In this document: positions 1-64,000 of the stretch, piece by piece
Layout: every line of letters starts with the position of its first letter
Position numbering within the stretch: position 1 is the stretch's first letter
Virus record (IMG/VR): IMGVR_UViG_3300027833_003138
Coordinates: 1 to 64,000 of that record
Strand: one strand, 5' to 3'
DNA: 64,000 nucleotides
Origin: a virus
The notes under the pieces: generated by a model
What the model saw: only the letters and a program-made list of their open reading frames with translations
What the model was told of the DNA's origin: nothing
The model's database searches: none
Made by a program: the position numbers and the translations under genes

Positions 1-151
1 TTCCACTTCCGACGACGCTACTACCACCACTTCCACCACTACCACCATCATAATAAATTACTTGGTCACCCTCGGTTCGTCTTGTGAGTGTTTTATCGCC
101 TATAGTCGCGGATGCTAGACTGTTATCCGTTATTATTGTTTTAATGCTCAT
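1..151 (-). CDS. Partial Gly/Ser-rich protein (runs off window), probably structural
   Basis: Manual translation from ATG at 151: MSIKTIITDNSLASATIGDKTLTRRTEGDQVIYYDGGSGGSGGSSVVGSG..., open to the window edge; not in ORF track. Confidence 0.6.
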   Translation of the reverse strand, partial: MSIKTIITDNSLASATIGDKTLTRRTEGDQVIYYDGGSGGSGGSSVVGSG

Positions 152-226
152 TTTATTATTACGTTATAATTTTATTCCTCTGTATATGATTTAGTTGTCT
201 CATTTTCATTCTGGGGGGCGGGCTGT

Positions 227-1066
227 TCAAATAAACATAAGAAATAAACTGACAACCGGATTCCCGGAGGTAGCCACATAAACTTTATCGTCAACCGGAC
301 CGGCGCCGCCCGAGTGCATTCCCCAGTAGGCACGAGCTTGAGTTTCCCCACTCTTATAAAGAACCACGTATTTTGAACTACCCCATGTCAGACTTCCTGT
401 ATTACGAGGAATACTCACCCCTGAAATAAAACTCGGTATTAAACTCAGTTCGTCAGGATTGATGCCAGACCATGTTGCTTCCGCACCTAAAATAAAAACG
501 CTTGATGTCCCAGAGGGTACGGTAATACCGGTTCCGAGACTAGATAGTTGCTTTGTGGTGCCGATACCGCCTAAATAACCCGCGGTGACAGCGTATCTAT
601 TGATAGCCCCCCCCGAACTCATTCCATCTAGTTTTGTCTTATCCTCTGATGACATCAGTCCATCCGCAGATGTTGTGGCATTACTCTGGACTATACCGCT
701 AGATCCTGCGCCTGAATTAGCTTGAATCCACGCGTTAGTTGGGTTGCCAACATAAACATGCGTGGCTGCAGTATCCACGTCGAACCATAAATCCCCTTCT
801 TCTGGGCTGGTCGGAGGAACATTTTCAACAGTAACGCTAGATCCTGCGCCTGAATTAGCTTGAATCCACGCGTTAGTTGGGTTGCCAACATAAACATACG
901 TGGCTGCATTATCCAGATCTAACCATAAATACCCTTCCTCTGGACTAGCTGGAGGAGTATCTCCCACAGTAACGCTAGAATTGTCAGAAATTAATTCATT
1001 GATTTTCGTGCGCATAGCATCGGAATCAACTTGATTTGGGCTAACTGGAAGTGGATTGATTGACAT
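227..1066 (-). CDS. Putative virion/tail-fibre-associated protein with two 46-aa repeats
   Basis: Repeat VTV..TPP.SPEEG.LW.D.D.AAT.VYVGNPTNAWIQANSGAG and ADGLMSSEDKTKLDG segment, both typical of phage tail-fibre proteins. Confidence 0.6.
   Translation of the reverse strand: MSINPLPVSPNQVDSDAMRTKINELISDNSSVTVGDTPPASPEEGYLWLDLDNAATYVYVGNPTNAWIQANSGAGSSVTVENVPPTSPEEGDLWFDVDTAATHVYVGNPTNAWIQANSGAGSSGIVQSNATTSADGLMSSEDKTKLDGMSSGGAINRYAVTAGYLGGIGTTKQLSSLGTGITVPSGTSSVFILGAEATWSGINPDELSLIPSFISGVSIPRNTGSLTWGSSKYVVLYKSGETQARAYWGMHSGGAGPVDDKVYVATSGNPVVSLFLMFI
697..980. repeat. 138-bp intragenic tandem repeat (2 copies)
   Basis: cgctagatcctgcgcctgaattagcttgaatcc... at 697 and 835; cgctaga again at 973. 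Confidence 0.9.
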
Positions 1067-1120
1067 GTTTATATATACACTTTCATTTTATCTTGTGAGA
1101 TTAGATTAATTATTCAATTA

Positions 1121-2293
1121 TTATTTACTTATTTCTTGTTGGAATTTTTCGTCAAAATCTATATCAATGTTTTCTTGTTTTTCTTGTGACGATGAAATTG
1201 CCATGGCTATTGCAATAATAATCGTTGCGCCTACAGCGATCCACGGAAGATAATGAACCTTGCTTTTCTTGGGCTCTGGCTTGGGCTCTGGTTTCGGTTC
1301 TGGCTTGGGCTCTGGTTTCGGTTCTGGCTTGGGCTCTGGTTTCGGTTCTGGCTTGGGCTCTGGTTTCGGTTCTGGTTTCGGTTTGTCCCCGCCGATCAGT
1401 TTTTCAACATCAATAATTCCATATCCCCAATCGTTATCCTTGCCAAGTTCGCCTTTGTCTTTTGTATATTTTAATAAATGTTCTCTAATTTGTTCTACAG
1501 TTTTGCAGTCATTTTTATTTTCTGTTTTTTCTTGTTTTTTATGTTTTGATAACATTAATGCTACAACACCAGCAATAAATGGACACGCCATACTTGTGCC
1601 ACTTAGACTTCGATATATATTATTTATATATGTGCTATATATTCCTACGCCAGGAGCAGCCCATTCAACTTTTTCTCCGCGAGAAGAGAAATTTGCAATC
1701 TTTCCATAGCGATCGTGGGCAGCGACCGCGATTGTTTCGTCAAATGCGGCGGGCCAATTAACTCCACCTTCACCAGTATTTCCTGCAGCGCAAATAACAG
1801 GTATATTCATTTTATATAATGTTTTTATTTTTTCATGTAAAAGATTAGATGGACTTCCACCTCCTAGGCTCATTGATACAATATCAGGTTTAACTTTTAT
1901 AGCATAATCAAGAGCAGCCGCGAGACCGCTATAGCTTCCTCCGCCAGATTTACTCAAAGCTTTTACGCAAATAACTTTTGACTTTGGAGCAACGCCAACC
2001 ATACCAACTTCATTGTTTTTCGCGCAAATAATTCCGACGCAGTGAGTTTGGTGGCCATTCTCGTCCTTGATTGGCTCGTTTGGAATGAAGTTTTCTCCGG
2101 GGATTGCGTTGTCGCCAACATCTGGATGTTCAACCATTCCAGTATCTATTACAAGAACAGTGATTCCTTCTCCTTGGGTTATCTTCCAAGTTTCTGGAAC
2201 GTTTGATTGAGTTAGGCCCCAGTCTACGACTTGACTTAAAGAATTTAATTGTTCATTAACTTCTATTTTTGGCAGATATGTTTCTTCGTTCAT
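1121..2293 (-). CDS. S8 (subtilisin-like) serine protease with (PEPK)9 linker and C-terminal TM helix
   Basis: Triad motifs VLVIDTG, HQTHCVG, GTSMACP; oxyanion AAGN; hydrophobic LPWIAVGATIIIAIAMAISS near the C-terminus. Confidence 0.92.
   Translation of the reverse strand: MNEETYLPKIEVNEQLNSLSQVVDWGLTQSNVPETWKITQGEGITVLVIDTGMVEHPDVGDNAIPGENFIPNEPIKDENGHQTHCVGIICAKNNEVGMVGVAPKSKVICVKALSKSGGGSYSGLAAALDYAIKVKPDIVSMSLGGGSPSNLLHEKIKTLYKMNIPVICAAGNTGEGGVNWPAAFDETIAVAAHDRYGKIANFSSRGEKVEWAAPGVGIYSTYINNIYRSLSGTSMACPFIAGVVALMLSKHKKQEKTENKNDCKTVEQIREHLLKYTKDKGELGKDNDWGYGIIDVEKLIGGDKPKPEPKPEPKPEPKPEPKPEPKPEPKPEPKPEPKPEPKKSKVHYLPWIAVGATIIIAIAMAISSSQEKQENIDIDFDEKFQQEISK
1268..1375. repeat. 12-bp coding tandem repeat x9 (PEPK)
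   Basis: Largely alternating cttgggctctgg / tttcggttctgg units. Confidence 0.95.
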
Positions 2294-3021
2294 TTTTTAT
2301 TTTGGATTTTTGTTATTACATATTTTAATATTTCACTTCTCATTATATCTTCTGCTCCAAAATGAAATGTATGAATTCCTCGCTCTTTACTTTCTTCGTC
2401 ATTGAATATAGAGTACATATCTGCAAAGCCACTTTTTCCATTGATATCGCTTTGCATTGGATCGCCGCAAATGATCAATTTACTGCCGCGACCAAGTCGG
2501 GTCATTAAAGTAGTAAGCTCTTTGAATGTGAAATTCTGAGATTCGTCCGCGATTACGATTTCGTTCATCCAACTGGCGCCGCGAAGGTAATTTACAGGCA
2601 TTCCTTTGATAATATCCTTTTCTCTTAAAATACTGGCTTGGCCAGGAACCAAAAGCTCGTCGAGTTTTTCGTTCATTGGCATCATATATGGATTAATCTT
2701 CTCGGCCATTTCTCCAGGAAGTGCGCCAAGGCTTTTTTCGCCACTTTCTGCGATTGTGCGTACATATGTAATGCCATTATCATTATTCATATTGTATAAT
2801 TGTAATGCTCCATATATTGCTATATAAGTTTTACTTGTGCCTGCAGGGCCGCTTATGAATACGATACTTGTTTCTTTATCAAATATTATTTTTAATAAAG
2901 CTAGTTGTTTGTCAGTTAGGCTTAGTTTTTTCAGCTTGACGTTTCTTTTGTGCAGAGAGGATGCGATCTTCTTGATCTCGTCCTCGTCTGTTATCTCGGG
3001 TTTTTTACGTTTTCGAGCCAT
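2290..3021 (-). CDS. phoH: PhoH family ATPase
   Basis: GPAGTSKT Walker A, LGALPG, YLRGAS, DESQN, TRLGRGSKLIICGDPMQSD; start reassigned to MARKRKK at 3021. Confidence 0.93.
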   Translation of the reverse strand: MARKRKKPEITDEDEIKKIASSLHKRNVKLKKLSLTDKQLALLKIIFDKETSIVFISGPAGTSKTYIAIYGALQLYNMNNDNGITYVRTIAESGEKSLGALPGEMAEKINPYMMPMNEKLDELLVPGQASILREKDIIKGMPVNYLRGASWMNEIVIADESQNFTFKELTTLMTRLGRGSKLIICGDPMQSDINGKSGFADMYSIFNDEESKERGIHTFHFGAEDIMRSEILKYVITKIQNKK

Positions 3022-3173
3022 TTGATTATATAAAAATACACTATTTTTTGATAGTGGCCAGATTTTTTTTGGATCGACGAATATGTTATAATTTATTAGA
3101 CTCATTTTCATATTGAAAAAAGGCACCCCCCGCACTTTGTGCACAATACAATTAAAAAATGAATTCATTTAAT

Positions 3174-3199
3174 GGGTAGGGTCTAAGGGGGTAGGGGGG
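3174..3199 (+). other. Potential G-quadruplex at the divergent late/early boundary
   Basis: GGG-TA-GGG-TCTAA-GGGGG-TA-GGGGGG in otherwise AT-rich DNA. Confidence 0.55.
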
Positions 3200-3320
3200 T
3201 ATAGTGCAATAAAATAATTGAATCTTTTTTCACTTTTTTTTTCGTTTTGCTTGACTTACTGACTCAATCTGATACTCTTTAAGTATAGTTAATAATAAAT
3301 AATACAATAAAATAAATAAT

Positions 3321-3536
3321 ATGAAATCATCACAACCTAAATTTGCCTCCAATCCAAACGCCGACATGGTGCTTCATGCTCTAACACTTGAAGAGTTGAA
3401 CGAGGAATTTACCCTCGCCCGTCTCTCATTAATGGATCTTGAAGAAGGATCCGAAGAACACGCAGAACGCGAAGCGTATCTTGAAACCGTTAACGATTTC
3501 AGAATCGAAGCAATCGGTATCTCCGAATTCGCTTAA
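3321..3536 (+). CDS. Hypothetical acidic early protein
   Basis: ORF downstream of a TTGACT...GATACT promoter and A/T-rich leader. Confidence 0.75.
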   Translation: MKSSQPKFASNPNADMVLHALTLEELNEEFTLARLSLMDLEEGSEEHAEREAYLETVNDFRIEAIGISEFA

Positions 3537-3566
3537 ACTTTAACACTAACATAATAAAATAATAAT

Positions 3567-3692
3567 ATGAATTACGATATACTTCTTTTAATCCTTCCTT
3601 GGCTGTTTCCTTTCTTCCTTATGTTTCGGTCTATCACTGACAAGCAAACAGATCTTTTTAAAAATAATAATAACGAAAATAAAGTAAAATAA
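3567..3692 (+). CDS. Small membrane peptide (41 aa)
   Basis: Manual: MNYDILLLILPWLFPFFLMFRSITDKQTDLFKNNNNENKVK*; same aataataatATG leader as neighbours. Confidence 0.6.
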   Translation: MNYDILLLILPWLFPFFLMFRSITDKQTDLFKNNNNENKVK

Positions 3693-3771
3693 AGTTTGCG
3701 TTTCCTTGGTTTATGTGTTACATTGTATGTATAAGATAAATTAAATAGTAACAATAAAATAATAAAATAAT

Positions 3772-3942
3772 ATGTATAAGAAAAATGATATCGTACTCGC
3801 AAAAGATAATAACACTTACCAAGTGATCGAAGAATTCACTAATGACCGATTAGGCAAGCAAGTTCTTTGCCGTCTTTATCGATCACAAAAGCGTGTTGCG
3901 TTCATGCCTTGGCAAATTAAAATCCATCCTTTATTCGCTTAA
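3772..3942 (+). CDS. Hypothetical protein (56 aa)
   Basis: Manual: MYKKNDIVLAKDNNTYQVIEEF...HPLFA*; own promoter and a leader shared with the 4911 gene. Confidence 0.65.
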   Translation: MYKKNDIVLAKDNNTYQVIEEFTNDRLGKQVLCRLYRSQKRVAFMPWQIKIHPLFA

Positions 3943-4000
3943 TGCTTGACACAATCATTTTATCTGCCATAATAGGATTAATAATAACAATAATAGAATC

Positions 4001-4309
4001 ATGCGAAAAGTAACACAACAAATTAAACAAGCCTTCAATCAAGGCACATCTCTAAAGGTAGGCAACACAAGGACAGACGGGCAAACCGTTTGGCTACATG
4101 GCAACGCCATTGTTAAGCGTGACCCTGACGGCTTGGTCAGATGGTCGCTTGCAGGATGGAACACGCCCACCACACGCGAACGCGTCAATGGTATAGCGAA
4201 TGCAGATGTTTGCCAATTCAAATTCGAGCCTGTACTAAATGGTCAAGTGATTGACTCATCCGATTGGTTCGCTTCGCCACCCAAGCTGCCCGACCTTCTA
4301 GTGTTCTAA
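4001..4309 (+). CDS. Conserved phage hypothetical protein
   Basis: MRKVT..IKQAF...VGNT...LHGNAI...GWNTPTTRERVNGI pattern; TTGACA promoter upstream. Confidence 0.8.
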   Translation: MRKVTQQIKQAFNQGTSLKVGNTRTDGQTVWLHGNAIVKRDPDGLVRWSLAGWNTPTTRERVNGIANADVCQFKFEPVLNGQVIDSSDWFASPPKLPDLLVF

Positions 4310-4310
4310 G

Positions 4311-4602
4311 CTCTCACATAGTTGACCTATACAACAGCCCACTATGTGGGCTTTTTTGTGCCCTATCCTGCCATAGCATTGTGCAGTCGGTCTTGTCGTA
4401 AGTTCTTGAATGCCAACAACTTAGGGCAAACTGCCCTCCGGAGTTTTCCGTAACTCGTTGAACGGCAACGACTTACAACAGAATTGATACAGATTCCGTG
4501 CCAACTTCGCAACAAAATCGCAACAGGATTGTGCAAAAACATAGTTGAAAGGTAAGTGAGAAAAAGCTTGTGTTTTGCCGTTTTGTCTGATACATTGTAT
4601 AT
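4311..4602 (+). repeat. Intergenic regulatory repeat unit 1 (terminator, paired palindromes, conserved core, promoter)
   Basis: Homologous to 6041-6246 and 7119-7409; 4465-4566 identical to 7273-7374. Confidence 0.93.
4336..4357 (+). terminator. Rho-independent terminator
   Basis: AGCCCAC-tat-GTGGGCT followed by a T-run. Confidence 0.8.
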
Positions 4603-4833
4603 ATGATTAAGAATAATAAAGTTGAAGAAATAAAACAAGAATTGAATTTGGATCTCGACCTTGGCTTGGCATTGGCTGAAGCTGAAGGCAACTTGAACCA
4701 CTTGGCTCGTGAGTCAAATTCATCCGATTGGCAAGGTACAATCACGCAAGGCATAACAATTCTTGACGCATTGAACGCAGTACAAAAAGCAAGAAAAGCT
4801 TTTCAGAAAATAAAGCAAAATAAATCAAAATAA
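4603..4833 (+). CDS. Hypothetical protein, paralog of 7938..8141
   Basis: Shared D(L/F)G.ALA..EG...L and TI...L.....RK.F..IK; leaderless promoter TTGTGT-17-TACATT-6-ATG. Confidence 0.8.
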   Translation: MIKNNKVEEIKQELNLDLDLGLALAEAEGNLNHLARESNSSDWQGTITQGITILDALNAVQKARKAFQKIKQNKSK

Positions 4834-4910
4834 AGTTTGCAATTACGCCCGAACTATGTTACCTTTAGGTATAGAATAAATTAAATAGTAACAATAAAAT
4901 AATAAATAAT

Positions 4911-5096
4911 ATGAATTCATCATCAATAAAATTCCGTATCAGAGAAACTGAAACAGACATCCGTAACGCTACCGATTCCTTAGAAATCGCCCGACTTGAG
5001 AAAGATCTCAAAGAGTGGAAGCTCCATTTACACAACGCTCAAATGATCGAGCTTGAGGAAAGAGTTGGTTTTAGATCAATGGAGCGAAACGCTTAA
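4911..5096 (+). CDS. Hypothetical coiled-coil protein
   Basis: ORF with promoter and A-rich leader. Confidence 0.7.
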   Translation: MNSSSIKFRIRETETDIRNATDSLEIARLEKDLKEWKLHLHNAQMIELEERVGFRSMERNA

Positions 5097-5116
5097 TCTT
5101 TAATAAATTAACTAAT

Positions 5117-5305
5117 ATGAATAAAATACAAGTAAGAATCCAAGAGTGGTCAACTCATTGGTCAGTAAAAATCTTCGATCAAGGCATCGACTCAAACGGC
5201 AATGATCGCCCAAGGGTTCGGACTGCATCAAGTCAATCGCATCTTGATAAGATCATGCGAGACGAAGGTCTCAATCAATTTCGCTTTAATGTCGTCTTTC
5301 AATAA
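5117..5305 (+). CDS. Hypothetical protein
   Basis: ORF in cassette A. Confidence 0.7.
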   Translation: MNKIQVRIQEWSTHWSVKIFDQGIDSNGNDRPRVRTASSQSHLDKIMRDEGLNQFRFNVVFQ

Positions 5306-5365
5306 TAAGAAAAAAAAAGTAAAATAAAGTTTGACTTTTAACCAAAACTAGATTAAATTGTATAT

Positions 5366-5638
5366 ATGATAAAGAATAAAACATTCGTAGCAAGCGTTCA
5401 TGTCTCTTCTCTCAATGGGGAAGCAATTTCCTTATGGAATAGTAATACCAAGTCGTACATCGACATAGACAAGACGCATCATGCGATCACTATACAAGCT
5501 GAAGACAAGCACGAAGTAAGGCGAAAAGTTGCTCGCATGATTCGCACGCTTCAACCAAAGTTGCAATTTCAAACAAGCATTCAACGCAAAGATGGCGATA
5601 ATGCTCAATACTACATCCAACAAATTTGGGAAAAATAA
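5366..5638 (+). CDS. Hypothetical protein
   Basis: TTGACT-17-TAAATT-6-ATG leaderless promoter. Confidence 0.75.
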   Translation: MIKNKTFVASVHVSSLNGEAISLWNSNTKSYIDIDKTHHAITIQAEDKHEVRRKVARMIRTLQPKLQFQTSIQRKDGDNAQYYIQQIWEK

Positions 5639-5686
5639 ATTATCTTTTTTCTTGCGTAAAACTTAAAAAACTGCTTTAATAATAAA

Positions 5687-5842
5687 ATGATAAATGTACA
5701 TCCAAACCCTAACTTTGCTAATTGGTTCAATGTTGTCTTTAATGGCAAATTAATTGATGGAGCAAAATCTCACGCTAAAGCCTTGCGAATCGCAAAAAGA
5801 TTAAGTGCTAAAACAAAAGCCCCGATTCTCTCAAGCAAATAA
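5687..5842 (+). CDS. Small basic protein (51 aa)
   Basis: Manual: MINVHPNPNFANWFNVVFNGKLIDGAKSHAKALRIAKRLSAKTKAPILSSK*; TTGCGT-17-TTTAAT-6-ATG. Confidence 0.7.
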   Translation: MINVHPNPNFANWFNVVFNGKLIDGAKSHAKALRIAKRLSAKTKAPILSSK

Positions 5843-5846
5843 AATT

Positions 5847-6032
5847 ATGAACGAAAAACAAAAATTGCAAAAAATAATTGACGATCACGCCGAGCCTGCA
5901 GAAAATGGCTCTATTCTATCAAGAATGTATGTTATCGCAGCACAAATGGAACTTGATAAGATAGCTCAAAATGAGCTTGCCGACTATGTAGCTTATACCC
6001 CACTGCCCGATCCTCTCATCTTAGTTGACTAA
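5847..6032 (+). CDS. Hypothetical protein, paralog of 8180..8347
   Basis: Shared L...I..H...A..G...S...V..AQM.LD.I; start reassigned to 5847. Confidence 0.75.
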   Translation: MNEKQKLQKIIDDHAEPAENGSILSRMYVIAAQMELDKIAQNELADYVAYTPLPDPLILVD

Positions 6033-6040
6033 TAAGTTTT

Positions 6041-6246
6041 CGTAAGTAACTGAATACCAACGACTTAGGGAAAAAATCCCTGGGCGGTTTTCCGTAACTC
6101 GTTGAACGGCAACGACTTACAACAGAATCGATACAGATTCCGTGCCAACTTCGCAACAAAATCGCAGTCGAATCGTGCAAAAAGATAGTTGAAAGGTAAG
6201 TGAGAAAAAGCTTGTGTCTTGCCGGCTTTTCCTTTATGTTGTATAT
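6041..6246 (+). repeat. Intergenic regulatory repeat unit 2 (lacks the terminator part)
   Basis: Paired palindromes at about 6042 and 6094, conserved core, promoter TTGTGT-17-TATGTT. Confidence 0.93.
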
Positions 6247-6426
6247 ATGGACAAAGGAATTACACTTCTCAAAAAAGTTAAAGCCGATATCTTCTTTCAT
6301 CAAGAAGTTATCAGAAACGAGAGCGATCCGGCAATTGTTGCAATCTCCAAAGACTTACTACGACAAAATCAAGATTGGCTTGCAGAATGGGATTTACAGG
6401 ATAAAGTTGCAATGCAAAATAACTAA
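6247..6426 (+). CDS. Hypothetical protein
   Basis: Start reassigned to MDKGITLL (leaderless ATG 6 nt after -10). Confidence 0.7.
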   Translation: MDKGITLLKKVKADIFFHQEVIRNESDPAIVAISKDLLRQNQDWLAEWDLQDKVAMQNN

Positions 6427-6503
6427 AAATAAAGCTTGACCTTTATAAAAAATACTATACTCTCTTACTTATAACATTAATAATAAATAACAAAATAAAT
6501 AAA

Positions 6504-7112
6504 ATGAAAATTGCTAAAACTCAAATGAATCGAATCTCTCAATTTGCAACAAACTCAAGCCCTCGCAGTAAAACAGGACATGGTAAAAGTTTGGAGATGT
6601 TCCTCGCTGATCACTTCGACTTTCCCGAATATGATCAATACAAGTCCAAGGTTGACTTTCCAAAAGAGATCGTTGCACAGGGAAATGTTCCATCTGATTG
6701 GGTTGCAGATTGGGAAGTAAAATACTACAACATTAAATCTTCTGTTATAATGCTTGGCGACCTTGAAAGAAAAATGCAATGCCTTAAAGATGGCTTGGTT
6801 ATAGTGATTGGGCTTTACGATGGAACGCCCGACAATCTTGTAGATATTAAATTTATCAAAATCAAAGCTGATAATTCTTTACTAAAACATTTTAACACTT
6901 GGAAGAAAGCCTCTGAATTCGTTAAAGACAGAGATAACACAATAGAAGAAACTCGCCAATTCGTCAAAAATATAAATGCAAAGATCAAAAGCAAATTCTT
7001 TGTGAGTAATACCTCCATGCAAAACAGATGGAGCACTTCAAAAGGAATAATGAGAGGCGAAGCTCGTCAAGTCTCTTTGTCTATCTCATCCAAGAACTTA
7101 ATGAAAATATAA
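6504..7112 (+). CDS. Putative PD-(D/E)XK restriction-endonuclease-like nuclease
   Basis: HGKSLE ... KVD ... WEVK ... MLGDLER spacing resembles the type II REase catalytic core. Confidence 0.5.
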   Translation: MKIAKTQMNRISQFATNSSPRSKTGHGKSLEMFLADHFDFPEYDQYKSKVDFPKEIVAQGNVPSDWVADWEVKYYNIKSSVIMLGDLERKMQCLKDGLVIVIGLYDGTPDNLVDIKFIKIKADNSLLKHFNTWKKASEFVKDRDNTIEETRQFVKNINAKIKSKFFVSNTSMQNRWSTSKGIMRGEARQVSLSISSKNLMKI

Positions 7113-7118
7113 CTTAAA

Positions 7119-7409
7119 CTCCCACATAGTTAACCTATGCAATAGCCCACTATGTGGGCTTTTTTGTGCCCTATCCTGCCGTAGGATTGTGCAGTCAGTT
7201 ATCTCGTAAGGTCTTGAACATCAACGACTTAGGGAAAAAATCCCTGGGCGGTTTTCCGCAACTCGTTGAATAGCAACGACTTACAACAGAATTGATACAG
7301 ATTCCGTGCCAACTTCGCAACAAAATCGCAACAGGATTGTGCAAAAACATAGTTGAAAGGTAAGTGAGAAAAAGTTTGCGTTTTGCTTGGTTATGCCTTA
7401 TGTTTAAGT
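7119..7409 (+). repeat. Intergenic regulatory repeat unit 3
   Basis: Full-length homolog of unit 1, including terminator 7144-7165. Confidence 0.93.
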
Positions 7410-7907
7410 ATGATTAAAAATAAAACAAAAGCTTTTGTCTTCGACTTTGATGATACTTTAGCATTCACAGATGCAAAGGTTCATGTCATGAGTGAACAAA
7501 ATGAATGCGTTGCAAGCTTAACTCCTCAAGGGTTTAATGACGCAAAGCTAAAAGATGGTCAATGGTTCGACTTCTCAGACTTTGACAAATCAAGTTTTAT
7601 TCTTAACGGAACACCAACAAAATTAATAGACTTGGCGAAAGATGTTTTCAACGAAGGTCATTCTGTTTTCATCTTAACGGCAAGAACAAGCTCTGCATCT
7701 TCTGCAATAGCTGAATTCTTGGGTCACAACTTCATAACTGCAAAAGAAATTCATTGCGTTGGATCTCAAGGCTCAGACATCGCAAAATCAAAAAGAAAAG
7801 TTTTACTATCAATAATTGAAAACTTCGATAAAATTTGGTTCTTCGATGATGACGAAAGAAATATTCAATTAGCAAAAGATTTACCACTTACTGCAAAAAA
7901 AGTTTGA
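7410..7907 (+). CDS. HAD-superfamily phosphatase-like protein
   Basis: FDFDDTL (motif I), LTAR (II), K, FFDDDERN (IV); start reassigned to MIKNK at 7410. Confidence 0.85.
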   Translation: MIKNKTKAFVFDFDDTLAFTDAKVHVMSEQNECVASLTPQGFNDAKLKDGQWFDFSDFDKSSFILNGTPTKLIDLAKDVFNEGHSVFILTARTSSASSAIAEFLGHNFITAKEIHCVGSQGSDIAKSKRKVLLSIIENFDKIWFFDDDERNIQLAKDLPLTAKKV

Positions 7908-7937
7908 CACAACCCATTAAATACATTAGATTAAGAT

Positions 7938-8141
7938 ATGATTAAAACAAAAGAACAACTCTGTAACGAAATCGATTTCGGTACTGCTCTAGCACAACTT
8001 GAAGGATCGATTGATTTTCTCAACTACATGGCACAAGAAAAATCAGATGCTCCTCGGACTCTAACTGAAAAAATGACTATCGAGGGAATGCTCGAACGCA
8101 TCAAAGAAATCCGTAAACTTTTTAAAGAAATTAAAAAATAA
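7938..8141 (+). CDS. Hypothetical protein, paralog of 4603..4833
   Basis: TTGACA-17-TAGATT-5-ATG; similarity to the 4603 protein. Confidence 0.8.
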   Translation: MIKTKEQLCNEIDFGTALAQLEGSIDFLNYMAQEKSDAPRTLTEKMTIEGMLERIKEIRKLFKEIKK

Positions 8142-8179
8142 GTTTGACACAACAACCTAAGACCTATAATATCAATACT

Positions 8180-8347
8180 ATGAATAAAATAAAAGAACTC
8201 ACCGATTTAATCGCAAACCACCAACCACAAGCAGACGCAGGACATACAGGCTCTAAGCAAATAGTCGTGAATGCTCAAATGCAACTTGACGAAATCGAAT
8301 CGAATGCAAAAGCCCAAATGCTTTTAATCTCACTTTTTGCTTGTTAA
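8180..8347 (+). CDS. Hypothetical protein, paralog of 5847..6032
   Basis: Start reassigned to MNKIKEL after a TTGACA promoter. Confidence 0.75.
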   Translation: MNKIKELTDLIANHQPQADAGHTGSKQIVVNAQMQLDEIESNAKAQMLLISLFAC

Positions 8348-8385
8348 GGCTTGACTCAATCAATTAAAACAACTAGAATACAATT

Positions 8386-8694
8386 ATGACAGAACTCGAA
8401 AGAATCGAACTAATACGCAACGCAGTTGCAAATAATAACGCACAAGTCTCAGCTTCTCTTTCTCTTCAGATCGAAGACTTGAAAGCTGAAAAGTTGGCTG
8501 AAGACTTAATCCTTGAGCATGGTTTGCTTGATGTATCAAAGCGAGAAATCACAGACGAGGTTTCAGAATTGGCATCTAGTCACGACAGGGCAGACGATGA
8601 AGAAGACTTCGATAATGATGAAAACTTGCGAGATATGCAAGCAGTTAGCCCATTAATGAGGGAAATCTTTGAAGACAATAATTCAATTGCATAA
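8386..8694 (+). CDS. Hypothetical acidic protein
   Basis: TTGACT-17-TAGAAT-6-ATG. Confidence 0.75.
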   Translation: MTELERIELIRNAVANNNAQVSASLSLQIEDLKAEKLAEDLILEHGLLDVSKREITDEVSELASSHDRADDEEDFDNDENLRDMQAVSPLMREIFEDNNSIA

Positions 8695-8841
8695 GTGGAT
8701 ATACTAACAATTATGGTCGTAAGTGGATTAATAGGATTAGTCAAAGCTTTAACGGAAAAAGAAGATTAATGATAATACTAGAAATAAGTTGCATAATAAT
8801 ATCACCGATTTTGTTTGTTGCGTTAATTCTTTAGGGCGATA

Positions 8842-8880
8842 GGTCAACCCGTGAGAGTTCGCGGGTTGACCATTCTTTTT
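8842..8880 (+). terminator. Strong hairpin terminator ending the rightward block
   Basis: GGTCAACCCG-n10-CGGGTTGACC then attcttttt. Confidence 0.8.
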
Positions 8881-8882
8881 CT

Positions 8883-9011
8883 CATAAAGTATTGATACTC
8901 AACGACTTAGGGCAAAAAGCCCAGGGAGTTTTTTCATAACTCGTTGATACTCAATCACTTAGGGAAAACTGCCTAGGGCTTTTTATAAAATGTTAATAAT
9001 CAACGACTTAT
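8883..9011. promoter_or_regulatory. Triple palindromic IHF-like site at the transcription convergence point
   Basis: Three copies, periods 52 and 49 bp; exact WATCAANNNNTTR at 8885-8897(-), 8937-8949(-), 8998-9010(+). Confidence 0.75.
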
Positions 9012-9271
9012 GTAATTATTGTACTATTCTATTATTTACTGTATTTATATTTGGCTTTTTTATATTTGGGGCCCGGAAAACTGTATTTGTATTTAACCTA
9101 TTTAACTTTTAAGTTTAGCTATTCTATTTATCAAGCCAATAGTAAAAGGCGAGTGAGTTATTGCTCTGTCAAGGTTTGATTCTAGATTTCGGATTGCATT
9201 GATGATGTAATCGAGGTTGCCAATGATTCCCATTGCTTTGCCGCTCTTTAATACTTGGTAAGTTTTTTCTT

Positions 9272-9502
9272 TCATAGTTCGTTAATTACTTCGGTGTTTA
9301 TCTCTTCAATATTCACAAGTGGATCATCCCATCTGACTCCGTCAAGTGTTTCTTCGTCTGACACGACCCTCTTAAAGGTTTCATAGTCTCCGCACTTCTT
9401 TGCGGTTGCATAATAATATTCATTGTTTTGAATCCATAGTGCTATGTTCCAAGTTTCTCGGTTGCTCCATCCGTTATAGCTCATATCTTTATTGTCTTGC
9501 AT
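9272..9502 (-). CDS. Conserved phage hypothetical protein (YNGWxNxETW family)
   Basis: YNGWSNRETWNIALWIQN motif. Confidence 0.8.
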   Translation of the reverse strand: MQDNKDMSYNGWSNRETWNIALWIQNNEYYYATAKKCGDYETFKRVVSDEETLDGVRWDDPLVNIEEINTEVINEL

Positions 9503-9505
9503 AGT

Positions 9506-9949
9506 TTAAAGGTCTTCGTGGTAAATGTAGATTGGATTGTCGTTATAGGTTAAATGTGCGTGCTTAACAAATGTATTGCTTTCAATGTTCTTTTTAAATG
9601 TTGAGTTGGAAATGAACACATCTGTTTGCTCGGTCTTCTTCTTGGCTTTAATAATTATTACGCAACCATCGTTGCTTTTGGTAATTAGATGTTTTTTTTC
9701 GTTCATTTAGTTGCGATAATGAGATGAGTCTTGCGATTCGGTTAGAGTTTCATAAGCGTGTGCTTTTTGTGCAATAGCTTTTAATGCTCCACCAATAACA
9801 TTCAACATTGAAAGCTGATCGTTGTCAAGCATATTCTTGTCGGTCATTGGTTCGATCATGTTGTCGTGAATGAATGCCATAACTAATTCGTTTGCTTCTA
9901 GCGAGTCGACATCTTGAACTTGCAAGTGGTTTGGGTCATTAAGATACAT
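9506..9949 (-). other. Two hypothetical CDSs (9506..9706, 9707..9949)
   Basis: Tightly packed ORFs in a leftward operon. Confidence 0.7.
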
Positions 9950-10064
9950 AGTTTAATTTTGTTTTGTGTTTTAGTTTCCTATCAAGAATTTTGTTTTTCA
10001 TCTTGAAAGGTCGAGCCTTAGTGAAAAGGATTTGATGTCTGAGCTTTATCTTTTTCGCTTTCAT
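9939..10064 (-). CDS. Small very basic protein (41 aa)
   Basis: Manual: MKAKKIKLRHQILFTKARPFKMKNKILDRKLKHKTKLNYVS*; TTGACT-16-CATACT-7-ATG. Confidence 0.65.
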   Translation of the reverse strand: MKAKKIKLRHQILFTKARPFKMKNKILDRKLKHKTKLNYVS

Positions 10065-10129
10065 AAGTAATAGTATGACAGAATTTTTTGTGAAGTCAAG
10101 TGTTTTTTTCTAGTGAATAATAAAATGAT

Positions 10130-10231
10130 ACCAAACACGGAGGGAGTCGAACCCATAAGAGGATAGTTAGGACTGCAATCCGCACCTCTCCTAATCACCA
10201 CTAATTTGCAGATTAGTTTGATCGTGTTGGT
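10130..10231 (-). ncRNA. tRNA-like small RNA (about 100 nt, non-canonical)
   Basis: Own promoter (TTGACT-16-CATACT); 5' ACCAACACG pairs with 3' CGTGTTTGGT; T-arm GGG-TTCGACT-CCC; two internal hairpins with TGCA loops. Confidence 0.6.
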
Positions 10232-10295
10232 AAGTATCAGTATGTCAGAATCTCAACCAAAGTCAACCCTTAAATGCAAAAAAACAAAAATAATT

Positions 10296-10374
10296 GTAAA
10301 CCGTTGCGACTCAATGACTTGCGCGAAATCGCCCAGGGCTTTTTGCCCTAACTAGTTCATAACCAAGCGTTTAT
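10296..10374. promoter_or_regulatory. Paired palindromic IHF-like element (degenerate)
   Basis: gtaaaccgttg..caatgacttgc plus a second copy 52 bp away; gcccagggc spacer. Confidence 0.65.
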
Positions 10375-10453
10375 AACATCTGCATAAATGCATAAAAAAA
10401 TGTATGCACTAAAGGTTAATAAAATTGATGTAATCAATAATGCTTTAATCATA

Positions 10454-10621
10454 TCAGTACCCTAACCATTCTAACACTTTTTGTGCATTATACTCTTCTT
10501 TGTCACCCATGTCTAAAATGAATTGGTGAATATCTTGGCAACCATGCTTTGAGAGTTCTTCAAACGCTCTTGCTTGGCTAATCATTAAATCTTCGGCTGA
10601 ATCGTAATATGCTTCACTCAT
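10454..10621 (-). CDS. Hypothetical protein (55 aa)
   Basis: Manual: MSEAYYDSAEDLMISQARAF...VLEWLGY*; overlaps the stop of the upstream gene. Confidence 0.65.
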   Translation of the reverse strand: MSEAYYDSAEDLMISQARAFEELSKHGCQDIHQFILDMGDKEEYNAQKVLEWLGY

Positions 10622-11361
10622 GAGTCTATCCCTTCTACTACAAATCCTGTTGCGTCTTTCTTTGCCATACCTTTCTCGATCAAGCCAACGACCACACCTT
10701 TCTTGTCAAGAAAACGCAAGTCAGTTTCATCACCATTGACGACCTCAAAACCTTTCCATGCCTTAGGTAATTGATTGCGAAACACAACGGCTACATTGCC
10801 ACCCATTAAAAGAACCATTTCGCATTTCTTGTCATTATTCTCTGAGCGAGAAAAAGTCAAATGATAATTAGAGGGAAATTTTGCCTCGCCCTTAATGAAA
10901 GGTTTGTCGAGAAAAGAACACATTCTTTTAAATGATTTAGTATAATCATAAAACTTAGTTTGGGGAAACTTATCAAAAATTGTTTGAGGCTTTTCTTCAT
11001 CAAAAAATACTGACTCCCACATGATGTCGCTTGTAAGATTAGGACGAAAGACAGCTTCCATACTTTTCTTTTGTGCCGACTTAATTGAGGAAGTAATTTC
11101 TTTCGATAGTTTTGCGAGAAAGTCAAATTGCTTTTCAAAGAACAACTTTGTTTTGTTGATGCGTGAATCTTGAACAGATCCCATTTGACCACGACCTGCC
11201 GTATTCAAGCAAGACATTGTGCAACCTTTAGAACGCCATTGGCAAGTTTCGTAGCCTGAAAGATTTGCTGGGGCAAGGTGAATGCCTTTTGTGATGTAAC
11301 CTAATTTCTCGCCTTTGAGAATCTTTTGGTTACCTGATGTGAGAAGTGTTGTTTTAATCAT
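10618..11361 (-). CDS. GP88-like phage protein (Cys-rich, radical-SAM-like fold)
   Basis: LAPA..SG...C...S.GC...CLNTAGRG, FYDYTK, NYHLTFS, DETDLRFLD, KG.AKKD..GFV. Confidence 0.8.
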   Translation of the reverse strand: MIKTTLLTSGNQKILKGEKLGYITKGIHLAPANLSGYETCQWRSKGCTMSCLNTAGRGQMGSVQDSRINKTKLFFEKQFDFLAKLSKEITSSIKSAQKKSMEAVFRPNLTSDIMWESVFFDEEKPQTIFDKFPQTKFYDYTKSFKRMCSFLDKPFIKGEAKFPSNYHLTFSRSENNDKKCEMVLLMGGNVAVVFRNQLPKAWKGFEVVNGDETDLRFLDKKGVVVGLIEKGMAKKDATGFVVEGIDS

Positions 11362-11611
11362 GTCTTAATTATGGTTGAATTAGTTGCTTCTGTCAAGCTT
11401 TTTAATAATGTTTTTTGCTTTTTCGATTCCTTTTTCTGTACCGAATTGTCCGAGCAATCTCTTGAAAGTTTCCCATGAAATAGTATTAGAGGGAAGTTCT
11501 TGAAATTGTTTCATTCTTTGCTTTGCTTGTTCGTCTTTCATAAGTATAATTATGACATCATATAGAGGTAAGTCAACCCTAAAATTAATAAAATTAAAAA
11601 AACTTTATGAC

Positions 11612-11690
11612 GTTACTCGTTAACTATCAACGACTTACGCAAAAAAGCCTAGGCCGGTTTTCCCTAACCTCTTGAACCTCAACGACTTAT
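11612..11690. promoter_or_regulatory. Paired palindromic IHF-like element
   Basis: caacgactta at 11628 and 11680 (52 bp); exact IHF consensus 11625-11637; spacer aaaaaagcctaggccggtttt. Confidence 0.75.
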
Positions 11691-11710
11691 GCAATAATAA
11701 ATGTGGGCAC

Positions 11711-11734
11711 AAAAAAGCCCCCCAATCGGGGGGC
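11711..11734 (-). terminator. Rho-independent terminator
   Basis: GCCCCCC-gatt-GGGGGGC then T6 on the minus strand. Confidence 0.85.
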
Positions 11735-11768
11735 AATCATTAATCTTTCCGCTACGCAGATTGACTAA

Positions 11769-12005
11769 TTAACCTAGACTCACTGACCTTTTAAAGGATT
11801 TATCTGCACAAGTCGCTCGAAGAACATGGCGACGATTGACTCGACGATTCGCTCCATTCATGTCCGAAAACATTACATGGCGAGCAGTAACGCTCTTGAC
11901 TTTTGCCGAGAAGACCTTGCGTTGCTCCCCTTGTTTAACTAGAAGAGAAACGAATCGTCCTTTGAGACTATCAACTACATTTTTGAGTTTTGCTTGATTT
12001 TTCAT
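11769..12005 (-). CDS. Hypothetical basic protein
   Basis: ORF co-transcribed with the DUF932-like gene. Confidence 0.75.
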   Translation of the reverse strand: MKNQAKLKNVVDSLKGRFVSLLVKQGEQRKVFSAKVKSVTARHVMFSDMNGANRRVNRRHVLRATCADKSFKRSVSLG

Positions 12006-12052
12006 AATTTTAATTTTTGTTAGGTTTGTGTTTGGTTTGTGATTAAGAATGA

Positions 12053-12790
12053 TTACTTTACTAGTGCGACTTCGGAGTCAAGAACACCATGCAATGCGAG
12101 AGAACGATTTGGTAAGGCATGAACTCCACCTTTAAGAACATGAGTGAAGCCGTTGTACAATGAGTGCATATTCCGAGGAGAAAAGTCATCATGTTCGGGT
12201 TTGTGCCATTGCTCAACTACATCAGCGATTTTGCCTTTGCTGATCGCACCATTTTGAAAAGCACGGATAACAAGGTCATGGGCTTGCTCGTTGCCGAGTT
12301 CGTACTCTTTGTACGCTTCGATGCGTTTCTCATCGCTTGCCCATGTCTCAGTCATCTTGCCGAGAGTGCGAGCGATAACTTGAGACAAGTCACTCAAAAT
12401 GTTTTTTGTGTGCCGTCTTGCAAGAGTCACTTCGTTTGTGAAAATAAGATTCGAGCAAACAAATGGAGCGTTACCCATGCACAAACCTGCTGGAAAGCAT
12501 TTGTCGTGCGAATTGCGAAGACCGAGAACTGTGCCACGATCATCAACATCAGAACCTGTGTTCTTGACATGGAAGAGACCGAAGTAACGCTGACCGAATC
12601 GGTGAAGAGAATGGTAAGTGTCTACAATTTCCCAACCATTTTCTTGGATTTGGTTTTGCACACGATCAACAAGGAACGCATGACCGATTGGTTGCCAAGA
12701 CTCAGTCTTTTCGGGAGTCTTTACGGACTTCACTTCGCTAAAGTCGATTCGTTTTGTGCCACATACGGAGAGATCAATTTTTTTATTCAT
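12053..12790 (-). CDS. DUF932-like phage/plasmid protein
   Basis: WQPIGH, LGLRNSHDK, FVCSNL, RRHT, LYNGFT motifs. Confidence 0.75.
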   Translation of the reverse strand: MNKKIDLSVCGTKRIDFSEVKSVKTPEKTESWQPIGHAFLVDRVQNQIQENGWEIVDTYHSLHRFGQRYFGLFHVKNTGSDVDDRGTVLGLRNSHDKCFPAGLCMGNAPFVCSNLIFTNEVTLARRHTKNILSDLSQVIARTLGKMTETWASDEKRIEAYKEYELGNEQAHDLVIRAFQNGAISKGKIADVVEQWHKPEHDDFSPRNMHSLYNGFTHVLKGGVHALPNRSLALHGVLDSEVALVK

Positions 12791-12990
12791 AGTTTTTTTA
12801 GTTTTGGTTTATCGCTTTGTAAGATTTAATTATACGAAAGTTTTTGGTTTTTGTCAAGCTTTTTTTTCTTCGATTAAGTTTTTTTTGTTTCGACTAATTT
12901 TTTTTAAGTTCAGTTATCGTCTTGATGTATACTAGTATGACAGAAAATGATGTCATGTCAACACTTTTTTTTCATAAAATTAAAATAGTT

Positions 12991-13069
12991 GTAAGTATAT
13001 GAATATCAATGACTTAGGAAAAACCGCCCAGGACTTTTTTGCGTAAGTCCTTGGTGGTAAGTGATTTAG
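12991..13069. promoter_or_regulatory. Paired palindromic IHF-like element adjoining the tRNA 3' end
   Basis: gtaagt starts at 12991 and 13043 (52 bp); exact IHF consensus 13004-13016. Confidence 0.75.
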
Positions 13070-13076
13070 GTAAGCT

Positions 13077-13153
13077 TGGTGGACCCGCTCGGGCTTGAAC
13101 CGAGGACCCTCCGATTATGAGTCGGACGCTCTAACCAACTGAGCTACGGGTCC
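13077..13153 (-). tRNA. tRNA with CAT anticodon, Ile2 (lysidine) type
   Basis: GGACCCGTAGCTCAGTTGGTTAGAGCGTCCGACTCATAATCGGA...GGTTCAAGCCC...GGGTCCACCA; resembles bacterial tRNA-Ile2 rather than fMet. Confidence 0.9.
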
Positions 13154-13161
13154 CAAGTTAA

Positions 13162-13737
13162 CTAAACTCTTTTTTCGAGCAAATAAAGCTCACTAAGGAG
13201 CAAATTATGTGCAAGTTTTTGAGAGAATAAACCTTTGCCTCCAAGCCCACGCATTTCTGCTTGAGCAAGAGCGTAACCCATGTTACGAATTTTAGTGCGA
13301 AGAGTTGCGATTCTTGTTGTATTCATTTTCTTATCCTTGGTTGTAGTGGTTGTATGCGTTGCACGCTTGATCTGCTGAGTCAAAACTAACTGCTATTAAA
13401 TCTCTTTGACTATATGGATGCCACGATGTTGGCGACTCCTCGAAATACAATTCCCATTGCTCGGAGTCTTCGTTAAAACTTGGAAGGTCAAGAGGTTTGC
13501 CTTCGCATACTGCTTCGATGTAGTTATTCATAATTATTTTAATCCCTCCATTTTGTTGAGAAGTTGATCGAGAACGGACTGCCGATTGCCTTTAAAACCA
13601 AATTCTGATTTCGCAATCGAATAGCAAGATTTGCCTCTCGACATCTTTAGTCCTCTCATTTCTAGCTTTATTCCTCTTGCGATAGTTCTTAATCGGAATG
13701 CGTTAATTTGTTGTGGTGTGTCTAGTATCATATTCAT
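13162..13737 (-). other. Three small hypothetical CDSs (13162..13326, 13331..13531, 13534..13737)
   Basis: Operon behind leaderless promoter TTGACT-16-CATACT-7-ATG at 13737. Confidence 0.7.
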
Positions 13738-13775
13738 AATGTTAAGTATGGCAGGTTTTTGGTGGAAGTCAAGCA

Positions 13776-14210
13776 TTAATACCAACAAGAGTAAAAAATT
13801 CTGTGTTTCTTTTTTAGTGCCTTGCGAGCATCCTTGACGAATTGCAAATCGCTTTCTTTGTACCAATAATCGTTATCGGAATGAGGTTCATCGTTTTCGT
13901 CAGTCCAAAAATAAGAATCAGAACCCCAAAAGAATCCATTTGATTCGGGAAGCTCGAAATTAAGAATCGCATCTTCAAGAGAATTAATATCTTCTTCCGT
14001 TAATTGCAAGGGAACGCAATTAAAAAGAACTTCGGCATCGTCATCGTCATCGTCACCATACTTGTCTTCGTTTGGGCAACCCTTACTTTCCCAAAGGTCT
14101 TGCATCCATCCTTGCAAGCGATTATGCTTTCGCCATTCTGCAATTTGAATGTCATTATCTGAGTTGCGTTTGCGTGGTGGTCGTGAGTATGCGTATTGAT
14201 CTAATCCCAT
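13776..14210 (-). CDS. Conserved phage protein (MGLDQY...WRK family)
   Basis: MGLDQY, WRKHNRLQGWM, GFFWGSD, C-terminal Y.CWY. Confidence 0.8.
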   Translation of the reverse strand: MGLDQYAYSRPPRKRNSDNDIQIAEWRKHNRLQGWMQDLWESKGCPNEDKYGDDDDDDAEVLFNCVPLQLTEEDINSLEDAILNFELPESNGFFWGSDSYFWTDENDEPHSDNDYWYKESDLQFVKDARKALKKKHRIFYSCWY

Positions 14211-14226
14211 AATTTTTTCCTTGTTG

Positions 14227-14460
14227 TTAGAGTTGTGCTGATTGAAAAGAAGACTCTATTCTAAGCTCATTCTGCAATGAGGTCAAGCTTAAAACGATAT
14301 CCTCCAAAACTTCTTCGGCTGATTGAAATGTACTTCCAAGTGGAAACTTTTCGGGATGACGCTCGTTCTGCTCCAAGCATACCTTGGACATTGGATCTGC
14401 GTATGCCATTTCTCCCCGGACGATGTCCATGATGGTTTGTCTTATCTTTGCTTGTGTCAT
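14227..14460 (-). CDS. Hypothetical protein
   Basis: ORF in operon. Confidence 0.7.
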   Translation of the reverse strand: MTQAKIRQTIMDIVRGEMAYADPMSKVCLEQNERHPEKFPLGSTFQSAEEVLEDIVLSLTSLQNELRIESSFQSAQL

Positions 14461-14608
14461 AATTACTTACTCCAATCTACTTCGTTAAGCTCAACTTGCC
14501 CACTTCCGAAAATCATCTCGAAAATTTTAATTAAATCCGTTGGAGATAAGTAGTTGAACTCATCTAAGATTTCTTTCTTTAACTGCGTTTTTGTCATTTG
14601 GTCTTCAT

Positions 14609-15007
14609 TCATAATACTGCTAATACTTGTTTGGGTTCTAGTCTTACGGCAATAGCATAGTCTACCATTTGTTCCGTGTCCTTGTCAACAAAATTCTCAT
14701 ACTTATATGGATTATAGGAAACAGGTCTTGCAGTGGGATGAGAATCTCTCCAATCGCCCATTTGCCAATTCTCTACATAGCCCTCGATTCCTGCGTGAAC
14801 ATTTTTACGCTGTTCTTTTAAAACTCTTTCTCGCCCACTTTTGCTAACCTTGAAAGTGCAACTATGCATTGCTAGTAATTTGGTATGAGCTTTAACTAAT
14901 CCGTCTTGCTTGATGCTCCAACATTTCTTGTGAAGATTCTTGTAAACAAAAACAGGACTACCAAAGTCAATCTTATATCTTTTTTCGTTAGGCTTTGTCT
15001 TGATCAT
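14609..15007 (-). CDS. Conserved phage hypothetical protein
   Basis: VYKNLHKKCWS, GRERVLKEQRKNVHA, YNPYK motifs; leaderless promoter. Confidence 0.8.
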   Translation of the reverse strand: MIKTKPNEKRYKIDFGSPVFVYKNLHKKCWSIKQDGLVKAHTKLLAMHSCTFKVSKSGRERVLKEQRKNVHAGIEGYVENWQMGDWRDSHPTARPVSYNPYKYENFVDKDTEQMVDYAIAVRLEPKQVLAVL

Positions 15008-15072
15008 AAATACAAGTATGACAGGTTTTTACCTCAAGTCAACCTTTTTCTTCATTTTTTTTCTAAAACATT

Positions 15073-15151
15073 GCAAGTCGTTGGTAGCCAATTAGTTATG
15101 AAAAAACGCCTAGGCGGATTTTACGCAACTCGTTGTTATTCAATAACTTAT
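15073..15151. promoter_or_regulatory. Paired palindromic IHF-like element
   Basis: gcaagtcgttg at 15073 and gcaactcgttg at 15125 (52 bp); spacer aaaaaacgcctaggcggatttt. Confidence 0.72.
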
Positions 15152-15335
15152 GTAATTTATGTCATTTTAATTTGATTATGTTTATTATTTTTCTTCTTAT
15201 ATTTGGCTCTTATATTTGTGTTATTTACTATTGATATTTGAACAAGATAAGTTTGTTATTTAGAAGTCGTCCCTTTCTTCTCTAATGAGTTGTATAAGGC
15301 CTGCGATTGCGCTCAAGATAATTATTGTTAACACT

Positions 15336-15911
15336 CTATGCCGTCTTGGAGTACTTCTTCCAAATCTCTAGATCAAGGTCAGTCACTGACTTTCCTAAGG
15401 TTCGAGCATGCATCTTGAATGCATTAGCGTAATAGTTGTAGATGCCGACGTTCGAAGGCGTGCTCTTTGGGGCGTCCTTATGCCCTTGGTCTCGAAGGAA
15501 CCTTAAGATATGTGTGTCGAGCATCGGCTCATCGAAGTCTTCGCGACTATGAGAAAGAAAGAACCTTGCCGTTTTAAGCCCGATACCAGCGACCTCTAAA
15601 AGTCTGCTAAGAGTAACCGTTTGAAGGTCTTGTATCTTGGACACAGCAACATAAGAATTGTATCTTTGCTTGTATGGACTAAGCTTTGCCCAATGCATGA
15701 TCTCTTGCAGCCGGCCCAATTCAATCAATTTTCTTATACAATTAAATGGTAATGCTTCTTTTGTTATGTTTTTTGCTCTCTCGATAAACACTTCTAATTT
15801 AGGTGCTTCGATTGAACTTTTCTTTCCCGCTACATTGATACCAAATAAAATAAATTCTTCTAATTGATATTGTGTTCTATTATAGTTTGTTACTTCTGCT
15901 GGATTAATCAT
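15336..15911 (-). CDS. HhH-type DNA glycosylase/lyase-like protein
   Basis: HhH GIGLKTARFFL, downstream LDTH, LDLEIW. Confidence 0.7.
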   Translation of the reverse strand: MINPAEVTNYNRTQYQLEEFILFGINVAGKKSSIEAPKLEVFIERAKNITKEALPFNCIRKLIELGRLQEIMHWAKLSPYKQRYNSYVAVSKIQDLQTVTLSRLLEVAGIGLKTARFFLSHSREDFDEPMLDTHILRFLRDQGHKDAPKSTPSNVGIYNYYANAFKMHARTLGKSVTDLDLEIWKKYSKTA

Positions 15912-15929
15912 ATGTTTTTTTATGTTAGG

Positions 15930-16184
15930 TTATTGTGCAATGTGAAATACTTCTCTAAGCTTACTCATTTCATCTGATGCGAAGAATACTTCTCTGCAAT
16001 AGTCAATGTTTTTTGATTCAATATTATTAATGAGTTTCACTGCTTGATGAACAGGAACTCGATCACGAGGCATGCCTCCCCATTTGATTACGACTTTCAT
16101 ATGAGGAAAGTTGTCGTTGATTTCAGCAAGTTGAGCTGAGTTGATGTAACCGTAGTTTGTGAGAATTTGTTTAATCGTTTCCAT
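15930..16184 (-). CDS. Hypothetical protein
   Basis: Start reassigned to METIKQ; TTGACA-16-CATACT-7-ATG. Confidence 0.7.
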   Translation of the reverse strand: METIKQILTNYGYINSAQLAEINDNFPHMKVVIKWGGMPRDRVPVHQAVKLINNIESKNIDYCREVFFASDEMSKLREVFHIAQ

Positions 16185-16221
16185 AATATCTAGTATGACA
16201 GATCTGTGGGTATTGTCAAAC

Positions 16222-16258
16222 AAAAAACCCGACCAAAGTAATTTACCTTGATCGGGCT
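16222..16258 (-). terminator. Terminator after the structured RNA
   Basis: GCCCGATCAAGGTAA...TTACTTTGGTCGGGT then T-run. Confidence 0.75.
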
Positions 16259-16282
16259 TAACATGAATAATAATAAATAAAA

Positions 16283-16469
16283 TGGTGTGGGGAAGGATTA
16301 CTGTATACCTTCGACTTTTCGGCGTGAACATCAGTTCATAGAGTACCTACTTCGCACCACAAACGAGACTTGGAATTGTCTCTAGCTCATCCGATTGGAC
16401 TCTGCTAATCTACCACAGAAAGTTTGCGTACCTTAGCTCGCTCACGACAAGCTTGCTCAGTCACCCACA
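16283..16469 (-). ncRNA. About 187-nt structured RNA with acceptor-like stem and encoded CCA end
   Basis: 5' TGTGGG pairs with 3' CCCACA-CCA; internal hairpins GAGAC/GTCTC, TGAAC/GTTCA, GAAGG/CCTTC; own promoter, boxA-like site and terminator; no credible ORF. Confidence 0.7.
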
Positions 16470-16504
16470 GGAGAAGTATATCTACCTCTCCAAAGTTTTT
16501 AAAA

Positions 16505-16516
16505 TGTTAAAGATCG
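16505..16516 (-). promoter_or_regulatory. boxA-like antitermination site
   Basis: CGATCTTTAACA versus rrn boxA TGCTCTTTAACA, between the TTGACA-17-TATAAT promoter and the ncRNA. Confidence 0.55.
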
Positions 16517-16575
16517 ATTATTTATTTTGATTAAGTTTGTTTCTTAATTATGTATCTATTATACTCTATTATTTG

Positions 16576-19500
16576 TTATTTGTCAAGAACTTTTTTATTA
16601 TTTGATGTTCTATTTATTCTTAATAAGTCTTGTTGTATTTGATTGATATAATTGTATGTATTATTTGCATCAATTATTTTATTGTTTGGATATTTTGTGC
16701 AATGATAAAGATCATCAACAAATTCATTTAGCTTGGCGAGTTTAAGATAAACATATTCTTTTTCGGTCAACTCGTTTCTCAACTCAGACTCGCTTGCGAA
16801 CAAACCAACCTTTGGGGATAGCGACTTAATCATTAAATAAAAATTCCTTTCAATCTTAATCTTGCTCGGCTTGCTTCGACTCTTGCGATGCGAACTGCAT
16901 CTGCTTTTTGAGATAGTTTTGTTGAATAGTATATACTATCCTCGTCAACTGATCCATAATTCGCAAACTTACCTTGCTTATTCGCAGGTGTGTGTTTACC
17001 ACTTTTAATATCTGCCATTACTTGGCTCGCTCTCGCATTTTTCGCAATACTCATAATTTTATCTTTTTTTGTTTGTTGTTAAGCAATTATTGGTTTATGT
17101 ATTCTAGTATATCAGAATGTAATATATTGTCAAGTCTTTTTTTAAGAAACGAATCCGTATGTTGGTAAATCAAATTCATGATCGAACATTCCTACTTCGT
17201 CCCATCCATAGAGAATCAATGCTTGATCGAGATCATCTTTCATTAAATCTTTTCTGTCAATGACTGCGAGTTCGCTACCATTTGGTATCATGCCGTCAAC
17301 ATTTTTTATGTCAATCTCTTGAAATGTCATAGTACTTTTCCTCCGACTCTATATACTGACCATTGTTCTTCTCCTTGATAAGAAATGTATTGATCGTCAT
17401 TCTCTGCCCAATCAACTGCTCCTTTAAGTGAACGAAAATAAAGAGGCGATTCGCTCGGACTCGCATCATCTACTAACATATATACTCCTTCTGCGACATC
17501 GCATGGGTTGGCATTCTTTTCTTTTTCTGCTTGAGCTTGCCACTCAAGATATTCAATTTGTTCTTCGCAATAATTCATAACCCTAAGTATATCAGATTAG
17601 GATTTCTTGTCAAGCCTCTTTTTATTAAACTTGCTTTTTCCTCCGAATGCTCCTGTTGGAGTGGCGAGTCCTCCTTTGTGACCAACCATTCCTTTTCCGC
17701 TTTTCTTTTTTCCAACTAAGTATTTATTTTGATTCATATTTTATTAAATTTTGTTTGCGATTAACCTGTATGCTTTATCTACTGCAAGAGACATTAATGT
17801 TAAAAGTGTTACTGCTCCTACGCAACTTACTATTGAATGTATTATTTCGTATATCATATTGTATAATTTATTTTGTATAATTAAGTGTTTATTTGAGTTG
17901 TATTGTTTTGCCTTTTATATCATGCAATTGTATTGTTTATTTAGTATATTGTATTGTATAAGAGTATATACTATATTTGTGCATCTTATATCATGCAAAA
18001 ATTTGTTTATTTATTTCTTAATATTTGGGCGATCAACATTAGTGTTTTATTTAAATCAGATAATTCTTTTCTTATATCATCCGAGTAACCATTAGATATT
18101 GATATTTGTTCTTTAACTCTTTCTAATTCTTTAGCAATTTCGTTCATATTTAATAGTATGGCAGATTATTTGGCGATTGTCAAGAACTAATTTTGCTCAC
18201 CGCGACTTTATTTAAAAATTTATACTATTAACTATTATTATTTGATGTAAATATTTGTACGATTAAATTCGGGCGAGTCAGTCCACATTCCTTTGGCATA
18301 TTTGCCGTTATTTGTCTTGAGATTGATTGTCTCGTATAAATGTTTCAACATTGCCTTGTCATCTTTGCTTTGTTTATTTGATGTTTTATTTTTTGCAATT
18401 ACTTTATTAATATCATCTAATATATAATCAATTTCTCTTCTTATGTGCATGGTTTATATGTTTTTGTTTTTTAATTTTATTAAATATTCTTTTAAATTGC
18501 GAGCTTCTATAAATGCTCTATCTATATTATCATTCTCTATGTGAAAAGATAAACTCTCATTGCTTGTGATTACTGCTTCTGTTTCTTCATCACTAAACGA
18601 CATAATATTTTGTTCAATTAATTGTATTATTTCATATGATAAATGCAATACATCATCATCATTATATTTATTTGTCATCGTTTACTATATCATTTAATAA
18701 TTGTAATGTATATTTAGCTTCCCACAATGCTTTTTGTCTTTCGCCTAATTCCATGTAAAAATTCATGCTACTATTGCAGAGATTTATGGTTTCGGCATCA
18801 TCGGTCGTTAGCTTTCCAATCTTTGTATTGAATATTTCTATTATTTCGGCACTTATCTTTTGTAATTCATCCATTTTTTTGTGCAATTAAGTTTCGGCTT
18901 ATTATTTATTTTTTATTTTGTTGATCTGAATTTAAGTATCCTCTTTTATTTCACTGCTTGGGGGAAAATGAGGTAGGCTTTCGAGTATTTTTTTTATTTC
19001 TTCCTCGCTTATCGTTGGGGGATTAACATTTTTGTCGCTCGATTGTTCGTTGTCTATGTTTTCTTCTGTCATAATATACTATATACTATACAATACAATA
19101 CAAGCGATGTCAAGAATAAATGAGAATAATTAGTAATAAATCAAAAATATTATTAACTATTGTAAATTATTATTAATCTCTAGTAATGATTGGAAAGCCG
19201 TGAGAATTACGAACAATTGATTGCTTCTTCGGCAATTCGCTCGACATCAACCTCTTGATCCGCAGAACTTGATAAAATATTTTGTTCAATAAACCTCTCG
19301 TTATCAGCACTAATTGTATTAATTTTTTCATGTAATTGAGTTATTTTACTTTGTATTTCTTGTATTGTATTAATATCTTCTATATTTGTAAGGCAATGAT
19401 CTACTAATTTTCTTAAACAATAATCTAATGTAGATGAATAACAAACTAAATGCCACTTATATTCTACTTTATTTGATGTAATATTTTGTGCGATTCCGCC

Positions 19501-19623
19501 ATCAACAGGTTTTCCGTTTCTTCCAAATGGATTTTTTGCTTGTTGTTTTATCTTTCTTTCTTCCACACATAGATTTAATGAATCATATTTTCTTATTCTG
19601 TAATTGTCTATTTGAATTTGCAT
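16576..19623 (-). other. Cluster of small hypothetical CDSs (16576, 16833, 17142, 17327, 18238, 18454, 18668, 19207)
   Basis: Minus-strand ORFs with frequent TTGACA promoters; 18454 and 18668 are tandem paralogs. Confidence 0.7.
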
Positions 19624-19942
19624 AATTTTTTTATTTGTTGTTAAGTTATAATCGAATGTTTTATTTTATACATTTAAGTCGGGCAACCCACTATCAACTT
19701 TTTTTAATTTATTTTCAGTTATTTAATGTATTTAAAATTGTTATTATTAATTGTATATTATGTATAGTAATATTTGTATTGTATTGTATTATATTCCTTA
19801 TATAGAATGGTATATTGTTGTATATAGTATCTAATGATATAAGAGAATAAGAAACAGGGATTCTACAAGGCATTCCTTGGTATGCTTGTTTTAAGTTGTT
19901 TGATATGTTGTATTATATGTAGCAATATATGTTTTAATATGT

Positions 19943-21133
19943 TTATTCGTAGTTTCTGAATGCTATTGCATACGGAAAGCGTGGAATTCCATCGGGAGTA
20001 AGTTGGAAATACTTAATGGTTGCTAACTGACCAATATAATCTTTGCGATTATCGTATATCTCTTTAAGGTAGTCGAATGAACCTTTGATATTACTATTGA
20101 ATGTGGTTTTCGTTGTCGGACAATAACACACTAAATGTTTTGCAGTTCCACTACGATTGCCATTACCAACATCAATATCTACAATCTTATATTCTGAATC
20201 AATAAATTCTTTTCTTTTTAATAATGATGTGCTTCTCTTGTTATCATATTTACTTGAGTTCTTGCGAACCATTTGTCCTTCGTAACCTTGTTCAAGATAT
20301 TGACCATACAAGCTATTTAGATTGCCGAGAGAATAAACTTCTGATGTTTCGACTAATACAATATGTTTGTTTGTCATTAATTTTTCTTTCAACTCTTCCA
20401 TTCTAAAGTCAAACGATTGTGATTCATTCACTACATCATTTAGTTTTGGGCAATCATATACATGATATTGAATTGTATCTTCTGCCTCAATAACTCTAGA
20501 TTGATATTCAATTTGTTTTTTCGCAAATGCTTTATCAGTCATTTTGTCTGACTTGATTGGTCTTTGCTTGCGAACAAGAGAAGTAATCTTATTAAAGTTG
20601 TCTCGAAGGTCGTGGTTGTATAGTTCTCCATCAAGAATAGCTTTAGGATGGGCTAGAAAGAACCCATTTAGGCTTTTCAAGATGTGAGGAATACATTCTA
20701 TCTCTTTGCCATTGCGAGTCCTTCCAATGAGCGTATCGCCTTCTTTGCGTACTATGCAACGAATGCCATCTAATTTTGGTTGCGAGTAAACAGGATACTT
20801 TCCAACTAATTCATCTTGACGATCCTTGAAGTTGTGTGCGAGCATCGGCTCATAGAACTTTTTTTTCTGTGCATCTATCTCGTTAAGAGCATATCCACTA
20901 TCCAATTTCTTTTGAAATTTAGCTTGAGCTTGCAATTCTGCTTGACCTTCGGGAGTTGTTTCGTTACTTCGCCCAACATTCTTGGCGATTGTGGTTGTGG
21001 CTTTATCTTGAGTCTTCTTACCATCAACCAAACCTTTAACTGCGTAAAATGAAGCACCATCAATGTGCATCGTCCATTCTCGCAATTTTCCTTTAGTATC
21101 TATCTTGTATAATGTCTGCAATGTTTTAATCAT
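19943..21133 (-). CDS. lig: ATP-dependent DNA ligase
   Basis: Motif I QPKLDGIR, LDGELY, YHVYD, EGQMVR, LLKRK, IPRFP. Confidence 0.95.
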   Translation of the reverse strand: MIKTLQTLYKIDTKGKLREWTMHIDGASFYAVKGLVDGKKTQDKATTTIAKNVGRSNETTPEGQAELQAQAKFQKKLDSGYALNEIDAQKKKFYEPMLAHNFKDRQDELVGKYPVYSQPKLDGIRCIVRKEGDTLIGRTRNGKEIECIPHILKSLNGFFLAHPKAILDGELYNHDLRDNFNKITSLVRKQRPIKSDKMTDKAFAKKQIEYQSRVIEAEDTIQYHVYDCPKLNDVVNESQSFDFRMEELKEKLMTNKHIVLVETSEVYSLGNLNSLYGQYLEQGYEGQMVRKNSSKYDNKRSTSLLKRKEFIDSEYKIVDIDVGNGNRSGTAKHLVCYCPTTKTTFNSNIKGSFDYLKEIYDNRKDYIGQLATIKYFQLTPDGIPRFPYAIAFRNYE

Positions 21134-21391
21134 AAGTACATTCTATGAAGTTTTTTTGTTATTGTCAACCTTTTAAATTAGTTTTTGTAAGATTTTTAAT
21201 TCTTTGATTCCTAAGTGTTTAGATAAATACAAGCAAAAATCTATTAAATTAGCCCGATTTGAGAATACAATGTCATGTCGAATGTAATCTGCGACTTGAG
21301 CATATTGTCCATCTTGCCAACGCTCTGTTAATTGCAGAAATAAATTAGTTTGATTATCTTGGTTCATATTTAATCTTATTTGTTTTCTTAT

Positions 21392-21952
21392 TTAATTAAC
21401 TTTGTAGAACATTACAAATACTTTTCTTGGTTGTTTGAATTCATTTGGATATTTGCTATGAAAGTAATTGCAAGGATATGATAATAATCTGTTTTGCTTA
21501 TAACCTATTACTGATTTCAATGTCCACTTATCTTTATTTTCTGAATCTTCCAATAGGATTCTATTAAACTCTTCGTCATCCTTGCTTGTGTATATTTCTC
21601 CATATTCTTTATGTTCCCAAAATGCAGTTCCATTTAATTCTTTTGAATCTTCTGAATCCATAAACAAAACAATTGCTCTATCGGGTTGTTCTCCCATGAT
21701 AATCGTATCATTGTGAATTCTCCAAGAATCATCTTGACCTTCTTTTGCTTCCCTAAAGAAAGACAAAATCTTCTGAACGCTTTTCTGTTCAACTTTTTCA
21801 ATTTGACTTATCACATAATCGTCAAACTCAGAAGAAACAGGTTTTACCCAAAAAGAATAATCGTGAGTTGGATATTCTACAAAATCTGAATCATCAATCA
21901 AAAACTCTCTCATCAAATGATGTGGCAAAAAGTTATCTAGTGCGTAAATCAT
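21392..21952 (-). CDS. 2OG-Fe(II) oxygenase-like protein
   Basis: HxD (IHND), GTAFW, NRLLSY...FHS. Confidence 0.7.
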   Translation of the reverse strand: MIYALDNFLPHHLMREFLIDDSDFVEYPTHDYSFWVKPVSSEFDDYVISQIEKVEQKSVQKILSFFREAKEGQDDSWRIHNDTIIMGEQPDRAIVLFMDSEDSKELNGTAFWEHKEYGEIYTSKDDEEFNRILLEDSENKDKWTLKSVIGYKQNRLLSYPCNYFHSKYPNEFKQPRKVFVMFYKVN

Positions 21953-22413
21953 AATTCTTTAAAGTAAGTTGTTTGAATTAACTTGTAATCCATTCTTTCG
22001 TAAATACTCTTTACTTTTTCGGGCATAGAATTTTCTAGGTAAACCATCATCATTCTTTTTGCTCCCATTTCTTTTGCGACTTGTTGACCCTTAATTAAAA
22101 GCTTCAAGCCTTGCCCTCTATGATTCTCGTCTACATACCAAAAAGATTCCATACAAGTCATTACTCCATCTTCAAAACTTGGTGAAACGAGCAAGCCAAT
22201 TGCCCCTATAAACTTATCGTCTTTTTTGAGTGCTAGTATTTTTCCTCTACCATTCTCAATCGTAAAGAACCAATTTTCAATCCAAAGATCAGATGCTTCT
22301 TGACCCTCTTCTGTTTCCCTTGAGAGTTGCTTGTAAGGCATGACCTTGTAAAACTCAATCAGAACATCTTGCAGTTCTTCAAGCTCGGATTCAGTTGAAA
22401 CTTCAACAATCAT
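21949..22413 (-). CDS. GNAT-family acetyltransferase
   Basis: WYVDENHRGQGLKL motif A; YERMDY. Confidence 0.8.
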   Translation of the reverse strand: MIVEVSTESELEELQDVLIEFYKVMPYKQLSRETEEGQEASDLWIENWFFTIENGRGKILALKKDDKFIGAIGLLVSPSFEDGVMTCMESFWYVDENHRGQGLKLLIKGQQVAKEMGAKRMMMVYLENSMPEKVKSIYERMDYKLIQTTYFKEL

Positions 22414-22570
22414 TTTCTAAGTGATCCCAAGGAAATCCTTCAATTTGATCTAAAACTTCGTTCAGACAACTTAATTCTGAAATGTACGCTTGTTCTTCTG
22501 CTTGGCAAATTGTGTGTGCATTTGCACAAAATTCCATACGCTCGTATATTTTATTTATTATTTCTTGCAT

Positions 22571-25500
22571 TTATTTTTTTCTCCATCTTGATTGTTTTAA
22601 TGAAAGTTTGATTTGTTTGAAATTCAAGTAAACATGATTTAATGTATTTAAATAATTTGTGTTTTTATTTAAGTAGGTAATCATGTTCTTTTCTGTATGA
22701 AAGTTTATTTGTTTGTCTTCTTCGTTGTCCTTGTATGAAATGTTGTACTTCAAAATGGAATCTCGTCCCTTGGGTCTTGCTTGAAACTTCTAATATCTTT
22801 CTTTCTGCCCATCTTTTGCTCGAATGTCCTTGTGTTATGCTTAATATAACACTTGTTGCCATGCTCGTCAAGTTTATTATAAGCGACTGCAAAACCTAAT
22901 TTCTTTAGGGACTCAAGGTCAACATCATCAATAGTTTGATTGCGAACCATGTTGTTAATTGCTTCCTTGTGAACGGAAGTTACTATATAAATCGGACGAT
23001 CATATTCATCCATCTCTCCATCTTTTTTTTCAACTAAAATTTCGTCTTTCATTTTGATCCTCCATTTATATTTTCTAAGTAATTTTCTTTTGCTTGCTTT
23101 CTCATTGCATCAACAATTTCTTGGTCAACTAAACTATTTATTCTTTCCATATCCTCGATATAAACTTCGGGATAATGTTTTTCAATTACATTCGCAATTT
23201 CTTCTGTGCAATCGTAAAATGTTTTCGTTGTTTTGTCGTGATCCTCTGTTTTCATTGGCAATTTTTTTGTCATAATTAAAGAATAAAGTAAATTCTAGTT
23301 CTTGTCAAGTCTTTTATCTTCTGATGTAAAAATCGATTATAAATGCCAATGCAATTGAACAAATAAATATTGTCGATAAAGTCAAGTCATTCATTTGCGT
23401 ATTTATCCAACTCACCTTTTAATCTCCAAAAGAATTTGTTACAATTAAGGCAAACAATAAAACCAATACACAAGCAGTAATTACATTAATTGCATAAAAA
23501 ACATCGGGTAAATTATGAATTAAATTGTTCATAAGGAGTTTCCATGCTCGTCATCACATATTGTATTTAAATGTTGATTCGATCCTTTATCGTGACATTC
23601 ATATTCTTCTTCATGTTCGTTTAATGCTTTTTCAATAACACTAGCAAGAACCATACTTTCGCCATATTCTAGCATACTATATCCTTCGCCAACAAAAATA
23701 GAACGATTTTGACATTCAACATAAATTTCTGCTCCGCCTTTTCGAGTTTCTGTTTTCCACTTCATTTTTTAATTTCTTTAAGTTTGTGTTGTTTTGCGAA
23801 TTCAATATCTGATTCTAAGTTTGACATTAATATCATATCTGAATTAACGAAAATTCTCATGCAACTAACTCTATGCCTTGTTGATGAGGAACTAAGACTT
23901 CAAAAAGAAATCTGCGAACTGATTCAGTTATATCTAATAACTCGGAAAATTCGTTGTAACTAAGTGAATTGCTATCTCCTTGTCCACCATAGCAAATTCG
24001 ATAACCTTCTTCAAGTGGGCAAATATTCTGACCTCTTTTCTTGGTATAGTGTCCATTCTGACCTTGATACCATGTCCATTCGCAATGAAATGAATTTATG
24101 TAAATCAATATATTAACTTGCCCAAGATTATTGCCAACGCTATCTTTTCTGTGAGTGCAATCAACAAAGTCAACATTCGCACTAGGAAATTCTGACTTAA
24201 CATCTTTGAGTTGTACATGAACTGCACGATAATTTTCACTTCCATGATACGAGCCGTTGTTCCATGAACTAGTATGCAATTTGCCGTTCGTCTTTTTGCA
24301 CATTTGTGCATCACGATCACTCTTGCTTTTATAACTCAACACATTTTCTTGTGGCATTAACTTTTTAATAACATTATTACTTTTAAATATAATGTCTTCG
24401 GGACTCCATGTGTTCCAATTTACTTTCGCATTTTTAAAATAATTCATTTTTTCAATTTGGTTTTATTGTTTATTCTTAATATACTATATTAGCAATTAGC
24501 CATTGTCAATCTTTTTTTGCTCCATTCTTGTTAAATTATATTCTTCTTCTGTGATATAACTATAACTTGATAAAAATTCTTGTTTAGTTAATTCGTTAAA
24601 GTCTTGCATCTTTTCTTTATCATCGACAAAATCAGAATGATTATGGTGATGGCAGTCAAATTCGTTTATTGAGAAATTCTTAAAATGTTTGCCGTGGTTG
24701 TCGTAGAAATCTCGCACAACCTCTAACGCTTCCATAACTCTCTTGCTATTTGGGTTTTCTTCACAATCCCCAATGGCAGATGTTTCTGCTTCGTCTAATA
24801 CTAACTCTATTGCTTCGGATAATTTCATTGTTCTTCCTCATCGTCTCCAAAGCCCCGATCTTCTTCAGCAGTAGCGACAACCAATAACTTCACGCTATCA
24901 CTTTCGCCTGTTAATTCAAAATGGTCGCAGACTTCGCCAAAAATAGAACCATCTTCGGGACTAAAATATAACCACTTACAATTTTGCTCCTTGCCATCAA
25001 CCTCTGTCTCAATAATATCCCATTCGTATTCAAGTAATCTAGCTTTTTGATATTTTGTTAATTTCATTTGTTTTGTTTTTTAACATATAAGTCTTCTTGT
25101 TTTAATTTCCACGCAATCTCTCCTTCTGTAGGATCAGCATATTCGATATTGAAATCAGAGTCAATCATAATTTCATCATTTGTCATGTCTCTAACTTTTT
25201 GCTTCGCCTCTTCTTGAGATTTAGCTTCAACATAAAAGCAGTTGTGGATCGTAACTCCAACGCAATATTCTTCCATAATTAATCTTTCCAAACTTCATCG
25301 AATCCAACTAATGCTTCGGTATCTCCACCGATATAGTCTCCATCGAATCCATTTTTGTTTTCAACTATCAATGCTCCTCTTGATTGAATCTGTTTTACTT
25401 TTCCACATTGTTCAATGTCGCATTTAAATCCAACCCAATCGCCAACATTGACTTCAAACTCTTCGTCCCATTTGTTTTTAATTTTCATCTAAATTAAAGT

Positions 25501-27170
25501 GTTCTACATTGCAATTAAATAATTCTTCATCTTTATCCATGATTGCACAAAGATCATCATAAACATAGGACATAAGATCGTCTAAGTCCATATCGTCAAC
25601 AATTTTTTGTGCGACTACCATTACATTTTCATCTGTATAATTCATAAATCCCATTCTCCATTTTTTACATTATCAATATCTTGCATCGCTTTGTCGTATG
25701 CAGTCGTATCGCTATGATCTTCAACCTCGTCATCATATAATTCGACTATGTCTTTTGCATAATTAACATTAAATGATTCTTGTTTAACTAATCTTTGTAA
25801 CTCTTCTATTAGTGCTTGTCTATATGTTTGCATGAGTATAAGTATGTACTATGTTTCAATCTTTGTCAACCCCAAAAAGTTGATCCCATTCTTCTTTAAT
25901 TTCAAGATCAGAAATGTTATCTAGTCCCTCGTATCCATCAATAAGCAAACTAATAATGTCGGAGACATTCATATTCATTGCTTCTGCTTCTGCGAGGTCA
26001 TAACGCATATCGTCCACGCTTGGTTCTTCGTCTCTCATTTGTCTTTCAGTTGTTCTCATCGCTAATTTTATCTAATTTTTCGTATAATTCGTCAATTTGT
26101 TTTTCTACGCTAGAAATATATTTTATTTCATCGGGTTCTCTTGAATACATAAACTCAAGTTCCATTTCTAAATCTTTGATTGATTTAATTAAATCAATTT
26201 TTTCTTCTTGTTGTTCTTGCACTTTACTTAGAGTTTTGTGATTCATGTTCTTCGATTAGTTGTTCGTAAGTTGGATAATCGTCACCTATGATTGGTGGAG
26301 TTTTATCATCACCCAATCGCTCAAGAAGAGACTCGTTTTTATTGACAACTTCACCAATTAATTCATCCATTTGTTTTTTACTTAACTTTGGGGTTGGTTT
26401 AAAAATATTAAAAATTTTAGAAAATAAACTCATCGTACATAAAAATAGGTTTGTTTTTGTCTTCCATTCCATTGAATGTTCCAAGAGTGTTAAACTCAAA
26501 CCATTCAAGTGCTTCTTCTTCGTTCATATCATCTTCATCCATCAATGCACGAATAATCTTGGTTACTGAATATACAATTCTGCAATTAGTATCACTCCCG
26601 ATAATCGCACGATTAAAGGTTGATCTAGGTTCAAGCACAATCGCCTCTTCGTTAATATCTGACAACTCTTCTAGGATTTGATCTCCTTCTGTTAATTCAA
26701 CTTCTTTTTCCATAATTTTATTTACTAATTTTTCTTCAAAACAATCATCCGATAAATTTTCGGACTCATTGATAAAATCTTTGTCTATCATTCTAATATC
26801 CTATTAAACTTCTGCGAGATTGTCAACAACTAAATTCATAGAATCTGATAAAGTTGAATCTTCTTGGACTTCTTTAATTGAGATAGAAATTCGATCATCA
26901 AACTCTTCGAGTTCTGTTGGTAAAAAATTAAACTTAATGTGTTCTCCATCTTTAATGGATGAAATTTCTTGTGCAGTTAAACCTAATGTTATGTTATATT
27001 CTTTTGTCATATTACTTAATACTATCTAAAAAACTTTTCATTAATTTTACATGGTAGTGCATTAACACTAACTCCGATTGATCGTATTGCTCTTGTATGT
27101 GACCGATAAGTAAATAATGTTCTGTACAATCAATCAAATCTTGTAACGCTAATTTTTCTTTGTTATTCAT
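22571..27170 (-). other. Dense array of about 18 small hypothetical CDSs (incl. 23857..24447, 24496..24828, 26417..26791)
   Basis: Overlapping stop/start codons, acidic phage-type proteins, several leaderless promoters. Confidence 0.7.
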
Positions 27171-27943
27171 GCTTCTAAGCAGTAACTCCAATAGCGAGAA
27201 TTTCTTCTGCCTTGAACTTTGTTCCAATACATTTCTCTTGCAACATTTGCAGAAATGCCGTACTTATTGCAACGAGCAAGCCACTCATTCTCCATCTTCT
27301 CGTAGACTTTAAGACTGCTTGCATGACCATTAGAAAGATCGTGACCCATGAAACGAAGAAGATGAACATCCAAGCAACAAAGTTGCGATTCAGTTGGATA
27401 ACTAAGCGAAAGAGCATAAGTTGTCTTTGCGTTACCTAAACCATAAATCGTTCCAATTAGACGATTGCGACATTCTTGCCAAGTCTCGTCATCTTGCTTT
27501 TTGAACTGATCGGGATTCTCACGAAACTTCGTTACCAAGTCCCATAATCCACGCTCTCTACGCTCATACAAGCCGACTCTAGCTTTAACAACCATTTGCT
27601 TGAGCTTATCCTTGGATAAAGTCCAAGAAAGATCGCTCATGGCAATCTCGTAGCCTCGCACATTACTTTCCCAAGTTGTGTGAACGCTCATAATTGCGAA
27701 TACCCAACGAGCGAACATTTCTGCATCGTCTTTGGGAATTAAATTAGTCCAATAATCAGTCTCGCTTTTGACTGCTCCAAATTTAAGATTGGCGAAGAAC
27801 TTATCGACATTCCTAAATGGGTCAACTTCTTTTGGTGCTTTCGCATTCTCAAGAAGCAGTTGCACAGGAGCTATCGACTCAGCTAATGCGAGTGCTTTAC
27901 TTTCTAATTCTTCGTTTTTCAATGTATCTTTTGCAATGTTCAT
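27167..27943 (-). CDS. HhH-type (Ogg-like) DNA glycosylase-like protein
   Basis: FAIMSVHT, GLGNAKTTYAL, CLDVH. Confidence 0.65.
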   Translation of the reverse strand: MNIAKDTLKNEELESKALALAESIAPVQLLLENAKAPKEVDPFRNVDKFFANLKFGAVKSETDYWTNLIPKDDAEMFARWVFAIMSVHTTWESNVRGYEIAMSDLSWTLSKDKLKQMVVKARVGLYERRERGLWDLVTKFRENPDQFKKQDDETWQECRNRLIGTIYGLGNAKTTYALSLSYPTESQLCCLDVHLLRFMGHDLSNGHASSLKVYEKMENEWLARCNKYGISANVAREMYWNKVQGRRNSRYWSYCLEA

Positions 27944-28045
27944 AGTTATAAGTATGTCAGATTTTTAGGAAATGTCAATCATTTTTTTAAGAAAATTAAG
28001 TTTAATATAAGTTGTTGCTTTTTAATAGTTTGTGAAATAATCATT

Positions 28046-28453
28046 TTAAATTTCTGCGAAATCAAATAGAACAGGTTTGTTATTTAAGTGACCACAATTT
28101 AAAGGATGAACATCATAGCGTTCGCAATTCTTGTTTCCAATCTTATTTGCTATTTGCTTGAATGCTTTCTTGCAATTTGCGGTATCTGCTTTTTTCTGTA
28201 TCACAATTCTTTCGTCAATATAATATGGTTTTATGTAAAATTTTGTTAGTTTACTTGGTAAATCAGAAAATTCATCATTGAGGGAGTTGGCTATTTTAAT
28301 TACATAACCCAACTTATTTTTCGAGTAAATTGACTTGTAACTTCCAATGTCAATTAACTTGAACCCTCTAATGAGAATCTGCTGAACGAATTTTTCTGTA
28401 TTCTTTTCTAGTTCCAAGTAAAGATTAAAAATCTTCGACTTGGTTTGCCTCAT
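28046..28453 (-). CDS. Minimal protein-kinase-like protein
   Basis: IGSYKSIY (Gly loop), VIKIA, DVHPLNCG, VLFDF. Confidence 0.5.
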   Translation of the reverse strand: MRQTKSKIFNLYLELEKNTEKFVQQILIRGFKLIDIGSYKSIYSKNKLGYVIKIANSLNDEFSDLPSKLTKFYIKPYYIDERIVIQKKADTANCKKAFKQIANKIGNKNCERYDVHPLNCGHLNNKPVLFDFAEI

Positions 28454-28455
28454 CG

Positions 28456-28707
28456 TTATGAGACTCCAATTAAGGCATCATGTATTAAATGTCGAGTCTT
28501 ATAGTCTAATATTCGCCCTTCTTCATCTTGGGGAAGGCTACCTAACATATTTTCAAAATCTTGATTTAAGACTTCGCACATACAAGCAACCTTTCGATAG
28601 ATTCCGATTTCTTTATATTTAAGTATTGCCCACATTGAGTCTACTTGAGCCTCATTAGCTTGAGAGATTTTTTCAAGCAACTCTATTTGTTCTGTTTCTG
28701 TATTCAT
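28456..28707 (-). CDS. Hypothetical protein
   Basis: ORF downstream of rIIB. Confidence 0.7.
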   Translation of the reverse strand: MNTETEQIELLEKISQANEAQVDSMWAILKYKEIGIYRKVACMCEVLNQDFENMLGSLPQDEEGRILDYKTRHLIHDALIGVS

Positions 28708-28727
28708 AATTTTATTAAATTAATTGT

Positions 28728-29885
28728 TTAATTAAACTCAACCCTCCACATGGATCGAGGTAAGTCTTCGTCTTCAAAAATGTCATATCCAAGATCAACT
28801 ACTATATCTTGTATTTCGCCACAAGTCAACTCTGAACCTTTCATTCTGCTTTGAATTTGTTTGAGCATTGGACATTCTCCACCTTCATGCTTGTTTTCAA
28901 TGTAATTTCTGATTGAAAGATAATCGTTGGGCATATCTTCTAATGGCTCATTGTAATCATCATCATCATAATTTTCGGGAAGAGTAACTTTTGGTTCTCC
29001 ATATTCGTCAAGATCATAATTATCGTCATCAGACAAATCACAATCGTAGTCGCAATTATCATCTTCGCAACAATCGTCTGAATCTGATCCATAGATAGGC
29101 TTATTAGCCTCGTAGATGGGCTTATCAATCTCTTTGCGAGTATCAGTAATGTCAGACACTACCTTGTACTTTGAAACCCTAAGTTTCTGAAAGTTGCAAT
29201 CAGTAGGAACGCTAACTGCATCTGATGGATCAAATTCAACGACAAGTAATTTGCCGTCTGATCCCGCCCAATCGTTAGCGTAATCGTAACTACCCACATG
29301 AAGACCAAAGGAACAATGATGATCCTTGTTGTCATCTACACATCTGCGAGCAACTTCAATCGTTGCACCAACTTCGTTGAGAATTTGATGTCTACCATTA
29401 GTCTCGCCTTGTAATACGATTGTATCTGCATTACCTGTTTGTGACCAATAATCTCCTTGAACCCCCTTATACCCCAACACTTTTCCTTCGGGAGTATTTG
29501 GTAGGGATTTATAACTCAAGAAAGAATATAATTCATTTACAGAATTTGCACTTGGATTGGATTGCAAGCGAGTGATAAAATTTACAAGAGGAGCAGAATC
29601 TTTCATTCCACTACGAAGCATTTCTAGCAACTTGTCAACAACAACTCCATGCAAACGATTGTTCTTGTAGTAAACAACTTCGTCACGAATTTCGATGTCT
29701 CCTTCGATAAAATTTTCGACTGATTTCTTGATGTCAATAAGATCGCCAAGATCATCATACCTAGCATCAAATAATGCCTTGCGTACAAGTTGGAAATTTG
29801 GATGGTCACTACGAAGAGTGTATGGTTTGCCATCCCAAAAGATCGTTACTGAATTTTCGCTTAATGTATATGGTACTTTTTTCAT
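28728..29885 (-). CDS. rIIB: RIIB-like protein with acidic C-terminal extension
   Basis: NPS..SVNELYSFL, GYKGV, CSFGLHVG..DYA, DAVSVPTD...KLRVSKYKV; adjacent to rIIA. Confidence 0.88.
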   Translation of the reverse strand: MKKVPYTLSENSVTIFWDGKPYTLRSDHPNFQLVRKALFDARYDDLGDLIDIKKSVENFIEGDIEIRDEVVYYKNNRLHGVVVDKLLEMLRSGMKDSAPLVNFITRLQSNPSANSVNELYSFLSYKSLPNTPEGKVLGYKGVQGDYWSQTGNADTIVLQGETNGRHQILNEVGATIEVARRCVDDNKDHHCSFGLHVGSYDYANDWAGSDGKLLVVEFDPSDAVSVPTDCNFQKLRVSKYKVVSDITDTRKEIDKPIYEANKPIYGSDSDDCCEDDNCDYDCDLSDDDNYDLDEYGEPKVTLPENYDDDDYNEPLEDMPNDYLSIRNYIENKHEGGECPMLKQIQSRMKGSELTCGEIQDIVVDLGYDIFEDEDLPRSMWRVEFN

Positions 29886-29921
29886 TATTCTAATATAATA
29901 TATTTTTGTTTGTTTGTCAAG

Positions 29922-32210
29922 TTAATTTTTATCACAGAGTAAAATATAATCTATAATATCTTTAAAAAGTTTTTCTTCTGCTCTATATGAATTTACACTA
30001 TTTGATACATAATCGAGGAAAGAATACTTTTCTCTAATTGTATCTATATCTTTTGCGAATTGCTTCGCAGAAAATCCATTGTCAAGATTGAATTTGAGCC
30101 AATCTTTATCGAACTTAGAAATGAATGCGATTGCAGAAGAACATTGAGGGCAAGCACCTTCATTGATAACAATCTGAAAGTTATCTCTGATCTTGCGTAT
30201 CAAATTATCTTTTGGTAGTTTATCGAATTTAATTCGGGTTGAATTCATAATATATGCAAGATTGTATCTGCAATCAGCAACAGACTTCTGAATGTCCGTA
30301 TCATCGTGATGAAGGGAATCTACGCTAAACTTAATGTACGATTTTTTTGCTTCTGTTAAGTTTGAGAGTAAATAATCTTTAGAGTTTTGAAGAAGAAAAT
30401 CTTCAAAGGAAATCCAAGAATCTGAATCCAACTTAGATACATCTCCGCTACGAATTCCGAATAAGCGAAACTTTTTCGCATCTGATTTTTCATCTGACCT
30501 TCTACGCACTCTACCGCATAAACTATACACCTTGCCGAGATCATAGTCATCACTATCAATCTTGTAATTCTTGATTTTTACATATACAAGTTTGCCATCA
30601 ATAGCACCACTAGTATCATCTTGGATTTTGTCAATATCTTCTTTAACATTTTTCCAATAATCTATATTGCGATAACTAGGCTTATCTTGCACCATTTCAA
30701 ATAATGGAATGTTTGCACGACTACCATTAGATTTGCGTACTCCATTGTATTGAATTTTTTCTTTAACTACATTGGATGTAAGTCGAATATGCTTCTTGTC
30801 TACAAGATCAAAATTCCATTCATCTTTGATATAGCTTTTCGCAGATTTAGTCAATGGATTGATAAAGAATATTGTATTCAATTTATCATTTTCATTAAAT
30901 ATAGTTCTTGCACGAAGATTGTTGCCGTGTGAAGATTCTATATCTTGATATAAGAATATAGTCTCGTCATCACAATGTATTCGAGTAACTTTGTTCGAGC
31001 GAACTTTAAATCCATTTCTTGCAGAAGAGTCGTTATCCCTAGTTGTTTGAGTAAGAATTAAATCATCATACATTTTATGATCTCGATGAAATGTTGCCGA
31101 TTGAATCTTGATGCCATTCCACTCGAAAGCGTTTTCAAAAATTTGCCTCATGTTATATGGCATAGAATTAACTATTCTTGCATAGTTACTTTTTGCCTCA
31201 AAAAGATCATTTGAATCTGCGAGTTTTTCTTTGGCGATTTCTTGCACTTCATCACAAGCCTTTAACATTGCACCAACAATCTTTTGTTGTGTTGCCTTAT
31301 TGTATTCCAATGACTCTCTGCTATGATGCAATTTGACTGCACCTAATGGTAATCGCAAATAAAAATTTGTTTGACCAAGTAGGTTGTAGATAATATCTTT
31401 CTTCCTTGAACTCTCTACAAAATTATCAACTTGAACAGAGTTTTTATCTAGTGGATAGGCAACTCTTCCCATGATAATGTGAGCATTATAACTTCTTTGA
31501 CTATAGTAAGAATCATTGCGTTCATCTTCTAAAAAGAACCAAGAACCATTTTTTGATTCAATAACCTTGTTCCTATCTCTGATAAAAGTTCCATCGTCAC
31601 CAATAAACTTTGGCATTTCTTTGTCGGAAAAGAACTCAAAAAAGTTTTTAATTATCTTGCGAAAATCATCTACATCTGATTCTGCAACTGCAACCTCAAT
31701 ACAAAGACCACTTGGCTCATTGCTTGGTTCGGGTTCTTGTAACTCTACAATTTTTGTGTCATCATCGTCATTAACAAAGACATTGTATGAACTCTTGAGT
31801 CCACCATTATAGGAAACGCAAGTAAAGTTGTCTCCATAAGAAAGAGGAGCAAATTTACCAATACCAAACGCACCAATATAATTGTTCGATTGTCTTTTGG
31901 TACTCTTGCCATACTTAGAATATAAGCCGAATACATCTTCTTTGCTTAGTCCACCGCCAAAGTCACGAACTCTGAAAGTAGGACTTAGCTTGCTAGGGAT
32001 TGAGATTTCAATCGGTCGAGTTTCGTTTGCTTCGACATTCGCATCTAGTGCGTTAGCACTAATCTCACGAACGACTGCAAGTCGAGTGTTAGAGTAATTG
32101 TTTCGCAAAAGCGAGGCAACATAACGCATATCTTCGGCATCAATAGTACAATTTACGGAATCAAAATCGTGCGATTGCACAATGGTTTTTTTATCTTTTT
32201 CAATTATCAT
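29922..32210 (-). CDS. rIIA: RIIA-like protein (GHKL ATPase N-terminus)
   Basis: YSN..LAVVREISANALDA, VRDFGGGL, YGKSTK, GAFGIGKFAPLSY, SRESLEY. Confidence 0.9.
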   Translation of the reverse strand: MIIEKDKKTIVQSHDFDSVNCTIDAEDMRYVASLLRNNYSNTRLAVVREISANALDANVEANETRPIEISIPSKLSPTFRVRDFGGGLSKEDVFGLYSKYGKSTKRQSNNYIGAFGIGKFAPLSYGDNFTCVSYNGGLKSSYNVFVNDDDDTKIVELQEPEPSNEPSGLCIEVAVAESDVDDFRKIIKNFFEFFSDKEMPKFIGDDGTFIRDRNKVIESKNGSWFFLEDERNDSYYSQRSYNAHIIMGRVAYPLDKNSVQVDNFVESSRKKDIIYNLLGQTNFYLRLPLGAVKLHHSRESLEYNKATQQKIVGAMLKACDEVQEIAKEKLADSNDLFEAKSNYARIVNSMPYNMRQIFENAFEWNGIKIQSATFHRDHKMYDDLILTQTTRDNDSSARNGFKVRSNKVTRIHCDDETIFLYQDIESSHGNNLRARTIFNENDKLNTIFFINPLTKSAKSYIKDEWNFDLVDKKHIRLTSNVVKEKIQYNGVRKSNGSRANIPLFEMVQDKPSYRNIDYWKNVKEDIDKIQDDTSGAIDGKLVYVKIKNYKIDSDDYDLGKVYSLCGRVRRRSDEKSDAKKFRLFGIRSGDVSKLDSDSWISFEDFLLQNSKDYLLSNLTEAKKSYIKFSVDSLHHDDTDIQKSVADCRYNLAYIMNSTRIKFDKLPKDNLIRKIRDNFQIVINEGACPQCSSAIAFISKFDKDWLKFNLDNGFSAKQFAKDIDTIREKYSFLDYVSNSVNSYRAEEKLFKDIIDYILLCDKN

Positions 32211-32282
32211 TTTTTTTCAATTAGTTTTGTTTTAAGTAAGACTCTATCTTAATATAGGTTTTAAAGTTTGTCAAGAAAAAAG

Positions 32283-35200
32283 TTATTGTAATCTTCCACC
32301 GCCATCAATTACATTACGCAAGCAACTTGATTGACCTTTCCTAGAGGAAATTGACTTGGCTTGGTTGAAGCTATCTGCACTAGCGTACTGCACTAAAATT
32401 GGAGTGCTTTTATCTAAATATACCATCATACCCTTGCGAGGTTGTGAGGCTAACTCTTTTTCGTGCTTCTCAATTGAAGCTTTCATGTCTGCAATAAAAT
32501 CTATCATTCCTAAAGTATGGCACAAAAATTAAATTGCGTCAAGACTTTTTTTTAAAAGAAATCAAGAATGCTCGCAAACCTCTAAAACTTCACTCTCATC
32601 AATCCATTTATTTGCGAATGGACATTTTCTTTCCATCTTTAAGAGTTTTATACTCCAATGCTTATGATCCATCATCTCTAATTGATAGAACAAAGCTTCA
32701 CTTGCGTTCCGTGCGAGATAGTAATGGTAATTGTGCCCTACAGAATTACCGCTAGTATATTCTATGCGAAACTCATACAATCTATCTTCATCCATCTAAA
32801 TCTTCTATATTAAAATCTTCTAAATCTAGTTCTTCTACTTCTTTAACTGCTTTATTTAATTCTTTTTTTTCTTTAGTTATTTTTTCTCTACTGAATCCCC
32901 AAAATGTTATTTCCCATAATACATGAGCAACGATGGTAGTTTGATTAAATTTTTTAGGAGCAATAACTTCGCAGTCGATTATCTCTCCCCAATCCATAAA
33001 ATCTAAAGCATAGTGTTCATCTTCATGGTCATCATAAAAACATACATCTATTATTTGCTCTTTTTCGTTTTCGACTTCATTTAAGACAACTAAGTTTTTT
33101 GTTTTATTGTTTTGTTCGACAGACTTTAATTCTCTAAATGCTTGTTCAAATTTTATTGATAGATCAACAACCTTATCTTGAGGGTGATCTTTTAAGAAAG
33201 TTTTGTATATAACATTGAAAATATTTTTATATGATTTTCTGTATAATAGTTCTCTTAATGTCATATATGTATATACACCTTATTTAGTTACAGATTTTCG
33301 TCAGACCAATATATATCTTCAAACAAAACAAAATCAATATTTGATCCATTTTCTTGTTCAACTCCGACTGCAATGCCTTCTGAGACTGAGATTCCAGAAT
33401 CTTCCCAAAAGAATTCTTCCACTTCACTAGCGTACATTATTTGATAGCTATTTATTTTTTTTGTATTTGCTTTCATATTAAAAATCTTTTATATCATCTT
33501 CGTCTATAGTATCTAGTCCGACAAATTTATATAACCAAGCCGAGAAATCTCTTAGGTCATATAGAAATCTTTTTGTGTTATTGTTTGCGACCCAAAACAT
33601 TTGTTGTTGCAATAACATTCCGTGCCTTTCTGATATTTCTTCAAGCTTTGAAATGGGCAAGTCTTCTGTGCAAGTTTCATACATTAAATTTATAGCTTCC
33701 ATTTTTCTAGCAATCTCTTCGTCATAATCTTCTTCCATATTTATTCTCCTATGGTGGATAATTCTATCATTTCTGATATATGCTTTTGCAATTCGAGTTC
33801 TATTTTATTTGCTAGAATTTCTCTTGCACTTTCGCTTTTTATATTTATTTGTGAGTCTTGCAACTCCTCTAAAACTTTAAGGATTATTTCTTTCATATTC
33901 ATCTATTATAACATATCTATTCTTATTTGTCAAGAATATTTTTAGCCTTCGTAATCGTCAAATTCATTTGATTCGGGATCAAAAATTGGAAATAGATAAC
34001 TTATTTGCGTTCCATCTTTTTCTTCTTCCATAACTGCTTCGTATCTTATTTCACCACTCGCTTCATGCCATAGTCCATCTACCATAATTCCGCTTTTAAA
34101 AACAGAGGAAAATGTATGATCCATGTGGAATCTGACATATCTTTTACTTTTCTCCCCTACATCCATTTGACTCTTTCAAGCATAAAGCTAAAGATTCTAA
34201 ATCGAATCGAGATTGAGTGGAAGTGGCAAAAAGATTTCTGTTGTCCATTTGATTCCATATTTGTTTGCATAAAGAAATTTTTTCAATTAAGTTAATTTCT
34301 TTCATTTGATTCACGATTTCTCTCCAAAAAGAATATGACTTTCTGTCTCTTATTTGTTTTTCTTTGTGGAATAATTTAATATTATTTGCTTCAATTAAAT
34401 CTTCAAAATCTAAATATTTAAAAGTGCAAAGTTTATTATTTAATAAAACTTCTCTCATCGAGTAAATAACCAAACTCCCATACTAATAATTAATATGACA
34501 TTTACTGCAATAACTGAAATGGCTATTTTATCACCCATTAAATATTACCTTTCCGTTTTTATAATCAAATAAAAGTTTTGTTATTTCTGTATTTATTTGG
34601 TGATGTTCATTTTCTTCATTGGGTGGATCAACACGATATGCCGAGCAACTCCATTCGTACCCATCAAAGTCATCATACTTTTGTCCAAAGTTCGCCTCAT
34701 GAATGTTATAGTCAATAAAATTTCCATTATTTAATGGAACGCTATTCCAATAGTCAAAATTATCTCCATCAGTTTCGAGGTCGGGATTAACTTCAACTTT
34801 TTTTATATGCGATAACGCTTTGTCGATTATTAATAATTCAACTTCTTTATCTAATTCTAGTAACATTCTCTTATTTATCCTTATTTGAAATTATCCCATT
34901 TTGAATTAACTGCTCGAATACATTCCACATTTTTTGATAGCGAGTATCGTGAAGTTGTTTTATTCCAATTAACATATTTAATATTTGGTCTTCGGTATGC
35001 TTGATCGGACAATCTCCAATCGCATATATAATTGTATCTATGTCTTCACCTGTTTGGTAGAGATTACTCATCGCGTCTTCTAGTTCAAATCTATTCATGC
35101 TTACAACTATATGATATTCTCAAGGATTTGTCAAGCCTAATCTTCTGTTGATTTTATTACTTGGGAGATTGATGCAGTATATAGCCTTTTCCTATCAAGT

Positions 35201-38200
35201 AGTTGTTTGTATTTTTTCTTAGCTTTATCTAGCGAGTTGAATGTTTGCCATTCATTGATTTGCAGAGGGCTTTGTTTGATAGTTAAAGACCATGAAACAA
35301 CATATTTTTGATTATCGACCGACATAAAATCTTATATATCAAGCTGATCTTTTGTTAATCTGTGCAGAGTTTCTAGCCTATCTTCTGCATCTGCGAGGAG
35401 AGACAATGCTTCTTCTGCGTTTTTGTAAAAGTCTTCAGTCGAATGATCTCCGATTCCAACTGCATTATTTCCTAGCAGATCAAGGCTCAACTTGGCTTTT
35501 GCCACATCTGCTTTTGCAGAACTCTTTAACATTTGGTATAAATTATTGTTCATCTTCATTCGTAAATAATAACATAAAACTTGCCCAAATACAATAACAA
35601 AATACGCCAATCGCCAAAAAAGTTCCTTTCAGCCAATCTAAAAATTTATTCATTTGAGTAGGGTTTTACATCTTTATTTAAAAGAATCTTTTTTTCTTCG
35701 TATTCAGAAATCAACCTTCTATATAATTCCATTTTTGCACATTCTAATGCCCCAACGATGTCATTATATGTTTGATAACTTTTTTTATTTTGCGAAATAT
35801 ATTGTGCAATTATTTGGTGGATTGCATAATTTAAACCACCCGAATCGTTAATTTCTGATAAATTGAGAGCGATTAAGCCTCGATCTACTTTTTCTTTTTC
35901 TGATGTTGGTATATATGGCATGGAGATATTATATTTGATTTATTTAAAAATGTCAAGCGTTATTTTTCTTGTTGTTTATAAATGCTATATTTGTGAGTTC
36001 TCGAAAATGCAAGTTTGAAGTATGTAAAAAATTCTGCTTCTCTAACATGAATATTGTAACCATCGTTATCATATATTCTATACAATGATGTTTTAAATTT
36101 CATTGGTAAATAAAAATTTCTATTCATACATTTCTTGACGAATACAACTGCATGATCTAATACCTTTCGGGATATTTTATTTGCTTTAAATTTGTTTTTA
36201 ATAAATTCTAAATACTCTTGTTTTTCTTTGTTTCTTACCTTTGCTATATATTTATCATATGCAGATTGGAAATCTTGAATAGTTAAAGCAGTATCTCGCC
36301 CGACATCTTGTTCTGTTGTGAATTTTTTAGAAGTTTTTTTTTCGCTTATTTTATTTCGGCATTCTATATTTGATTTATACATTTCTTTTTGTCGCTTTAA
36401 TTCAAGATCATTATCTTGCATTTTAACTATGGCTTTGTTTTCAGTCATTTTTCCATCAAGCACCTCTCTAACGCAAATTTGCACTATACTTGTTGTGACT
36501 CTGTAAGGATAATTTCTGCAAATGAATTTATAAAACTTGCCACTTATTTTGCCGTGCTTTAATTTTTTATGCAAGTATCTTCTGTAGTTGCAATTTTTTG
36601 TATTGTGCAATGTTTTCATATGTACATATTTTAGCTTTTTATCGACATATATTTAAAATGTGTCGATTTTGTAAGCATATTATTTTGTTTATTTGTTTTC
36701 TTTATTCCCCCAAAAGCCACAAACGCATGGCTTGTTATTTTTTTGATTTGCTCCTTCTTGGAAGCCTTTTTCATATGATTGATTTGCGTTTTTACTTAAT
36801 ATTTTTTCAAATTTTTTAGATAATATTTCTTGTGCATCTGCGAAACCTTTATTGTATCCACGCTCGTAGTAGATGTTTTCTGCTATATCTTGTGTCATGT
36901 CGCTGTTCATATTATCTCATATTTTTTTGAGTTTGTCAAATCTTTAATCTTCGTGCAACTTTCTTTTATTTATTGTCATTTTCCAAACCTTGTGTTCTGT
37001 ATCAAGCTCCATGCTCCAATACATTATTTTACTATAGACAGGATATAAGAAAGCAAATAAATCACAATACAATAAAAAACTTAATGCGTGACCGCAATAA
37101 TATAAAAAATTACTTGCAATTAACTTCATCTATTTTAGCTTGTACTGCTTCTTCGCAGAGTTCGTTGAATGTTATATTTCTTTCGTGTGCGAATTTCATG
37201 TATTTGAGCAATTCTTCATCATCAAATTGTAATTCTATATTTTCGTATTTTACTTTTTTAATAATAAATGCTTCGTCTTGAGGAATGAATTTTAAATCAT
37301 CCCCTTCTTCCCAACCCAAACGATTCAAAACATCATCGGGGAGGCGGAAATATAATTCGCCATCAAAACTTTCTTTAACTTCTAATTCTGATATTTTCAT
37401 CTATATGTTTTTTCTACTCTTGATTGATGCAATGATACATTTCGCTCCATGCTCGTTTGAGGTCATTAAAGCTTCTCCGTTGGACATCATTATTTTGTAC
37501 ATTAGTTTTCCAGAATGAATTCTTTCTTTTACATAAATTACTTGTTTGGGATTTATATGGTATTTTTCGTTATTTGCGTCTTCTATTGTTATCATTTTTT
37601 ATAAAGCTAGTGGTTAGTTTATATTTGCTTCTCTCTCTTTTTTAATTGCAGTATATATTTTGTAAATCATATCTTTCTGCGTATTGTACTTTATTTGAGA
37701 GTCAAGATCAATACCTTCTGCTATAGTTCTGTCAACATTTCTGACTGCAAGTAAGGCAAGGTTGAATCCGTGTTTTGCTCCATTATTAAATTGATCATAC
37801 TCTTTGCTCATTTTTATTTGAACATATCGTCTTCTTGATTATAGAGATCGTCTTGAAATTTTTGAACTTTGTCTTGATGCTTTGCTTCGTCCCAACCTTT
37901 CGCATAGCCTTCGTTATATGTTTTCATAAAATTTTCTTCTTGAGCGAGATACATTGGGTGGTCGGGGTCAGTATAATTATATTTCGTGTGACCTTGTCGA
38001 TTTTCATCTATTTCTTCTTGAGTGAACCATTTATATTCTGTATTGAATAATTCATCAACATTGCTCGGATGGTATCCCATACTGACGAGTAAGCCTTTAA
38101 ACATATCTCCAACGCTTTCTATATCTGCATCGTTATCATATTCAACGCTATAAGTTTTGTCGTAATTTGTAATTGTTATTTTCATTATTTACTCCAATCG

Positions 38201-38744
38201 CTTTCTAAAATATATTTTTTACTTACTTTATTCATTGCGAAAGCTCTATTTTTTATTTCCGCCTCTTTATTCGATAGTCTTGCGGAGTAAATTCTTGCGT
38301 AGGGGGCTTGCAGTTTTGTGTTTACTAATATATATTTATTTACTTTTGAATTGTCTTCTATCATTTTTATATTTTACTTTTATCTTCCTTGTATATGATT
38401 TTGCTCTTGCTTGAATTTGTTATGTTCATGTCTTTATATTATAGGTCTTGGTTTAGTTTGTCAAGCTCAAAATCTTCTTTTGTTTTGTTATTTAATTTAA
38501 TTAAAGTTCCTTTTTCGATATGTAACTCACTCTCTACTTCTTTGGCGACTTTCTCGCCAATTGATATTTCGTGATCTTTTGATAGAGAGTCTAATAATTG
38601 AACTAAACTTCTTCCTGTCTTAGTTCTATATTCTTGCCCACTCAAAAATAAATTCTCAGTATTCATAAGCATGAGATTATCTATTTTAACGATGACATGG
38701 TTGAATGCATCTGTACTTCCTCGTAATCCTAGTTGTATTTTCAT
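32283..38744 (-). other. Cluster of about 20 small hypothetical CDSs (incl. 32788..33264, 35332..35559, 35646..35921, 35960..36619, 37814..38185)
   Basis: Contiguous minus-strand ORFs; MPYI... and VGIGDHS phage-type families recognisable. Confidence 0.7.
37110..37400 (-). CDS. AbrB/MazE-like DNA-binding protein
   Basis: GELYFRLPDDVLNRLGWEEGDDLKF swapped-hairpin signature. Confidence 0.7.
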   Translation of the reverse strand: MKISELEVKESFDGELYFRLPDDVLNRLGWEEGDDLKFIPQDEAFIIKKVKYENIELQFDDEELLKYMKFAHERNITFNELCEEAVQAKIDEVNCK

Positions 38745-39068
38745 TTAATTATATATTTTAATATTTGATATACCCAAGTGAAGTACCATGTACCGCACAA
38801 TAGAAGGCATATTATGTTGAAGCAATTTATTGGCACGAATTTAATTATACTTCTTTTTTTTGTTCTTGTCAAGCTTGTTTTTGGCACTCTTCCATTTTAT
38901 TTTGGAATAGTTGTCTTGAAATTGTTTCGAAAAATTGCTTCGAGGCGAGTCGCCTTTGCCATTTTGATTATTTGATGATTTGCCTTTTGTCATTTTATAC
39001 AAAATATACTAACATAATTATGATCCCTACAACAATACCCAATTCAATAAAGAATGTTAGTCTGCTCT

Positions 39069-40088
39069 TCATCCGTATAACGCTTTTTGCAGTAAGCGAA
39101 TAGCTTTGTCTTTGCCTTTAACTTCACATTCCCACTTTGCGGGTCTATCTACATCTATCGCAATATGAGGGGGGGTATTTCCAAGAGCGAAATAATCTGC
39201 GTGCGCTCTTGGTTTTTCGGGCTTACCTTCAGACCAATGAAATACAGGAGCAAAATAATCTGCCACTGCCTCGCATTCATCGTCATGCGGTTTATCTGTA
39301 TTTACCCATGTGTAAGCACATCTCTCTGCTTGAAATGTAATATTGCGTTCTTCTGATGGATTGCAAAAATCATGTAAATTGTCATAGCAGACAGGTATTT
39401 GAGCTCCGAATGTATCGTATAAGTGGTCGCTAAATTTTATGCAGTTATCTACATTAAAGAAACCTTTGTCTTCGTTTTCTATAGTTATTCGTTTGTAAAC
39501 TCCTTTATCGCACATAGAAAGATTGCGGAAGAATCTGGTAGCGACAATCTCTAATGTTTCATCTGCTTGTGGAGTGTAATTAATGTGAATATTCATTGGG
39601 GCACTATGATCTTGAGGTAAGCCTAATTGGTCAAGGACACTTGCTTGAAAATTTAATTCATTTATCGTTCGCTTTACTGCATCTTTATTATTTGACGCAA
39701 GAACATTAAATTGATCGGGGTGAGAGCCGATAGAAATCCTCAATGTTCGAGCAATTAATCCTGCTTGCCTTAATTCCTGTTTGATCGTGGCGTAATTCGG
39801 AAGGTCTTCAAGAGATATTTCCAAAGTTTGATCGGTAAGGAGAGGAAAAAGAGAAGAGCTAAGGCGATAATGCCTAATATTTGTGGCACTGCAATGATTG
39901 ATAATATATTGAGTAACAATAACATTGTGCAAAATTCTTTCAGAGAGTTGACTAAGGGCTTCATTTCTACTTTCTGAGTTACACAAATCATTGAATCTCT
40001 TGCGAGTCATTGTGCGAAATGAGTATTTCTTTTTGTCTTTATCTTTGAGTTCCTCACTAATGCAAGTTAGTCCTAGTATTGTTGTCAT
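39069..40088 (-). CDS. uvsE: UV-damage endonuclease (UvsE/UVDE)
   Basis: YRLSSSLFP, HPDQFNVL, NIH, IENEDK, DNLH, FHWSE, HAD, EVKGKD. Confidence 0.92.
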   Translation of the reverse strand: MTTILGLTCISEELKDKDKKKYSFRTMTRKRFNDLCNSESRNEALSQLSERILHNVIVTQYIINHCSATNIRHYRLSSSLFPLLTDQTLEISLEDLPNYATIKQELRQAGLIARTLRISIGSHPDQFNVLASNNKDAVKRTINELNFQASVLDQLGLPQDHSAPMNIHINYTPQADETLEIVATRFFRNLSMCDKGVYKRITIENEDKGFFNVDNCIKFSDHLYDTFGAQIPVCYDNLHDFCNPSEERNITFQAERCAYTWVNTDKPHDDECEAVADYFAPVFHWSEGKPEKPRAHADYFALGNTPPHIAIDVDRPAKWECEVKGKDKAIRLLQKALYG

Positions 40089-40149
40089 GTTTTATAGTAT
40101 AACACCTCGAATGGTGGTTGTCAAGCGTTTTCTGGGTGTATATAGCTTT

Positions 40150-40386
40150 ATGGAAATTGAAGAAATAGTATTGATTGCGTTAGGAACAATGGTGTCTGTT
40201 GTGGCATTTTTCCTAAAAAAAGAAAATGTACGAGTTGAGAGGTTGAGCGAAAAAATTAGAAATCTAGAAATCTCTTTAGCTAAAAATGAAGCGAGAGATT
40301 GCGAAAGATGGATTCAGATATCCAAGCTTCTTGAGGATAGGAGAAATGATGTAATAAACTTATACAAAAGCATAAACAAAAAATAA
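40150..40386 (+). CDS. N-terminal TM plus coiled-coil protein
   Basis: Start reassigned to MEIEEIVLIALG; preceded by a GTGTA motif. Confidence 0.65.
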   Translation: MEIEEIVLIALGTMVSVVAFFLKKENVRVERLSEKIRNLEISLAKNEARDCERWIQISKLLEDRRNDVINLYKSINKK

Positions 40387-40616
40387 TATGCAAATGCTAG
40401 TGGATATATGGGAGGCTTTTTTGCTTATTTATCTTATAATTGCCATGGGAATGATATTTCTATTTAATAAATGATCGACAAAGCAACCCAAACTGATCTT
40501 TATATTTTAATCTCTTTGATTTTGTTTTTTATTGAGAGGGAGGCTGTTATTGAAGTTGCGTTCTTTATTATAGAAATGTTTTTTTTACTAATGTCGTTGT
40601 GACTATTTCTTGGGAT

Positions 40617-41198
40617 TTACTTCAAGCTATCCCACTCTTCCCAATTTGCTAATTCTTGGGTTGAGGCTTCGCATTTCGGAATTGCCGTTTTTACCAAAAA
40701 ATCTGTAGTGCCTTGATCTGCAATTAATTTATTTTTAAATGCATCAAAAAACAATTGAAAACAGTCTATTCTTTCTTGAGGGAATTGAAACTCTTTACCT
40801 TTTGTGATTCTTCCCTTTTTAAGCCAAGTTAGTGGATGCTTGTTGCTTTTATTTGCATTGCAAGTCTTGCAAGATGGAATGATATTCCCTTCGTGCTCCA
40901 AGCCAAACATTGGGGGATTAAATAGCCTGCCATTTGTAGGCATAAAATGATCCATATCCTTAAAATCTTCCACACCGCAATACCAACATTTTCCATCGAC
41001 TATGATAGTTTTGAATATTTTTTTCTTTCTTATTTCATCTTCATCCGTCCATGTTGAAGGCTCAAAAAAAGCTACAAAATCTTTTATTAATCCATTGAGC
41101 ATACTATGTCCTCGAAATAGAATATTTGAGTTATATCTCTTTGTCATTTGTTTTTTTACATTTTTTAGAATATGTGCCCATTGCACAAAAGAATGCAC
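40617..41198 (-). CDS. HNH endonuclease
   Basis: CWYCG...DHFMP...NIIPSCKTCNANKS. Confidence 0.85.
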   Translation of the reverse strand: MHSFVQWAHILKNVKKQMTKRYNSNILFRGHSMLNGLIKDFVAFFEPSTWTDEDEIRKKKIFKTIIVDGKCWYCGVEDFKDMDHFMPTNGRLFNPPMFGLEHEGNIIPSCKTCNANKSNKHPLTWLKKGRITKGKEFQFPQERIDCFQLFFDAFKNKLIADQGTTDFLVKTAIPKCEASTQELANWEEWDSLK

Positions 41199-41318
41199 AA
41201 GATAGGTATAAGAAAGAGAAGCTGTAATTAACTTTCAAGAGTTGTACGCATAGGATAAAATTTACAATCATGCACACAATGCATGATTTACCTAATAAGT
41301 TGCAATGCCTCCAAGGTC

Positions 41319-41627
41319 TCATTCTAGACCATGATCTTTTTTGTCTTCATCTGTCCATTTTGGCGTATCCGAGCCAAAAAGATCGTCTATGACGCATGTT
41401 CCGAACTCTTCAACGGAATGGTTTTTAGGCATTAGGGATTGTATATAAGCTAGAACTTTTTTACCGACTTCTTCATGCACAGGAGAAAAAGCGTATGTTG
41501 TCATATCTAAGTCGCTACCATATCCAAATTCTAAAATAATGTGGCAATCATCTAGGACATCTTTATTTGTTATCGGGCAAGCGATATTTAAATCGTCATC
41601 ATAGAATGGATCTGTTTTTTTACTCAT
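41319..41627 (-). CDS. Hypothetical protein
   Basis: FGYGSDLD motif; leaderless promoter. Confidence 0.7.
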   Translation of the reverse strand: MSKKTDPFYDDDLNIACPITNKDVLDDCHIILEFGYGSDLDMTTYAFSPVHEEVGKKVLAYIQSLMPKNHSVEEFGTCVIDDLFGSDTPKWTDEDKKDHGLE

Positions 41628-41668
41628 AATTAAAGTTTAGCATATTTTTTAAAAAATGTCAAGGAAAA

Positions 41669-41762
41669 TGGCGGAGAGAACAGGATTCGAACCTGCGGAA
41701 GGGCAATAAGCTCTTCAACGGTTTAGCAAACCGCCGCCTTAAACCAACTCAGCCATCTCTCC
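41669..41762 (-). tRNA. tRNA-Ser(GCT)
   Basis: GGAGAGATGGCTGAG...TTGCTAA...long variable arm...GGTTCGAATCC...CTCTCCGCCA. Confidence 0.95.
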
Positions 41763-41766
41763 AAAG

Positions 41767-41842
41767 TGGAGCCACCTGTCAGATTCGAACTGACGACCGT
41801 TCGCTTACAAGGCGAGTGCTCTACCAACTGAGCTAAGGTGGC
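41767..41842 (-). tRNA. tRNA-Thr(TGT)
   Basis: GCCACCTTAGCTCAGTTGGTAGAGC...CTTGTAA...GTTCGAATC...GGTGGCTCCA. Confidence 0.95.
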
Positions 41843-41844
41843 TT

Positions 41845-43144
41845 TTAAATTATTACACGATTTATATCGTTTTCAAGCTCTAAATTATCCCAATATTTAT
41901 GGTCGCATTCACTGTATTTTATATCATTAAATAAAATTATTACTGAATTTGGAGCATTTGATTCGATTTCGTAGCCTACTGCGTCTCCTTCGGGCACTCT
42001 TCCTCTGCCATTTGCGAACTCAAAGCATTCATCGGAGCCATGCTCAGAATATATTATTTGACTTGAATTTATATTCATTTTTTTGTAATTCTTTCTCTGT
42101 TATTAACATGATTTTTCATTTCTTCGTATATTTTTCGTAAAATATCTTTTTGAGATAATATTCTCAACTTTGTTTCTTGATCGGATACTTTATTGTATTG
42201 TTTTTCTAGTACGTCTATCTGATCGGTGATTATTGAGCGATCAAATTCTCCTTTATAAGTCCATCCAAGATCAAAGCCTCTTGTTAAGCCTGTTTGGTGA
42301 GCCTTTTCAAAATCGTTATGTATTCCGTCGTCAAACATCACCTTGTTACCGAAAGGGGTTTAATCCAACCTTCTCCTGAGTGAAGTTTTGATGCGTGAAT
42401 TTTTGGTCTTGAGGTTAAATCTACAGCTTTAGCTAATTTTTGAGCCTCCAGAGGAGATACATTTAACTTTTTTCCATTTACCCAAATAACACAAGGAATG
42501 TGACCGTTAAGATTGAACGGATGCGGTATTTCATTAATTTGCACTTCAGATAACTTCACTATATTTGGCGTAAAGTTAGGGGCTGGAGTTGTCGGCAACA
42601 TTAAGGGAGGCGGAGGTGGAGCTTCTAGCTTGTCGAAATCTATATTTGCAACTTCTATTTTAGAAGATTCGCAACCAACAAAAAACAATAAAAATATAAT
42701 ATATAAACTACGCATTTTCATTTAAATACTCCTCTACGAATTGATTTGCTTTTTCGAATGCTTCGGGGTGATATTTTTTGCACCATTCTAGCACCCATTG
42801 ATTTACATATGTATTTATTAAGTCTTGTTTTTCTATATCTAATTTATATTTGTTTCCTGCTAGTTCGTTCATTTTTAAAATAAGTTTAATTGATTTGGGT
42901 CTTCTGTTTCTATCTCTTCGTTATTTTCTTGAGTTTGTTTGATTTTTGATTTTGTTGATCGCAGCCAATTTCTTTGAGCCATTCTAACAACAAATCTCAT
43001 AAATGCAAAGGCATAAATTTTATTTAGCTCTATAGTTCCGTTAAATCCATCGTGATCGTACAAAGTGAAGACCTTGCTTTCTTCGTTGTATTCAAAGGTT
43101 GCATTCTTTAGTTGTTTTGTTATTTTTCCCATATTTCCTATCAT
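41845..43144 (-). other. Hypothetical CDSs incl. putative lipoprotein 42338..42721
   Basis: 42338 ORF has FFVGC lipobox-like signal and Pro-rich linker. Confidence 0.6.
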
Positions 43145-43209
43145 TATATCACATAGAGATTATTATGTCAAGATTAAAAAACCCGCACCAACACTGGGTT
43201 TCGGGTGTA

Positions 43210-43581
43210 TATATGATTATGCTGAAAGGAAAAGAAAGACAAATGGTTCTTGATTACTTGTATCAAGAGTGCCTTATAAACTCGCGAGATTTCTTCGCTT
43301 CTAGGAAGAAAATGACCTGCAAGATCGAATCTCAATTGAGGTACGAGCATATATCGGGAAAAGAAAGAATAGAGATTTATAACAAAATAATAAAAAAGAA
43401 AATAATAAATTTCTTGATCGAATGTATGTCTCAATCTTTATCGATGGACTATGTTAATGGATCGCCAGACAAAAGAAAAATGAGAATAAATGAATGGGCG
43501 ACAAATAAATATCAAAACATGCCCAAAAACGAAAAAATCGCAATCTGTGAAAAGATGGGATTTAAATATTTAACTAACTAA
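43210..43581 (+). CDS. Hypothetical protein
   Basis: Likely start MIMLKG just after a GTGTA motif. Confidence 0.6.
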   Translation, partial: YMIMLKGKERQMVLDYLYQECLINSRDFFASRKKMTCKIESQLRYEHISGKERIEIYNKIIKKKIINFLIECMSQSLSMDYVNGSPDKRKMRINEWATNKYQNMPKNEKIAICEKMGFKYLTN

Positions 43582-44452
43582 AACAGAGTGTAATAAAAAA
43601 ACATGAAAAGAAAAATTCTTATAATGGGACTTCCTGGATCAGGAAAAACAACATTAGCTGAAAAGCTTGTTGCTAAATTAAATGCCGCATGGTTTAACGC
43701 AGATGCAGTTCGTCAAGATATATATTCTGAACTTGGATTTTCTCCAGAAGATCGATTGTCTCATGCCACACGAATGGGAAAACTTTGTGATTGGGCAAAA
43801 ATAGGAGGTTCATATGTTATCGCAGATTTCGTATGCCCAACTCAAGAAACTAGAGCCGCTTTTGGTGCAGATTTTGTAATATGGGTAGATCGCATAATGG
43901 AGGGTAGGTATGAAGACACAAATAAAATGTTTGAAAGACCTATGAATTATGATTTAAGACTTACCGATGGAACTCCAGAAGAGTGGGTTGATAAAGTTGT
44001 TGAGAAATTAGACGAAACTGAAGCGTGGGATAATCAAGCTCCAACTGCGTTACTTATAGGTAGGTATCAACCATTTCACATCGGGCATAAGAGCCTTGTC
44101 GCTGAAGCCGTAAAAAGAACAGGCCAATGTTGCATTGCATTAAGAGATGTCGGCGGAATTGATGATAGTAACCCCTACGATTTTGAAAAAGTGAAAAAAG
44201 AAATACATTCTGCTTGTGTAGAATTCGGAAACAAAATTAAAGTTGTCGAACTCCCTAATATTATGGATGTATTTTATGGCAGAGGCGTTGGTTATAATAT
44301 CGAACAACTAGAACTAAGTAAAGAATTACAAGAAGTTTCTGCCACCAAAATCAGAGATGGTCAAATTGGTCAAGACGGAAAACCTTTAGGTAAGCGCCCT
44401 GAATAAGCCTCATTCATGATAATCTGTGAAAAGATGGGATTTAAATATTTAA
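43542..44452. repeat. 32-bp exact direct repeats (43542-43573, 44421-44452) flanking the APS kinase gene
   Basis: aatctgtgaaaagatgggatttaaatatttaa on both sides. Confidence 0.92.
43603..44406 (+). CDS. cysC: Adenylylsulfate kinase-like domain fused to HIGH-motif nucleotidyltransferase
   Basis: GLPGSGKTT, NADAVR, FSPEDR, FVCP; C-domain GRYQPFHIGH ... SATKIR. Confidence 0.8.
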   Translation: MKRKILIMGLPGSGKTTLAEKLVAKLNAAWFNADAVRQDIYSELGFSPEDRLSHATRMGKLCDWAKIGGSYVIADFVCPTQETRAAFGADFVIWVDRIMEGRYEDTNKMFERPMNYDLRLTDGTPEEWVDKVVEKLDETEAWDNQAPTALLIGRYQPFHIGHKSLVAEAVKRTGQCCIALRDVGGIDDSNPYDFEKVKKEIHSACVEFGNKIKVVELPNIMDVFYGRGVGYNIEQLELSKELQEVSATKIRDGQIGQDGKPLGKRPE

Positions 44453-44456
44453 GTAA

Positions 44457-45227
44457 TTAAGGCTCAATAAAGTGATCTGAGTTGATTGTCCTCCAGATAT
44501 AGTTCTCTACCTCGCTATAAATTTTAGAGAAAAATGGCTCGTTTTTTTTATCGAGCATATAAGATGGAGTTGCCCTTGTTTTGAAGACTCCTCGCGAACC
44601 TGCGCAGTGATGATATACGATGCCTCCATATACAGAATACAAAAGCGGATCGACAAACAAGCTCTGCTTTGAATCTCTCTGTATTTTTAACCAATTAATG
44701 CTTTTCTCATTTAAGCGTCCGAACAAGAGACCGCCTATATCGCCCCTCCAATCCACATTAGTATTAAAAGATCTATCTCTGCCCCAACAAAATTGATTAT
44801 CCCTCCAGAATTTAACTTTGCAGAAAGCGAAGGAGGGGTGTGGAGCTAGGCATCCCAAATTCTCAATTCGATTAACTGCGCAAAATTCATAATCCGCGAG
44901 ATTGCATTTAATATAGTTGTTGATATCGCCGATAGGAAACGCATCACTATCGAGAAAGATTAGAACATCATCTTCTTTAACGTTCGGGTCGCAGCACACA
45001 GTATTTGTTAATTGAGCAAGACCCATCTCGTGATCGTCGGACTCGTGGCCCGATTTTGATTTTTTATGACCAAGAAAATGATATTTATGTTCATGTTCTG
45101 ACAGGCATAAATCTTTACTAAAAAGAGCCCAAACTTTGTAGTCGCGAGTAAAGCGTTGAATATGCCTTAATTGAATATCAATCCATTTTATTGTTGCGTG
45201 ATGAATGGTAATATAATGTATTTTCAT
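44457..45227 (-). CDS. Glycosyltransferase-like protein (DxD)
   Basis: IFLDSDAFP, PHPSF. Confidence 0.55.
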   Translation of the reverse strand: MKIHYITIHHATIKWIDIQLRHIQRFTRDYKVWALFSKDLCLSEHEHKYHFLGHKKSKSGHESDDHEMGLAQLTNTVCCDPNVKEDDVLIFLDSDAFPIGDINNYIKCNLADYEFCAVNRIENLGCLAPHPSFAFCKVKFWRDNQFCWGRDRSFNTNVDWRGDIGGLLFGRLNEKSINWLKIQRDSKQSLFVDPLLYSVYGGIVYHHCAGSRGVFKTRATPSYMLDKKNEPFFSKIYSEVENYIWRTINSDHFIEP

Positions 45228-45230
45228 GTT

Positions 45231-45836
45231 TTAAAATTGATAATCAAAGTATTCTATGTCTTTATGATATTTTTGAGAAACAATATCAATGGTTTTTTGG
45301 TTGTAATATTCGCTATAGTGCTTGCGGTTTGTTTTGTTTGTGTGGGGTAATTGTTGTCTCCGCTCGCCAACTTCATCACAAACTAAATTAAAGTCTTGCT
45401 GAAGATTTTCGAATCTTATGATGCGATCTATGCAGTTGCGCCCATCTATTTCAACGAATGAATATTGTGTATAAAAGTGATCTGCGCGTCCTGTGGAATC
45501 ATTTAAATGATTAATTTTTTCGTAACCATTGCGAATCAATAAATAATCTTCAAGTGTTGTGTTTTTTAAAAAATTAAAAAACGGTGAGCTTGGTCGAGTC
45601 CACCATTTGTAATCTGAAACTGCTCGATCCCACGGATTTCGAACAATTGCAAATTTATAATAGCTGCGAATATCAATTCCGTAAACTGATTGCATTTGGT
45701 ATATCGAACAATGCTGTTTCCATAAGCTACGTTTTTCGTCCCAACCATAAAAAGAATCGTCAAATAATTTCTCAACGCTTGTTCCTCCTGTTTTTGGAAT
45801 GTGAACGAAAATAATTTTATGTTCGCGATTTATCAT
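45231..45836 (-). CDS. Sulfotransferase family 2 protein
   Basis: 5'-PSB HIPKTGGTS, 3'-PB RNPWDRAVS, RFENL, DIEYFDY; start reassigned. Confidence 0.9.
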   Translation of the reverse strand: MINREHKIIFVHIPKTGGTSVEKLFDDSFYGWDEKRSLWKQHCSIYQMQSVYGIDIRSYYKFAIVRNPWDRAVSDYKWWTRPSSPFFNFLKNTTLEDYLLIRNGYEKINHLNDSTGRADHFYTQYSFVEIDGRNCIDRIIRFENLQQDFNLVCDEVGERRQQLPHTNKTNRKHYSEYYNQKTIDIVSQKYHKDIEYFDYQF

Positions 45837-46491
45837 TGCCAAGGGGGCGCTTATATAAGAAAGATTCACTTCTTTGATTCCATCCATAATGTAAAGCGGA
45901 ATGCGGTATGTCTGCATTGATTTGTATCATATTGTTTATGATGCAATTAATTTCAGAGTCAGAGTCATATAAATTACACAGTGTATCATGAAGAGTTAAA
46001 TACTGCCAATCTTTATCAAATTTGTACCGTTTGATGAATGCATTTTTTAGTTTCACTGACAAGGGATGGCCTGAATAATCAAAACACATAAACCAACTTG
46101 CTGTTTCAGCATAACCTCCCCTTGGGCTCAGTTTACGAGGAAAAAATCGGTATGCAAAAAAACCAGTGTCATTTACTAATTTATAGTAAAAGCTATTCAG
46201 TGGCAACATAGGATAAACACTAGTATCAACCCACACTCCTCCGAATTTTGATAAAAGCAAAACTCTCAACAAGTCTGATTGGGCGGCAAAAGATCGTTTT
46301 GGGGAGTCACGATTGATGGTGAAAAATTCAGGAACAAAATCTTGAATAGATTGATTATCCAAAACATGAATCCTGTAGTCTGGATTAAACTGTCTCCATC
46401 TTGATATGCATTCCATATTCAATTGTGGCACGTCAATATCGTTTTCCCCTTGAAACCAACACATCCATATTGTTTTTCTGGGAATGTTCAT
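45817..46491 (-). CDS. Capsular-polysaccharide-synthesis (GT32-like) glycosyltransferase
   Basis: IWMCWFQG, SDLLRVLLLSKFGGVWVD. Confidence 0.85.
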   Translation of the reverse strand: MNIPRKTIWMCWFQGENDIDVPQLNMECISRWRQFNPDYRIHVLDNQSIQDFVPEFFTINRDSPKRSFAAQSDLLRVLLLSKFGGVWVDTSVYPMLPLNSFYYKLVNDTGFFAYRFFPRKLSPRGGYAETASWFMCFDYSGHPLSVKLKNAFIKRYKFDKDWQYLTLHDTLCNLYDSDSEINCIINNMIQINADIPHSALHYGWNQRSESFLYKRPLGNDKSRT

Positions 46492-47354
46492 TTTAATAGT
46501 GAGGCAACCTGAGTATTAAAGTATTGTATCAGTTGTCGTTTTCGATTTTCGGTATCTATTGCTGCGACGCTCCAATTGACTGCGTCCATTTGGTCAAAGC
46601 GATAGCATGTGGTCATGCCAGCAAGTGTTGACATTCTTTGTTGGTCGCTTGAATGTTGAGGTGAGTTGACCTCGAAATTAGGATAAAATACAATCACAGG
46701 AATGCCCATCGCTATGCATGGGAGGGCGCAATGCAAGAAAGTTGTAATTACTAGTTTTGCGTTGTCTCTATAATTATCTAAAAGTTTTTCAGCCAATATC
46801 ATGTTGTCATCAAAGTTTGAGGTGTGCGAATAGTGATTAATATATTCACATTGAGAAGCAATATCTTTGGGTAATATGTTGAGTATATCTTTATCTCGTG
46901 ATGCAACAAAGATTTTGTTTTGGCTTGTTGTTGCTCTGCGCTTGGGCAGTGTTGTTGTGAGGCAGTTACTTGTATAGCAATCGATTGCTTGTTGATTAAG
47001 TAGATTGAATGTATGCAGATCACGACAGCCAATTGGTTGATGCATCTTGAAATAATCAACGCTGGTTTGGTTGGTTACATTATCAAATAATCCTTCGCGA
47101 TTTCTTGCATGAAATCCGATAAACAAAGGAATAATGTTATCCGATGGAGGCCAAATTTCTCCGCATCTTTTGTGCCAACCATTCATAACTAAGAAAAATT
47201 TATCAGAACTTACTGGTTGAATACCTGAGTCTCTATCCAAATAAATTTCAGGCTCGAGATCTAATTGTTTAAGCAATCTTAATTGAGCAATGATTTGAAT
47301 ATGATCGCCGAGATTGTTGCTATCAACAGAATAAGATGCAATCTTGATAGCCAT
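46488..47354 (-). CDS. Polysaccharide pyruvyltransferase-like protein
   Basis: NLGDHIQ, IGCRD, LHCALPCIAMGIPVI. Confidence 0.75.
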   Translation of the reverse strand: MAIKIASYSVDSNNLGDHIQIIAQLRLLKQLDLEPEIYLDRDSGIQPVSSDKFFLVMNGWHKRCGEIWPPSDNIIPLFIGFHARNREGLFDNVTNQTSVDYFKMHQPIGCRDLHTFNLLNQQAIDCYTSNCLTTTLPKRRATTSQNKIFVASRDKDILNILPKDIASQCEYINHYSHTSNFDDNMILAEKLLDNYRDNAKLVITTFLHCALPCIAMGIPVIVFYPNFEVNSPQHSSDQQRMSTLAGMTTCYRFDQMDAVNWSVAAIDTENRKRQLIQYFNTQVASLLK

Positions 47355-47359
47355 AAAAT

Positions 47360-47926
47360 TTATTTATTATTTTTTTTAAACAAATAGTATGGATAGTTTT
47401 CAATTTGTTTTTGTTGTGAGGGATTATACTTTGTGACAAAACCTGTTTCTTGGTGTTTTGTGTTAACCGCTTGATATTTACTTGAAGTTTTAGAATCGGT
47501 AAATAAATATGTGGAATTGTAGATACACAAATAGCCATTCTTTGCAACAAGTTGATCGATGATATCAAGTGTTTCCTCAAATATATTAAATTTATAAGAC
47601 AGATCATCATCAGAGCTCCATCGGCATAATACCGACATGGCAAAAACCAAATCAAATTTACAATTTAAACTTTCAAGACTATCTGTATACTCGATGTTTG
47701 AGTATTGATTGTTTTTAAAATTGTCACGAATGACATCTTTATTGATGTCGAATCCAACTTGCTTGATATCGGGGAAATATTTTTCTTGCAAGCTTTCGCA
47801 TTCAAGCCTATAAGAACAACCGAAAGATAGTATATTTTTGGGATTAGGGATGATTGACTGAATTTCAGAAAAAATATCAGGATATCTGTTTGGTAAAGTA
47901 CGAGTAGAGATTTGATTGGTTTTCAT
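47360..47926 (-). CDS. SAM-dependent methyltransferase-like protein
   Basis: ILSFGCS, GFDI, FDLVFAMSVLC, GYL. Confidence 0.65.
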   Translation of the reverse strand: MKTNQISTRTLPNRYPDIFSEIQSIIPNPKNILSFGCSYRLECESLQEKYFPDIKQVGFDINKDVIRDNFKNNQYSNIEYTDSLESLNCKFDLVFAMSVLCRWSSDDDLSYKFNIFEETLDIIDQLVAKNGYLCIYNSTYLFTDSKTSSKYQAVNTKHQETGFVTKYNPSQQKQIENYPYYLFKKNNK

Positions 47927-47941
47927 GTTTTATTAAAATGT

Positions 47942-48499
47942 TTACAAATAAATCACGAATTGCCGCTCTTGCACTTCAACTTTGAGATCGTGTAGAGCAA
48001 CAAATTCATCAACTGCAGGCTGTGGGCCAGGCGTTAATGGGTGAGACCATCCATAATCATCTCCGCATAAAAATCCGCCTTTCTTGACTTGGGGATACCA
48101 ATGTTGCAAATCCTCCAAAACAGAAGCGTAGCTATGATCCGCATCAATATATACCCAGTCAAAATACTCTTTCCCAAAAAACATATCTTTAGAGTTGTTT
48201 TTGTGAATAAAAGCGTTAGATTGATTTTTAAATTTATCTTTTACATGCTTGTATGCATCAATTATTTTTTGACCTTTTGCCCATTTAACCCATTCATGAT
48301 CCTGATGTATCCATGGATCAATTAAATGCAATTCCTTTGGGTTGCATTCGAGTATTTGCGAGGAAAAATCTCCTCTCCATACGCCAATTTCTGCGCATAT
48401 ATCGTTAGTTTTAATTTTTTTGATTGGTAGTAGTCGCGGTCTCATTATAATAATATTATTGTTAGGGTTATCGTTTATTACACCAATTTTTATATTCAA
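47942..48499 (-). CDS. Class I SAM methyltransferase (Methyltransf_24-like)
   Basis: AEIGVWRG, IDPW, YIDADHSY, GGFLCGDDY; true start likely MRPRLL. Confidence 0.85.
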   Translation of the reverse strand: MNIKIGVINDNPNNNIIIMRPRLLPIKKIKTNDICAEIGVWRGDFSSQILECNPKELHLIDPWIHQDHEWVKWAKGQKIIDAYKHVKDKFKNQSNAFIHKNNSKDMFFGKEYFDWVYIDADHSYASVLEDLQHWYPQVKKGGFLCGDDYGWSHPLTPGPQPAVDEFVALHDLKVEVQERQFVIYL

Positions 48500-49247
48500 T
48501 TAGTTCATTGCTTGCGATCATTCTATAATCAAAAAGCTCAAAGTCTTGTTTGCATTTTCTATTAATAACTTCTAGGTCACCAACTTCGTAATGATGTAAA
48601 TATTTATAAACCAAGCCGTCTCCAAAGAAAGAATCGCAACTTTGGTCTAGTGGTTTCGTGTTGATATTTTTGGATAGAGTTGGAATCTCATTATAAGGTA
48701 AGCCAATCATCTCGCAAACTTTTTTAAAATCTTCCTCAAATCTTTCGTTTTTCCCTATAAAATTCATTTTTAATGAATTATCTTGATGCGTCCAGCGTTT
48801 GAAAAATCCGCCAGACCTTATCTGATGAAGTGGGTTAAGGAGTTTTAGGTAGTTTCGAAATAAAAAATTACCATTTCCGTCCGTACATTGTTTTAACTTC
48901 TCAAGTTTTCGCTTGTCAATCCTCCAAGCTGCATCATGCTTGCCGTTTTCTTCTTGGTGTTTAATGTATGTTGGCGAGGCATCAAATTGACTGCGAGAAT
49001 AAAAATAATCGTATGGATTGCGTATGAAACAAAATTTAAAATAATCTTTGCATTCCTCATATATTGGTAGCTGCTGTAAATCATCTATCCAGATATGTCG
49101 AGAGATTGCTTTATTTAGCGTGTTATTAAACATAGGTTTTTCAAGTTCTAGGTAATTATTGAACTGCCCAAGTCTTGCGTGCAAAGTTGAAGTTCCTGTC
49201 TTAGGCACTTCAAAAAAAATAAAACGGTAATCGTGCGAAATAATCAT
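48468..49247 (-). CDS. Sulfotransferase family 2 protein
   Basis: EVPKTGTST, RNPYD, DFELFDY. Confidence 0.85.
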   Translation of the reverse strand: MIISHDYRFIFFEVPKTGTSTLHARLGQFNNYLELEKPMFNNTLNKAISRHIWIDDLQQLPIYEECKDYFKFCFIRNPYDYFYSRSQFDASPTYIKHQEENGKHDAAWRIDKRKLEKLKQCTDGNGNFLFRNYLKLLNPLHQIRSGGFFKRWTHQDNSLKMNFIGKNERFEEDFKKVCEMIGLPYNEIPTLSKNINTKPLDQSCDSFFGDGLVYKYLHHYEVGDLEVINRKCKQDFELFDYRMIASNELIEYKNWCNKR

Positions 49248-49837
49248 TGTTGTTGGAATTTATAGTTAAAGTATTCAATGTCCTTCTTGTATGCTGATTC
49301 GATAATTTTCATGTCGTACTCGTTATAATACTCCCCGTAATGTTCTCGATGTTGGTGAGCTTCTTTTTTAAATGGGCCATTATAGGTCGACAATGAAGGA
49401 GGGCAAATATTAAGGTTTTCGCACAACTGATTAAAGTCTGAATTTAAATTTTCAAACCTAAGAACATAATCTAACTCTATTGATTTATTAATAGCCAAGA
49501 AGTCATATTGACTGCCTAGACCTCCCCACATGTTAAATTTTTTTTCAACAAAAGCGAAACTCAGCCAATCGGAAAAGTTTTTTTGCTTGATGGTTTTATT
49601 AAACTGAGTGAAATATATATACATAGATACTACTCTATCCCAAGGATTTCGAACTACAGAAAATTTATAATATTTATTCCAGTATTTAGAATAATTTTGC
49701 TTACATTGGCTGGCGTTCCAGTGTTTTTCTTTCGTTTCGTTTTTGAGTACAGAATCGTCTGCAAGGCTCACGGAAATAGATGTGCCTGCCGTTTTGGGAG
49801 TGTGAATAAAGATGAATTTATGTTTGTGATTTATCAT
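49244..49837 (-). CDS. Sulfotransferase family 2 protein
   Basis: HTPKTAGTS, RNPWDRVVS, RFENL, DIEYFNY. Confidence 0.9.
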   Translation of the reverse strand: MINHKHKFIFIHTPKTAGTSISVSLADDSVLKNETKEKHWNASQCKQNYSKYWNKYYKFSVVRNPWDRVVSMYIYFTQFNKTIKQKNFSDWLSFAFVEKKFNMWGGLGSQYDFLAINKSIELDYVLRFENLNSDFNQLCENLNICPPSLSTYNGPFKKEAHQHREHYGEYYNEYDMKIIESAYKKDIEYFNYKFQQQ

Positions 49838-49849
49838 TTATAAGGCAGA

Positions 49850-50491
49850 TTAACAATGTTTATGCCAAGAGTTCATTGTGAATGGAGGGTTAAGGTAATT
49901 ATAATGATTTTTAACCGCGTTATTCACAAATACCAAATCGCATTGAGCTAAGACATTGTGTTTGTAACAAAGATCAACAATATGGCATAATGAAAAATTT
50001 GATTCATGTAGAATATTACTAATCTGGTTAAACGCTGGCATTTTCGCCTCAATAATAACGAATGCACATTTGGCTAAACTATTTTTCGCCCCATTTAAAA
50101 TATCAACTTCTAGTCCGTCAACATCAATTTTAAGTAAAGCTGAATCTTGGATATTCTCCTCTGCAAACACAGTATCTAGAGATTTTACGCGAACCGAAAT
50201 TTCAGATTTCTCAGAATTTAAGTCGCTTCCCCCAGTTTTTCGATGAAGATACAACTTGGAATCAAATTCAGCACATCCAATATCTAGTAATTTATATTGT
50301 AGTTTGCTATAGTTTTTATGAATCGATTCAAAATATTGGGGGTCAGGCTCTATTAATATATGCTTAGCTTCGCTGAACACTCTCAATTCTTTTGTTTGAT
50401 ATTGACATCCAGCATCTATTATAGTCGAAAACGGAAAGCTGTATTGACATAAAAAATCACAAAAAAATTGTTTTGTAGGTTTAGGTTTCAT
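49850..50491 (-). CDS. FkbM-family methyltransferase
   Basis: IIDAG, LIEP, LLKIDVDGLE, IIE. Confidence 0.8.
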   Translation of the reverse strand: MKPKPTKQFFCDFLCQYSFPFSTIIDAGCQYQTKELRVFSEAKHILIEPDPQYFESIHKNYSKLQYKLLDIGCAEFDSKLYLHRKTGGSDLNSEKSEISVRVKSLDTVFAEENIQDSALLKIDVDGLEVDILNGAKNSLAKCAFVIIEAKMPAFNQISNILHESNFSLCHIVDLCYKHNVLAQCDLVFVNNAVKNHYNYLNPPFTMNSWHKHC

Positions 50492-50502
50492 TGCGTTTGG
50501 TT

Positions 50503-51387
50503 TTATAGGTTATTTAAAAAATTTATAAAATATTCAACGCTAAGTTCTTTTTTGGTTGATCGTATGGCTAGATAATCTGAAACTTCCTGTATGAAAGCTC
50601 TATCTGTTAATCGTTTGTCGATGTTGTCTGGCAGATCATCTAAATACATAGGATAGTCTTCCCCTAGATACTCTACAATGGGCGGAATTTTATTAACTAA
50701 AACGGGCGTGTGCGTCATTATATGTTCAAGAATAGAGGTGCTGGCAGAGCAATCATCGTAAAAAGCATAACCTATTGTGCAGGTTAGAAGCTCTATATAA
50801 TCATCTGGCTCAAGAAAACCATTTCGAAAAATAATAGAATCATTATCTGAAAGGCTCTTTTTGTACTTTTTTTCCCTTGCTGTCCTATCACAAGTAATTA
50901 ACTTGGTTAAGTTAGAATTAAAATTAATAAAGTGATTAATATTCCTTCCGAAAAACCCACTATGCCTCAAGGTTGGAGCTGTGAAATAGAGATCAATTTC
51001 AAAACGATGACCTGTGTCGGGCTTTGGGTGCAAAAGTGTTTTAATGGGAATTGACGTTTTCGTCTGACAGTGTTGCCTTGTGTGTTCGCTGGTCGTTAAC
51101 AAAAAAAGACAATTATCTTTGGTTTTCCTATAAATAGCAGAGGAGAAAAAACGGTTTAAGTTTTGCTCTCTAGACTCGCTAGCGATGCCATGTAAAATTC
51201 CAACCCATTTATTTCTTTTCAATAAATCAAGTTGATATTCATTGTGGTATCCATCTGCCCATGCATCTAGAATCGGTTCGCCTTCGACTAATTTAGCTTG
51301 CCGCTTAAACTTTTCGATAATAAATCCCCACCCATAAAAATGGTCTTTTATAATACTCGCGGGGCATCTAATGTGAGAGAAATTCAT
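50503..51387 (-). CDS. Putative GT-B-like glycosyltransferase
   Basis: SASTSILEHI..TPVLVN..P.IVEYLG..YP motif; island context. Confidence 0.45.
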   Translation of the reverse strand: MNFSHIRCPASIIKDHFYGWGFIIEKFKRQAKLVEGEPILDAWADGYHNEYQLDLLKRNKWVGILHGIASESREQNLNRFFSSAIYRKTKDNCLFLLTTSEHTRQHCQTKTSIPIKTLLHPKPDTGHRFEIDLYFTAPTLRHSGFFGRNINHFINFNSNLTKLITCDRTAREKKYKKSLSDNDSIIFRNGFLEPDDYIELLTCTIGYAFYDDCSASTSILEHIMTHTPVLVNKIPPIVEYLGEDYPMYLDDLPDNIDKRLTDRAFIQEVSDYLAIRSTKKELSVEYFINFLNNL

Positions 51388-51390
51388 AAT

Positions 51391-52041
51391 TCAAACAATT
51401 GAACGCGCGATATTTATCACATCTCCAAAGCCTCCAGAGTCTGTAATCGAATGCTTCGCCAAAGAAAGCGTTAAAAAGTCTTCGTCGATATGATCAACTT
51501 GTCTTTTCTCGTTTTGATGTATCGAAATAGGCAAGTTAAATCTAACTTTTATGGTTTGAATTATGTCGTTAAAACGAATGCGGTTTTCGTCTACAGCTTC
51601 TTCGCTGAATTGCCAGATTTTTTTAAACTCGTTATCTCCAAAATGTAATGCTGATACTATTTCGATCTTTTTAATTTCTTTGTTTTGATTTGATTTTTCA
51701 TATATTTTTGAATATAATTTATCTGGAAAGTAAAGAAATAGACCAACGCTTTTGCCGTATGAGTGCATAACGCAATCCCCTAGTCTCATGTTAATGTATA
51801 AAGTATTTTCGTTAACATTCACTCTGTTTTTTAGGGAATTAATGCATTTTTTGAGAGCATTTATGTTTAATTTGTTTAAAGGGCCCTTAGATTCTAAATA
51901 GAGCCTTAATAGGCTGCCTTCGTATTCGGTATTGTTTAGGATGACTTCTTTATCGTGCAACCATCTGGCCCCTTTACAAAATAATAGATCTCCTAGTCTA
52001 TAATGAGGGTTTGATTTAAAAATCTTGATTTGATCGAACAT
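51391..52041 (-). CDS. Putative fucosyltransferase-like glycosyltransferase
   Basis: NMRLGD and DEDF..LS.AKH.I...GGF resemble GT11/GT23-type motifs. Confidence 0.4.
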   Translation of the reverse strand: MFDQIKIFKSNPHYRLGDLLFCKGARWLHDKEVILNNTEYEGSLLRLYLESKGPLNKLNINALKKCINSLKNRVNVNENTLYINMRLGDCVMHSYGKSVGLFLYFPDKLYSKIYEKSNQNKEIKKIEIVSALHFGDNEFKKIWQFSEEAVDENRIRFNDIIQTIKVRFNLPISIHQNEKRQVDHIDEDFLTLSLAKHSITDSGGFGDVINIARSIV

Positions 52042-52049
52042 GGTTTTTA

Positions 52050-52688
52050 TTAAAATTTATAACCAAATCTATCTATATCTTCAGCGTAAACCTCGGTTAC
52101 TATTTTTTTAGTTTCTTTACTGTAATACTCTGAGTAATGCTTTCGTTTAATTTGTTTTTCGTGGAGCAGTTGAGCTTTAGGAAAAGCAATAAGGCTACAT
52201 AACGCATTGTAGTCTTTTTGGAAATTTTCTAGCCTACCAATAAAATTAACACCCTGCGGCACATAATCACTCTGAGGTTGCCAGTGATGATCTGAGTGTT
52301 GATTGATGGAAATGTCAAGAAATTCCTCGAATGTCGTGTTTTTGCCTACATTGATGTTATGGTCTTTCAAGAGTCCAGTCGCATAACTATTTGTCGTAAA
52401 ATATTTCCATGCCGATAATATTCGATCATATGGATTGCGCACGAATGTAAAAGAAATATATCGCTTATCTGTATGTATTGGAGCTTGAACTGAATTTAAG
52501 CAAGGAGAGCAAGGGCCTAAAGGCCAAGATTTTGGAAACAGCATTCTCCGCAAAGTTGAAGAACCAACTTTTGGGACATCGTAGTAAATGTAGTTTTTTA
52601 CATTATCAATATAGCGAAATGTATATTTTCTTCTATCTCCTGCGGCCGAAGGGCATAGGCAACCTTTTGATTCGCATCTTATTTTCAT
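52050..52688 (-). CDS. Sulfotransferase family 2 protein
   Basis: VPKVGSST, RNPYDRILSA, HWQPQ, GRLENF, DIDRFGY. Confidence 0.9.
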   Translation of the reverse strand: MKIRCESKGCLCPSAAGDRRKYTFRYIDNVKNYIYYDVPKVGSSTLRRMLFPKSWPLGPCSPCLNSVQAPIHTDKRYISFTFVRNPYDRILSAWKYFTTNSYATGLLKDHNINVGKNTTFEEFLDISINQHSDHHWQPQSDYVPQGVNFIGRLENFQKDYNALCSLIAFPKAQLLHEKQIKRKHYSEYYSKETKKIVTEVYAEDIDRFGYKF

Positions 52689-52720
52689 GTCCAGTATATA
52701 CACCCGCTGATTAATTATAA

Positions 52721-53500
52721 TTATATAATTATTCGGTGCAATTTTTCACCCACGAAGTAATCAGGAACTTCAATATTGAATTTCTCACAACTAGTTTTGC
52801 AATTTTGAGTTGCTAGCCCTTTGTATGTGCTCTCTCCGTAAGTACAAATATTATGGTCTAAGGTAAGACATGTCCCAGTTAAAGGTTTAACGTGTTTGTC
52901 CATAGAGAGGGCTTTATATTGATGCGGCTCTTCTAGGTGCCCCCAGAACTCTCTTAGCGCTCCAACCCTAAAAAATTGATGAAGCCAATTGTTGGTGTAG
53001 GCATTATGCTCTATAAACCTAAGATTATCAAACGAAACACTTACCCCTTTGTTGTTGTTTTTCAGGCAAAGCGCGGAGTTCCTTATCGACCTAACGAAAT
53101 GGAAGCATACATTTACAATTTGAGGGTCATCAATTGAGTCAATAAAGGCCACGACCTGGTTCGCTTTTGCTTCGTCAATTTTTATTGGATACTTGTCATC
53201 AATGCACCAATATACCCACTCATTATCTTCAAGATCTTTCGTTAAACTATCAAATGTTTCTTTAAATTTAATATCTGTCTGCACGAGATCAACTTTTGTT
53301 TTGAATTTATCGCGAATCTTTTCTGGCTTTTTTTTATTCCAAGGTATTCTAAAAGTAAATGAATTGGAGGGCCAAAGCTGTTCATACTTAAGCAACATGT
53401 GCTCCGCCATTGCATGATATCTGTCGCAGCTTTGAACTATAGCTTTCATTGTAAATCTCGGTGTAGTGTTTGTTTCCAGTTTAAGTTCGAATCCGCCCAA
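52721..53500 (-). CDS. Putative glycosyltransferase-like protein
   Basis: QSCDRY, WCIDD; true start likely MKAIVQ. Confidence 0.45.
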   Translation of the reverse strand: MGGFELKLETNTTPRFTMKAIVQSCDRYHAMAEHMLLKYEQLWPSNSFTFRIPWNKKKPEKIRDKFKTKVDLVQTDIKFKETFDSLTKDLEDNEWVYWCIDDKYPIKIDEAKANQVVAFIDSIDDPQIVNVCFHFVRSIRNSALCLKNNNKGVSVSFDNLRFIEHNAYTNNWLHQFFRVGALREFWGHLEEPHQYKALSMDKHVKPLTGTCLTLDHNICTYGESTYKGLATQNCKTSCEKFNIEVPDYFVGEKLHRIII

Positions 53501-54141
53501 TTAATTCTCTTTTGGCTCAATTTGTCTTTATATTCTAATAGATATACTTCGGCTCTCTCGTTTTCATATTTATGTTTTTTTGCGGATTCATGATGTTCGG
53601 GGTGAACAAGTATATTTACTTTGTATTGTATTTTAGGATTTAAAAACCTTAGTAAGTCATGAAACTCTTTTATGTCTTCTAGAGATGGAATGTAATGAGG
53701 GATAAACTGTTCGTTAGCGCAATAAAAAAAGTTTATGAAGTTAGCTTTACCCAACTCATTCTTAAAGCGATCCAGACGACGATTCATCATATCTGTAAAA
53801 GTGATTATTGATGTATTATATTTACCTTTATCAATATAATGCGGAGATATTAATGGAAAATTTTTACACTCAATTAACTCTTTAGATGTTATCCAGTTTT
53901 CATTTAATGGAACATTCTCACCATTGCAGCGATACCTCCAATGGTTTTGGCTATTGTAATTTAAGCAATAGTTTACAAAGTCATCTTGTTTGAATTTTTT
54001 AATCTTCATTATCTCGATAACAGTCTTAAAATTGGTGACCATGTTATCAAATATATGAGTCTCTAACTTGCGCCTAAGGAGTTTACTAATGTGAAGTGAC
54101 ATTTGGCACCCTTGCCCGAGGCTGATGTAGCTTTTGTTCAT
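53446..54141 (-). CDS. DUF1796/papain-like putative peptidase
   Basis: YISLGQGC, FD, H, RRLDRF pattern. Confidence 0.55.
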   Translation of the reverse strand: MNKSYISLGQGCQMSLHISKLLRRKLETHIFDNMVTNFKTVIEIMKIKKFKQDDFVNYCLNYNSQNHWRYRCNGENVPLNENWITSKELIECKNFPLISPHYIDKGKYNTSIITFTDMMNRRLDRFKNELGKANFINFFYCANEQFIPHYIPSLEDIKEFHDLLRFLNPKIQYKVNILVHPEHHESAKKHKYENERAEVYLLEYKDKLSQKRINWADSNLNWKQTLHRDLQ

Positions 54142-54143
54142 TT

Positions 54144-54749
54144 TTATTCTCCAAATTTGTATCCGAAATACTCAATGTCTCGTGCATATTTTTCCGCGAC
54201 AATTTCGCGAGTTTCATCATCGTAGTATTCGGTATAACGATTTCTGTTTCTTTTGTTAATATGTGGCAGTTTTAGGTCGGGTATATTTAAATAATTACAC
54301 ACGTACGAAAAATCATTTTCAAAATTTTCAAATCTGCCAAGAAAATCAACAGCCACATTACCTTCATTATCTCGTAAAAAATCATATTGAGGGACGGAGT
54401 GAGAGGGGTCAAGGTTTGTTGGAGATAAAAGAAACTTTTTTAAGCTTTGTTTTTTTGGGCCGCCGAAATAAAAGTAATCCGATATAGCTCTGTCCCACGG
54501 GTTTCTAATAAAAGAGAAAGAAAAATAATCATTCTTTAATTTTGGGTGAATTTCATAAACTTCACTGATTGTAAGATGTTGAAGATATTTTCCTGTATGC
54601 TCATCCCTACCAAGTAATAATTGCTTGTCGCAAAAATCATTTGGGAATTTTTTTTTGTCCCATAAATTATAACCAAATGAAGTTTCAATACTAGAACCTC
54701 CACACTTGGGCATGTGAATGAAGATAAACTTGTGCTTGTGGTTTATCAT
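54144..54749 (-). CDS. Sulfotransferase family 2 protein
   Basis: HMPKCGGSS, RNPWDRAIS, GRFENF, KYARDIEYFGY; start reassigned. Confidence 0.9.
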   Translation of the reverse strand: MINHKHKFIFIHMPKCGGSSIETSFGYNLWDKKKFPNDFCDKQLLLGRDEHTGKYLQHLTISEVYEIHPKLKNDYFSFSFIRNPWDRAISDYFYFGGPKKQSLKKFLLSPTNLDPSHSVPQYDFLRDNEGNVAVDFLGRFENFENDFSYVCNYLNIPDLKLPHINKRNRNRYTEYYDDETREIVAEKYARDIEYFGYKFGE

Positions 54750-55390
54750 ATCCAACTGCCTCCCCAATGGTGTACAGCGTGCGCTTCTGGACAAGTTTTA
54801 GAAAAATCTTCTGATTTGCGATGAACTTCGTACCACAAGTAAGGATAAACAGTTTTTTTCGGAGAGTCTCTTCCGTCCGGCCTCCCCTTTTTTGAGCCCA
54901 GTATTTCAGTGATATATACAGGACCATATTTACAATCCGAAATTTTGTTTCCGTGAGATTTTTCTCGAGACGGCAGACTGTCTATGAGGCGCTTGAGGTC
55001 TAAATTTTTCTTGGTGGCCCCAAAAAATGCTCCGCATATTTTTTGCGGTTGCTGCCAATATAATACAATTTTCTCATCTTTCAATAAAGCGTCTATAGGC
55101 TTTAAGCATTCAAAGTCAGTATCGACATATAATCCTCCATACTGATATAGAATTTCAAATCTTAAAATATCTGACTTTTCCGAATAATTTTTGCAGTTTT
55201 TGAGTATTTTAGGATAGGTTATACTTAAATCTTGTTCGATTTTTAAGTCATCCCACATTATGTGTTCCCATTCGGGGTTTAATTTTTTCCAACTATCTTG
55301 CCACTCTTTTTCTTGGTTGGATAGCTCACTGCCACCTATATGAATTTGGTGTATGATTTTTGGAATGCTATCTTTTTGATCTAGCTTCAT
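54746..55390 (-). CDS. GT32 (OCH1-like) glycosyltransferase
   Basis: IPKIIHQI, SDILRFEILYQYGGLYVDTD, HHWGGSW. Confidence 0.9.
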   Translation of the reverse strand: MKLDQKDSIPKIIHQIHIGGSELSNQEKEWQDSWKKLNPEWEHIMWDDLKIEQDLSITYPKILKNCKNYSEKSDILRFEILYQYGGLYVDTDFECLKPIDALLKDEKIVLYWQQPQKICGAFFGATKKNLDLKRLIDSLPSREKSHGNKISDCKYGPVYITEILGSKKGRPDGRDSPKKTVYPYLWYEVHRKSEDFSKTCPEAHAVHHWGGSWI

Positions 55391-56036
55391 GTATTTGACG
55401 CATGGTATTTGAATTTACATAATGAGTTGTAATTTTGTCATGATTCATGATAGCGTTCATGCATACCGATTGATCTGATCTCGCGCTATCTGGGCTTGGT
55501 GTTGATAATAAATCCGTAACAGTTAAGTCGATTTTTTGATCGCGTAAGGCAAGCCCTATGGAGTAATCCTCCGCAGATTTGTTTTTGAATTCATTTTTGT
55601 AAAAATGTTTTAATGATTGCAGGCATTTCTCAACAGCTTTTCGCGTTAGAATGTATCCCGCACCCCCCTGAGCATATGGAAATGGGTTAACTATTTTGCC
55701 ACCTATATACCAATCAGCGCTTGCGTCGTAGTCTTTTAGAAATTGCATAAGTTTATCAAAATTTATATAAGTGTCATCGTCACACTTGAATAAAAAGTCC
55801 CACTCGTGTTTCAATGACTCCACAAGCATTTTGTAAGTTTTTTCAGGCAAACGAAATCGCGCTTCTCCTTCGTCAGGCGAACAATTCCACGTTTTATCCA
55901 TTTTTTGAGATTGCTGTTGATCTCCGTAAAAAAAATACTCATGTGGAGCTTTTATATTATTTACCCATGTATCTAAGCAAGCATTAGCTTGTTCTTGTGT
56001 GCCACTGTGAGTTAAAATTGTTGTTAATATTTTCAT
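55368..56036 (-). CDS. GT31 (fringe/galactosyltransferase-like) glycosyltransferase
   Basis: FKCDDDTY, YAQGGAGY, AEDYSIG. Confidence 0.85.
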   Translation of the reverse strand: MKILTTILTHSGTQEQANACLDTWVNNIKAPHEYFFYGDQQQSQKMDKTWNCSPDEGEARFRLPEKTYKMLVESLKHEWDFLFKCDDDTYINFDKLMQFLKDYDASADWYIGGKIVNPFPYAQGGAGYILTRKAVEKCLQSLKHFYKNEFKNKSAEDYSIGLALRDQKIDLTVTDLLSTPSPDSARSDQSVCMNAIMNHDKITTHYVNSNTMRQIHEARSKR

Positions 56037-56767
56037 TTTCTGTTTAAAATTTCTTTTACCACTTCGATCCTTACTTGATCGAGCGATGCGGATTCATATT
56101 TTTGTGGGTATTTTTTCATTATTCGATCAATATTGTGGTGAGAAACATGATATGCTCTGATGGGGTCGCGAATATCTGGAAAGTAGGGAGAGACATCTTC
56201 CTTTCTTTTTCGAGTCAAAGTTAATGAGTGTTGTTTTGCAAGCGACCGAAAGTTAGTATTGCTTTCTGTGAAATTATAAATAAAAAATTCTTGATCATGG
56301 TAGTGGTTTGCTTGTTTTTTAATTTCATCAAGCCTTAATAGGGTAATGTCGTAAAACAATTCGCATAATTTTTTAAATTCAGATGGCGTTCCAGAGGCCA
56401 TGCAAGGGCACGCGTCATCGAAAAAATGAATTCCTCCTACGAGGGGGTCGTTGATGGTCCATCTACCACTATTAATTACGTCGTAATCAGAGACAAGAAA
56501 TCTTTCGCTTTTATTATCTAAGGCAGAATATGCAAGCCATCTTACAAAACAACTCAATCCATATGGGGTTAAATCGTTCCCAGTAATTTCTTTAAAAATA
56601 AACCTCATTTTGCCAACAAATAAATCGTATTCTGGAGATTTTTTTGCATCGTTAATGTTAAGGGTAATAGGTTCAAAGCCCATTTCCTGCCAACTCAGGG
56701 CCCAAAGTTCGAGTAGCTCTTTTTGTTGTGGAAAATTAATTTCTTCGTAATATGTATAAATCTTCAT
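56033..56767 (-). CDS. Putative glycosyltransferase (DxD)
   Basis: CFVRWLAY, SDYDV; start reassigned to MKIYTYY. Confidence 0.5.
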   Translation of the reverse strand: MKIYTYYEEINFPQQKELLELWALSWQEMGFEPITLNINDAKKSPEYDLFVGKMRFIFKEITGNDLTPYGLSCFVRWLAYSALDNKSERFLVSDYDVINSGRWTINDPLVGGIHFFDDACPCMASGTPSEFKKLCELFYDITLLRLDEIKKQANHYHDQEFFIYNFTESNTNFRSLAKQHSLTLTRKRKEDVSPYFPDIRDPIRAYHVSHHNIDRIMKKYPQKYESASLDQVRIEVVKEILNRK

Positions 56768-58668
56768 TGTGTAAGGCGGTTGTATAGTTTTTTGTCCCAT
56801 CGAGTTCTATCGAGAAATTTTTGTTGCAGCCTGGGGGGGAGCTGATTAAATTGAAGCGTGTTAATTTTACTTGATTTATTTCTATTTAAATAACTTTTCG
56901 GAGCTTTTGAAAAAGATAAATTATATGATTTAGAGAAAATCTCTTCTATAAGGTAATCAACTTGAGTAATATCTTTTATGTAGAATTCTTTCAGTTTTTC
57001 GATAGCGATATTGTAATGACCTTCATCTATTGGATCGCTCCACTTTAGGCATAAAACTTGCCTAATCAACCAACTGTCCTCCAGTTCTTCGCTTTCTATG
57101 TATTGCTCGAATGTGGGTGAAGCGATTTCATCTCGAACGGGTTCGTGGTCGCTATCACTGGATGTTAAATAATAAAATAGGGAGTTCGCCCTAGAAAAAG
57201 GTTCGCGTAAAGTCAAAAAATTAATTGGTTTACGGTTGTACCTCTCACAAATTTCATTAATAAATTCTAGGTTATCTTCCCAACCGATAAGTTCACTTTT
57301 AACAAAAGAACTGCCACTGTTTTGAGGCTCTATGAGTACAGCAAAAATAAAAGTTTTATTATTTTGAATGAAGGAGAGGAATTCTTCTGGAGAAAATTCT
57401 GATGACTTTTTAATTTTAAGGGGAATTGTTTCCTCGTGTAATACTTGATAGTCTTTATAAGTTTTTGCTTGTGGAAATTTTTTATGTAATGCTGTTACTG
57501 CATTTTCTCTAAGTTTTTGAGCATACTCTAGGTTTGTCCAATTTGAATTGTTTGGATATGCGCCACCAATATCAAGTTTGTGATAAGGAGTTGATGCAAT
57601 CTTTGCATGATAATGCAATGCGAAATAATCATGTAATCCCGGACCTCCAAGGAAAACAGTACATTTATTGCCGCTGGGAAAATTAATTGAAGCTTGAATT
57701 TTACCACACTCTTCTTGTGGGCTTTTTGATTTTAAATGTTGATCCAGTAAAAAACTTGTTGCACTTAATACATATGTTCCAGCATTTTTAGCTATATGGT
57801 AATATACTGGAAGCAGTGTTTGTGCTTCATTTAAGCTTCGTTTTTTGTGAAGAATAATTGTTTCTGGGTATTGCTCTATTACACTATCAATTGGAGTGCC
57901 TGCATCTATGGGCAATGAAAAATTAGCGATTATAGAAGAATCTATTAGGTTCTTATGCAAGCTTGACTGGCTGTGGCAATTCTTTCTTCCAAATGAGCCG
58001 CAATAAAGGAAGTGCATTGCTACATCAAAACTAATGAAGTTATTAATATTGTTTTTTATATTGTATTCTATTAATTTTTTAGACTCTTCAATAAATAGCT
58101 TTAGAAATGGAATGTTTCTGTAAATTGCGATGCCGTTTAAGTGCCCTGTCCATGACTCATAAAGGGGAAGTTTTTCTTTACCTTTGTATGTACTTCCAGC
58201 AATTAAAAATACATTGTTGTCGCAATAATTTACTATTTTGTCTAGCCAGTAATTTTTGATTGGTTGAGAGTCTGTTTCTAGCATTAAGATATCTCTATAG
58301 TTTAATTTTAAAATATTCTCAAAAGATCGATAAAATAAATTGTTTGGCCCTGTTGACCCGCCAAGTTTAAACCTCTCGGAGGATTCAACTTTAGAGAAAT
58401 CTTCAGGTGTTCGTACGTAAAAATCTTCAGATTCTGTCAAGTTTAGCACGAAAACGAAAACATTATTTACATTTTCTAATTTTTTGTATTCTAAGAGTGG
58501 TTTGTATTTATTTATATATCCCTTGTTGAGGTAAATATATATATCAAATTTTTTATCAACAGAAACTTGTTTAAGGAAGTATCTCGAAATACAATCGTCT
58601 AATACTCCAGAGTTATACTCTTTTTCCGTGGATAGAAACAATATACATAACTTGTTTGAAAATTTCAT
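56764..58668 (-). CDS. Two-domain protein: GT-like N-terminus plus sulfotransferase C-terminus
   Basis: N: GPNNLF, LETD, HLNGIAIY; C: HIAKNAGT, LREPFSRANS, DKKLY. Confidence 0.65.
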   Translation of the reverse strand: MKFSNKLCILFLSTEKEYNSGVLDDCISRYFLKQVSVDKKFDIYIYLNKGYINKYKPLLEYKKLENVNNVFVFVLNLTESEDFYVRTPEDFSKVESSERFKLGGSTGPNNLFYRSFENILKLNYRDILMLETDSQPIKNYWLDKIVNYCDNNVFLIAGSTYKGKEKLPLYESWTGHLNGIAIYRNIPFLKLFIEESKKLIEYNIKNNINNFISFDVAMHFLYCGSFGRKNCHSQSSLHKNLIDSSIIANFSLPIDAGTPIDSVIEQYPETIILHKKRSLNEAQTLLPVYYHIAKNAGTYVLSATSFLLDQHLKSKSPQEECGKIQASINFPSGNKCTVFLGGPGLHDYFALHYHAKIASTPYHKLDIGGAYPNNSNWTNLEYAQKLRENAVTALHKKFPQAKTYKDYQVLHEETIPLKIKKSSEFSPEEFLSFIQNNKTFIFAVLIEPQNSGSSFVKSELIGWEDNLEFINEICERYNRKPINFLTLREPFSRANSLFYYLTSSDSDHEPVRDEIASPTFEQYIESEELEDSWLIRQVLCLKWSDPIDEGHYNIAIEKLKEFYIKDITQVDYLIEEIFSKSYNLSFSKAPKSYLNRNKSSKINTLQFNQLPPRLQQKFLDRTRWDKKLYNRLTQ

Positions 58669-58669
58669 A

Positions 58670-59383
58670 TTATGATAAATATTTATATAATTTCGATTGT
58701 TCTTCTCTCTTTATTAAAGAAATACACTTATCGACTTTCTTGGGTAATTGTTTTCTGAAATTTTTAAATTGAATTTCTGCTTTTTCTTGATCGTAGTTTG
58801 TGCCTCTTGGGTGAATGATTTTATGGTTTTTATCTCTCAGGACTAATTTTTTATTTAAAAAACTAATTGAAGCTAAAGCTAAATCAATACCCCATCCGTA
58901 ATCTTCATTACGAAGATTAATATTGTAATCTTTAAATTGGTTTATAATATCTTTATGTATGAACCAAACCGTTTCGTCTGTACATCCAACTATGTCTAAG
59001 TTTTGATGCCGTAATAAATTGCGCTTATCTTCTATCCTGAAACTTTCTGTTGTATACCAAGTATAGTCTATATTCGGAGAGTAAATTCCGCAATCATAGT
59101 GCTTGAAATAATAAATTGCATCGCTAACTAATTCTTCCCAGCGATCATAGGATACATCTCCTTGTATGTGGAATAAAATATCTCCAGAAAAGTTTTTAAG
59201 GGCAGTATTGAATTGCCCGGAAAAGTAAAATTCATCGCCAATATTAATCCAGTTTTCTGGGCAATAATGATCGTCGCTATTTATGACTTTAACTTTATCA
59301 AAAATAGAATTTAATTGAAAGAATATTTTTTTAGAGTTTTCTGATTTTCCTTTCCAGTTAAATATGAATGGCTCAATTACCAT
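58670..59383 (-). CDS. Putative glycosyltransferase
   Basis: IQGDV, TDETVW, GWGID, HPRGTNY. Confidence 0.5.
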   Translation of the reverse strand: MVIEPFIFNWKGKSENSKKIFFQLNSIFDKVKVINSDDHYCPENWINIGDEFYFSGQFNTALKNFSGDILFHIQGDVSYDRWEELVSDAIYYFKHYDCGIYSPNIDYTWYTTESFRIEDKRNLLRHQNLDIVGCTDETVWFIHKDIINQFKDYNINLRNEDYGWGIDLALASISFLNKKLVLRDKNHKIIHPRGTNYDQEKAEIQFKNFRKQLPKKVDKCISLIKREEQSKLYKYLS

Positions 59384-59407
59384 TTCTCTTGGCGGCTTCT
59401 TCCTGCT

Positions 59408-59479
59408 TTATCGATCTTCATAACTATACCCAAATGCGTTGATGTCTACTGCGTATTTTTCTTCTATTTTCTCAACTAT
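59408..59479 (-). pseudogene. Relic C-terminus of another sulfotransferase
   Basis: Off-frame IVEKIEEKYAVDINAFGYSYEDR* matches the family tail KY..DI..FGY. Confidence 0.7.
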
Positions 59480-60101
59480 CATAGCTATAACCTAGGTAAT
59501 CTATGTCTTTTTTATAAGATTTAGACACAATATCTATTGATTGATTATTGTATACTGTTCTGTAATCAGTTTTATTAGAGATATTTAAATGAGGTAATTC
59601 GATTTTCTGGATACCTATCCTACTGCATATATTGTCAAAGCTATCTTGCAACGTTTCCATTTTGCCTACAAAGTTAATATTGTCAGTGATCCACCTGGTC
59701 TGAAGCTCTGCAAAATTTGGATTGATGCTTGCAAATTCATTAAAATCTTCAAAGTTCCCAACTAAATCCTTATATGCTTCGTAAGCAGTGATCCATTTTT
59801 GTTTTTTTTCTGGATTTTCATCCCAGAATTTAATCATTTTTTTATAATATTTAAATATGCTTAAATGTCTATCCCACGGATTCCTTGAAAAGGAAAAAGA
59901 AAAATAATCATCCAAATTTTGACTACAATTATTCTTTATATCTTCTAATGTGATATGTTTAAGTATTGGGTTTTCCCTGCCTTCAGCTTTATCTGAAAGA
60001 TTAACCTTTTCATGAAGCGGTTGAAGTTTTGATTCTATTGAAGTCGTGCCCGTTTTCGGCGTGGCAATAAAAATAAATTTATGTTTGTGGGATATAATCA
60101 T
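59472..60101 (-). CDS. Sulfotransferase family 2 protein
   Basis: ATPKTGTTS, RNPWDRHLS, GKMETL, DIDYLGY. Confidence 0.9.
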   Translation of the reverse strand: MIISHKHKFIFIATPKTGTTSIESKLQPLHEKVNLSDKAEGRENPILKHITLEDIKNNCSQNLDDYFSFSFSRNPWDRHLSIFKYYKKMIKFWDENPEKKQKWITAYEAYKDLVGNFEDFNEFASINPNFAELQTRWITDNINFVGKMETLQDSFDNICSRIGIQKIELPHLNISNKTDYRTVYNNQSIDIVSKSYKKDIDYLGYSYDS

Positions 60102-60268
60102 ATTAAATTTCTCCCTCTAATAGCAAAATAGAATTTAATTGAAAGAATATTTTTTTAGAGTTTTCTGATTTTCCTTTCCAGTTAAATATGAATGGCTCAA
60201 TCATCATTTCTCTTGGCGGCTTCTTCCTGCTTTTGGGGGCAATGAAATATAATATATATTATCAATTT

Positions 60269-61030
60269 TCATAATTTATAATGATTGTAATGAAAGCCTT
60301 TGCTGGTTGTTACGCTAAATAGGCATTCGTCAAATCCATCGTGATGGTTCCAGTTTTTAAATGGCCACAAACCTTCTTTTTCGTTTTCGCGAACTAAATC
60401 TTTTATTGCTTGTAGTCTCGTAACGTTTTTGCCCCACTTTGTTTCTAGGGGTTGGTTTGAATCTGGCATACTTAAAACTTTCTCTCTACATCTTCGGGGT
60501 TGAGCTTTTTGGGGAATTTTTAAACTGTCAAATTCGATGTCGCATGCTAAATCTTGCAAAGATTTACTTTTGGGCAAAACAAAATACTCGTCTACATCTA
60601 TAAATGCAAAGAAATCGCTTTGCGATTTAGTCAAAAAATCTCTCAAGGCGGAGTATTGTGAGTCTGGATACTTGTCTTTATGATCTTTTGCGTATTCCCA
60701 AGGAATTATATTTACATTGTTATATTTATCTTGCACCCTGCTGATTGCCTTTATAATCTGAGACTCAGAAAAATCTTCGAAATGGTCTATTTTCGGTTTT
60801 AAGTCCCAAATTTTGGAGATTTCTCCTTGGCATTTTTCGTTTTTAAAAGTTTTTTGCGCCCACCACGAAGTTTGATTACTTGCAGATTTTTCATTGCTTA
60901 TCAAATTAAAACCGTTGTTATATATGTAGATTTTATTTATGCCTATTGATAAATTGTGTTCTATCCATTCTTCAAGATGCCAAAACTCTAGTCTTGGGGC
61001 GATTAAGGTTATGATATCAATTGTATTCAT
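60269..61030 (-). CDS. GT2_4/GT92-like glycosyltransferase
   Basis: LEEWIEHNLSIG..KIYIYNN, FIDVDEY. Confidence 0.75.
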   Translation of the reverse strand: MNTIDIITLIAPRLEFWHLEEWIEHNLSIGINKIYIYNNGFNLISNEKSASNQTSWWAQKTFKNEKCQGEISKIWDLKPKIDHFEDFSESQIIKAISRVQDKYNNVNIIPWEYAKDHKDKYPDSQYSALRDFLTKSQSDFFAFIDVDEYFVLPKSKSLQDLACDIEFDSLKIPQKAQPRRCREKVLSMPDSNQPLETKWGKNVTRLQAIKDLVRENEKEGLWPFKNWNHHDGFDECLFSVTTSKGFHYNHYKL

Positions 61031-62715
61031 AATTGCCCTTCTAGTAGCAAAAACGAAATAATAGAAATTATTTTTAATTTTAAATCCAATTCAGATTGGG
61101 TTTTTGGTTCAGTAAATAAGCAGTTCATGTTGTCTTTTAAAATTTCTTCAACACCTTTTGCGTCTTTCATCCACAAATCTCCTGTCAATGCGTTAGATAC
61201 GGCTTGCCAAGCTACTCGCTTTACGAACCATGATTGATTCAACCTGCTAGGGTCAACAATATGACTTACCGTGCAATCTGGAGTATAAAGTGCAGAGTAT
61301 TTTTTTCTAATTTGCGTAACTGCCTGATCTTCTTCTCCACTAAGAAGCGTACTCGTTCCACCTTTGCGACCTAAGTGAGTACCAAATCCTCCAATTTCTT
61401 TAAGAGCCTGCAGTCTAAAACAAATATTCGCCCCTACTAGCCAAATAGGTTTATCATATTCATGCAAGAATACATCTCTATCTGAAAAATCGGCCATAGA
61501 AAGTTGCCCTAACTGATCATCACTCAACCATTCTGGTCTTTCTGCGATTTGCCAATCTGGAATAATTTTCCCCCCAACTACACCTATTGATGGGTTTTTG
61601 AATTTATTAACCATGTTTCGAATTAAATTCGAATCTACGATTGTATCGTCATCTACGAAATAGATTAAATCAGATTTTGATTCTTCTATACATGCATTTC
61701 TTGCGCCAGAGAGCCCGTCTGTTAATGTATGTATATATCTACAGTTGCTGATTGTTTTCGCAAGGCTGTACGCTTTATCGTATTCTTTTTTGCATTTAGC
61801 TATGTCTTCCACAGGCGTATTGTCTAATACTATAATCTCATATTCATCCATCAAGGCTGACTGATTTGACGCAGACTCTAGACACTTACGCAATAATTTA
61901 TGATTGTTGTATGTACAAATACATAAGCTTGTGGTTAAATTTTTATTCCAATACTCAAATGAAGGAGAATTGATTTCTTGGATAAGAGACTTGTATTCCA
62001 TATCATAATATGGCTTGTCTTTTTGAGTGTGTATGTTAGATTCTTTTTCTGCAGAATAACACAAATCTATACAAGGAAAAAAAGCGAAATCGAGACAAGT
62101 CTCCGCAGCATGCATGACGAACCTGTCTGCCGGCGCAGTGATGCTATTTTTCTTACCCCAATCGTATCTAGGGTTTTCTTCTTTGATCCTTAATAAGTGC
62201 TCTGATGGCTCTTTTATGAAATCAAAAGGAGAACAATGCCTAAATTTAAAACTATCCTGCACACAAGAGACTAATTTAACTGCTCCTTGATTTTTTAAAA
62301 TATACGCTTCAAGCCCGTCCCATCCTCTTGCCCCTAAGTGGATTAAATCTAATGATTCATCTATATCTGGATTCGTCATCAAATAATTTACTAAATCACT
62401 AATGACTATATCATCTTCGACGATAAGCGCACAATCTAAATCTTCATCGATAATCTTTTTCCAAGCGGAGTAGTGGCTTAAAAAGCATCCCGCTGCTCCC
62501 GCGCTCTGAGAAAAATATAATTTATAAAAAATACCAACAGGGTCTATCTTTAGTCCAAAATCATCGACAACGCTTAAATCTTTGCGAGTGTCAATTGCAT
62601 CTATTCTTTCTAGGCAATTTTTCATTTCATCTGGCAGAAGGGAAAATAAATTTTGAGCCTTTAACCAAGGCTGTGGATTATCTTCTAGATTTATAAAAAA
62701 TACTTTGAATTTCAT
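61027..62715 (-). CDS. GT25 plus GT2 fusion glycosyltransferase
   Basis: N: FINL, GCFLSHY..W, VEDD; C: ICTYNN, GLSGARN, FVDDD, GANICFR, GEED. Confidence 0.85.
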   Translation of the reverse strand: MKFKVFFINLEDNPQPWLKAQNLFSLLPDEMKNCLERIDAIDTRKDLSVVDDFGLKIDPVGIFYKLYFSQSAGAAGCFLSHYSAWKKIIDEDLDCALIVEDDIVISDLVNYLMTNPDIDESLDLIHLGARGWDGLEAYILKNQGAVKLVSCVQDSFKFRHCSPFDFIKEPSEHLLRIKEENPRYDWGKKNSITAPADRFVMHAAETCLDFAFFPCIDLCYSAEKESNIHTQKDKPYYDMEYKSLIQEINSPSFEYWNKNLTTSLCICTYNNHKLLRKCLESASNQSALMDEYEIIVLDNTPVEDIAKCKKEYDKAYSLAKTISNCRYIHTLTDGLSGARNACIEESKSDLIYFVDDDTIVDSNLIRNMVNKFKNPSIGVVGGKIIPDWQIAERPEWLSDDQLGQLSMADFSDRDVFLHEYDKPIWLVGANICFRLQALKEIGGFGTHLGRKGGTSTLLSGEEDQAVTQIRKKYSALYTPDCTVSHIVDPSRLNQSWFVKRVAWQAVSNALTGDLWMKDAKGVEEILKDNMNCLFTEPKTQSELDLKLKIISIISFLLLEGQL

Positions 62716-62945
62716 TGATTTTTAATTACACAAGCTTTATGCCTTTGTTTATCATATTCTTTAAGATATTCTGGCCAAAAAAAATAATAAGCTTCTCCGT
62801 CATCATTCTCTATTGCGGTTTTTAATTCGTGCTCGTAAACCTTTAACCAATTTCGTTTTTGAGGGTCGAATTCTGTTTCACTAATTTGAGGTTTGTGTTT
62901 ACTAACACAGCCTGTTAATATCAACAAAAAGCAAAAAAACCTCAC
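62712..62945 (-). CDS. Putative small lipoprotein
   Basis: LILTGC lipobox. Confidence 0.6.
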   Translation of the reverse strand: MRFFCFLLILTGCVSKHKPQISETEFDPQKRNWLKVYEHELKTAIENDDGEAYYFFWPEYLKEYDKQRHKACVIKNQ

Positions 62946-63290
62946 ATATAGTAGTACACTTTAATCCAGTAAATTCTTGAGTATGCCTATTTGTTTTTCA
63001 ACATCGGAAATTTCTTGCTGTATTTTTCGGGAATAATCTTTTGTTTTGTTTAATTGTTGAAGAATTCTTGTTGTCAGCTCAGACAGTTCTTCGGCTAATT
63101 TTAATAAAACTTTATCTTCTTTATTCATATGTGAGAGACTCCGATTTTACTTATCTTTTCCATTGAGCCTTTTAATTGTATTGTATAATCTATTATCTCT
63201 AAAATTTGTTTATTATGATTTTTTTCTTTTTTTGTTTTACTTTTGCAAAATCTATCGTAGACTTCGAATCTTATTTCGTTAATTTTCTGG

Positions 63291-63494
63291 TCAGTCATTA
63301 ATTGATATTCCCTTAGCTTCGCAATAAGCTACTGCGTAACCAGTCTTAAAGTTAAATCTTTCGGCAAACAAAACGAGCCCCATGATTACATAGGGCTCCC
63401 AAGTTAAAAATCCGAAATTAAGAAAAAGTATAAAACTAATTAAGAATAAAGGGCAGAACTTGTTGAGGGAATAATTTATTATTTCCTGTATCAC
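63291..63494 (-). CDS. Small membrane protein
   Basis: Two hydrophobic segments. Confidence 0.6.
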   Translation of the reverse strand: MIQEIINYSLNKFCPLFLISFILFLNFGFLTWEPYVIMGLVLFAERFNFKTGYAVAYCEAKGISIND

Positions 63495-63727
63495 GAAGCC
63501 CGCGTTAGGGAGACAATGCGATCATGCCTAAAAGAACGAATTTCGTTTCTGGCAAAGCAAAAAGCTTTGAAGCCGATGTTGTTGCGCTCTTCGCTTTTGT
63601 TTCCAAAAGACTCCGTTAGCTCTGGGCGACCGATTTCGTAAGTCTTAACTGCGTTGTCAGCATTTTTATAAACAATAAAGTATTTTTGATTTTTCATTTT
63701 TTTGATTTTTGATTTTAAGTTAAACAT
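63491..63727 (-). CDS. WYL-like (SH3-fold) small protein
   Basis: Y.N...K.Y.I...AFCFARNEIRSFRHDRI. Confidence 0.6.
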   Translation of the reverse strand: MFNLKSKIKKMKNQKYFIVYKNADNAVKTYEIGRPELTESFGNKSEERNNIGFKAFCFARNEIRSFRHDRIVSLTRAS

Positions 63728-63771
63728 GCTTGTATTATACTATATAATGGATTGTATGTCAAGGGAAAAAA

Positions 63772-64000
63772 TTAATTTCCTGTACTTCCGAATCCACCTT
63801 CTCCGCGATCTGTTTCGGATAGTTCATTAACCTCTTCTATGTCTACCCACGGAAGCTTCATTATAATTAATTGAGCTATCTTGTCTCCGTTTTTATATTT
63901 TTTTGAACCTAATGCGGGAACGCTCATTCTGATTTTGATTTCTCCTCTATAGCCAGAATCAATAACCCCGACGGAATTTCTAAGATAGTGATCCGTCTTT
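63772..64000 (-). CDS. dut: dUTPase (3' part)
   Basis: GVIDSGYRGEI, GDKIAQLII, RGEGGFGSTG. Confidence 0.93.
   Translation of the reverse strand, partial: KTDHYLRNSVGVIDSGYRGEIKIRMSVPALGSKKYKNGDKIAQLIIMKLPWVDIEEVNELSETDRGEGGFGSTGN

Follow-up and report, generated by a model that had tools for sequence, protein, structure and literature searches.

Between the early genes of an uncultured marine phage a short palindrome recurs, nearly always in pairs, which raises the question of what these repeats do. The window analysed is a stretch of 64,000 nucleotides; the full genome of the phage, G000, is 140,314 bp in length and 79% complete. The first-pass annotation proposed an architectural, IHF-like element, with recombination sites for cassette shuffling as one candidate role. 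The profile match, the lack of covariation and the register with early promoters described below point to an architectural element of this kind.

Anatomy and transcriptional setting

The repeated unit has a 25-bp palindromic core. G000 contains 17 units, arranged as seven pairs and one triplet spanning 4399–15150, with a period of 52 bp in all of the pairs and of 49 bp for the third copy of the triplet. The elements are E1 (units 4399/4451; 4399–4475), E2 (6043/6095; 6043–6119), E3 (7207/7259; 7207–7283), the triplet E4 (8885/8937/8986; 8885–9010), E5 (10297/10349; 10297–10373), E6 (11613/11665; 11613–11689), E7 (12992/13044; 12992–13068) and E8 (15074/15126; 15074–15150). These pairs, the triplet and both periods had been annotated and were re-found: when the whole genome is ranked against the perfect palindrome, the top 16 matches are all element sites. 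The absence of copies after 15.2 kb was also confirmed, as 16 of the 17 units score 18–34 bits with a leave-one-out weight matrix and the maximum outside the region is 16.3 bits; a lone weak match at 28008 has no partner. The remaining unit, the second of the 10297 pair, scores only 13.3 and is identifiable chiefly from its position. Every copy is intergenic, as annotated, if short wrong-strand ORFs are ignored.

Neither pairing between the arms of a unit (0.748 versus 0.741 when shuffled) nor pairing of unit against unit (0.690 versus 0.702) shows covariation, which argues that the element is a double-stranded protein site. An RNA or single-stranded DNA hairpin function was rejected, as there are no compensatory base changes, despite E3 folding well. 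An Rfam search placed no family on the elements, and BLAST searches of the element region and the consensus twin against 50,697 phage records gave chance matches only. A literature search on the motif and on IHF sites in long terminal repeats, mostly outside subscription journals, found no description of the twin palindrome.

Seven of the eight elements lie upstream of a promoter, as had been claimed, each with one sigma70-type promoter on its transcription-distal side. In the left (plus-strand) arm the gap is 92 bp at E1 (promoter 4568–4596, plus strand, leaderless with an ATG 6 nt past the −10 box), at E2 (the lowest-scoring promoter) and at E3 (7376–7404). On the minus strand the gaps are 30 bp at E5 (−35 box at 10266), 36 bp at E6 (11576–11549), 30 bp at E7 (12961–12934) and 31 bp at E8 (15042–15015). 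An upstream intrinsic terminator is clear at E1 (4336–4360, plus strand), E3 (7144–7168, plus strand, identical in sequence to that before E1), E4 (8842–8871, plus strand, a strong terminator closing the left arm) and E6 (11734–11717, minus strand). At E7 a tRNA-Met(CAT) gene (13077–13153, minus strand) ends 8 bp from the element, and relatives have a terminator-like hairpin there instead; the search found no upstream terminator at E5 or E8 and no clear one at E2. The triplet does mark the convergence of the two transcription blocks, sitting between that last plus-strand terminator and the end of the minus block at 9102.

Scan-wide, a strict-threshold promoter was present at 199 of the 430 elements among the matches listed, on one side in all 199 and on both sides in none (shuffled flanks, 4%). 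The gap to the −35 box is periodic: 182 de-duplicated values give R = 0.28 at 10.5 bp (p = 5e-7), and taking a single value from each flank cluster (n = 105) gives R = 0.20 at 10.5 bp (p = 0.015) and 0.29 at 11 bp. The distance from the element to the −35 box is moderately helically phased; E6, with its gap of 36 bp, is half a turn out of phase. An element is absent from most promoters in the probable terminal repeat discussed below and from every early-type promoter beyond 15.2 kb, so early transcription as such does not need it.

An IHF-type profile and its candidate binder

The profile of 632 unique units (among the matches listed) has A at +4 (0.99) and a purine at +5, with T at +10 and +11 (0.99), a purine at +12 and W at the centre. 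This is the IHF consensus WATCARnnnnTTR (10.1101/382655) including its degeneracies, with both the invariant kink step and TTR present. The two conserved steps of the unit are separated by 9 bp, which is the kink spacing of IHF (10.1101/382655), and in IHF 6 bp separate the kink from the middle T of TTR (PMC5829579). We deduce that the kink would fall at the AA step, with the IHF pseudo-dyad on the palindrome axis; each unit would then be the IHF consensus mirrored about the pseudo-dyad of IHF itself. The unit is two-fold symmetric, whereas the canonical E. coli form is asymmetric, often with an upstream A-tract, and is read by an alpha/beta heterodimer. Exact matches to the consensus at five places in the block were confirmed (8885, 8937, 8998, 11625 and 13004), yet 16 more occur in the other ∼130 kb, so the enrichment in the block is only about fourfold.

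G000 and 16 related records, seven of them at least 90% complete, yielded no PF00216 (DNABII) gene. The unit also occurs, mostly singly, in bacterial chromosomes (Fibrobacter, Bacteroidota and Verrucomicrobiota), and 11 of 123 such units lie at most 15 bp from the 3′ end of a tRNA or tmRNA. Each of five unit-bearing MAGs has a single gene for an IHF-like protein, in which Arg occupies the position of IHF-beta Arg46, a beta-specific residue (10.1101/2024.06.24.600358). Four of them also encode HU, and no IHF-alpha type was found in the five, which are incomplete. To our knowledge Bacteroidota are reported to be without IHF-beta, in which case the homodimer type would vary by phylum. Judged by its sequence, the unit is most likely a docking site for a bacterial DNA-bending protein of the IHF family.

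Our guess at the host is Verrucomicrobiota; the sigma70-type promoters presumably speak against Bacteroidota. The phage encodes a RuvB-like protein, but an attempt at host assignment found its homologues to be almost all metagenomic, and the putative major tail protein had no match in the 50,697 phage records. Among MAG bins, paired elements turn up in five taxa unrelated to one another, which probably reflects misbinning of phage contigs.

Relatives, exchange between copies and read depth

Related aquatic phages bear the same pairs. Periods were taken only from a single-unit scan of IMG/VR, which includes overlapping and related contigs, as the pattern of the first scan was biased to 51–53 bp. 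In this unbiased scan 695 of the 735 units among the matches listed are paired; the period is nearly fixed within a genome and, among the same matches, lineage-specific (41–42, 48, 50–53 and 58 bp). The claim that 52 bp represents five turns in phase holds for this clade and fails elsewhere: pairs spaced at 48 or 58 bp are out of helical phase, so a single loop geometry is not universal, and a five-turn in-phase geometry was ruled out as a general rule. In the six genomes checked (G000, G001, G002, G003, G006 and G010) the elements are confined to one block of 10–12 kb, in genomes that range from 112 to 211 kb; in other lineages the elements are spaced 0.3 to 2.3 kb apart (among the matches listed).

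A GP88-family gene (PF17338; 10618–11361, minus strand) is found in element-bearing loci of most period classes, which shows that the blocks are homologous; a DUF932 gene (12053–12790, minus strand) is likewise common to them. These and two other unknowns are the widest-spread block genes, and no conserved candidate regulator was found there. In a sister lineage, which has no IHF-type pairs, a similar GC core sits in a T-tract/A-tract frame; with the frame swapped and the core kept, the core may matter more than the palindromes. Both frames occur together in two assemblies. Each lineage has its own core consensus, and this is maintained within a genome, even in right-arm copies that have not been homogenised; across lineages the cores share GC richness only.

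The left arm contains 272-nt terminator–element–promoter repeats. One spacer variant is found at E1 here, at E3 in a 96%-identical relative and at E2–E3 or E1–E3 in others, while the left flank stays orthologous, and gene conversion is seen among the left-arm copies. The right-arm elements have diverged from each other and occupy syntenic sites. Left-arm gene adjacencies across elements changed in 74% of comparisons versus 56% elsewhere, the pairs not being independent; in the right arm the figures are 11% and 29%. No inversion between the arms occurs in the clade members examined, arm polarity being kept. The annotation saw no recombinase in the window, and none was found beyond it, either of the tyrosine type (PF00589; G000 and 16 related records) or of the serine type (PF00239; G000 and nine related records). 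Right-arm synteny, the lack of inversions and the lack of a recombinase make site-specific recombination unlikely, and a role as recombinase-type sites for cassette shuffling is not supported. No element-to-element joint is present among the joints listed for four runs, taken from contigs, which drop rare forms. The joints 10284–11633 and 11363–10260 in run X15 were taken to reflect a strain without gene 11380–11541 rather than an element-to-element deletion. The split block of G007 was likewise discounted as evidence of rearrangement, as this genome carries a 4.5-kb identical duplicate and its assembly may be chimeric.

By read depth, 3250–19350 is probably a long direct terminal repeat that the assembly has collapsed, with a left edge at about 3.25–3.4 kb and a right edge somewhere from 19.35 to about 20.9 kb. 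In contig-level means for this one phage, depth in run X1 is 34–43.5 inside versus 20–24 at 868–3765 and 21.6 from 19349, and in run X2 it is 7–8 inside versus about 3 outside; runs X3 and X15 show a similar step. Some 16–17 kb of genome end is probably repeated, with a long terminal repeat as the simplest reading. The twofold step suggests fixed long repeats but may also reflect a headful mechanism; no head or packaging genes were recognised in the record, which is 79% complete. The break between contigs at 19347/19349 of run X1 was rejected as the exact repeat end, as it is probably a SNP bubble. Where the double-depth region begins on the left lies a G-tract motif (3174–3199, plus strand) that is conserved in clade relatives, and similar G-tracts precede the first element in G002 and G006; we infer a candidate genome-end or packaging signal.

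Proposed role, known systems and alternatives

We hold it somewhat better than an even chance that these are terminator–promoter boundary elements bent by host IHF, placed in the part of a large lytic phage that is expressed first and repeated at the termini. The module order would be terminator, twin bend site, promoter. A host DNABII dimer, probably a homodimer of a single IHF-like subunit, would bind each 25-bp palindrome and read TTR on both arms, and two such dimers would kink the DNA on both sides of the GC-rich core. The promoter-side dimer would tend to a fixed helical face relative to RNA polymerase, with its centre near −78 in the right arm and, in the left arm, a further six turns out. 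It would probably boost the first promoter of each cassette, and the pair would set this promoter apart from the transcription unit that ends immediately before the element. Homologous recombination of the repeated left-arm modules would be a by-product, as with PeSLs. The phage probably uses a host protein in this way to shape and switch on its first-acting genes.

IHF-stimulated phage promoters, of which lambda pL is one, likewise have the site upstream of a sigma70 promoter, and the IHF sites of lambda attP (H′ and H1) and Mu Pe share the consensus and the 9-bp kink spacing of the elements. The lambda and Mu sites are asymmetric, and a promoter usually has just one of them, whereas those here have mirror symmetry, are rigidly paired and recur eight times. 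At Mu Pe, deletion of the IHF site lowers transcription (PMC3820752). The PeSLs of T4-type phages are also repeated intergenic terminators with a sigma70 promoter between small variable genes (PMC2839356, PMC4122927). Their copies exchange homologously, which holds here for the left arm only, right-arm copies not being exchange points, and recombination between PeSL modules yields mini-circles; a PeSL has no pair of protein sites separating its terminator from its promoter and no fixed period, in contrast to the invariant twin IHF-type site, and they lie in hyperplastic regions of circularly permuted genomes rather than in a probable long terminal repeat. The ‘PHIRE promoters’ of Stenotrophomonas phage DLP6 have the same 11-bp half-site paired before gene clusters (PMC5349666; KU682439.2), but in this gammaproteobacterium phage they are asymmetric direct repeats, 25–26 bp apart and placed before promoters, that are spread over 34–145 kb, with no palindromic unit, and were published as computational promoter motifs, not as IHF sites (PMC5349666). 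The left terminal repeat of T5 likewise holds small early genes, together with conserved non-coding repeats for which binding by host proteins has been proposed (10.1101/866236; AY543070), but lacks such a unit, and its pre-early genes diverge whereas those here converge. The stop signal of T5 forms a single cluster with DnaA-like boxes close to the repeat end (10.1101/866236), whereas the elements here are dispersed. DnaA-box matches number three, scattered over 17 kb without a paired cluster. BIME-1 (RIP) of E. coli has the order REP–IHF–REP. It and the BIME-2 gyrase sites (PMC6379681) resemble the elements in being repeated intergenic palindromic modules at transcription-unit ends, linked to IHF or gyrase. 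The anatomy of BIME-1 is the inverse, with GC-rich hairpin-forming palindromes flanking one IHF site rather than two IHF-type sites flanking a GC core; the elements here lack hairpin covariation.

The alternatives are taken in order of decreasing probability. A host-built nucleoprotein domain might fold the entering first 10–12 kb, pacing entry and licensing pre-early promoters, with an exchangeable bending frame (host protein or T/A tracts); we think this rather unlikely. Also unlikely is that the GC-rich core is an operator for a protein of the phage (or another one of the host) that controls the timing or shut-off of the pre-early cassettes, with the palindromes or T/A tracts bending the DNA only to present the core, or, as a variant, that a non-DNABII phage protein binds the palindromes themselves. 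An operator would suit the constancy of the core within a genome, its retention on the frame swap and the two assemblies with both frames, but only GC richness is common across lineages and the block holds no conserved candidate regulator (G000 being 79% complete). Host DNABII dimers could instead load on and compact the first-entering 10–12 kb and ratchet or pause the genome as in the two-step transfer of T5, which depends on A1/A2. Such staged injection, raised in the first-pass annotation, gains some weight from the placement of the block in a probable long terminal repeat, with the elements confined to its left ∼12 kb and a block size, in genomes of 112–211 kb, near the 10.2 kb of the T5 repeat. 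It is nevertheless doubtful, as the promoter register and the placement after terminators indicate transcription, the element spacing varies in other lineages (0.3–2.3 kb among the matches listed), and the T5 repeat has no such unit and a compact stop cluster rather than dispersed modules (10.1101/866236).

That the elements are kept mainly as PeSL-like homologous-recombination boundaries for gain and loss of early-gene cassettes would fit the left-arm repeats, the moving spacer variant, the raised left-arm adjacency change and the RuvB-like protein. We consider it improbable, given the diverged, syntenic right-arm elements with their lower adjacency change and the lack of element-to-element joints among those listed for the four runs (contigs drop rare forms); homology alone, moreover, needs no IHF profile, fixed period or phasing. 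Strong gyrase or topoisomerase loading sites, draining supercoils between tandem and convergent units, would suit the GC-rich centre with bendable flanks found at unit 3′ ends and the triplet at the convergence, and the gyrase motif is symmetric and 130 bp long with phased GC (PMC6379681). Here the GC periodicity stops at the units, and E. coli gyrase sites correlate negatively with IHF-occupied sites (PMC6379681), so that this explanation is very improbable. Least credible, and largely refuted, are att/res-type targets at which a site-specific recombinase excises or inverts cassettes. The units are palindromic and in bacteria single copies flank tRNA 3′ ends, where integrative elements insert, but no PF00589 protein was found in 17 records and no PF00239 protein in ten (host-encoded enzymes aside), the arms are not inverted in the clade members examined, the conserved bases are the IHF determinants and the centre is 3 bp rather than a 6–8 bp crossover spacer.

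IHF-like specificity is listed as unknown for Acidobacteria and Bacteroidetes (10.1101/2024.06.24.600358); if the boundary-element reading is right, the element would provide a natural consensus for the single-subunit IHF-like proteins found outside Proteobacteria, which are uncharacterised. The exchange of one frame for another around a similar GC core amounts to a natural experiment on which part matters. The paired motif may also mark terminal repeats in metagenomic assemblies, if the double depth holds in more genomes. For the phages themselves, the boundary-element reading, if right, would mean that widespread aquatic viruses of 110–210 kb depend on a host architectural protein to organise their first-acting genes.

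Twin palindromes in the source record and in other viruses

The source record (G000) is a virus contig of 140,314 bp, 79% complete, and its sequence is present in marine runs. A scan of the whole record for a perfect 11-3-11 palindrome placed all 16 best sites at 4399-15150. The units are grouped, as the first-pass annotation had it, into seven pairs with a period (unit-to-unit distance) of 52 bp and one triplet (52 bp, then 49 bp to the third copy); its element coordinates and its five exact matches to the IHF consensus also hold. In leave-one-out scoring, 16 of the 17 units reach 18-34 bits, with at most 16.3 bits outside the element region; the weak unit is the second of its pair, at 10349. 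Elsewhere in the record, 65976-66929 and 124654-125256 (loci L049 and L052) hold a RuvB-like ATPase and a weakly sigma-like regulator, and long, mostly unannotated gene runs resembling glycosyltransferases or other sugar-modifying enzymes occupy about 43-63 kb and 109-138 kb.

Searching IMG/VR with the pair pattern gave 48 stretches, and an unbiased single-unit pattern gave at least 120. Among the matches listed for the single-unit scan, 695 of 735 units are paired. The period is nearly constant within a genome and varies by lineage (41-42, 48, 50, 51-53 or 58 bp among the matches listed), that of 50 bp being found at no fewer than 63 loci in the single-unit scan; the spacers are GC-rich (0.64-0.93) and in part palindromic. 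Genes for GP88 and DUF932 recur in most period classes, which shows that the element blocks are homologous. Five related aquatic phage records (G001, G002, G003, G006 and G010) carry every copy inside one block of 10-12 kb; three others (G004, G005 and G009) have only a few scattered single units.

BLAST against 50,697 phage records returned chance matches only, with no palindromic twin in cultured phages, and a literature search (the motif; IHF sites in long terminal repeats) found no published description of it. The element is not a canonical IHF site, an att/res site or a T5 stop signal. The Stenotrophomonas phage DLP6 has an identical half-site, arranged there as asymmetric direct pairs before promoters. 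Its published paired 'phage promoters', direct repeats 25-26 bp apart (for example 45312 and 45337 in KU682439.2), appear to be IHF-consensus boxes; they adjoin terminators and sigma70-type promoters. Shorter, half-degenerate tandem arrays of the half-site in viral contigs, with periods of 25 bp (L242 and L249) and 28-29 bp (L005, L020, L029, L040 and L042), are possibly of the DLP6 type.

The unit and its possible binder

On each side of a central W, in mirror image, the unit profile has A, T, C, A and a purine, then four less conserved positions, then T, T and a purine, which is the consensus of IHF, WATCARnnnnTTR. The kinks that IHF puts into DNA fall at two steps separated by 9 bp (10.1101/382655), and the middle T of TTR is 6 bp away from the nearer of them (PMC5829579). 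This distance would put a kink at the AA step and the pseudo-dyad of the protein on W; by our own deduction, a palindrome is most plausibly a single symmetrised IHF site and not a pair of overlapping sites. The palindrome arms do not covary, and the unit therefore acts as double-stranded DNA.

Searches of G000 and of 16 related records turned up no DNABII gene. Units also occur in bacterial chromosomes, mostly singly. By record title, 119 bacterial loci include, in approximate numbers, 45 from Fibrobacter, 46 from Bacteroidota, 15 from Verrucomicrobiota and Lentisphaeria and ten from Proteobacteria; 11 of 123 bacterial loci adjoin tRNA or tmRNA ends. Five unit-bearing MAGs carry one IHF-like gene each, with Arg at the position of IHF-beta Arg46, and no alpha-type IHF partner was found in the five. 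A single gene of this type without an alpha-type partner would fit a homodimer reading both palindrome arms, a lead that comes from few, incomplete genomes.

Early-gene setting and probable terminal repeat

Small plus-strand genes occupy 3321 to about 8770, and small minus-strand genes extend leftward to 9102 from about 19.6 kb. Along the direction of transcription, the module starts with a terminator (or the end of a tRNA), followed by the twin element, the promoter and the gene. Many small early genes are each preceded by a sigma70-type promoter whose -10 box is 5-7 nt ahead of the ATG; scan-wide, this spacing is found at 137 of 311 element-linked promoters among the matches listed. Because the ATG follows so closely, many of the early genes at 3300-19600 probably have leaderless messages. 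Immediately behind the promoter of the right-arm element E5 is a tRNA-like non-coding segment (10125-10233, minus strand) with a closing stem and a T-loop-like motif (fold z -1.9), which neither ARAGORN nor Rfam calls. An AT-rich short motif, TATATTTG, occurs in two copies to the right of both the triplet E4 (9040-9070) and the right-arm element E8 (15175-15215), and is possibly a site for the phage sigma-like factor or another protein.

Contig depth in a possible source run is 20-24 left of 3765, 34-43.5 between 3765 and 19349 and 21.6 right of 19349, and a similar step was seen in three further studies. This depth profile is most simply explained if the assembly collapsed a long direct terminal repeat of about 16-17.5 kb, whose edges are bracketed and not exact. 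A conserved G-tract lies at its left edge, and all of the elements fall within its left 12 kb. The probable repeat also contains a manA RNA motif (16282-16491, minus strand; RF01745, E 1e-16), and just beyond its left edge, beside phoH, is a subtilase-family protease gene (1121-2293, minus strand) with a 12-bp Pro/Glu/Lys tandem repeat.

Recombination, possible core binding and a proposed role in initiation

The first-pass annotation had also proposed recombination sites for cassette shuffling. This proposal was not upheld: no integrase or resolvase was found in G000 and the related records searched, and arm polarity was never seen inverted in the clade members examined. Right-arm elements hold their position even in the distant records G001 and G011, and gene adjacencies spanning them change less than other adjacencies. 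In the left arm, gene content is variable in the intervals separating the elements as well as at the elements themselves, and one spacer variant relocates among direct copies, which shows gene conversion. The elements behave similarly to PeSL, with an added IHF-type site pair; PeSL-like exchange in the left arm is real, and it does not explain the conserved element geometry. A 41-bp leader repeat lies at 3726-3766 and 4866-4906, and a low-depth contig from sequencing run X1 links 4912 back to 3756, possibly a circle or tandem duplication made at this repeat and not at an element.

At a homologous boundary in the related record G007, one copy is a twin and the other has a T-tract/A-tract frame with a similar GC core. 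A sister lineage with the same early genes has eleven T/A-framed cores in 14 kb, and no IHF-type pair was found in it; its boundary elements (in loci L318, L319, L315 and L297) consist of a T-tract, a 21-bp GC core and an A-tract, some in tandem at a period of 35. Both frame kinds occur together in a second, independent assembly. Since the frame is swapped around a similar core, what is constant across lineages is the GC core between bend-type sequences. Retention of the core while the bending frame differs also speaks for an operator bound by a phage-encoded or other host protein, which we consider unlikely; that the elements are gyrase or topoisomerase loading sites finds little support and is highly improbable.

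A role in transcription initiation is favoured, because promoters flank the elements on one side only and their gaps to the -35 box are phased. These gaps cluster at about 20, 30-31, 38-41, 59-60, 69-72, 82, 92 and 102, with significant, moderate helical periodicity, and in the window they are 92, 92, 92, 30, 36, 30 and 31. IHF acts in initiation at the Mu Pe promoter (PMC3820752), and the elements may act comparably; the GC core, together with the second unit, may insulate the promoter from the transcription unit ending just upstream.

Follow-up and report, generated by a model that had tools for sequence, protein, structure and literature searches.

Judged by sequence, an uncultured marine phage carries one composite boundary cassette in three paralogous copies, which stand out as long repeats in the intergenic regions of its early genes. 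They were found in a stretch of 64,000 nt from a viral record (in the following, the window) at 4307–4602 (U1), 6037–6246 (U2) and 7115–7409 (U3). The units share one anatomy, recur at several intergenic sites and in related phages, are mosaics of each other, and adjoin gene cassettes which vary among relatives with breakpoints at the units. We consider it probable, though not certain, that they are boundary cassettes like the promoter-early stem-loops (PeSLs) of T4-like myoviruses, whose definition and behavior have been described (PMC2839356, PMC4122927), i.e., shared paralogous elements which were spread by recombination and serve as joints in the turnover of small genes.

The units have lengths of about 200–290 nt and are built in a common order. 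A dyad-symmetric module of 87 bp, preceded by a terminator in U1 and U3 but not in U2, leads into a core of ~68 nt, and this in turn into an A/G-rich UP-like stretch and a weak −35 box; beyond it lie a spacer peculiar to each locus, the −10 box and the ATG (Table 1). A repeat search returned them as one three-copy family (4307–4578, 5951–6222 and 7115–7386; spacing 1644 and 1164), and in the phage's own genome they were retrieved at 100/90/88% with E values between 1e-108 and 1e-66, together with a partial fourth copy at 8900–8947. With U1 as query, no match was obtained in GenBank phage DNA. The module is made up of four half-sites of the type CAACGACTTA / TAAGTnnTTG around an A-run, a GC centre and a T-run, while the core contains the 18-mer ATACAGATTCCGTGCCAA, which is invariant in every long copy (47+ copies), including those of clades with an otherwise different core. 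The identical terminators (AGCCCACTATGTGGGCT plus T6) which the initial annotation had noted in U1 and U3 were recovered by the terminator scan, but U2 gave none and the modules of U1–U3 do not match the terminator pattern, so that a terminator cannot be counted as part of all three repeats. The left extension is restricted to the window's clade, where it occurs at the U1 and U3 positions. Reading of the sequence and the ORF list revealed no convincing small ORFs within the units and no convincing additional sigma70 promoters on either strand of the core.

Table 1. Features of the three units, further module copies and adjoining gene cassettes in the window; cassette bounds are based on ORF lists and family maps across relatives.
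Feature	Position	Strand	Evidence and details
U1 left extension	4311..4393	+	Predicted intrinsic terminator, hairpin 4336-4352 + T-run; terminator scan
U1 87-bp dyad-symmetric module	4394..4480	+	nhmmer; alignment of 80 distinct copies; column conservation
U1 core	4481..4546	+	18-mer at 4487-4504; alignments of 24 and of 47 long units
U1 UP-like stretch and putative promoter	4547..4605	+	UP-like 4547-4566, -35 TTGTGT 4568-4573, 17-nt spacer, -10 TACATT 4591-4596, ATG 4603; sequence reading
U2 module	6038..6124	+	Begins 5 nt past stop codon of gene 5847-6032; no terminator before
U2 core and putative promoter	6125..6249	+	18-mer 6131-6148, UP-like 6191-6210, -35 TTGTGT 6212-6217, -10 TATGTT 6235-6240, ATG 6247
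U3 left extension	7119..7201	+	Predicted terminator hairpin 7144-7160 + T-run
U3 module	7202..7288	+	nhmmer; alignment
U3 core and putative promoter	7289..7412	+	18-mer 7295-7312, UP-like 7355-7374, -35 TTGCGT 7376-7381, -10 TATGTT 7399-7404, ATG 7410 (start of a HAD-type hydrolase gene)
U4	8842..9011		Strong predicted terminator hairpin 8842-8871, then two overlapping short modules; at junction of + strand gene block and - strand block
Four more short modules	10292-10378, 11608-11694, 12987-13073, 15069-15155		nhmmer; ORF map; all intergenic, in - strand early block
Cassette before U2	4603-4833, 4911-5096, 5117-5305, 5366-5638, 5687-5842, 5847-6032	+	ORF lists
Cassette between U2 and U3	6247-6426, 6504-7112	+	ORF lists
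Cassette after U3	7410-7907	+	ORF lists

The putative promoters of the units consist of TTGTGT or TTGCGT, a 17-nt spacer and TACATT or TATGTT, thereby matching 7/12 sigma70 consensus positions. They lie under the threshold of the sigma70 scan and were not called; the U1 promoter is homologous to TTGACT-N17-TACATT-N6-ATG, with the same spacer, at the orthologous position in relatives. Since the ATG follows 5–6 nt past the −10 box, neither a leader nor a Shine-Dalgarno site would fit in between, and the mRNAs starting from the units are predicted to be leaderless; terminator and promoter activity of the units are likewise predictions. According to the initial annotation, each repeat ends with a promoter firing directly at an ATG. 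A putative −35 and −10 box do precede the ATG in all three cases, but the homogenised sequence stops at the −35 hexamer. Spacers and −10 boxes are locus-specific, and the unit is not portable as a whole including its own promoter.

The module is not confined to U1–U3. The window contains eight copies spread over 4.3–15.2 kb, while no copies were found at 16–140 kb of the genome. Using nhmmer, ~122 copies were detected in ~35 related viral contigs; modules and units together number roughly 170 copies. The module nearly always adjoins a stop codon and sits upstream of a putative sigma70-like leaderless promoter. The pattern TTGnnn-N16-18-TAnnnT-N4-9-ATG was present within 160 nt after 34 of 78 modules and on the other side of 2 of 78, with a background of 5%. 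The module is probably the general upstream element of the lineage's early promoters. In short modules, 15–36 nt of A-rich sequence come next; in U1–U3, the 68-nt core and GAAAGGTAAGTGAGAAAAAG are found instead. The distances from the module to the −35 box fall into classes of 15, 25–27, 35–37, 77, 87–88 and 99–101 nt and look helically phased, with a Rayleigh R of 0.865 at a period of 10.5 bp (P about 0.002), a value which rests on seven hand-chosen length classes. Most likely, the module acts at the DNA level as a putative protein-binding or bending element in helical register with the promoter.

Comparison of the units by script confirmed the patchwork described in the initial annotation to the base. 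U1 and U3 share the core within a maximal identical run of 102 nt (4465–4566 = 7273–7374; P < 5e-5 for such a clean run), U2 and U3 are identical in the spacer (4427–4446 in U1 coordinates), and U1 and U2 have the second palindrome and the −35 box TTGTGT in common. Its explanation by recombination or gene conversion between copies also gained support from the relatives. When U1 of the window was compared with its orthologue in genome G003, 8/9 differences were located inside one 16-nt tract (P < 5e-5), and this tract equals the allele carried by U3 of genome G002. In genome G001, U1 is a chimera of a U3-type left and a U1-type right part. Since such clustered tracts in orthologous units match paralogous units, gene conversion is indicated. 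Arms, alleles of spacer and core, and downstream genes occur in reassorted combinations among 48 population copies, and all four combinations of core allele and AAAAAC/G are present.

The long form, consisting of module and core, has a copy number of one in L013, L020 and L042, two in L015, L045 and L047, and three in L010 and in the window's clade. Compared with L010, the unit has a nucleotide identity of 86–90% and the neighboring genes of 72–83%, the unit thus being at least as conserved. Originally, the long form was probably a single copy between 5847-like and 7938-like genes. From there, homologous recombination would have carried copies to further intergenic sites with a module, the module on the left and the UP/−35 region on the right serving as homology arms, and short-tract gene conversion would subsequently have yielded the patchwork. 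This recombination was probably homologous rather than targeted.

The gene content between the units differs widely among relatives, and the breakpoints are located at units, modules or the promoter-ATG junction; constancy of cassette content and order, which the initial annotation had named as contradicting its reading, is therefore not observed. Directly after U2, G002 carries a paralogue of gene 5366 in place of gene 6247. Gene 4911 is absent from G001 and L013, an extra unit with two genes is present in L010, L013 and L020, and modules flank the 6504 cassette in L030 and L040. Homologues of the HAD gene also occur in phages without modules. As evidence against the units being the joints, some breakpoints lie at ordinary promoter or leader repeats and not at long units (4911 cassette, 3321 replacement). 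The locus had been regarded as an accordion in which gene blocks are gained, lost or duplicated. Gain, loss and replacement at the units were observed, but the paralogous genes are old, with an amino-acid identity of 35–47%, and recent tandem duplication is therefore not seen. A deletion exactly between two long units, predicted to comprise 1.64 kb or 1.16 kb, was present in none of the relatives found. According to the proposed mechanism, each copy would close one early transcription unit and open the next, and the 200–290-bp homologies would form the joints for insertion, deletion and replacement of small early genes, as is the case with T4-like PeSLs.

A different reading is that the units are a shared cis-regulatory region only, in which one factor binds the module and/or the core and selection for co-regulation of the three promoters keeps the copies alike, e.g., an activator compensating for a weak −35 box like MotA at T4 middle promoters. 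Recombination between copies would then be incidental and would not drive cassette turnover. This is consistent with the −35 boxes of long units, which are mostly non-consensus (TTGTGT, TTGCGT, TTGCAA) whereas those of short-module promoters are nearly all TTGACW, and also with the invariance of the 18-mer, the apparent helical phasing and the lack of pairing covariation in the main clade. However, recombination between the copies is evident from the mosaic tracts and the reassortment, the structural differences among relatives start or stop in units, and no candidate binding protein was found, a HU/IHF gene being absent from the 140-kb record. We regard regulation alone as rather unlikely. 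The initial annotation had also assigned IHF-like pairs to the units, which was not supported in the strict sense: the strict IHF core WATCAANNNNTTR is absent from U1–U3 and not enriched in the window (16 found vs 11.05 expected). Five matches are located in short modules (at 8885–9010, 11625 and 13004), and the module half-sites fit CAANNNNTTR.

Going further, the module and the adjoining 18-mer could be the recognition platform of a dedicated protein, be it a transcription factor of the phage or of its host or a protein assisting recombination, which we judge to be unlikely. If true, both the regulation of early genes and the exchange of cassettes would be directed actively to the module/18-mer sites instead of arising as by-products of general homologous recombination. 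A 'specific DNA-binding protein' was also speculated on for PeSLs by Arbiol et al. (PMC2839356).

Quite unlikely is a function of the units as RNA, either as a twin-hairpin 3′-end stabiliser or processing site with parallels to REP/BIME elements or T7 RNase III sites, or as a small antisense RNA transcribed from the sigma54-like element TTGGCACGGAATCTGTAT on the minus strand of the core, starting at the module edge. In distant clades, the module has near-perfect hairpins of 10–13 bp and site A is altered on both arms (TAAACCCTTG / CAAGGGTTTA); given this better twin hairpin with its compensated site A, a nucleic-acid structure may play a role in the module. Yet RNAalifold gave no consensus structure for 80 modules, pairing amounted to 69–70% vs 71–72% in column shuffles, double changes were not overrepresented, and the modules retain a C-C mismatch. 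No covariation emerged when pairs were counted explicitly under three-hairpin and long-hairpin models, folding of single units resulted in z-scores of only −1.8 and −2.5, and the core alone is predicted to form a weak helix (alifold energy −5 kcal/mol) with wobble-compatible changes only. No Rfam match was obtained in the units, neither at the gathering threshold nor at E values up to 1. The reverse strand folds better in 58/80 main-clade modules, but this preference is reversed in distant clades, and the strand asymmetry was dropped as evidence for an antisense RNA. Furthermore, the leaderless starts are located 70–150 nt beyond the module, and processing at the module would therefore not create them.

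In favor of the antisense variant, the reverse complement of the 18-mer is identical to a probable −24/−12 promoter ~120–140 nt upstream of type IV pilin genes in ~22 bacterial contigs; against it, the number of unrelated 18-mer matches fits a rough chance estimate with an assumed collection size. The minus strand of the core reads TTGGCACG-GAAT-CTGTA; this agrees perfectly with the sigma54 consensus TGGCAC-N5-TTGC at −24, whereas at −12 it has GT in place of GC. The canonical TGGYAY-N5-TTGC occurs nowhere in the genome and no other sigma54-like promoters were found there. Also, neither a sigma54 DNA-binding domain nor an enhancer-binding protein was detected in the phage genome. A single Sigma54_activat match was rejected, being a generic AAA+/RuvB-like protein.

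It is very improbable that the modules are sites of a site-specific recombinase and the locus an integron-like cassette array, although the four half-sites form two inverted pairs with 5-bp inner spacers and a variable centre resembling attC architecture, several exchange junctions flank the central spacer, and one module bounds each cassette, as one attC site belongs to each gene cassette. In contrast to integrons, no integrase was found in the phage: within the 140-kb record (79% complete), profile searches for tyrosine recombinases (PF00589), serine recombinases (PF00239) and Y1 transposases (PF01797) gave no match. Moreover, junctions also lie at the −35 box, between the −10 box and the ATG, and inside ORFs within their first ~11 nt; conservation concerns the sequence and not the structure, and every cassette has its own promoter. 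Finally, the window stems from a metagenomic assembly and repeats of 200–300 nt can mislead assemblers, but an assembly artefact or a chance likeness of AT-rich promoter regions has a negligible probability, because the same three units with their fixed, position-specific differences of 10–12% recur in independent assemblies from several other samples and match each other at the E values given above.

The preferred reading, that of PeSL-like boundary cassettes, corresponds to the analogy drawn by the initial annotation, which holds in architecture and genomic behavior (PMC2839356, PMC4122927). PeSLs are likewise intergenic composites, in which a stem-loop/terminator is followed by A-rich sequence and by a sigma70-like early promoter immediately ahead of the ORF. 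The stem-loop/terminator just upstream of the promoter is represented here by the terminators of U1 and U3 and by the palindromic module in all three units; the promoters are putative, and A-rich sequence follows the short modules while U1–U3 have the core in its place. In both cases, many copies per genome are clustered amid small variable genes, in a hyperplastic region beside insertions, deletions and replacements between close relatives, and crossovers map to the stem-loop, to the A-rich region and to the interval from the −10 box to the ATG. The module with its A-run, GC centre and T-run is reminiscent of the A3-4G3-loop-C3T3-4 consensus in phage nt-1. However, the units described here (210–290 nt) are far longer than the 'small' PeSL cassettes. 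Their palindromes belong to an 87-bp element of four half-sites with a conserved sequence, U1–U3 have the added 68-nt core including the 18-mer, and in U1, U3 and U4 a distinct, canonical predicted terminator is located ahead of the module. PeSLs end in a Shine-Dalgarno site and start codon, whereas the units appear to be leaderless and have no such site. For PeSLs, mini-circles formed by recombination of neighboring elements are also described.

In BIME/RIP elements of E. coli, REP palindromes are combined with an IHF site as dispersed extragenic mosaics at the 3′ ends of transcription units. The likeness lies in imperfect palindromes with a motif resembling an IHF site and in the dispersed mosaic occurrence at such 3′ ends. 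The geometry is reversed here, with IHF-like half-sites flanking the GC centre, and the element is carried by a phage and associated with a promoter downstream. In cluster A mycobacteriophages, stoperators are 13–14-bp asymmetric sites for the repressor of a temperate phage; they, too, are present in many conserved copies in short phage intergenic regions and are, like the module, assumed to affect transcription at gene boundaries through a bound protein. In contrast, the site described here is dyad-symmetric with 87 bp, has no known repressor, and the phage shows no sign of lysogeny (no integrase).

The phage is a member of a deeply divergent uncultured marine myovirus lineage with a tail sheath gene. 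Its cassettes had been likened to those of T4-type phages, but on sequence grounds the phage is not demonstrably T4-like: Gp23 (PF07068) and Portal_T4 (PF07230) had no match in the 140-kb record, which is 79% complete, the Gp23 control matched in no genome, and rIIA is <30% identical to any GenBank phage. As a host clue, the sole match in the genome collection was a phage fragment binned in an Opitutales MAG, which is too weak.

Phage genomes abound in small early genes of unknown function which turn over fast, and the way in which regulation survives their exchange has been outlined only for T4-like coliphages and vibriophages, i.e., from PeSLs. The principle itself is already known from T4-like phages. 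Deeply divergent, uncultured marine myoviruses are seen here to follow it as well, with longer and more complex cassettes: a twin palindrome of 87 bp with a conserved sequence marks almost all early gene boundaries, the promoters are predicted to be leaderless, and a 68-nt insert has probably spread between boundaries by gene conversion. The ~170 module and unit copies represent a natural experiment on the tract lengths and junctions of phage recombination, and the invariant 18-mer and the apparently phased module are testable targets for finding the protein, if any, which organises the early transcription units.

The three long direct repeats of the window, here U1 (4307-4602), U2 (6037-6246) and U3 (7115-7409), proved genuine in a repeat search and in a search of the phage's own genome. 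Each unit consists of an 87-bp module, a core and an A/G-rich, UP-like stretch reaching to the -35 box; module plus core is termed the long form. The identities reported in the initial annotation were confirmed: U1 and U3 share an identical stretch of 102 bp (4465-4566 = 7273-7374), U2 and U3 the spacer between the palindromes, and U1 and U2 the second palindrome and the -35 box. The U1 module runs TAAGTnnTTG-N5-CAACGACTTA, A-run, GC centre, T-run, TAACTCGTTG-N5-CAACGACTTA. A terminator scan detected hairpins in U1 and U3 and none in U2.

Features of the long units
Feature	Position	Strand	Description
Predicted terminator hairpin of U1	4336-4352	+	AGCCCAC-TAT-GTGGGCT, then T6
Predicted terminator hairpin of U3	7144-7160	+	same hairpin as in U1
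U1 module	4394-4480	+	87 bp, dyad-symmetric
U1 core	4481-4546	+	includes ATACAGATTCCGTGCCAA
U1 stretch before -35	4547-4566	+	GAAAGGTAAGTGAGAAAAAG
U1 -35	4568-4573	+	TTGTGT
U1 -10	4591-4596	+	TACATT, 17-nt spacer from -35
U1 start codon	4603	+	ATG six bases past -10
Invariant 18-mer of long units	4487-4504, 6131-6148, 7295-7312		reads TTGGCACGGAATCTGTAT on minus strand

The long unit is a subset of a wider family of 87-bp modules. With a profile built from the units, eight modules were found in the window (4394, 6038, 7202, 8880, 10292, 11608, 12987, 15069), all intergenic, and none in the remaining 125 kb of the record. Pattern scan and profile together yielded about 122 modules, distributed over about 35 related IMG/VR contigs and usually spaced by 1.1-1.6 kb. 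Modules start at the stop codon of the preceding gene or overlap it, and the pattern of a full promoter with leaderless ATG lies within 160 nt downstream of 34 of 78 modules; the opposite side has it in 2 of 78 cases, and random windows in 5%. The distances between module and -35 box fall into classes of 15, 25-27, 35-37, 77, 87-88 and 99-101 nt; a long unit that lacks 10 nt makes up the class of 77 nt. At a 10.5-bp period they give a Rayleigh R of 0.865 (P about 0.002), which is only suggestive of helical phasing, as the classes are few and were chosen by the analyst. A second type of long insert between module and promoter, about 100 nt in length, beginning with AACCTAAAAC or AAACAAATTATAATCGC and unrelated to the U1-U3 core, occurs in six contigs (L019, L025, L030, L031, L040 and L042; e.g. 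L030:11130-11230) and puts the -35 box at 99-101 nt from the module. Small ORFs lie on the plus strand over 3.2-8.7 kb and on the minus strand from 9.1 kb on; where the two blocks converge (8842-9011), a terminator with a 13-bp stem is followed by two overlapping modules forming one large palindrome that ends with GGGCTTTTT.

The genes behind the units start at 4603, 6247 and 7410, each at the expected +1 position. The start at 7410 is sound, because its product begins with MIKNKTKAFVFDFDDTL, the N-terminal DxDxT motif of HAD hydrolases. A promoter scan did not call the unit promoters, since their -35 boxes match at only 3 of 6 positions. Relatives carry TTGACT-N17-TACATT-GTATAT-ATG at the U1 position, with the same spacer as U1, and it is homology with this promoter on which the putative promoters of U1-U3 rest. 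The common sequence of the long copies stops at the -35 box, and each local gene has a spacer and a -10 box of its own; the units are thus not the whole portable promoters that had been proposed. In early genes, 5-6 nt separate the -10 box from the start codon, so that they would be leaderless (4603, 5366, 7410, 7938 and many other loci, e.g. L020:2686-2780). Many of them share the first codons ATGATTAAGA, giving MIK- N-termini. This homology reaches into the ORFs and is used as a recombination junction; in the contigs L031 and L042, the same first 11 nt are followed by a different gene.

The patchwork of the units had been attributed to recombination between copies, and comparison of orthologues bears this out. 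U1 differs from its orthologue in the related contig G003 at nine sites, eight of which lie within one 16-nt tract (P<5e-5), and this tract equals the allele of U3 in the relative G002. In a further relative, G001, the left part of U1 resembles U3 and the right part resembles U1. Between U1 and U3, the clean run of 102 nt is likewise unexpected (P<5e-5), with constraint on the core contributing. A set of 48 long units, taken from viral contigs and metagenome contigs, shows reassortment of left arms, of spacer and core alleles, of the AAAAAC/G site, of promoters and of the genes that follow, and two core markers occur in all four combinations. Directly before the U1 and U3 modules, ATTGTGCAGTCGG (4381-4392) resembles the core part GATTGTGCA (4523-4540), the U2 allele being GCAGTCGAATCG; this likeness may be a trace of earlier recombination between units.

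The long form occurs once in three contigs (L013, L020, L042), each time between 5847-like and 7938-like genes, and twice in three others (L015, L045, L047); L010 and the window's clade have three copies. Copy numbers of one, two and three among relatives therefore indicate spread of the long form to further module sites. The left extension with the terminator occurs at U1 and U3 of the window's clade and nowhere else. The sequence TGTTCTAAG (4302-4311), located where the gp96-like gene has its stop codon, matches the left edge of the relatives' short module at this place and looks like a relic of the original module, which would have been replaced by terminator and long unit.

Gene maps of about 18 loci showed that the skeleton is conserved while cassettes turn over extensively. 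The long unit following the 5847-like gene is succeeded (1) by 7938, (2) by 6247 and 7938, (3) by 6247, 6504, a second unit, the HAD gene and 7938 (window and G003), or (4) by the same order, in which a paralogue of 5366 stands in place of 6247 (G002). Gene 4911 is present or absent, many relatives have an extra unit and two genes between 5687 and 5847, and in L030 and L040 the 6504 cassette has modules at its bounds. The HAD gene (7410-7907) seems to have been imported as a cassette into the window's clade, because homologues with 65-75% identity sit in module-free phage contigs (L054-L058, IMG/VR). Junctions map to the module, to the -35 box and to the first ~11 nt of ORFs. Content and order are hence far from constant, contrary to the outcome that would have refuted the proposed accordion locus; however, none of the relatives shows a deletion that runs exactly from one long unit to another. 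The paralogues diverged long ago (35-47% identity), and some indels occurred at ordinary promoter or leader repeats instead of units.

For the module itself, a DNA-level architectural or binding role is favoured, because its sequence is conserved, phased and fixed in position upstream of promoters. Conserved positions are CAAnnACTTAnG, AAA, GCC, TTTT and AACTCnTTG, which fit CAANNNNTTR. Although they do, the suggested IHF-like pairs are not strict IHF sites: the strict core does not occur in U1-U3 and shows no enrichment across the window, and no HU/IHF gene is present in the record. The less likely alternative, that the module acts as a hairpin, draws on more distant clades with near-perfect twin hairpins, in which site A is changed on both arms. 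Against it, RNAalifold predicted no consensus structure for 80 distinct modules. In the main clade, palindromy resides in the consensus and is not upheld by compensation, since 69-70% of cells pair in the three-hairpin and long-hairpin models versus 71-72% with partner columns shuffled, double changes at paired columns are fewer than in shuffles, and a C-C mismatch is conserved. The strand that folds better is inconsistent, being the reverse one in the main clade but the forward one in distant clades, and Rfam gave no match for the units. In one distant phage clade (metagenome contigs L063, L066, L087, L088, L106 and L120), the 18-mer stands beside a much better twin hairpin, whose first palindrome is a different, self-complementary sequence (TAAACCCTTG / CAAGGGTTTA) and whose centre is GC-rich.

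A metagenome scan for the 18-mer returned phage contexts and about 22 bacterial contigs (50-56% GC). In the latter, TTGGCACGGAATCTGTAT precedes a type IV pilin gene by ~120-140 nt, with a conserved leader after it (e.g. L072, L093, L123), as a putative promoter of sigma54 layout. That this -24/-12-type element, which in the phage points leftwards into the module, is a sigma54-type promoter there as well is a low-probability lead in spite of the identity: it has GT and not GC at -12, neither another such promoter nor a sigma54 or activator gene was found in the phage, and about nine unrelated, chance-like matches agree with a rough chance estimate for an 18-mer (collection size assumed).

The full virus record (140,314 bp, rated 79% complete) encodes in the window PhoH, a subtilase, an rIIA-like and a Kyano_Gp96-like protein, three tRNAs and a manA RNA, and, farther along the record, a tail sheath. 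No match to T4 Gp23 or Portal_T4 was obtained in the record, the Gp23 control search itself matching nothing anywhere, and rIIA is <30% identical to any GenBank-phage protein; on these grounds the phage is classed as a divergent marine myovirus and not as a T4-type phage. An 8.9-kb contig of an Opitutales MAG (L059, JBMYOA010000064.1) is a fragment of the same lineage with about seven modules and the syntenic early region; its binning with a verrucomicrobial MAG is either a weak host hint or an error.

General homologous recombination on homologies of 50-290 bp would be an economical explanation for the exchange, because searches of the record for a tyrosine recombinase, a serine recombinase and a Y1 transposase found none and the junctions are scattered. 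The phage encodes a 317-aa AAA+ protein with RuvB_N and RuvB_C-like domains (66-67 kb of the full record; L124:826-1779, minus strand), a possible recombination or branch-migration factor. Homologous recombination has likewise been proposed as the exchange route of PeSLs, the promoter-early stem-loop cassettes of T4-like phages (PMC2839356, PMC4122927). Apart from portable promoters, strict IHF sites and T4-type affiliation, each of them wrong or unproven, the initial interpretation appears largely right in substance: judged by their sequences, the units are PeSL-like boundary cassettes, which undergo recombination and mark cassette turnover.

Follow-up and report, generated by a model that had tools for sequence, protein, structure and literature searches.

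The minus strand of an uncultured marine phage genome carries a structured RNA, and the locus raises two questions: what family does the RNA belong to, and does it serve the neighboring gene or stand as a gene of its own? The window analyzed here is the whole stretch of 64,000 nucleotides (positions 1 to 64,000 of IMG/VR record IMGVR_UViG_3300027833_003138). A preliminary description, made from the letters alone, had been unable to assign a family. A cmscan search settles this point: the minus-strand RNA scores 71.4 bits for Rfam family RF01745 (manA RNA), whose gathering score is 55.2, with E = 3.4e-16, and the match covers model positions 1-192 of 192, that is, the full length. Since the preliminary description had itself held that a match to a catalogued family removes the novelty of the RNA, a full-length match above threshold disposes of the claim to a new class; the RNA is best classed as a divergent member of the manA family. 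The elements on which the present analysis relies are as follows (coordinates are those of the window).

16558-16586, minus strand: sigma-70-type promoter, TTGACA-17-TATAAT (12 of 12 matches)
16531-16547, minus strand: small leader hairpin, TTAAG-AAACAAA-CTTAA, in a boxB-like position (kept in relatives)
16505-16516, minus strand: boxA-like element, CGATCTTTAACA (10 of 11 positions of the consensus GYTCTTTAANA; PMC5725501)
16282-16491, minus strand: manA RNA (Rfam RF01745), divergent subtype (cmscan and covariation)
16470-16491, minus strand: P0 hairpin, part of the manA RNA, GGAGAGG...CUUCUCC (the leader hairpin of the preliminary description; from sequence)
16469-16464 with 16291-16286, minus strand: closing helix, TGTGGG / CCCACA; the manA RNA also has a multi-helix core (from sequence)
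16445-16446, minus strand: loop dinucleotide (CG) in the helix-4 hairpin (covaries with 16323-16324)
16323-16324, minus strand: dinucleotide immediately 3' of the UGAAC/GUUCA hairpin (covaries with 16445-16446)
16285-16283, minus strand: CCA directly 3' of the closing helix (from sequence)
16218-16259, minus strand: intrinsic terminator with GC-rich hairpin (16259-16225) and subsequent T-run (terminator scan)
16192-16219, minus strand: promoter-like site, TTGACA-16-CATACT (TG-extended), fused to the terminator T-run (10 of 12 matches)
15930-16184, minus strand: conserved 84-aa gene, the usual downstream neighbor, context and not part of the RNA (synteny)

The promoter, boxA-like word, leader hairpin, closing helix, CCA and terminator noticed in the preliminary description were all recovered where it had placed them. 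From the first base of the closing helix to the CCA the RNA spans 187 nt, and a whole-genome search returned the same match as in the window, giving a single manA copy in the genome. The phage is at least 140 kb long and encodes rIIA/rIIB and an ATP-dependent ligase. Its nearest cultured relatives show less than 45% identity, and it is not among the known T4-like cyanophages. When 1.8 kb surrounding the locus were compared with cultured phages at the DNA level, no match was found; bacterial genomes scanned with a 15-mer, using the second core word as a filter, gave no manA copy among the matches listed.

The window RNA has in common with the manA motif of Weinberg et al. 2010 (PMC2864571) the P0 hairpin, the closing helix, the multi-helix junction, an origin in marine phages and the core words GUGACUGA and GGUAUACAGUAAUCC, which in the window lie 155 nt apart, a manA-like spacing. 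It departs from the classical cyanophage copies in its peripheral helices, two of which fit the Rfam model poorly (NC marks in cmscan), and in its setting: it lies outside a 5' UTR, is preceded by some 60 nt of leader that include a boxA-like word, and is followed by a terminator of its own and, ahead of the next gene, a promoter. The divergent type is carried by about 35 marine viral contigs. Our own covariance model gives RNAs of this type 143-266 bits and the classical type 41-58, whereas the Rfam model does the opposite, with 71-87 bits for the window's type (71 for the window itself) and 170-181 for the classical one. This opposite scoring by two models identifies the window's type as a distinct manA subtype. 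The extra inserts found in relatives matched no family in Rfam. The P0 loops are palindromic in the subtype.

Folding of the single sequence gives a minimum free energy of -67.2 kcal/mol (z = -2.41; 2 of 200 shuffles fold equally well). The helices named in the preliminary description (GCAAAC/GTTTGT, TCC-AATC-GGA, GAGAC/GTCTC, TGAAC/GTTCA and GAAGG/CCTTC) are all present in the consensus fold of 14 close relatives (RNAalifold), where 18 of the 55 pairs show compensatory changes, and most of these five helices also appear in the Rfam consensus. When the alignment is extended to 53 distinct homologues, pairing is seen in 94.4% of cells, compared with 38-48% once the partners are slid, and both sides vary in 39 of the 55 pairs; none of 500 shuffles matches these values. 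The manA fold is conserved and covarying in this subtype. The possible AGAGT/ACTCT pseudoknot of the preliminary description did not survive the same treatment: its pairing extends to 56% of cells, and shuffles average 62%. A different contact emerged, between the two loop bases at 16445-16446 and those at 16323-16324 (columns 64-65 with 218-219 of alignment A2). Pairing holds in 62 of 62 cells (pair types CG/GC/UA and GC/AU), a value reached by 0 of 500 shuffles and set against 16-66% in slid controls. No helix explains this covariation, which may reflect a tertiary or an intermolecular contact. For the pairing of a GUGGY loop with an RCCA loop, annotated "pseudoknot?" in Rfam, the aligned pair count is no better than that of shuffles because gaps sit unevenly in the loops. 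By eye, all five sequences with GUGGC carry UGCC, and the window has a U.U mismatch there; support for this putative loop pairing is moderate.

Transcription would start near 16551. All 31 distinct related loci have, upstream of the RNA, a promoter that matches at 10 or more of the 12 positions. The small leader hairpin is found in 26 of the 31 leaders, with a stem that varies compensatorily (TTGAG/CTCAA, TTAAG/CTTAA, TCGAG/CTCGA), and the boxA-like word in 30 of them; the word is also present in 13 of the 14 loci found through the manA core alone, which form an unbiased set. Promoter, hairpin and word keep a constant order across the 31 contexts, and the word stays beside the promoter and hairpin even where inserts of 50-200 nt come between it and the RNA. 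In the window the word reads GATCTTTAACA and fits the published consensus GYTCTTTAANA at 10 of 11 positions; the departure is at position 2, with A instead of Y. Three relatives (L026, L041 and L053) carry GTTCTTTAATA, a fit of 11 of 11, and the remaining ones fit at 9-10 of 11. The search from which the consensus comes left non-coding RNAs unconsidered; in E. coli, changes at C4 and T6 of boxA abolish function (PMC5725501). Both positions fall within the TCTTT core, which is invariant in the relatives. Within a single window such a word does not exceed chance (2 matches at one mismatch or fewer against 2.7 expected), and it carries weight solely because it is conserved in relatives. Such conservation, a property of aligned leaders, shows the leader to be important; it does not show Nus factor binding. 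In marine bacterial genomes the boxA pattern is as frequent as its reversed control. A pairing between leader and trailer, TTAACAT/ATGTTAA, is seen in the window; it was judged a chance occurrence, as the relatives do not share it.

At the other end of the unit, the terminator hairpin of the window has a predicted dG of -20.3 kcal/mol. A strong terminator is found in 24 of the 28 distinct downstream contexts of this type (dG -12 to -31 kcal/mol), its stem sequence different in each, and in 0 of 13 classical cyanophage manA contexts. The preliminary description had the RNA finish in CCA. The trinucleotide is indeed present in the window, but the terminator lies about 60 nt beyond it and the primary transcript should extend accordingly far. 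The spacer between fold and terminator varies from 9 to 178 nt and can accommodate an extra domain. The promoter-like site fused to the T-run would drive expression of the next gene; most of the related loci have a TTGACA a few bases after the T-run. In most of these loci, too, the next gene encodes the same 84-aa protein, which, like the neighboring small proteins, gave no match in PHROG or Pfam. Its ATG is 7 nt past the -10 box in the window and 6-7 nt in related loci; with a promoter so near the ATG, the 84-aa gene would have its own, probably leaderless, transcript. The strong synteny could nonetheless reflect a functional link between this gene and the RNA. A small related branch (L027, L074 and L077) is without a strong terminator and leads directly into an ORF, and some manA copies, as in this branch, may act in cis. 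Comparison of the loci shows the order conserved in the subtype as predicted promoter, small hairpin, A-rich spacer, boxA-like word, manA fold, terminator and next promoter. The preliminary proposal of a structured RNA in a transcription unit of its own is upheld by the persistence in relatives of this layout of promoter, boxA-like leader and terminator. We put at about 70% the probability that the marine phage produces the divergent manA RNA early, as a free-standing transcript that is not translated.

Other readings of the locus have to be set against this one. Rfam and Weinberg et al. 2010 (PMC2864571) file manA as a cis-regulatory riboswitch candidate (Cis-reg); in the window, a ligand-sensing fold would then set the extent of stopping at 16259-16218 and hence read-through into the 84-aa gene. 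Besides the authority of that classification, the idea draws on the classical manA copies, which directly precede a Shine-Dalgarno sequence and ATG, on the recurrence of the 84-aa gene as the next gene in most related loci and on three or four relatives that have an ORF 11-22 nt past the RNA. In the window, however, terminator and promoter-like site separate the RNA from the next ORF, so that it is not in a 5' UTR, a position that belongs to the assumed role of the manA family and not to its sequence and structure definition. In most loci a promoter intervenes between terminator and gene, with its -10 box 6-7 nt from the ATG, and the spacer between fold and terminator, which can hold an extra domain, varies over 9-178 nt. 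No competing antiterminator pairing was found either: full-length MFE folding leaves the terminator intact at 24 of 24 loci, and the best duplexes between aptamer and terminator reach -4 to -15 kcal/mol as against -13 to -31 for the terminators themselves (24 loci; mean z of the competing duplex -0.9, window z -0.6, 3 of 24 loci below -2). A long boxA-type leader is no riboswitch feature, and our literature search found no report of a manA ligand. We consider a cis-acting switch at this locus decidedly unlikely. Far less probable still, and close to negligible, is the tRNA mimic of the preliminary description, in which an acceptor-like end with CCA would be aminoacylated or act as a decoy for anticodon nucleases. 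The one sequence of the window does resemble tRNAs, tmRNAs and viral tRNA-like structures in having a helix followed by CCA, with a hairpin adjoining the 3' strand of that closing helix, and the phage has tRNA genes elsewhere in the window (three, by ARAGORN). Yet ARAGORN calls no tRNA or tmRNA at this RNA, and cmscan at E values up to 10 lists no tRNA, tmRNA or TLS family there. The CCA is not conserved; among RNAs of the window's type 10 of 31 have it, among classical ones 0 of 17, and UCU, CCU and CUA also occur in its place. The hairpin that had been taken for a T arm has as its loop a conserved 11-mer, UAUACAGUAAU, which is no T-loop; the absence of TTCRA, already remarked upon in the preliminary description, extends to this loop, which lacks UUCRA. 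Cloverleaf and anticodon-like arm are missing as well, and transcription should run some 60 nt past the CCA to the terminator.

A further alternative leaves the stand-alone transcript in place and concerns the leader. The conserved word might not be a boxA at all but a site peculiar to the phage, for processing or for the binding of a protein; a cut there might, for instance, release the mature manA RNA. The word's likeness to the boxA of rrn operons would then be a coincidence in AT-rich DNA. The chance expectation of 2.7 occurrences per window for an 11-mer within one mismatch speaks for this, as do the off-consensus position 2 in most copies and the TTTTACA variants, which are off-consensus at two positions. 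Against it stand the perfect fit of three relatives and the invariant TCTTT, which contains the C4 and T6 needed for function in E. coli (PMC5725501), together with the sequence of hairpin and then boxA in an untranslated leader, which mirrors rrn operons with their cis elements boxB, boxA and boxC (PMC10250234). The alternative is a serious possibility, even if not a probable one. The rRNA-operon leader, which engages NusB/NusE/NusA/NusG/SuhB, resembles that of the window in placing a hairpin and then a boxA-like word in an untranslated leader, and in belonging to a structured RNA that requires pairing between its 5' and 3' ends. It differs in that the rRNA operon measures 5 kb against about 330 nt for the manA unit, and in that no boxC was identified in the window and position 2 of the boxA-like word is A.

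If the free-standing transcript is taken as the basis, a possible course of events can be outlined. Host RNA polymerase would start near 16551 and stop near 16218, yielding about 330 nt of RNA, possibly subject to later trimming. By analogy with rRNA operons, the boxA-like leader might recruit the host NusB/NusE complex, which would shield the untranslated transcript from Rho and could keep its 5' end near the polymerase, aiding formation of the long-range closing helix and of the complex fold. The manA RNA would presumably act in trans and not on the neighboring gene, most likely as a homo-oligomer held together by loop-loop contacts. The homo-oligomer is proposed on the model of other manA RNAs examined by cryo-EM. 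Ren et al. 2026 (bioRxiv 10.64898/2026.07.01.735769) reported that manA RNAs form pentamer-based decamers and a 60-mer cage via kissing loops, and described two sets of variants that have a conserved core in common and differ in peripheral helices; their work was carried out in vitro and gives no biological role. The window RNA belongs to the same Rfam family, and its subtype has the covarying loop contact that no helix explains as well as palindromic P0 loops, both of them indirect hints of possible oligomers. The oligomers were, however, seen in other members, whose peripheral helices differ from those of the window's subtype. The full proposal, that the subtype builds RNA-only multimers or cages in the infected cell and is transcribed and folded with the help of host Nus antitermination through the boxA leader, is speculative and, taken as a whole, rather improbable. 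Should it be true, rrn-style antitermination would be known for the first time from a phage gene for a non-coding RNA, and the manA cages obtained in vitro would gain a biological setting.

For 16 years manA has been filed as a candidate 5'-UTR riboswitch, and here one of its subtypes appears as a self-contained gene. A gene of this kind, with an rRNA-like leader and a terminator, is more easily reconciled with a trans-acting or structural RNA than with a gene switch, and it also fits the 2026 report of manA self-assembly.

The segment at 16282-16491 (minus strand) was identified by cmscan (Rfam 15) as a manA RNA (RF01745), matched across the whole model with 71.4 bits (gathering score 55.2 bits; E = 3.4e-16). 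No other manA copy occurs in the 140,314-bp record that contains the window. The observation itself is confirmed, with every element listed in the preliminary description located on the minus strand. Because the RNA matches an established Rfam family, the claim to a new RNA class falls. The layout of the locus is as follows.

stop at 16576, minus: 3' end of an 85-aa ORF
16586..16558, minus: perfect sigma-70 promoter, TTGACA-17-TATAAT
16547..16531, minus: small hairpin, TTAAG...CTTAA, then an A-rich spacer
16516..16505, minus: boxA-like word, CGATCTTTAACA
16491..16470, minus: P0, the 5' hairpin of the manA fold, GGAGAGG...CUUCUCC
16469..16464 and 16291..16286, minus: closing helix TGTGGG/CCCACA around several hairpins
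16285..16283, minus: CCA, then an AT-rich spacer of 23 nt
16259..16225, minus: hairpin, GC-rich, of a terminator completed by a T-run
16219..16192, minus: second promoter-like site, TTGACA-16-CATACT
15930-16184, minus: 84-aa ORF, ATG at 16184

The source is an uncultured marine phage without a close isolate. The record has a GC content of 36%, and the window encodes rIIA, rIIB and an ATP-dependent DNA ligase. Among cultured phages, the ligase matches Caulobacter phage Cr30 best (42% identity), with roseophages coming next. Matches to rIIA lie below 30% identity, and no DNA-level match was found in the phage collection. Across the whole genome the minus strand has 20 near-consensus sigma-70 promoters, matching at 11 or more of 12 positions, and the plus strand has 3; many of them fall in an early region of short ORFs (window 10515-43171, minus). 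A 132-aa ORF at 14609-15007 (minus) matches PF25735 (Mycobacterium phage L5 gp82 family; E = 2e-33) and phrog_586.

Folded as a single sequence, the RNA reaches -67.2 kcal/mol (z = -2.41 against dinucleotide shuffles). Homologues were collected by scanning viral contigs for a conserved 15-mer, GGTATACAGTAATCC, and retaining the 40 loci that also carried GUGACUGA at the right distance. The consensus fold of 14 non-identical close relatives comprises 55 pairs, 18 with changes on both sides that keep pairing, and contains all the helices originally proposed. A covariance model built from these 14 relatives gave 58 matches among the collected loci. Pairing holds in 94.4% of the cells of the resulting alignment and drops to 38-48% with the 3' partners slid; 39 of the 55 pairs show both-side changes. 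Values this high were attained in 0 of 500 shuffles; an alignment fitted to a model is biased toward structure, but the margin is nonetheless large. Covariation among homologues supports the fold.

Scores are distributed bimodally. The model from close relatives assigns 143-266 bits to 35 full-length copies and 41-58 bits to 18, an order reversed by the Rfam model, which gives 170-181 bits to classical (cyanophage) copies and 71-87 bits to the divergent subtype present in the window. The subtypes also differ in genomic setting. Classical copies have P0 directly 3' of the promoter and end in ...CCUCCCCCCUUUU, followed about 40 nt on by a Shine-Dalgarno sequence and ATG; they lack a terminator, in keeping with the 5' UTR placement published in 2010 (PMC2864571). 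The window's type, in contrast, has a long leader before the fold and a terminator after it. Its P0 loop (window 16470-16491, minus; columns 9-38 of A2, the alignment of homologues) takes three forms: a GACG tetraloop as in classical manA; CUUAUAA, with the palindrome UUAUAA inside; and, in the window, UAGAUAUA or AGAUAU, with palindromic AUAU or GAUAUC.

The preliminary description had read the CCA end as that of a tRNA mimic, a candidate we reject. The three tRNAs that ARAGORN detected in the window all lie outside the manA locus, and an Rfam scan of 16150-16650 with E up to 10 returned manA and noise, with no tRNA, tmRNA or tRNA-like family. Of 31 RNAs of the window's type, 10 have CCA as the triplet that follows the closing helix and the rest have UCU, CCU, CUA or others; CCA occurs there in 0 of 17 classical RNAs. 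The hairpin in the "T-arm position" bears an invariant 11-nt loop, UAUACAGUAAU. In the suggested AGAGU/ACUCU pseudoknot 56% of cells pair, fewer than the 62% that shuffles give on average; the first arm is fixed and the second drifts.

A scan of unpaired columns brought out another contact. At the start of the helix 4 loop, two bases (GA, CG or UG) always complement the dinucleotide immediately 3' of the UGAAC/GUUCA hairpin (UC, CG or CA): pairing holds in 62 of 62 cells, with both-side changes in 23, a result reached in 0 of 500 shuffles, with slid partners pairing in 16-66%. Since two columns and a few lineages lie behind it, this candidate tertiary contact is treated as a lead. The GUGGY and RCCA loops are probably the element marked 'pseudoknot?' in Rfam. 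By eye, C faces G in all five cases and the window carries a U.U mismatch at that point; counting on the alignment gives no clear signal. Covariation of such loops cannot distinguish an intramolecular pseudoknot from intermolecular kissing. A 2026 preprint (10.64898/2026.07.01.735769) describes manA RNAs forming pentamer-based decamers and a 60-mer cage via kissing loops. Self-complementary P0 loops could mediate self-kissing.

The elements flanking the divergent RNAs are conserved. A hairpin of at most -8 kcal/mol with a T-run lies within 170 nt in 22 of 28 distinct downstream contexts; in L105 and L113 (L-numbers denote related viral loci) the terminator follows an additional ORF-free element of about 190 nt, bringing the total to 24 of 28, against 0 of 13 classical contexts. 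The terminator stems of different loci share no common sequence, implying that function, not a particular word, is conserved. Upstream, 31 distinct contexts yielded a promoter in 31, a small hairpin in 26 (stem variants being compensatory) and the boxA-like word in 30, a count biased by loci retrieved through that word; it is present in 13 of 14 loci retrieved through the manA core alone. Inserts of 50-200 nt, where present, sit between this word and P0, leaving the word beside the promoter. Some relatives have extra segments of 50-190 nt inside the unit, free of ORFs and apparently structured, between boxA and P0 (L002, L008, L029, L041, L071, L074, L075, L092, L099, L107, L109) or between manA and the terminator (L105, L113); a search of these for Rfam families gave no match.

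In most loci TTGACA lies within a few bases 3' of the T-run, and a -10 box 6-7 nt upstream of the ATG of the conserved 84-aa gene. This gene (METIKQILTNYGY...; window 15930-16184, minus) usually follows the manA unit, as in L008, L041, L048, L049, L053, L080, L082, L107-L109, L111, L113, L114 and others; its product matched no Pfam or PHROG family. The position of the -10 box in many loci suggests a leaderless mRNA.

The gamma-proteobacterial boxA consensus is GYTCTTTAANA, C4 and T6 being required to recruit Nus factors; the search in that study ignored non-coding RNAs, by its authors' own remark (PMC5725501). The window's word, GATCTTTAACA, agrees at 10 of 11 positions with this consensus. 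L026, L041 and L053 have GTTCTTTAATA, matching at 11 of 11, and the remaining relatives match at 9-10. Against a boxA reading, about 2.7 chance occurrences of such an 11-mer are expected per window. In its favour, PMC10250234 names boxB, boxA and boxC as cis elements of rrn operons, in which, as in the window's leader, a hairpin precedes boxA in untranslated RNA. A pattern search for rrn boxA words in marine genomes returned nothing usable. We put the odds that the leader word is a boxA at about even or slightly better. The identical 17-mer, GATCTTTAACATTTTAA, also occurs in an unrelated group of viral contigs, mostly of about 40-60 kb (L078, L084, L086-L088, L096, L097, L102-L104, L106, L112), directly 3' of a GC-rich hairpin, TGACCGCAGGGGCCTTCGGTCA. 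No manA follows it there, and it could be a further site of the boxB/boxA kind or part of a coding sequence.

Alternatively, the fold might be a cis-acting riboswitch using the terminator as expression platform. In 24 loci, an antiterminator was sought as the best duplex that the 5' half of the terminator stem could form with a region made up of the spacer and the final 50 nt of the fold. The competing duplexes range from -4 to -15 kcal/mol and the terminators from -13 to -31 kcal/mol; the mean z of the duplexes versus shuffles is -0.9 (-0.6 in the window; below -2 in three loci), and the whole-RNA minimum free energy structure contains the terminator in 24 of 24. Moreover, the spacer from fold to terminator varies from 9 to 178 nt, and the downstream gene has its own promoter. 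All this argues against cis control but leaves room for some read-through past the terminator. A small branch of the subtype (L027, L074, L077) lacks a strong terminator, that of L076 is weak, and in L027 and L074 an ORF (MxxIKKDE...KIAAIKYTYDYVKL) begins 11-22 nt past the RNA, giving a 5' UTR-like look; because of this branch, cis action is possible in some lineages.

For the window's type, the conserved promoter, boxA-like word and terminator lend comparative support to the proposal of a separate transcription unit with a boxA. This unit with its boxA-like leader is the informative point, because it differs from the published view, in which manA is an element of 5' UTRs.

Follow-up and report, generated by a model that had tools for sequence, protein, structure and literature searches.

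A replaceable, sulfotransferase-rich slot in an uncultured marine tailed phage, with a likely role in making a variable sulfated sugar coat

In the chlorovirus PBCV-1 and in mimivirus, capsid and fibril glycosylation is virus-encoded, cytoplasmic and carrier-independent, with methylated sugars and eukaryote-like GT-A families of glycosyltransferases (GTs); to our knowledge, neither sulfation nor a cassette slot has been described for giant viruses. Mycobacteriophages reportedly use soluble GTs in the cytoplasm to decorate the proteins of capsid and tail, producing glycans that vary between phages, and are said to do so with one to a few GT genes located beside structural genes, and without sulfation. 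For cyanophage LPS gene clusters the proposed role is host-surface modification (PMC12801897), in a report where sulfotransferases have no occurrence. Regarding the sulfotransferase operon ORF232-238 of the Ralstonia jumbo phage phiRSL1 (NC_010811.2), no published function was found as far as the literature search reached.

The locus here described occupies positions 43603-62715 of a 64,000-nucleotide window (the whole stretch of DNA analysed) and sits on a 140-kb IMG/VR myovirus contig from an uncultured marine tailed phage. An earlier note had taken the DNA for phage, which the tail sheath gene on the contig backs, and had listed genes that Pfam scans mostly recovered. The island is a 19-kb block of enzymes for sugar, sulfate, methyl and pyruvate addition, not itself beside structural genes, its neighbours being dUTPase, small ORFs and UvdE. 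Its genes are as follows.

43603..44406, + strand: APS-kinase-like domain (residues 1-141) plus NMNAT (NadM)-type nucleotidyltransferase domain (residues ~146-251), by Pfam, fold and motifs; conserved left frame of the slot
44457..45227, - strand: 256-aa protein, GT-A lead only (invariant hydrophobic strand and DSD motif); last gene of the variable slot
45231..45836, - strand: sulfotransferase 1 (Sulfotransfer_2), E 8.7e-15, motifs PKTGGTS and RNPWDRxxS
45817..46491, - strand: GT32-like/Caps_synth glycosyltransferase, Caps_synth E 2.5e-30, Gly_transf_sug E 5.6e-10
46488..47354, - strand: polysaccharide pyruvyl transferase, PS_pyruv_trans E 3.5e-13, 50.5 bits against a cut-off of 25.3
47360-47926, - strand: SAM methyltransferase, Methyltransf_23 (Pfam)
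47942-48499, - strand: SAM methyltransferase, Methyltransf_24/TylF-like (Pfam)
48468-49247, - strand: sulfotransferase 2, E 6.9e-13, with motifs
49244-49837, - strand: sulfotransferase 3, E 2.3e-15, with motifs
49850..50491, - strand: FkbM-family methyltransferase, Methyltransf_21 E 4.2e-16
50503-51387, - strand: GT-B lead only (ESM Atlas features 0.97 to viral Glycos_transf_1 clusters)
51391-52041, - strand: uncharacterised protein without GT lead or family matches
52050..52703, - strand: sulfotransferase 4, E 1.3e-20
52721-53500, - strand: 259-aa protein, uncharacterised by family searches
53446-54141, - strand: DUF1796 protein, E 7e-5, exactly at cut-off
54144..54749, - strand: sulfotransferase 5, E 1.7e-20
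54746-55390, - strand: GT32 glycosyltransferase, E 2.7e-17
55368-56036, - strand: Fringe/GT31 glycosyltransferase, E 1e-17
56033..56800, - strand: 255-aa protein, GT lead only (DxD motif alone)
56764..58668, - strand: 634-aa fusion of a GT-A glycosyltransferase (residues 1-278) and a Sulfotransfer_2-like domain (residues 277-633), by AF2 model and motifs
58670..59383, - strand: 237-aa uncharacterised protein, whose own first 83 nt and 26 upstream nt are repeated upstream of the next gene
59472..60101, - strand: sulfotransferase 6, E 2e-13
60269..61030, - strand: GT2_4/GT92-like glycosyltransferase, E 3.4e-8 and 5.7e-6
61027..62715, - strand: GT25 + GT2 two-domain glycosyltransferase (Pfam); conserved right frame of the slot
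62712..62945, - strand: heads the unit; 77-aa lipobox protein, weakly matching an Rz-like spanin

All six stand-alone sulfotransferases of the earlier list are Sulfotransfer_2 genes above the Pfam family cut-off (E 7e-13 to 1e-20) with intact PAPS-binding motifs, and a seventh stand-alone copy lies at contig position 119413-119955. The fused domain also proposed there is found in the 634-aa protein, whose AF2 model (mean pLDDT 76) matches LARGE1, LgtC and glycogenin in its N-terminal domain (Z 12-13.5), with the PBCV-1 GT 2p6w also among the fold matches of the search, and the heparan sulfate 2-O- and 6-O-sulfotransferases HS2ST (3f5f, Z 11.6) and HS6ST (5t03, Z 11.1) in its C-terminal one. 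Its 5'-PSB residues K293, G296 and T297 and 3'-PB residues R487 and S495 are invariant in 23 homologues, and hhalign relates the domain to the island sulfotransferases (E 8e-5). Sulfotransferase domains across the contig thus number eight. PF03567 occurs in none of 14 control genomes, and tblastn with one island sulfotransferase matched only 5 of 50,697 phage records, while sulfotransferase 5 has over 1600 metagenomic clusters at E <= 1e-10, with PF03567 in all of the best 120 listed. As judged from sequence, the sulfotransferase richness of the contig is not chance.

The three methyltransferases and the pyruvyltransferase-like gene were likewise recovered by Pfam. Concerning the "about ten" GT-like genes, six genes with seven domains have family or fold support, ten being too generous since three ORFs (44457-45227, 50503-51387 and 56033-56800) are only leads. 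The 44457-45227 protein has D92, S93 and D94 invariant in its alignment and no match in Pfam, NCBIfam, PHROG or PDB profiles, and family searches with the 50503-51387 and 51391-52041 proteins gave no matches. Seven island ORFs are left without assignment, which counts against the explanation preferred below. The enzyme families support the proposed repertoire, which fits a sulfated, methylated and possibly pyruvylated glycan.

That such a glycan varies, as proposed earlier with comparison of relatives as the check, is strongly supported by replacement of the island interior (the slot, 44407-61036) in the closest relative. Both flanks are kept there at 85-86% nucleotide identity, and nucleotide homology breaks off precisely at the stop codon of the kinase gene (44406) and restarts at 61037. 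Enclosed are 16.6 kb here but 4.25 kb, filled with other sulfotransferase and GT genes, in the relative, whose three sulfotransferases are just 33-42% identical to any here. The framing GT25 + GT2 protein has 82% amino acid identity in this relative, and three other relatives hold a 33%-identical allele. All five close relatives at least 90% complete carry sulfotransferases (1-10 each). Two pairs of direct repeats accompany the slot:

59301-59409 and 60125-60233 (span 59301..60233), no strand: 109-nt repeats around sulfotransferase 6, 98% identical
43542-43581 and 44421-44460, no strand: 40-nt repeats around the kinase gene, 95% identical

We read the 109-nt repeats as a cassette-insertion scar. 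The slot, these sulfotransferase-bracketing repeats and the sharing of the element described next are new in this analysis.

Early promoters of the form CTTGACA-N17-TATAAT crowd the stretch from 9.8 to 43.2 kb; their series ends where the island begins, and the island has none. On the other side, a strong intrinsic terminator parts it from an upstream early unit with a promoter at 63763:

63375..63398, - strand: terminator with a 10-bp stem, 6 GC pairs

Thirteen starts have a putative regulatory element, GTGTA, 10-45 nt upstream of them, where 2.1 would be expected by position. Among them are the starts of the kinase, of the first two island genes and, on the virion side, of the sheath, two fibre-like genes and the proteins of 2322 aa and 1551 aa; the virion genes so preceded include the tape-measure gene. 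Within the 18-kb unit it is found only before these first two genes, as GTGTACTA 14 nt before the start of the lipobox protein gene and as GTGTAATT 16 nt before that of the GT25 + GT2 gene, and before the kinase gene it is retained in many relatives. Because the element is common to island and virion genes, late expression and a virion target are favoured, and the island is probably switched on together with the particle genes.

Since relatives swap island contents and co-expression with particle genes is probable, the likeliest product of the island is a sulfated sugar coat that varies between phages, on a putative acceptor. Such a coat might, as the earlier note suggested, mimic marine sulfated polysaccharides. 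In the activities and timing that we infer, soluble, probably late enzymes would build and decorate an oligosaccharide in the cytoplasm of the infected cell, GT-A and probably GT-B enzymes lengthening the chain from host nucleotide sugars, and seven PAPS-dependent sulfotransferase domains, three SAM methyltransferases and the pyruvyl transferase capping it. The frame is conserved, with the APS-kinase-like fusion at one end and the GT25 + GT2 gene plus the small lipoprotein at the other; within it, recombination among related phages would swap cassettes of sulfotransferase, GT and methyltransferase genes, and these phages would therefore make different glycans. The most likely acceptors would be virion proteins of the phage itself that are rich in Ser/Thr; sheath and fibre-like proteins are the most Ser/Thr-rich, and a second glycan cluster, holding the eighth sulfotransferase domain, abuts fibre genes. 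Taken as a whole, with virion proteins as the acceptor, this explanation has in our judgement slightly less than an even chance of being right. The earlier interpretation stands for phage origin, soluble enzymes, repertoire and variability and is tentative for acceptor and PAPS supply; of the acceptors it named (virion proteins, DNA or host LPS), GTGTA favours the first.

Bacterial GT2, GT25 and GT32 enzymes and such sulfotransferases work on lipid-linked glycans, and the phage might borrow a carrier and an exporter from its host, which counts against the virion explanation. The enzymes might then modify undecaprenyl-linked intermediates of the host's O-antigen, capsule or core at the inner membrane, a host flippase or exporter displaying the sulfated surface. 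Progeny or rival phages could thereby be kept from adsorbing to infected cells and to debris, an effect that has been proposed for cyanophage LPS gene clusters. Such envelope remodelling, which we consider unlikely, agrees with the widespread cellular homologues of the island sulfotransferases (30-41% identity), with GT25, GT2, GT32, WavE, pyruvyl transferase and FkbM being typical LPS/CPS enzymes, with the small lipoprotein gene at the head of the unit, with a cassette variability like that of O-antigen loci and with the reading of cyanophage GT-rich clusters as host-surface modification (PMC12801897). However, a membrane component is absent from the phage and from 65 related loci: the contig has no flippase or polymerase, as noted earlier for the island, and no priming transferase, no ORF on it has at least four hydrophobic segments, no polytopic ORF occurs in the related viral loci (1.25 Mb), and the products of the island are all soluble. 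Moreover, the unit bears the virion-gene element instead of early promoters, late expression leaving little time for re-surfacing, and the second glycan cluster is embedded among fibre genes.

DNA is the least probable acceptor. Glycosylation, perhaps sulfation, of modified phage DNA bases against restriction would suit the phiRSL1 sulfotransferase/kinase operon, which adjoins a long thymidylate-synthase homologue and whose GTs carry annotations derived from T4 DNA glucosyltransferases, as well as a sub-threshold aGPT-Pplase3 match in one sulfotransferase. It is nonetheless argued against because the contig lacks a ThyA-family hydroxymethylase and ThyX and the five relatives at least 90% complete lack any ThyA-family enzyme; the signals are late-type, not early or middle, the families are glycan-type (GT25/31/32/92, pyruvyl transferase) and the ~20 transferase and modifying domains far exceed any known DNA modification pathway. 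We thus regard it as very improbable.

Under the virion explanation, PAPS would come from host APS via the phage kinase domain. The APS-kinase fusion of the earlier note does have an APS-kinase-like N-terminal domain (Pfam APS_kinase, 45.1 bits): its top ~40 Foldseek matches are APS kinases throughout, its fold (VIA) matches 4rfv (Z 18.5, rmsd 1.7 Å, 30% identity) ahead of gluconate kinase (Z 15.8), and it belongs to a fusion far under the NCBIfam apsK cut-off (39 versus 138.7 bits), with a shortened lid. Its partner is NMNAT-type, with GRYQPFHxGH and ISATKIR conserved in 23 homologues (H159/G161/H162, S246-A247-T248 and R251 invariant); ATP sulfurylase was rejected as partner, PF01747 giving no match, and neither that enzyme nor PAP phosphatase is encoded on the contig. 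The fusion may plausibly supply PAPS, but this role is tentative, because phages without sulfotransferases have the fusion too, namely complete genomes of 349 kb and 117 kb and the Sano-like phage Bhz60, all lacking Sulfotransfer_2. The fusion could instead be a general nucleotide-cofactor enzyme (for NAD salvage or another adenylylated metabolite) merely beside the slot, with sulfotransferases drawing PAPS from host CysC, a possibility that we doubt without dismissing. It would account for the canonical NadM-type motifs and the NCBIfam NMNAT/Nudix match (E 7.8e-8), for the presence of the fusion in 153 viral contigs including those three phages, for its adjoining a NADAR gene in Bhz60 and, in seven relatives, directly a dUTPase with no island between, and for the kinase gene here lying on the opposite strand inside its own 40-nt repeats. 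On the contrary, the N-terminal domain is clearly nearest to APS kinases (nicotinamide riboside kinase reaching Z 10.3) and retains its P-loop as well as D-x-x-R and LGFSxEDR-type substrate motifs, the phiRSL1 sulfotransferase operon holds the kinase domain alone, and Nampt is not encoded on this contig. Three of the four distinct cultured or deposited phages with a sulfotransferase homologue also have the kinase family; phiRSL1 and DLP_6 are cultured phages with both genes.

Among known proteins, the fusion resembles PAPS synthase (human PAPSS1, 1x6v) in the order of its domains, with an APS-kinase fold at the N terminus and an HxGH nucleotidyltransferase fold after it; aligned domain by domain, 246 of 267 residues correspond. 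It differs in its ~105-aa NMNAT-type unit in place of ATP sulfurylase and in a kinase lid ~20 residues shorter. Similarly to the cell-wall synthesis/modification clusters of the cyanomyoviruses P-SSM2, S-SCSM1 and S-SCSM2R (PMC12801897), the island has a putative target and contents that vary between relatives, but it belongs to a different phage lineage without T4-like similarity, and its phage adds eight sulfotransferase domains, a pyruvyl transferase, an APS-kinase-like gene and a sharply bounded replaceable slot. With mycobacteriophage virion O-glycosylation it shares phage-encoded soluble GTs and variable glycans, although more than 20 enzymes are present here and virion glycosylation is a proposal. 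The cytoplasmic, carrier-independent pathway with methylated sugars proposed here recalls giant viruses, whose hosts are, on the contrary, eukaryotic. Finally, the phiRSL1 operon combines a Sulfotransfer_2 gene 21-28% identical to the island sulfotransferases with a kinase-domain homologue (42% over 139 aa), three GTs and a sugar nucleotidyltransferase matching the second cluster of this phage; it differs in its single sulfotransferase, its kinase without NMNAT-like domain and its thymidylate-synthase neighbour, and offers a cultured system where such chemistry is testable.

The contig containing the window is linear, 140,314 bp long, classified as viral in IMG/VR and estimated as 79% complete by CheckV, the window being its first 64 kb. 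A tail sheath (phrog_15433, E 2e-47), fibre-like proteins and giant virion proteins identify it as that of a myovirus, and the 26-34% identity of its sheath to jumbo phage sheaths reflects a remote likeness to cultured phages. Megablast of the island at 43603-62715 against 50,697 phage records returned no match. GC content is ~34% throughout the contig and the island is not compositionally distinct. It comprises 24 ORFs, all on the minus strand except the first, most of them abutting or overlapping their neighbours. The main features are:

43603-44406, plus strand: kinase fusion gene (267-aa product with an APS-kinase-like and an NMNAT (NadM)-type nucleotidyltransferase domain)
44407-61036: slot, the replaceable interior between the kinase gene and the GT25+GT2 gene
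56764-58668, minus strand: gene for a 634-aa protein, a GT-A and Sulfotransfer_2-like fusion
59472-60101, minus strand: sulfotransferase gene between direct repeats
62712-62945, minus strand: first gene of the island unit (77-aa product)

Window 39069-41198, immediately left of the island, contains an ORF with weak HNH likeness and the gene for a UvdE UV-damage endonuclease (E 4e-31), the latter 97% conserved in the closest relative.

Six stand-alone family-2 sulfotransferases had been proposed for the island in the earlier note, and all six match PF03567 with 49.7-75 bits against a cut-off of 22. A seventh stand-alone copy lies at contig 119413-119955, inside a second glycan cluster that adjoins fibre genes and also contains GT1, WavE, a HAD+NTP-transferase fusion, GT2, a methyltransferase and GT47. 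The 5'-phosphosulfate loop (PKxGxT/S; PKTGGTS and variants) and the 3'-phosphate motif (RxPxxRxxS; RNPWDRxxS) are present in all seven copies, and a conserved His in six of them. Being only 20-37% identical pairwise, the stand-alone enzymes appear as old paralogues, and cellular homologues reach no more than 41% identity and come from scattered taxa. Since PF03567 matched none of 14 control genomes and a homologue of these enzymes occurs in only 5 of the 50,697 deposited phage records, their concentration here is far above chance, this one genome totalling 8 domains of sulfotransferase type and at least a dozen of glycosyltransferase type.

The eighth sulfotransferase domain, also anticipated, takes up the second half of the 634-aa protein, and its recognition required a fold search and motif invariance because profile methods miss it. 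Neither Pfam, even with split halves of the protein, nor an HMM built from the seven stand-alone enzymes (E 0.095) detected it, while a language model provided a lead toward sulfotransferase. In the AlphaFold model of the protein (mean pLDDT 76), residues 277-633 match heparan sulfate 2-O- and 6-O-sulfotransferases (HS2ST, Z 11.6; HS6ST, Z 11.1), and residues 1-278 adopt a GT-A fold like those of LARGE1, LgtC and glycogenin (Z 12-13.5). K293, G296 and T297 in the 5'-phosphosulfate loop, together with R487 and S495 in the 3'-phosphate motif, are invariant among 23 homologues, and hhalign matches the 3'-PB region to that of the island sulfotransferases (E 8e-5).

Pfam further assigns to the island two GT32-type proteins, one Fringe/GT31, one GT2_4/GT92-like, the two-domain GT25+GT2 protein and an APS_kinase match. 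The three methyltransferases and the pyruvyltransferase-like gene expected from the sequence are likewise recovered, as three SAM methyltransferases (Methyltransf_23, Methyltransf_24/TylF and FkbM) and a polysaccharide pyruvyl transferase (PF04230) that scores 50.5 bits against a cut-off of 25.3 over nearly the full profile length. Regarding the earlier estimate of about ten glycosyltransferases, six genes with seven domains are firm, and three further ORFs stay as leads: 50503-51387 as a GT-B lead, 44457-45227 and 56033-56800 by DxD-type motifs only. The ORFs starting at 44457, 50503, 51391, 52721, 56033 and 58670 have no match in Pfam (E <= 10), NCBIfam or PHROGs, and that at 53446 shows nothing beyond DUF1796 in the same collections. 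PDB profile searches with alignments A2 and A4 (the latter for ORF 44457-45227) gave no match, and hhalign of A4 against A2 was negative.

Comparison with relatives supports the reading of the region as a variable glycan locus, the slot being replaced between conserved flanks. In the closest relative, IMGVR_UViG_3300046464_000709, nucleotide homology of the left flank (41866-44406, 86%) ends precisely at the kinase stop codon and restarts at 61037 (85%), close to where the GT25+GT2 gene ends. The slot measures 16.6 kb here versus 4.25 kb in this relative, where it holds three sulfotransferases (33-42% identical to any copy here), one GT32 and two unrelated ORFs. A third version, with two sulfotransferases and three unknown ORFs, is found in three relatives whose kinases are 94-99% identical and whose GT25+GT2 allele is only 33% identical. 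Other relatives display arrays of 4-6 sulfotransferases near the kinase, and the best matches of the interior genes are spread over different relatives at 25-84% identity. Within the slot, 109-nt direct repeats (98% identical) flank the sulfotransferase gene 59472-60101 and copy the 5' end of the downstream gene, a configuration that reads as the scar of a cassette insertion. The kinase-fusion gene also seems to move as a cassette: it is flanked by 40-nt direct repeats (window 43542-43581 and 44421-44460, 95% identical), and in seven relatives it stands directly beside dUTPase without an island between them, the complete ones having sulfotransferases elsewhere. That cassettes are exchanged while the rest of the sequence stays ~85% identical at the nucleotide level between relatives speaks for strong diversifying selection, probably acting on surface chemistry.

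Transcription signals differ in their distribution along the contig. Between 9.8 and 43.2 kb, minus-strand genes have near-consensus CTTGACA-N17-TATAAT promoters in front of them at intervals of 0.4-6.6 kb (mostly below 3 kb); further copies are at 63763 and 69101, and none with a usable -10 was found inside the island. A strong terminator at 63398-63375 divides the upstream early unit from the island. Scanning the island for generic sigma-70 sites was of no help, with 86 counted versus 83 expected, and T4-type TATAAATA showed no positional pattern. Four genes, namely those of the kinase, the sheath and two more virion components, have GTGTAATA 14-17 nt ahead of their starts, and GTGTA lies 10-45 nt upstream of starts in 13 cases versus 2.1 expected by position. 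The genes so preceded include those for the sheath, two fibre-like proteins, the 2322-aa and 1551-aa virion proteins and the kinase, as well as the first two of the island unit (62945 and 62715); the virion genes it precedes count a tape-measure gene among them. In many relatives the element is kept before the kinase gene although the flanks diverge. The extended form was located at:

Window 43588, 62731, 62959: GTGTA(A/C/T)TA, 14-33 nt before starts
Contig 72877, 76025, 84880, 97361, 127036, 129877, 132492, 138768: GTGTA(A/C/T)TA, at the same distance before starts of virion genes

Two small ORFs flanking the region, 42338-42721 and 62712-62945, encode lipoprotein-type signal peptides (lipobox ...VGC and ...TGC, respectively), and the product of the latter also shows a weak Rz-like spanin match (E 0.0016). 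Taken together, the promoter pattern, the terminator, the GTGTA element and this lipobox-bearing, spanin-like first gene point to the island probably being expressed late, along with the particle genes. In most cases GTGTA(A/C/T)TA ends only 6-9 nt from the ATG; were it a late promoter of -10 type, transcripts with almost no leader would result. The element also precedes gene 227-1066, located before a subtilase gene (window 1121-2293; Peptidase_S8, E 7e-46) with a Pro-rich repeat resembling procyclin (PARP) repeats. GTGTAATA is found as well at window 41858 (minus strand), 16 nt before a tRNA-Thr (41767-41842) and tRNA-Ser (41669-41762) pair, suggesting that the pair may share the late regulon. 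The canonical, sigma-70-type TTGACA/TATAAT early promoters would argue against a Bacteroidota host. Over the whole contig, Shine-Dalgarno-like 4-mers precede 20% of genes versus a 12% background, an ambiguous signal, and leaders are A-rich (~50% A at -6 to -1); low Shine-Dalgarno use together with near-perfect TTGACA-N17-TATAAT is an unusual combination from which to guess a host.

The "APS-kinase fusion" of the earlier note stands as regards fold and motifs of its first domain, whose profile matches are mixed, and its partner is NMNAT-type. The APS_kinase Pfam match (PF01583) reaches 45.1 bits (cut-off 21.1) and covers only model positions 5-91 of 152, and the NCBIfam equivalog apsK (TIGR00455) is missed, with 39 bits against 138.7. 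Residues 1-141 show an APS-kinase fold, with APS kinases at the top ranks of both fold searches and making up all of the top ~40 Foldseek matches. The best structural match, 4rfv (Z 18.5, rmsd 1.7 A over 126 aa, 30% identity; VIA), scores above gluconate kinase (Z 15.8) and nicotinamide riboside kinase (Z 10.3; VIA). The P-loop is kept and D34, R37, F46, R51 and R57, corresponding to the APS-kinase D-x-x-R and LGFSxEDR-type motifs, are invariant, whereas the DGD motif is replaced by NAD and the lid is ~20 residues shorter. Residues ~146-251 carry the NadM-type NMNAT motifs GRYQPFHxGH and ISATKIR. Neither ATP sulfurylase (PF01747) nor PF01507 matched on this 79% complete contig, leaving the host as the source from which APS would be drawn; CysQ, CysH/CysD and Nampt were also not found on it.

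The evidence linking this fusion to sulfation is divided. In phiRSL1, an operon joins a kinase domain (42% identical), a sulfotransferase, three glycosyltransferases and two nucleotidyltransferases, and sulfotransferase and kinase are likewise both present in DLP_6 and in LR756500, an uncultured phage; thus, three of the four distinct sulfotransferase-bearing phages of the collection have the kinase, versus 18 of 50,697 records overall. Among close relatives, the five with a completeness of at least 90% all have sulfotransferases, from 1 to 10 each. On the contrary, the fusion, found in >150 viral contigs, occurs without Sulfotransfer_2 in a 349-kb genome (97% complete), a complete 117-kb genome and a Sano-like siphovirus, Stenotrophomonas phage Bhz60. 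Full-length homologues (36-41% identity) are present in ~56-kb Sano-like siphoviruses of Xylella, Xanthomonas and Stenotrophomonas. In Bhz60 (OR797045.1, 15056-16882), a NADAR-domain gene stands on one side of the fusion and a DNA methyltransferase on the other, a neighbourhood that, in a genome with no sulfotransferase, hints at a second role, possibly NAD/ADP-ribose-related. Overall, the chances that the fusion supplies PAPS are about even. That it constitutes a miniature PAPS synthase, with the small nucleotidyltransferase replacing ATP sulfurylase, is an attractive but unsupported and rather improbable idea.

As for the acceptor, no credible transmembrane helix was detected in any island protein. 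Contig ORFs have at most three hydrophobic segments each, and no priming phosphoglycosyl transferase, flippase, polymerase or permease was found among them; similarly, 65 related viral loci (1.25 Mb) were free of ORFs with six or more of these segments. The absence of flippase, polymerase or exporter noticed in the island is therefore correct over the sequence of this contig. In bacterial sulfotransferase loci, 35 of 55 have a polytopic membrane ORF nearby, a figure set aside as evidence because any 16-kb bacterial window gives about that. DNA, named in the earlier note as an alternative acceptor, is unlikely, since ThyA-family hydroxymethylase (PF00303) is absent here and in five relatives at least 90% complete, ThyX (PF02511) has no match on this contig, and the enzymes, which are very numerous, are of glycan type.

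Virion proteins are favoured on account of the late-type element, the lack of any membrane component, the second cluster among fibre genes, and a sheath (23% S+T; 45% in one window) and fibre-like proteins that are the most Ser/Thr-rich of the phage. The island itself is not adjacent to structural genes; the second cluster abuts fibre genes. In the structural block, a 501-aa protein (contig 135454-136959) contains a GT32-like segment (32% identity over 119 aa to the glycosyltransferase 54746-55390) and a PHROG glycosyltransferase maps at contig 125629-126684, so that glycosyltransferases are also embedded among virion genes. A serious rival is host-envelope remodelling, in which the products would be handled by the host's own carrier and exporter; this is the usual published reading of glycosyltransferase-rich marine phage clusters (PMC12801897). 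Favouring the virion as acceptor, it can be tentatively proposed, as a possibility with the odds against it, that this marine lineage wears a sulfated, methylated and pyruvylated glycan coat on sheath and fibres, its structure switched in a serotype-like manner by cassette exchange in a fixed slot, with the fusion maybe acting as a mini PAPS synthase. Such a coat on the particle would change views of marine phage adsorption, of stickiness to sulfated algal exopolymers, of grazing and of decay, and would provide a source of many small soluble carbohydrate sulfotransferases for glyco-engineering; were the host surface the target, a new form of phage-driven surface conversion would be at hand.

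Whatever the acceptor, the gene-level facts are solid and unusual. Phage glycosylation is known at small scale, from mycobacteriophage capsids, cyanophage 'LPS' clusters and DNA glucosylation. The literature searched on phage-driven glycan sulfation yielded no paper, phage sulfotransferases appearing only in passing AMG mentions. The cell-wall-modification clusters of cyanomyoviruses, claimed as a possible marine-phage record with 13 glycosyltransferases, are described with no mention of sulfotransferases (PMC12801897). These clusters, mycobacteriophage virion glycosylation (PMC10527164), giant-virus capsid glycans and the unannotated phiRSL1 operon are the closest kinds described, from which this phage differs by its 8 sulfotransferase domains in a single genome, its pyruvyl and methyl capping enzymes, a sharply framed cassette slot and a conserved APS-kinase-like fusion.
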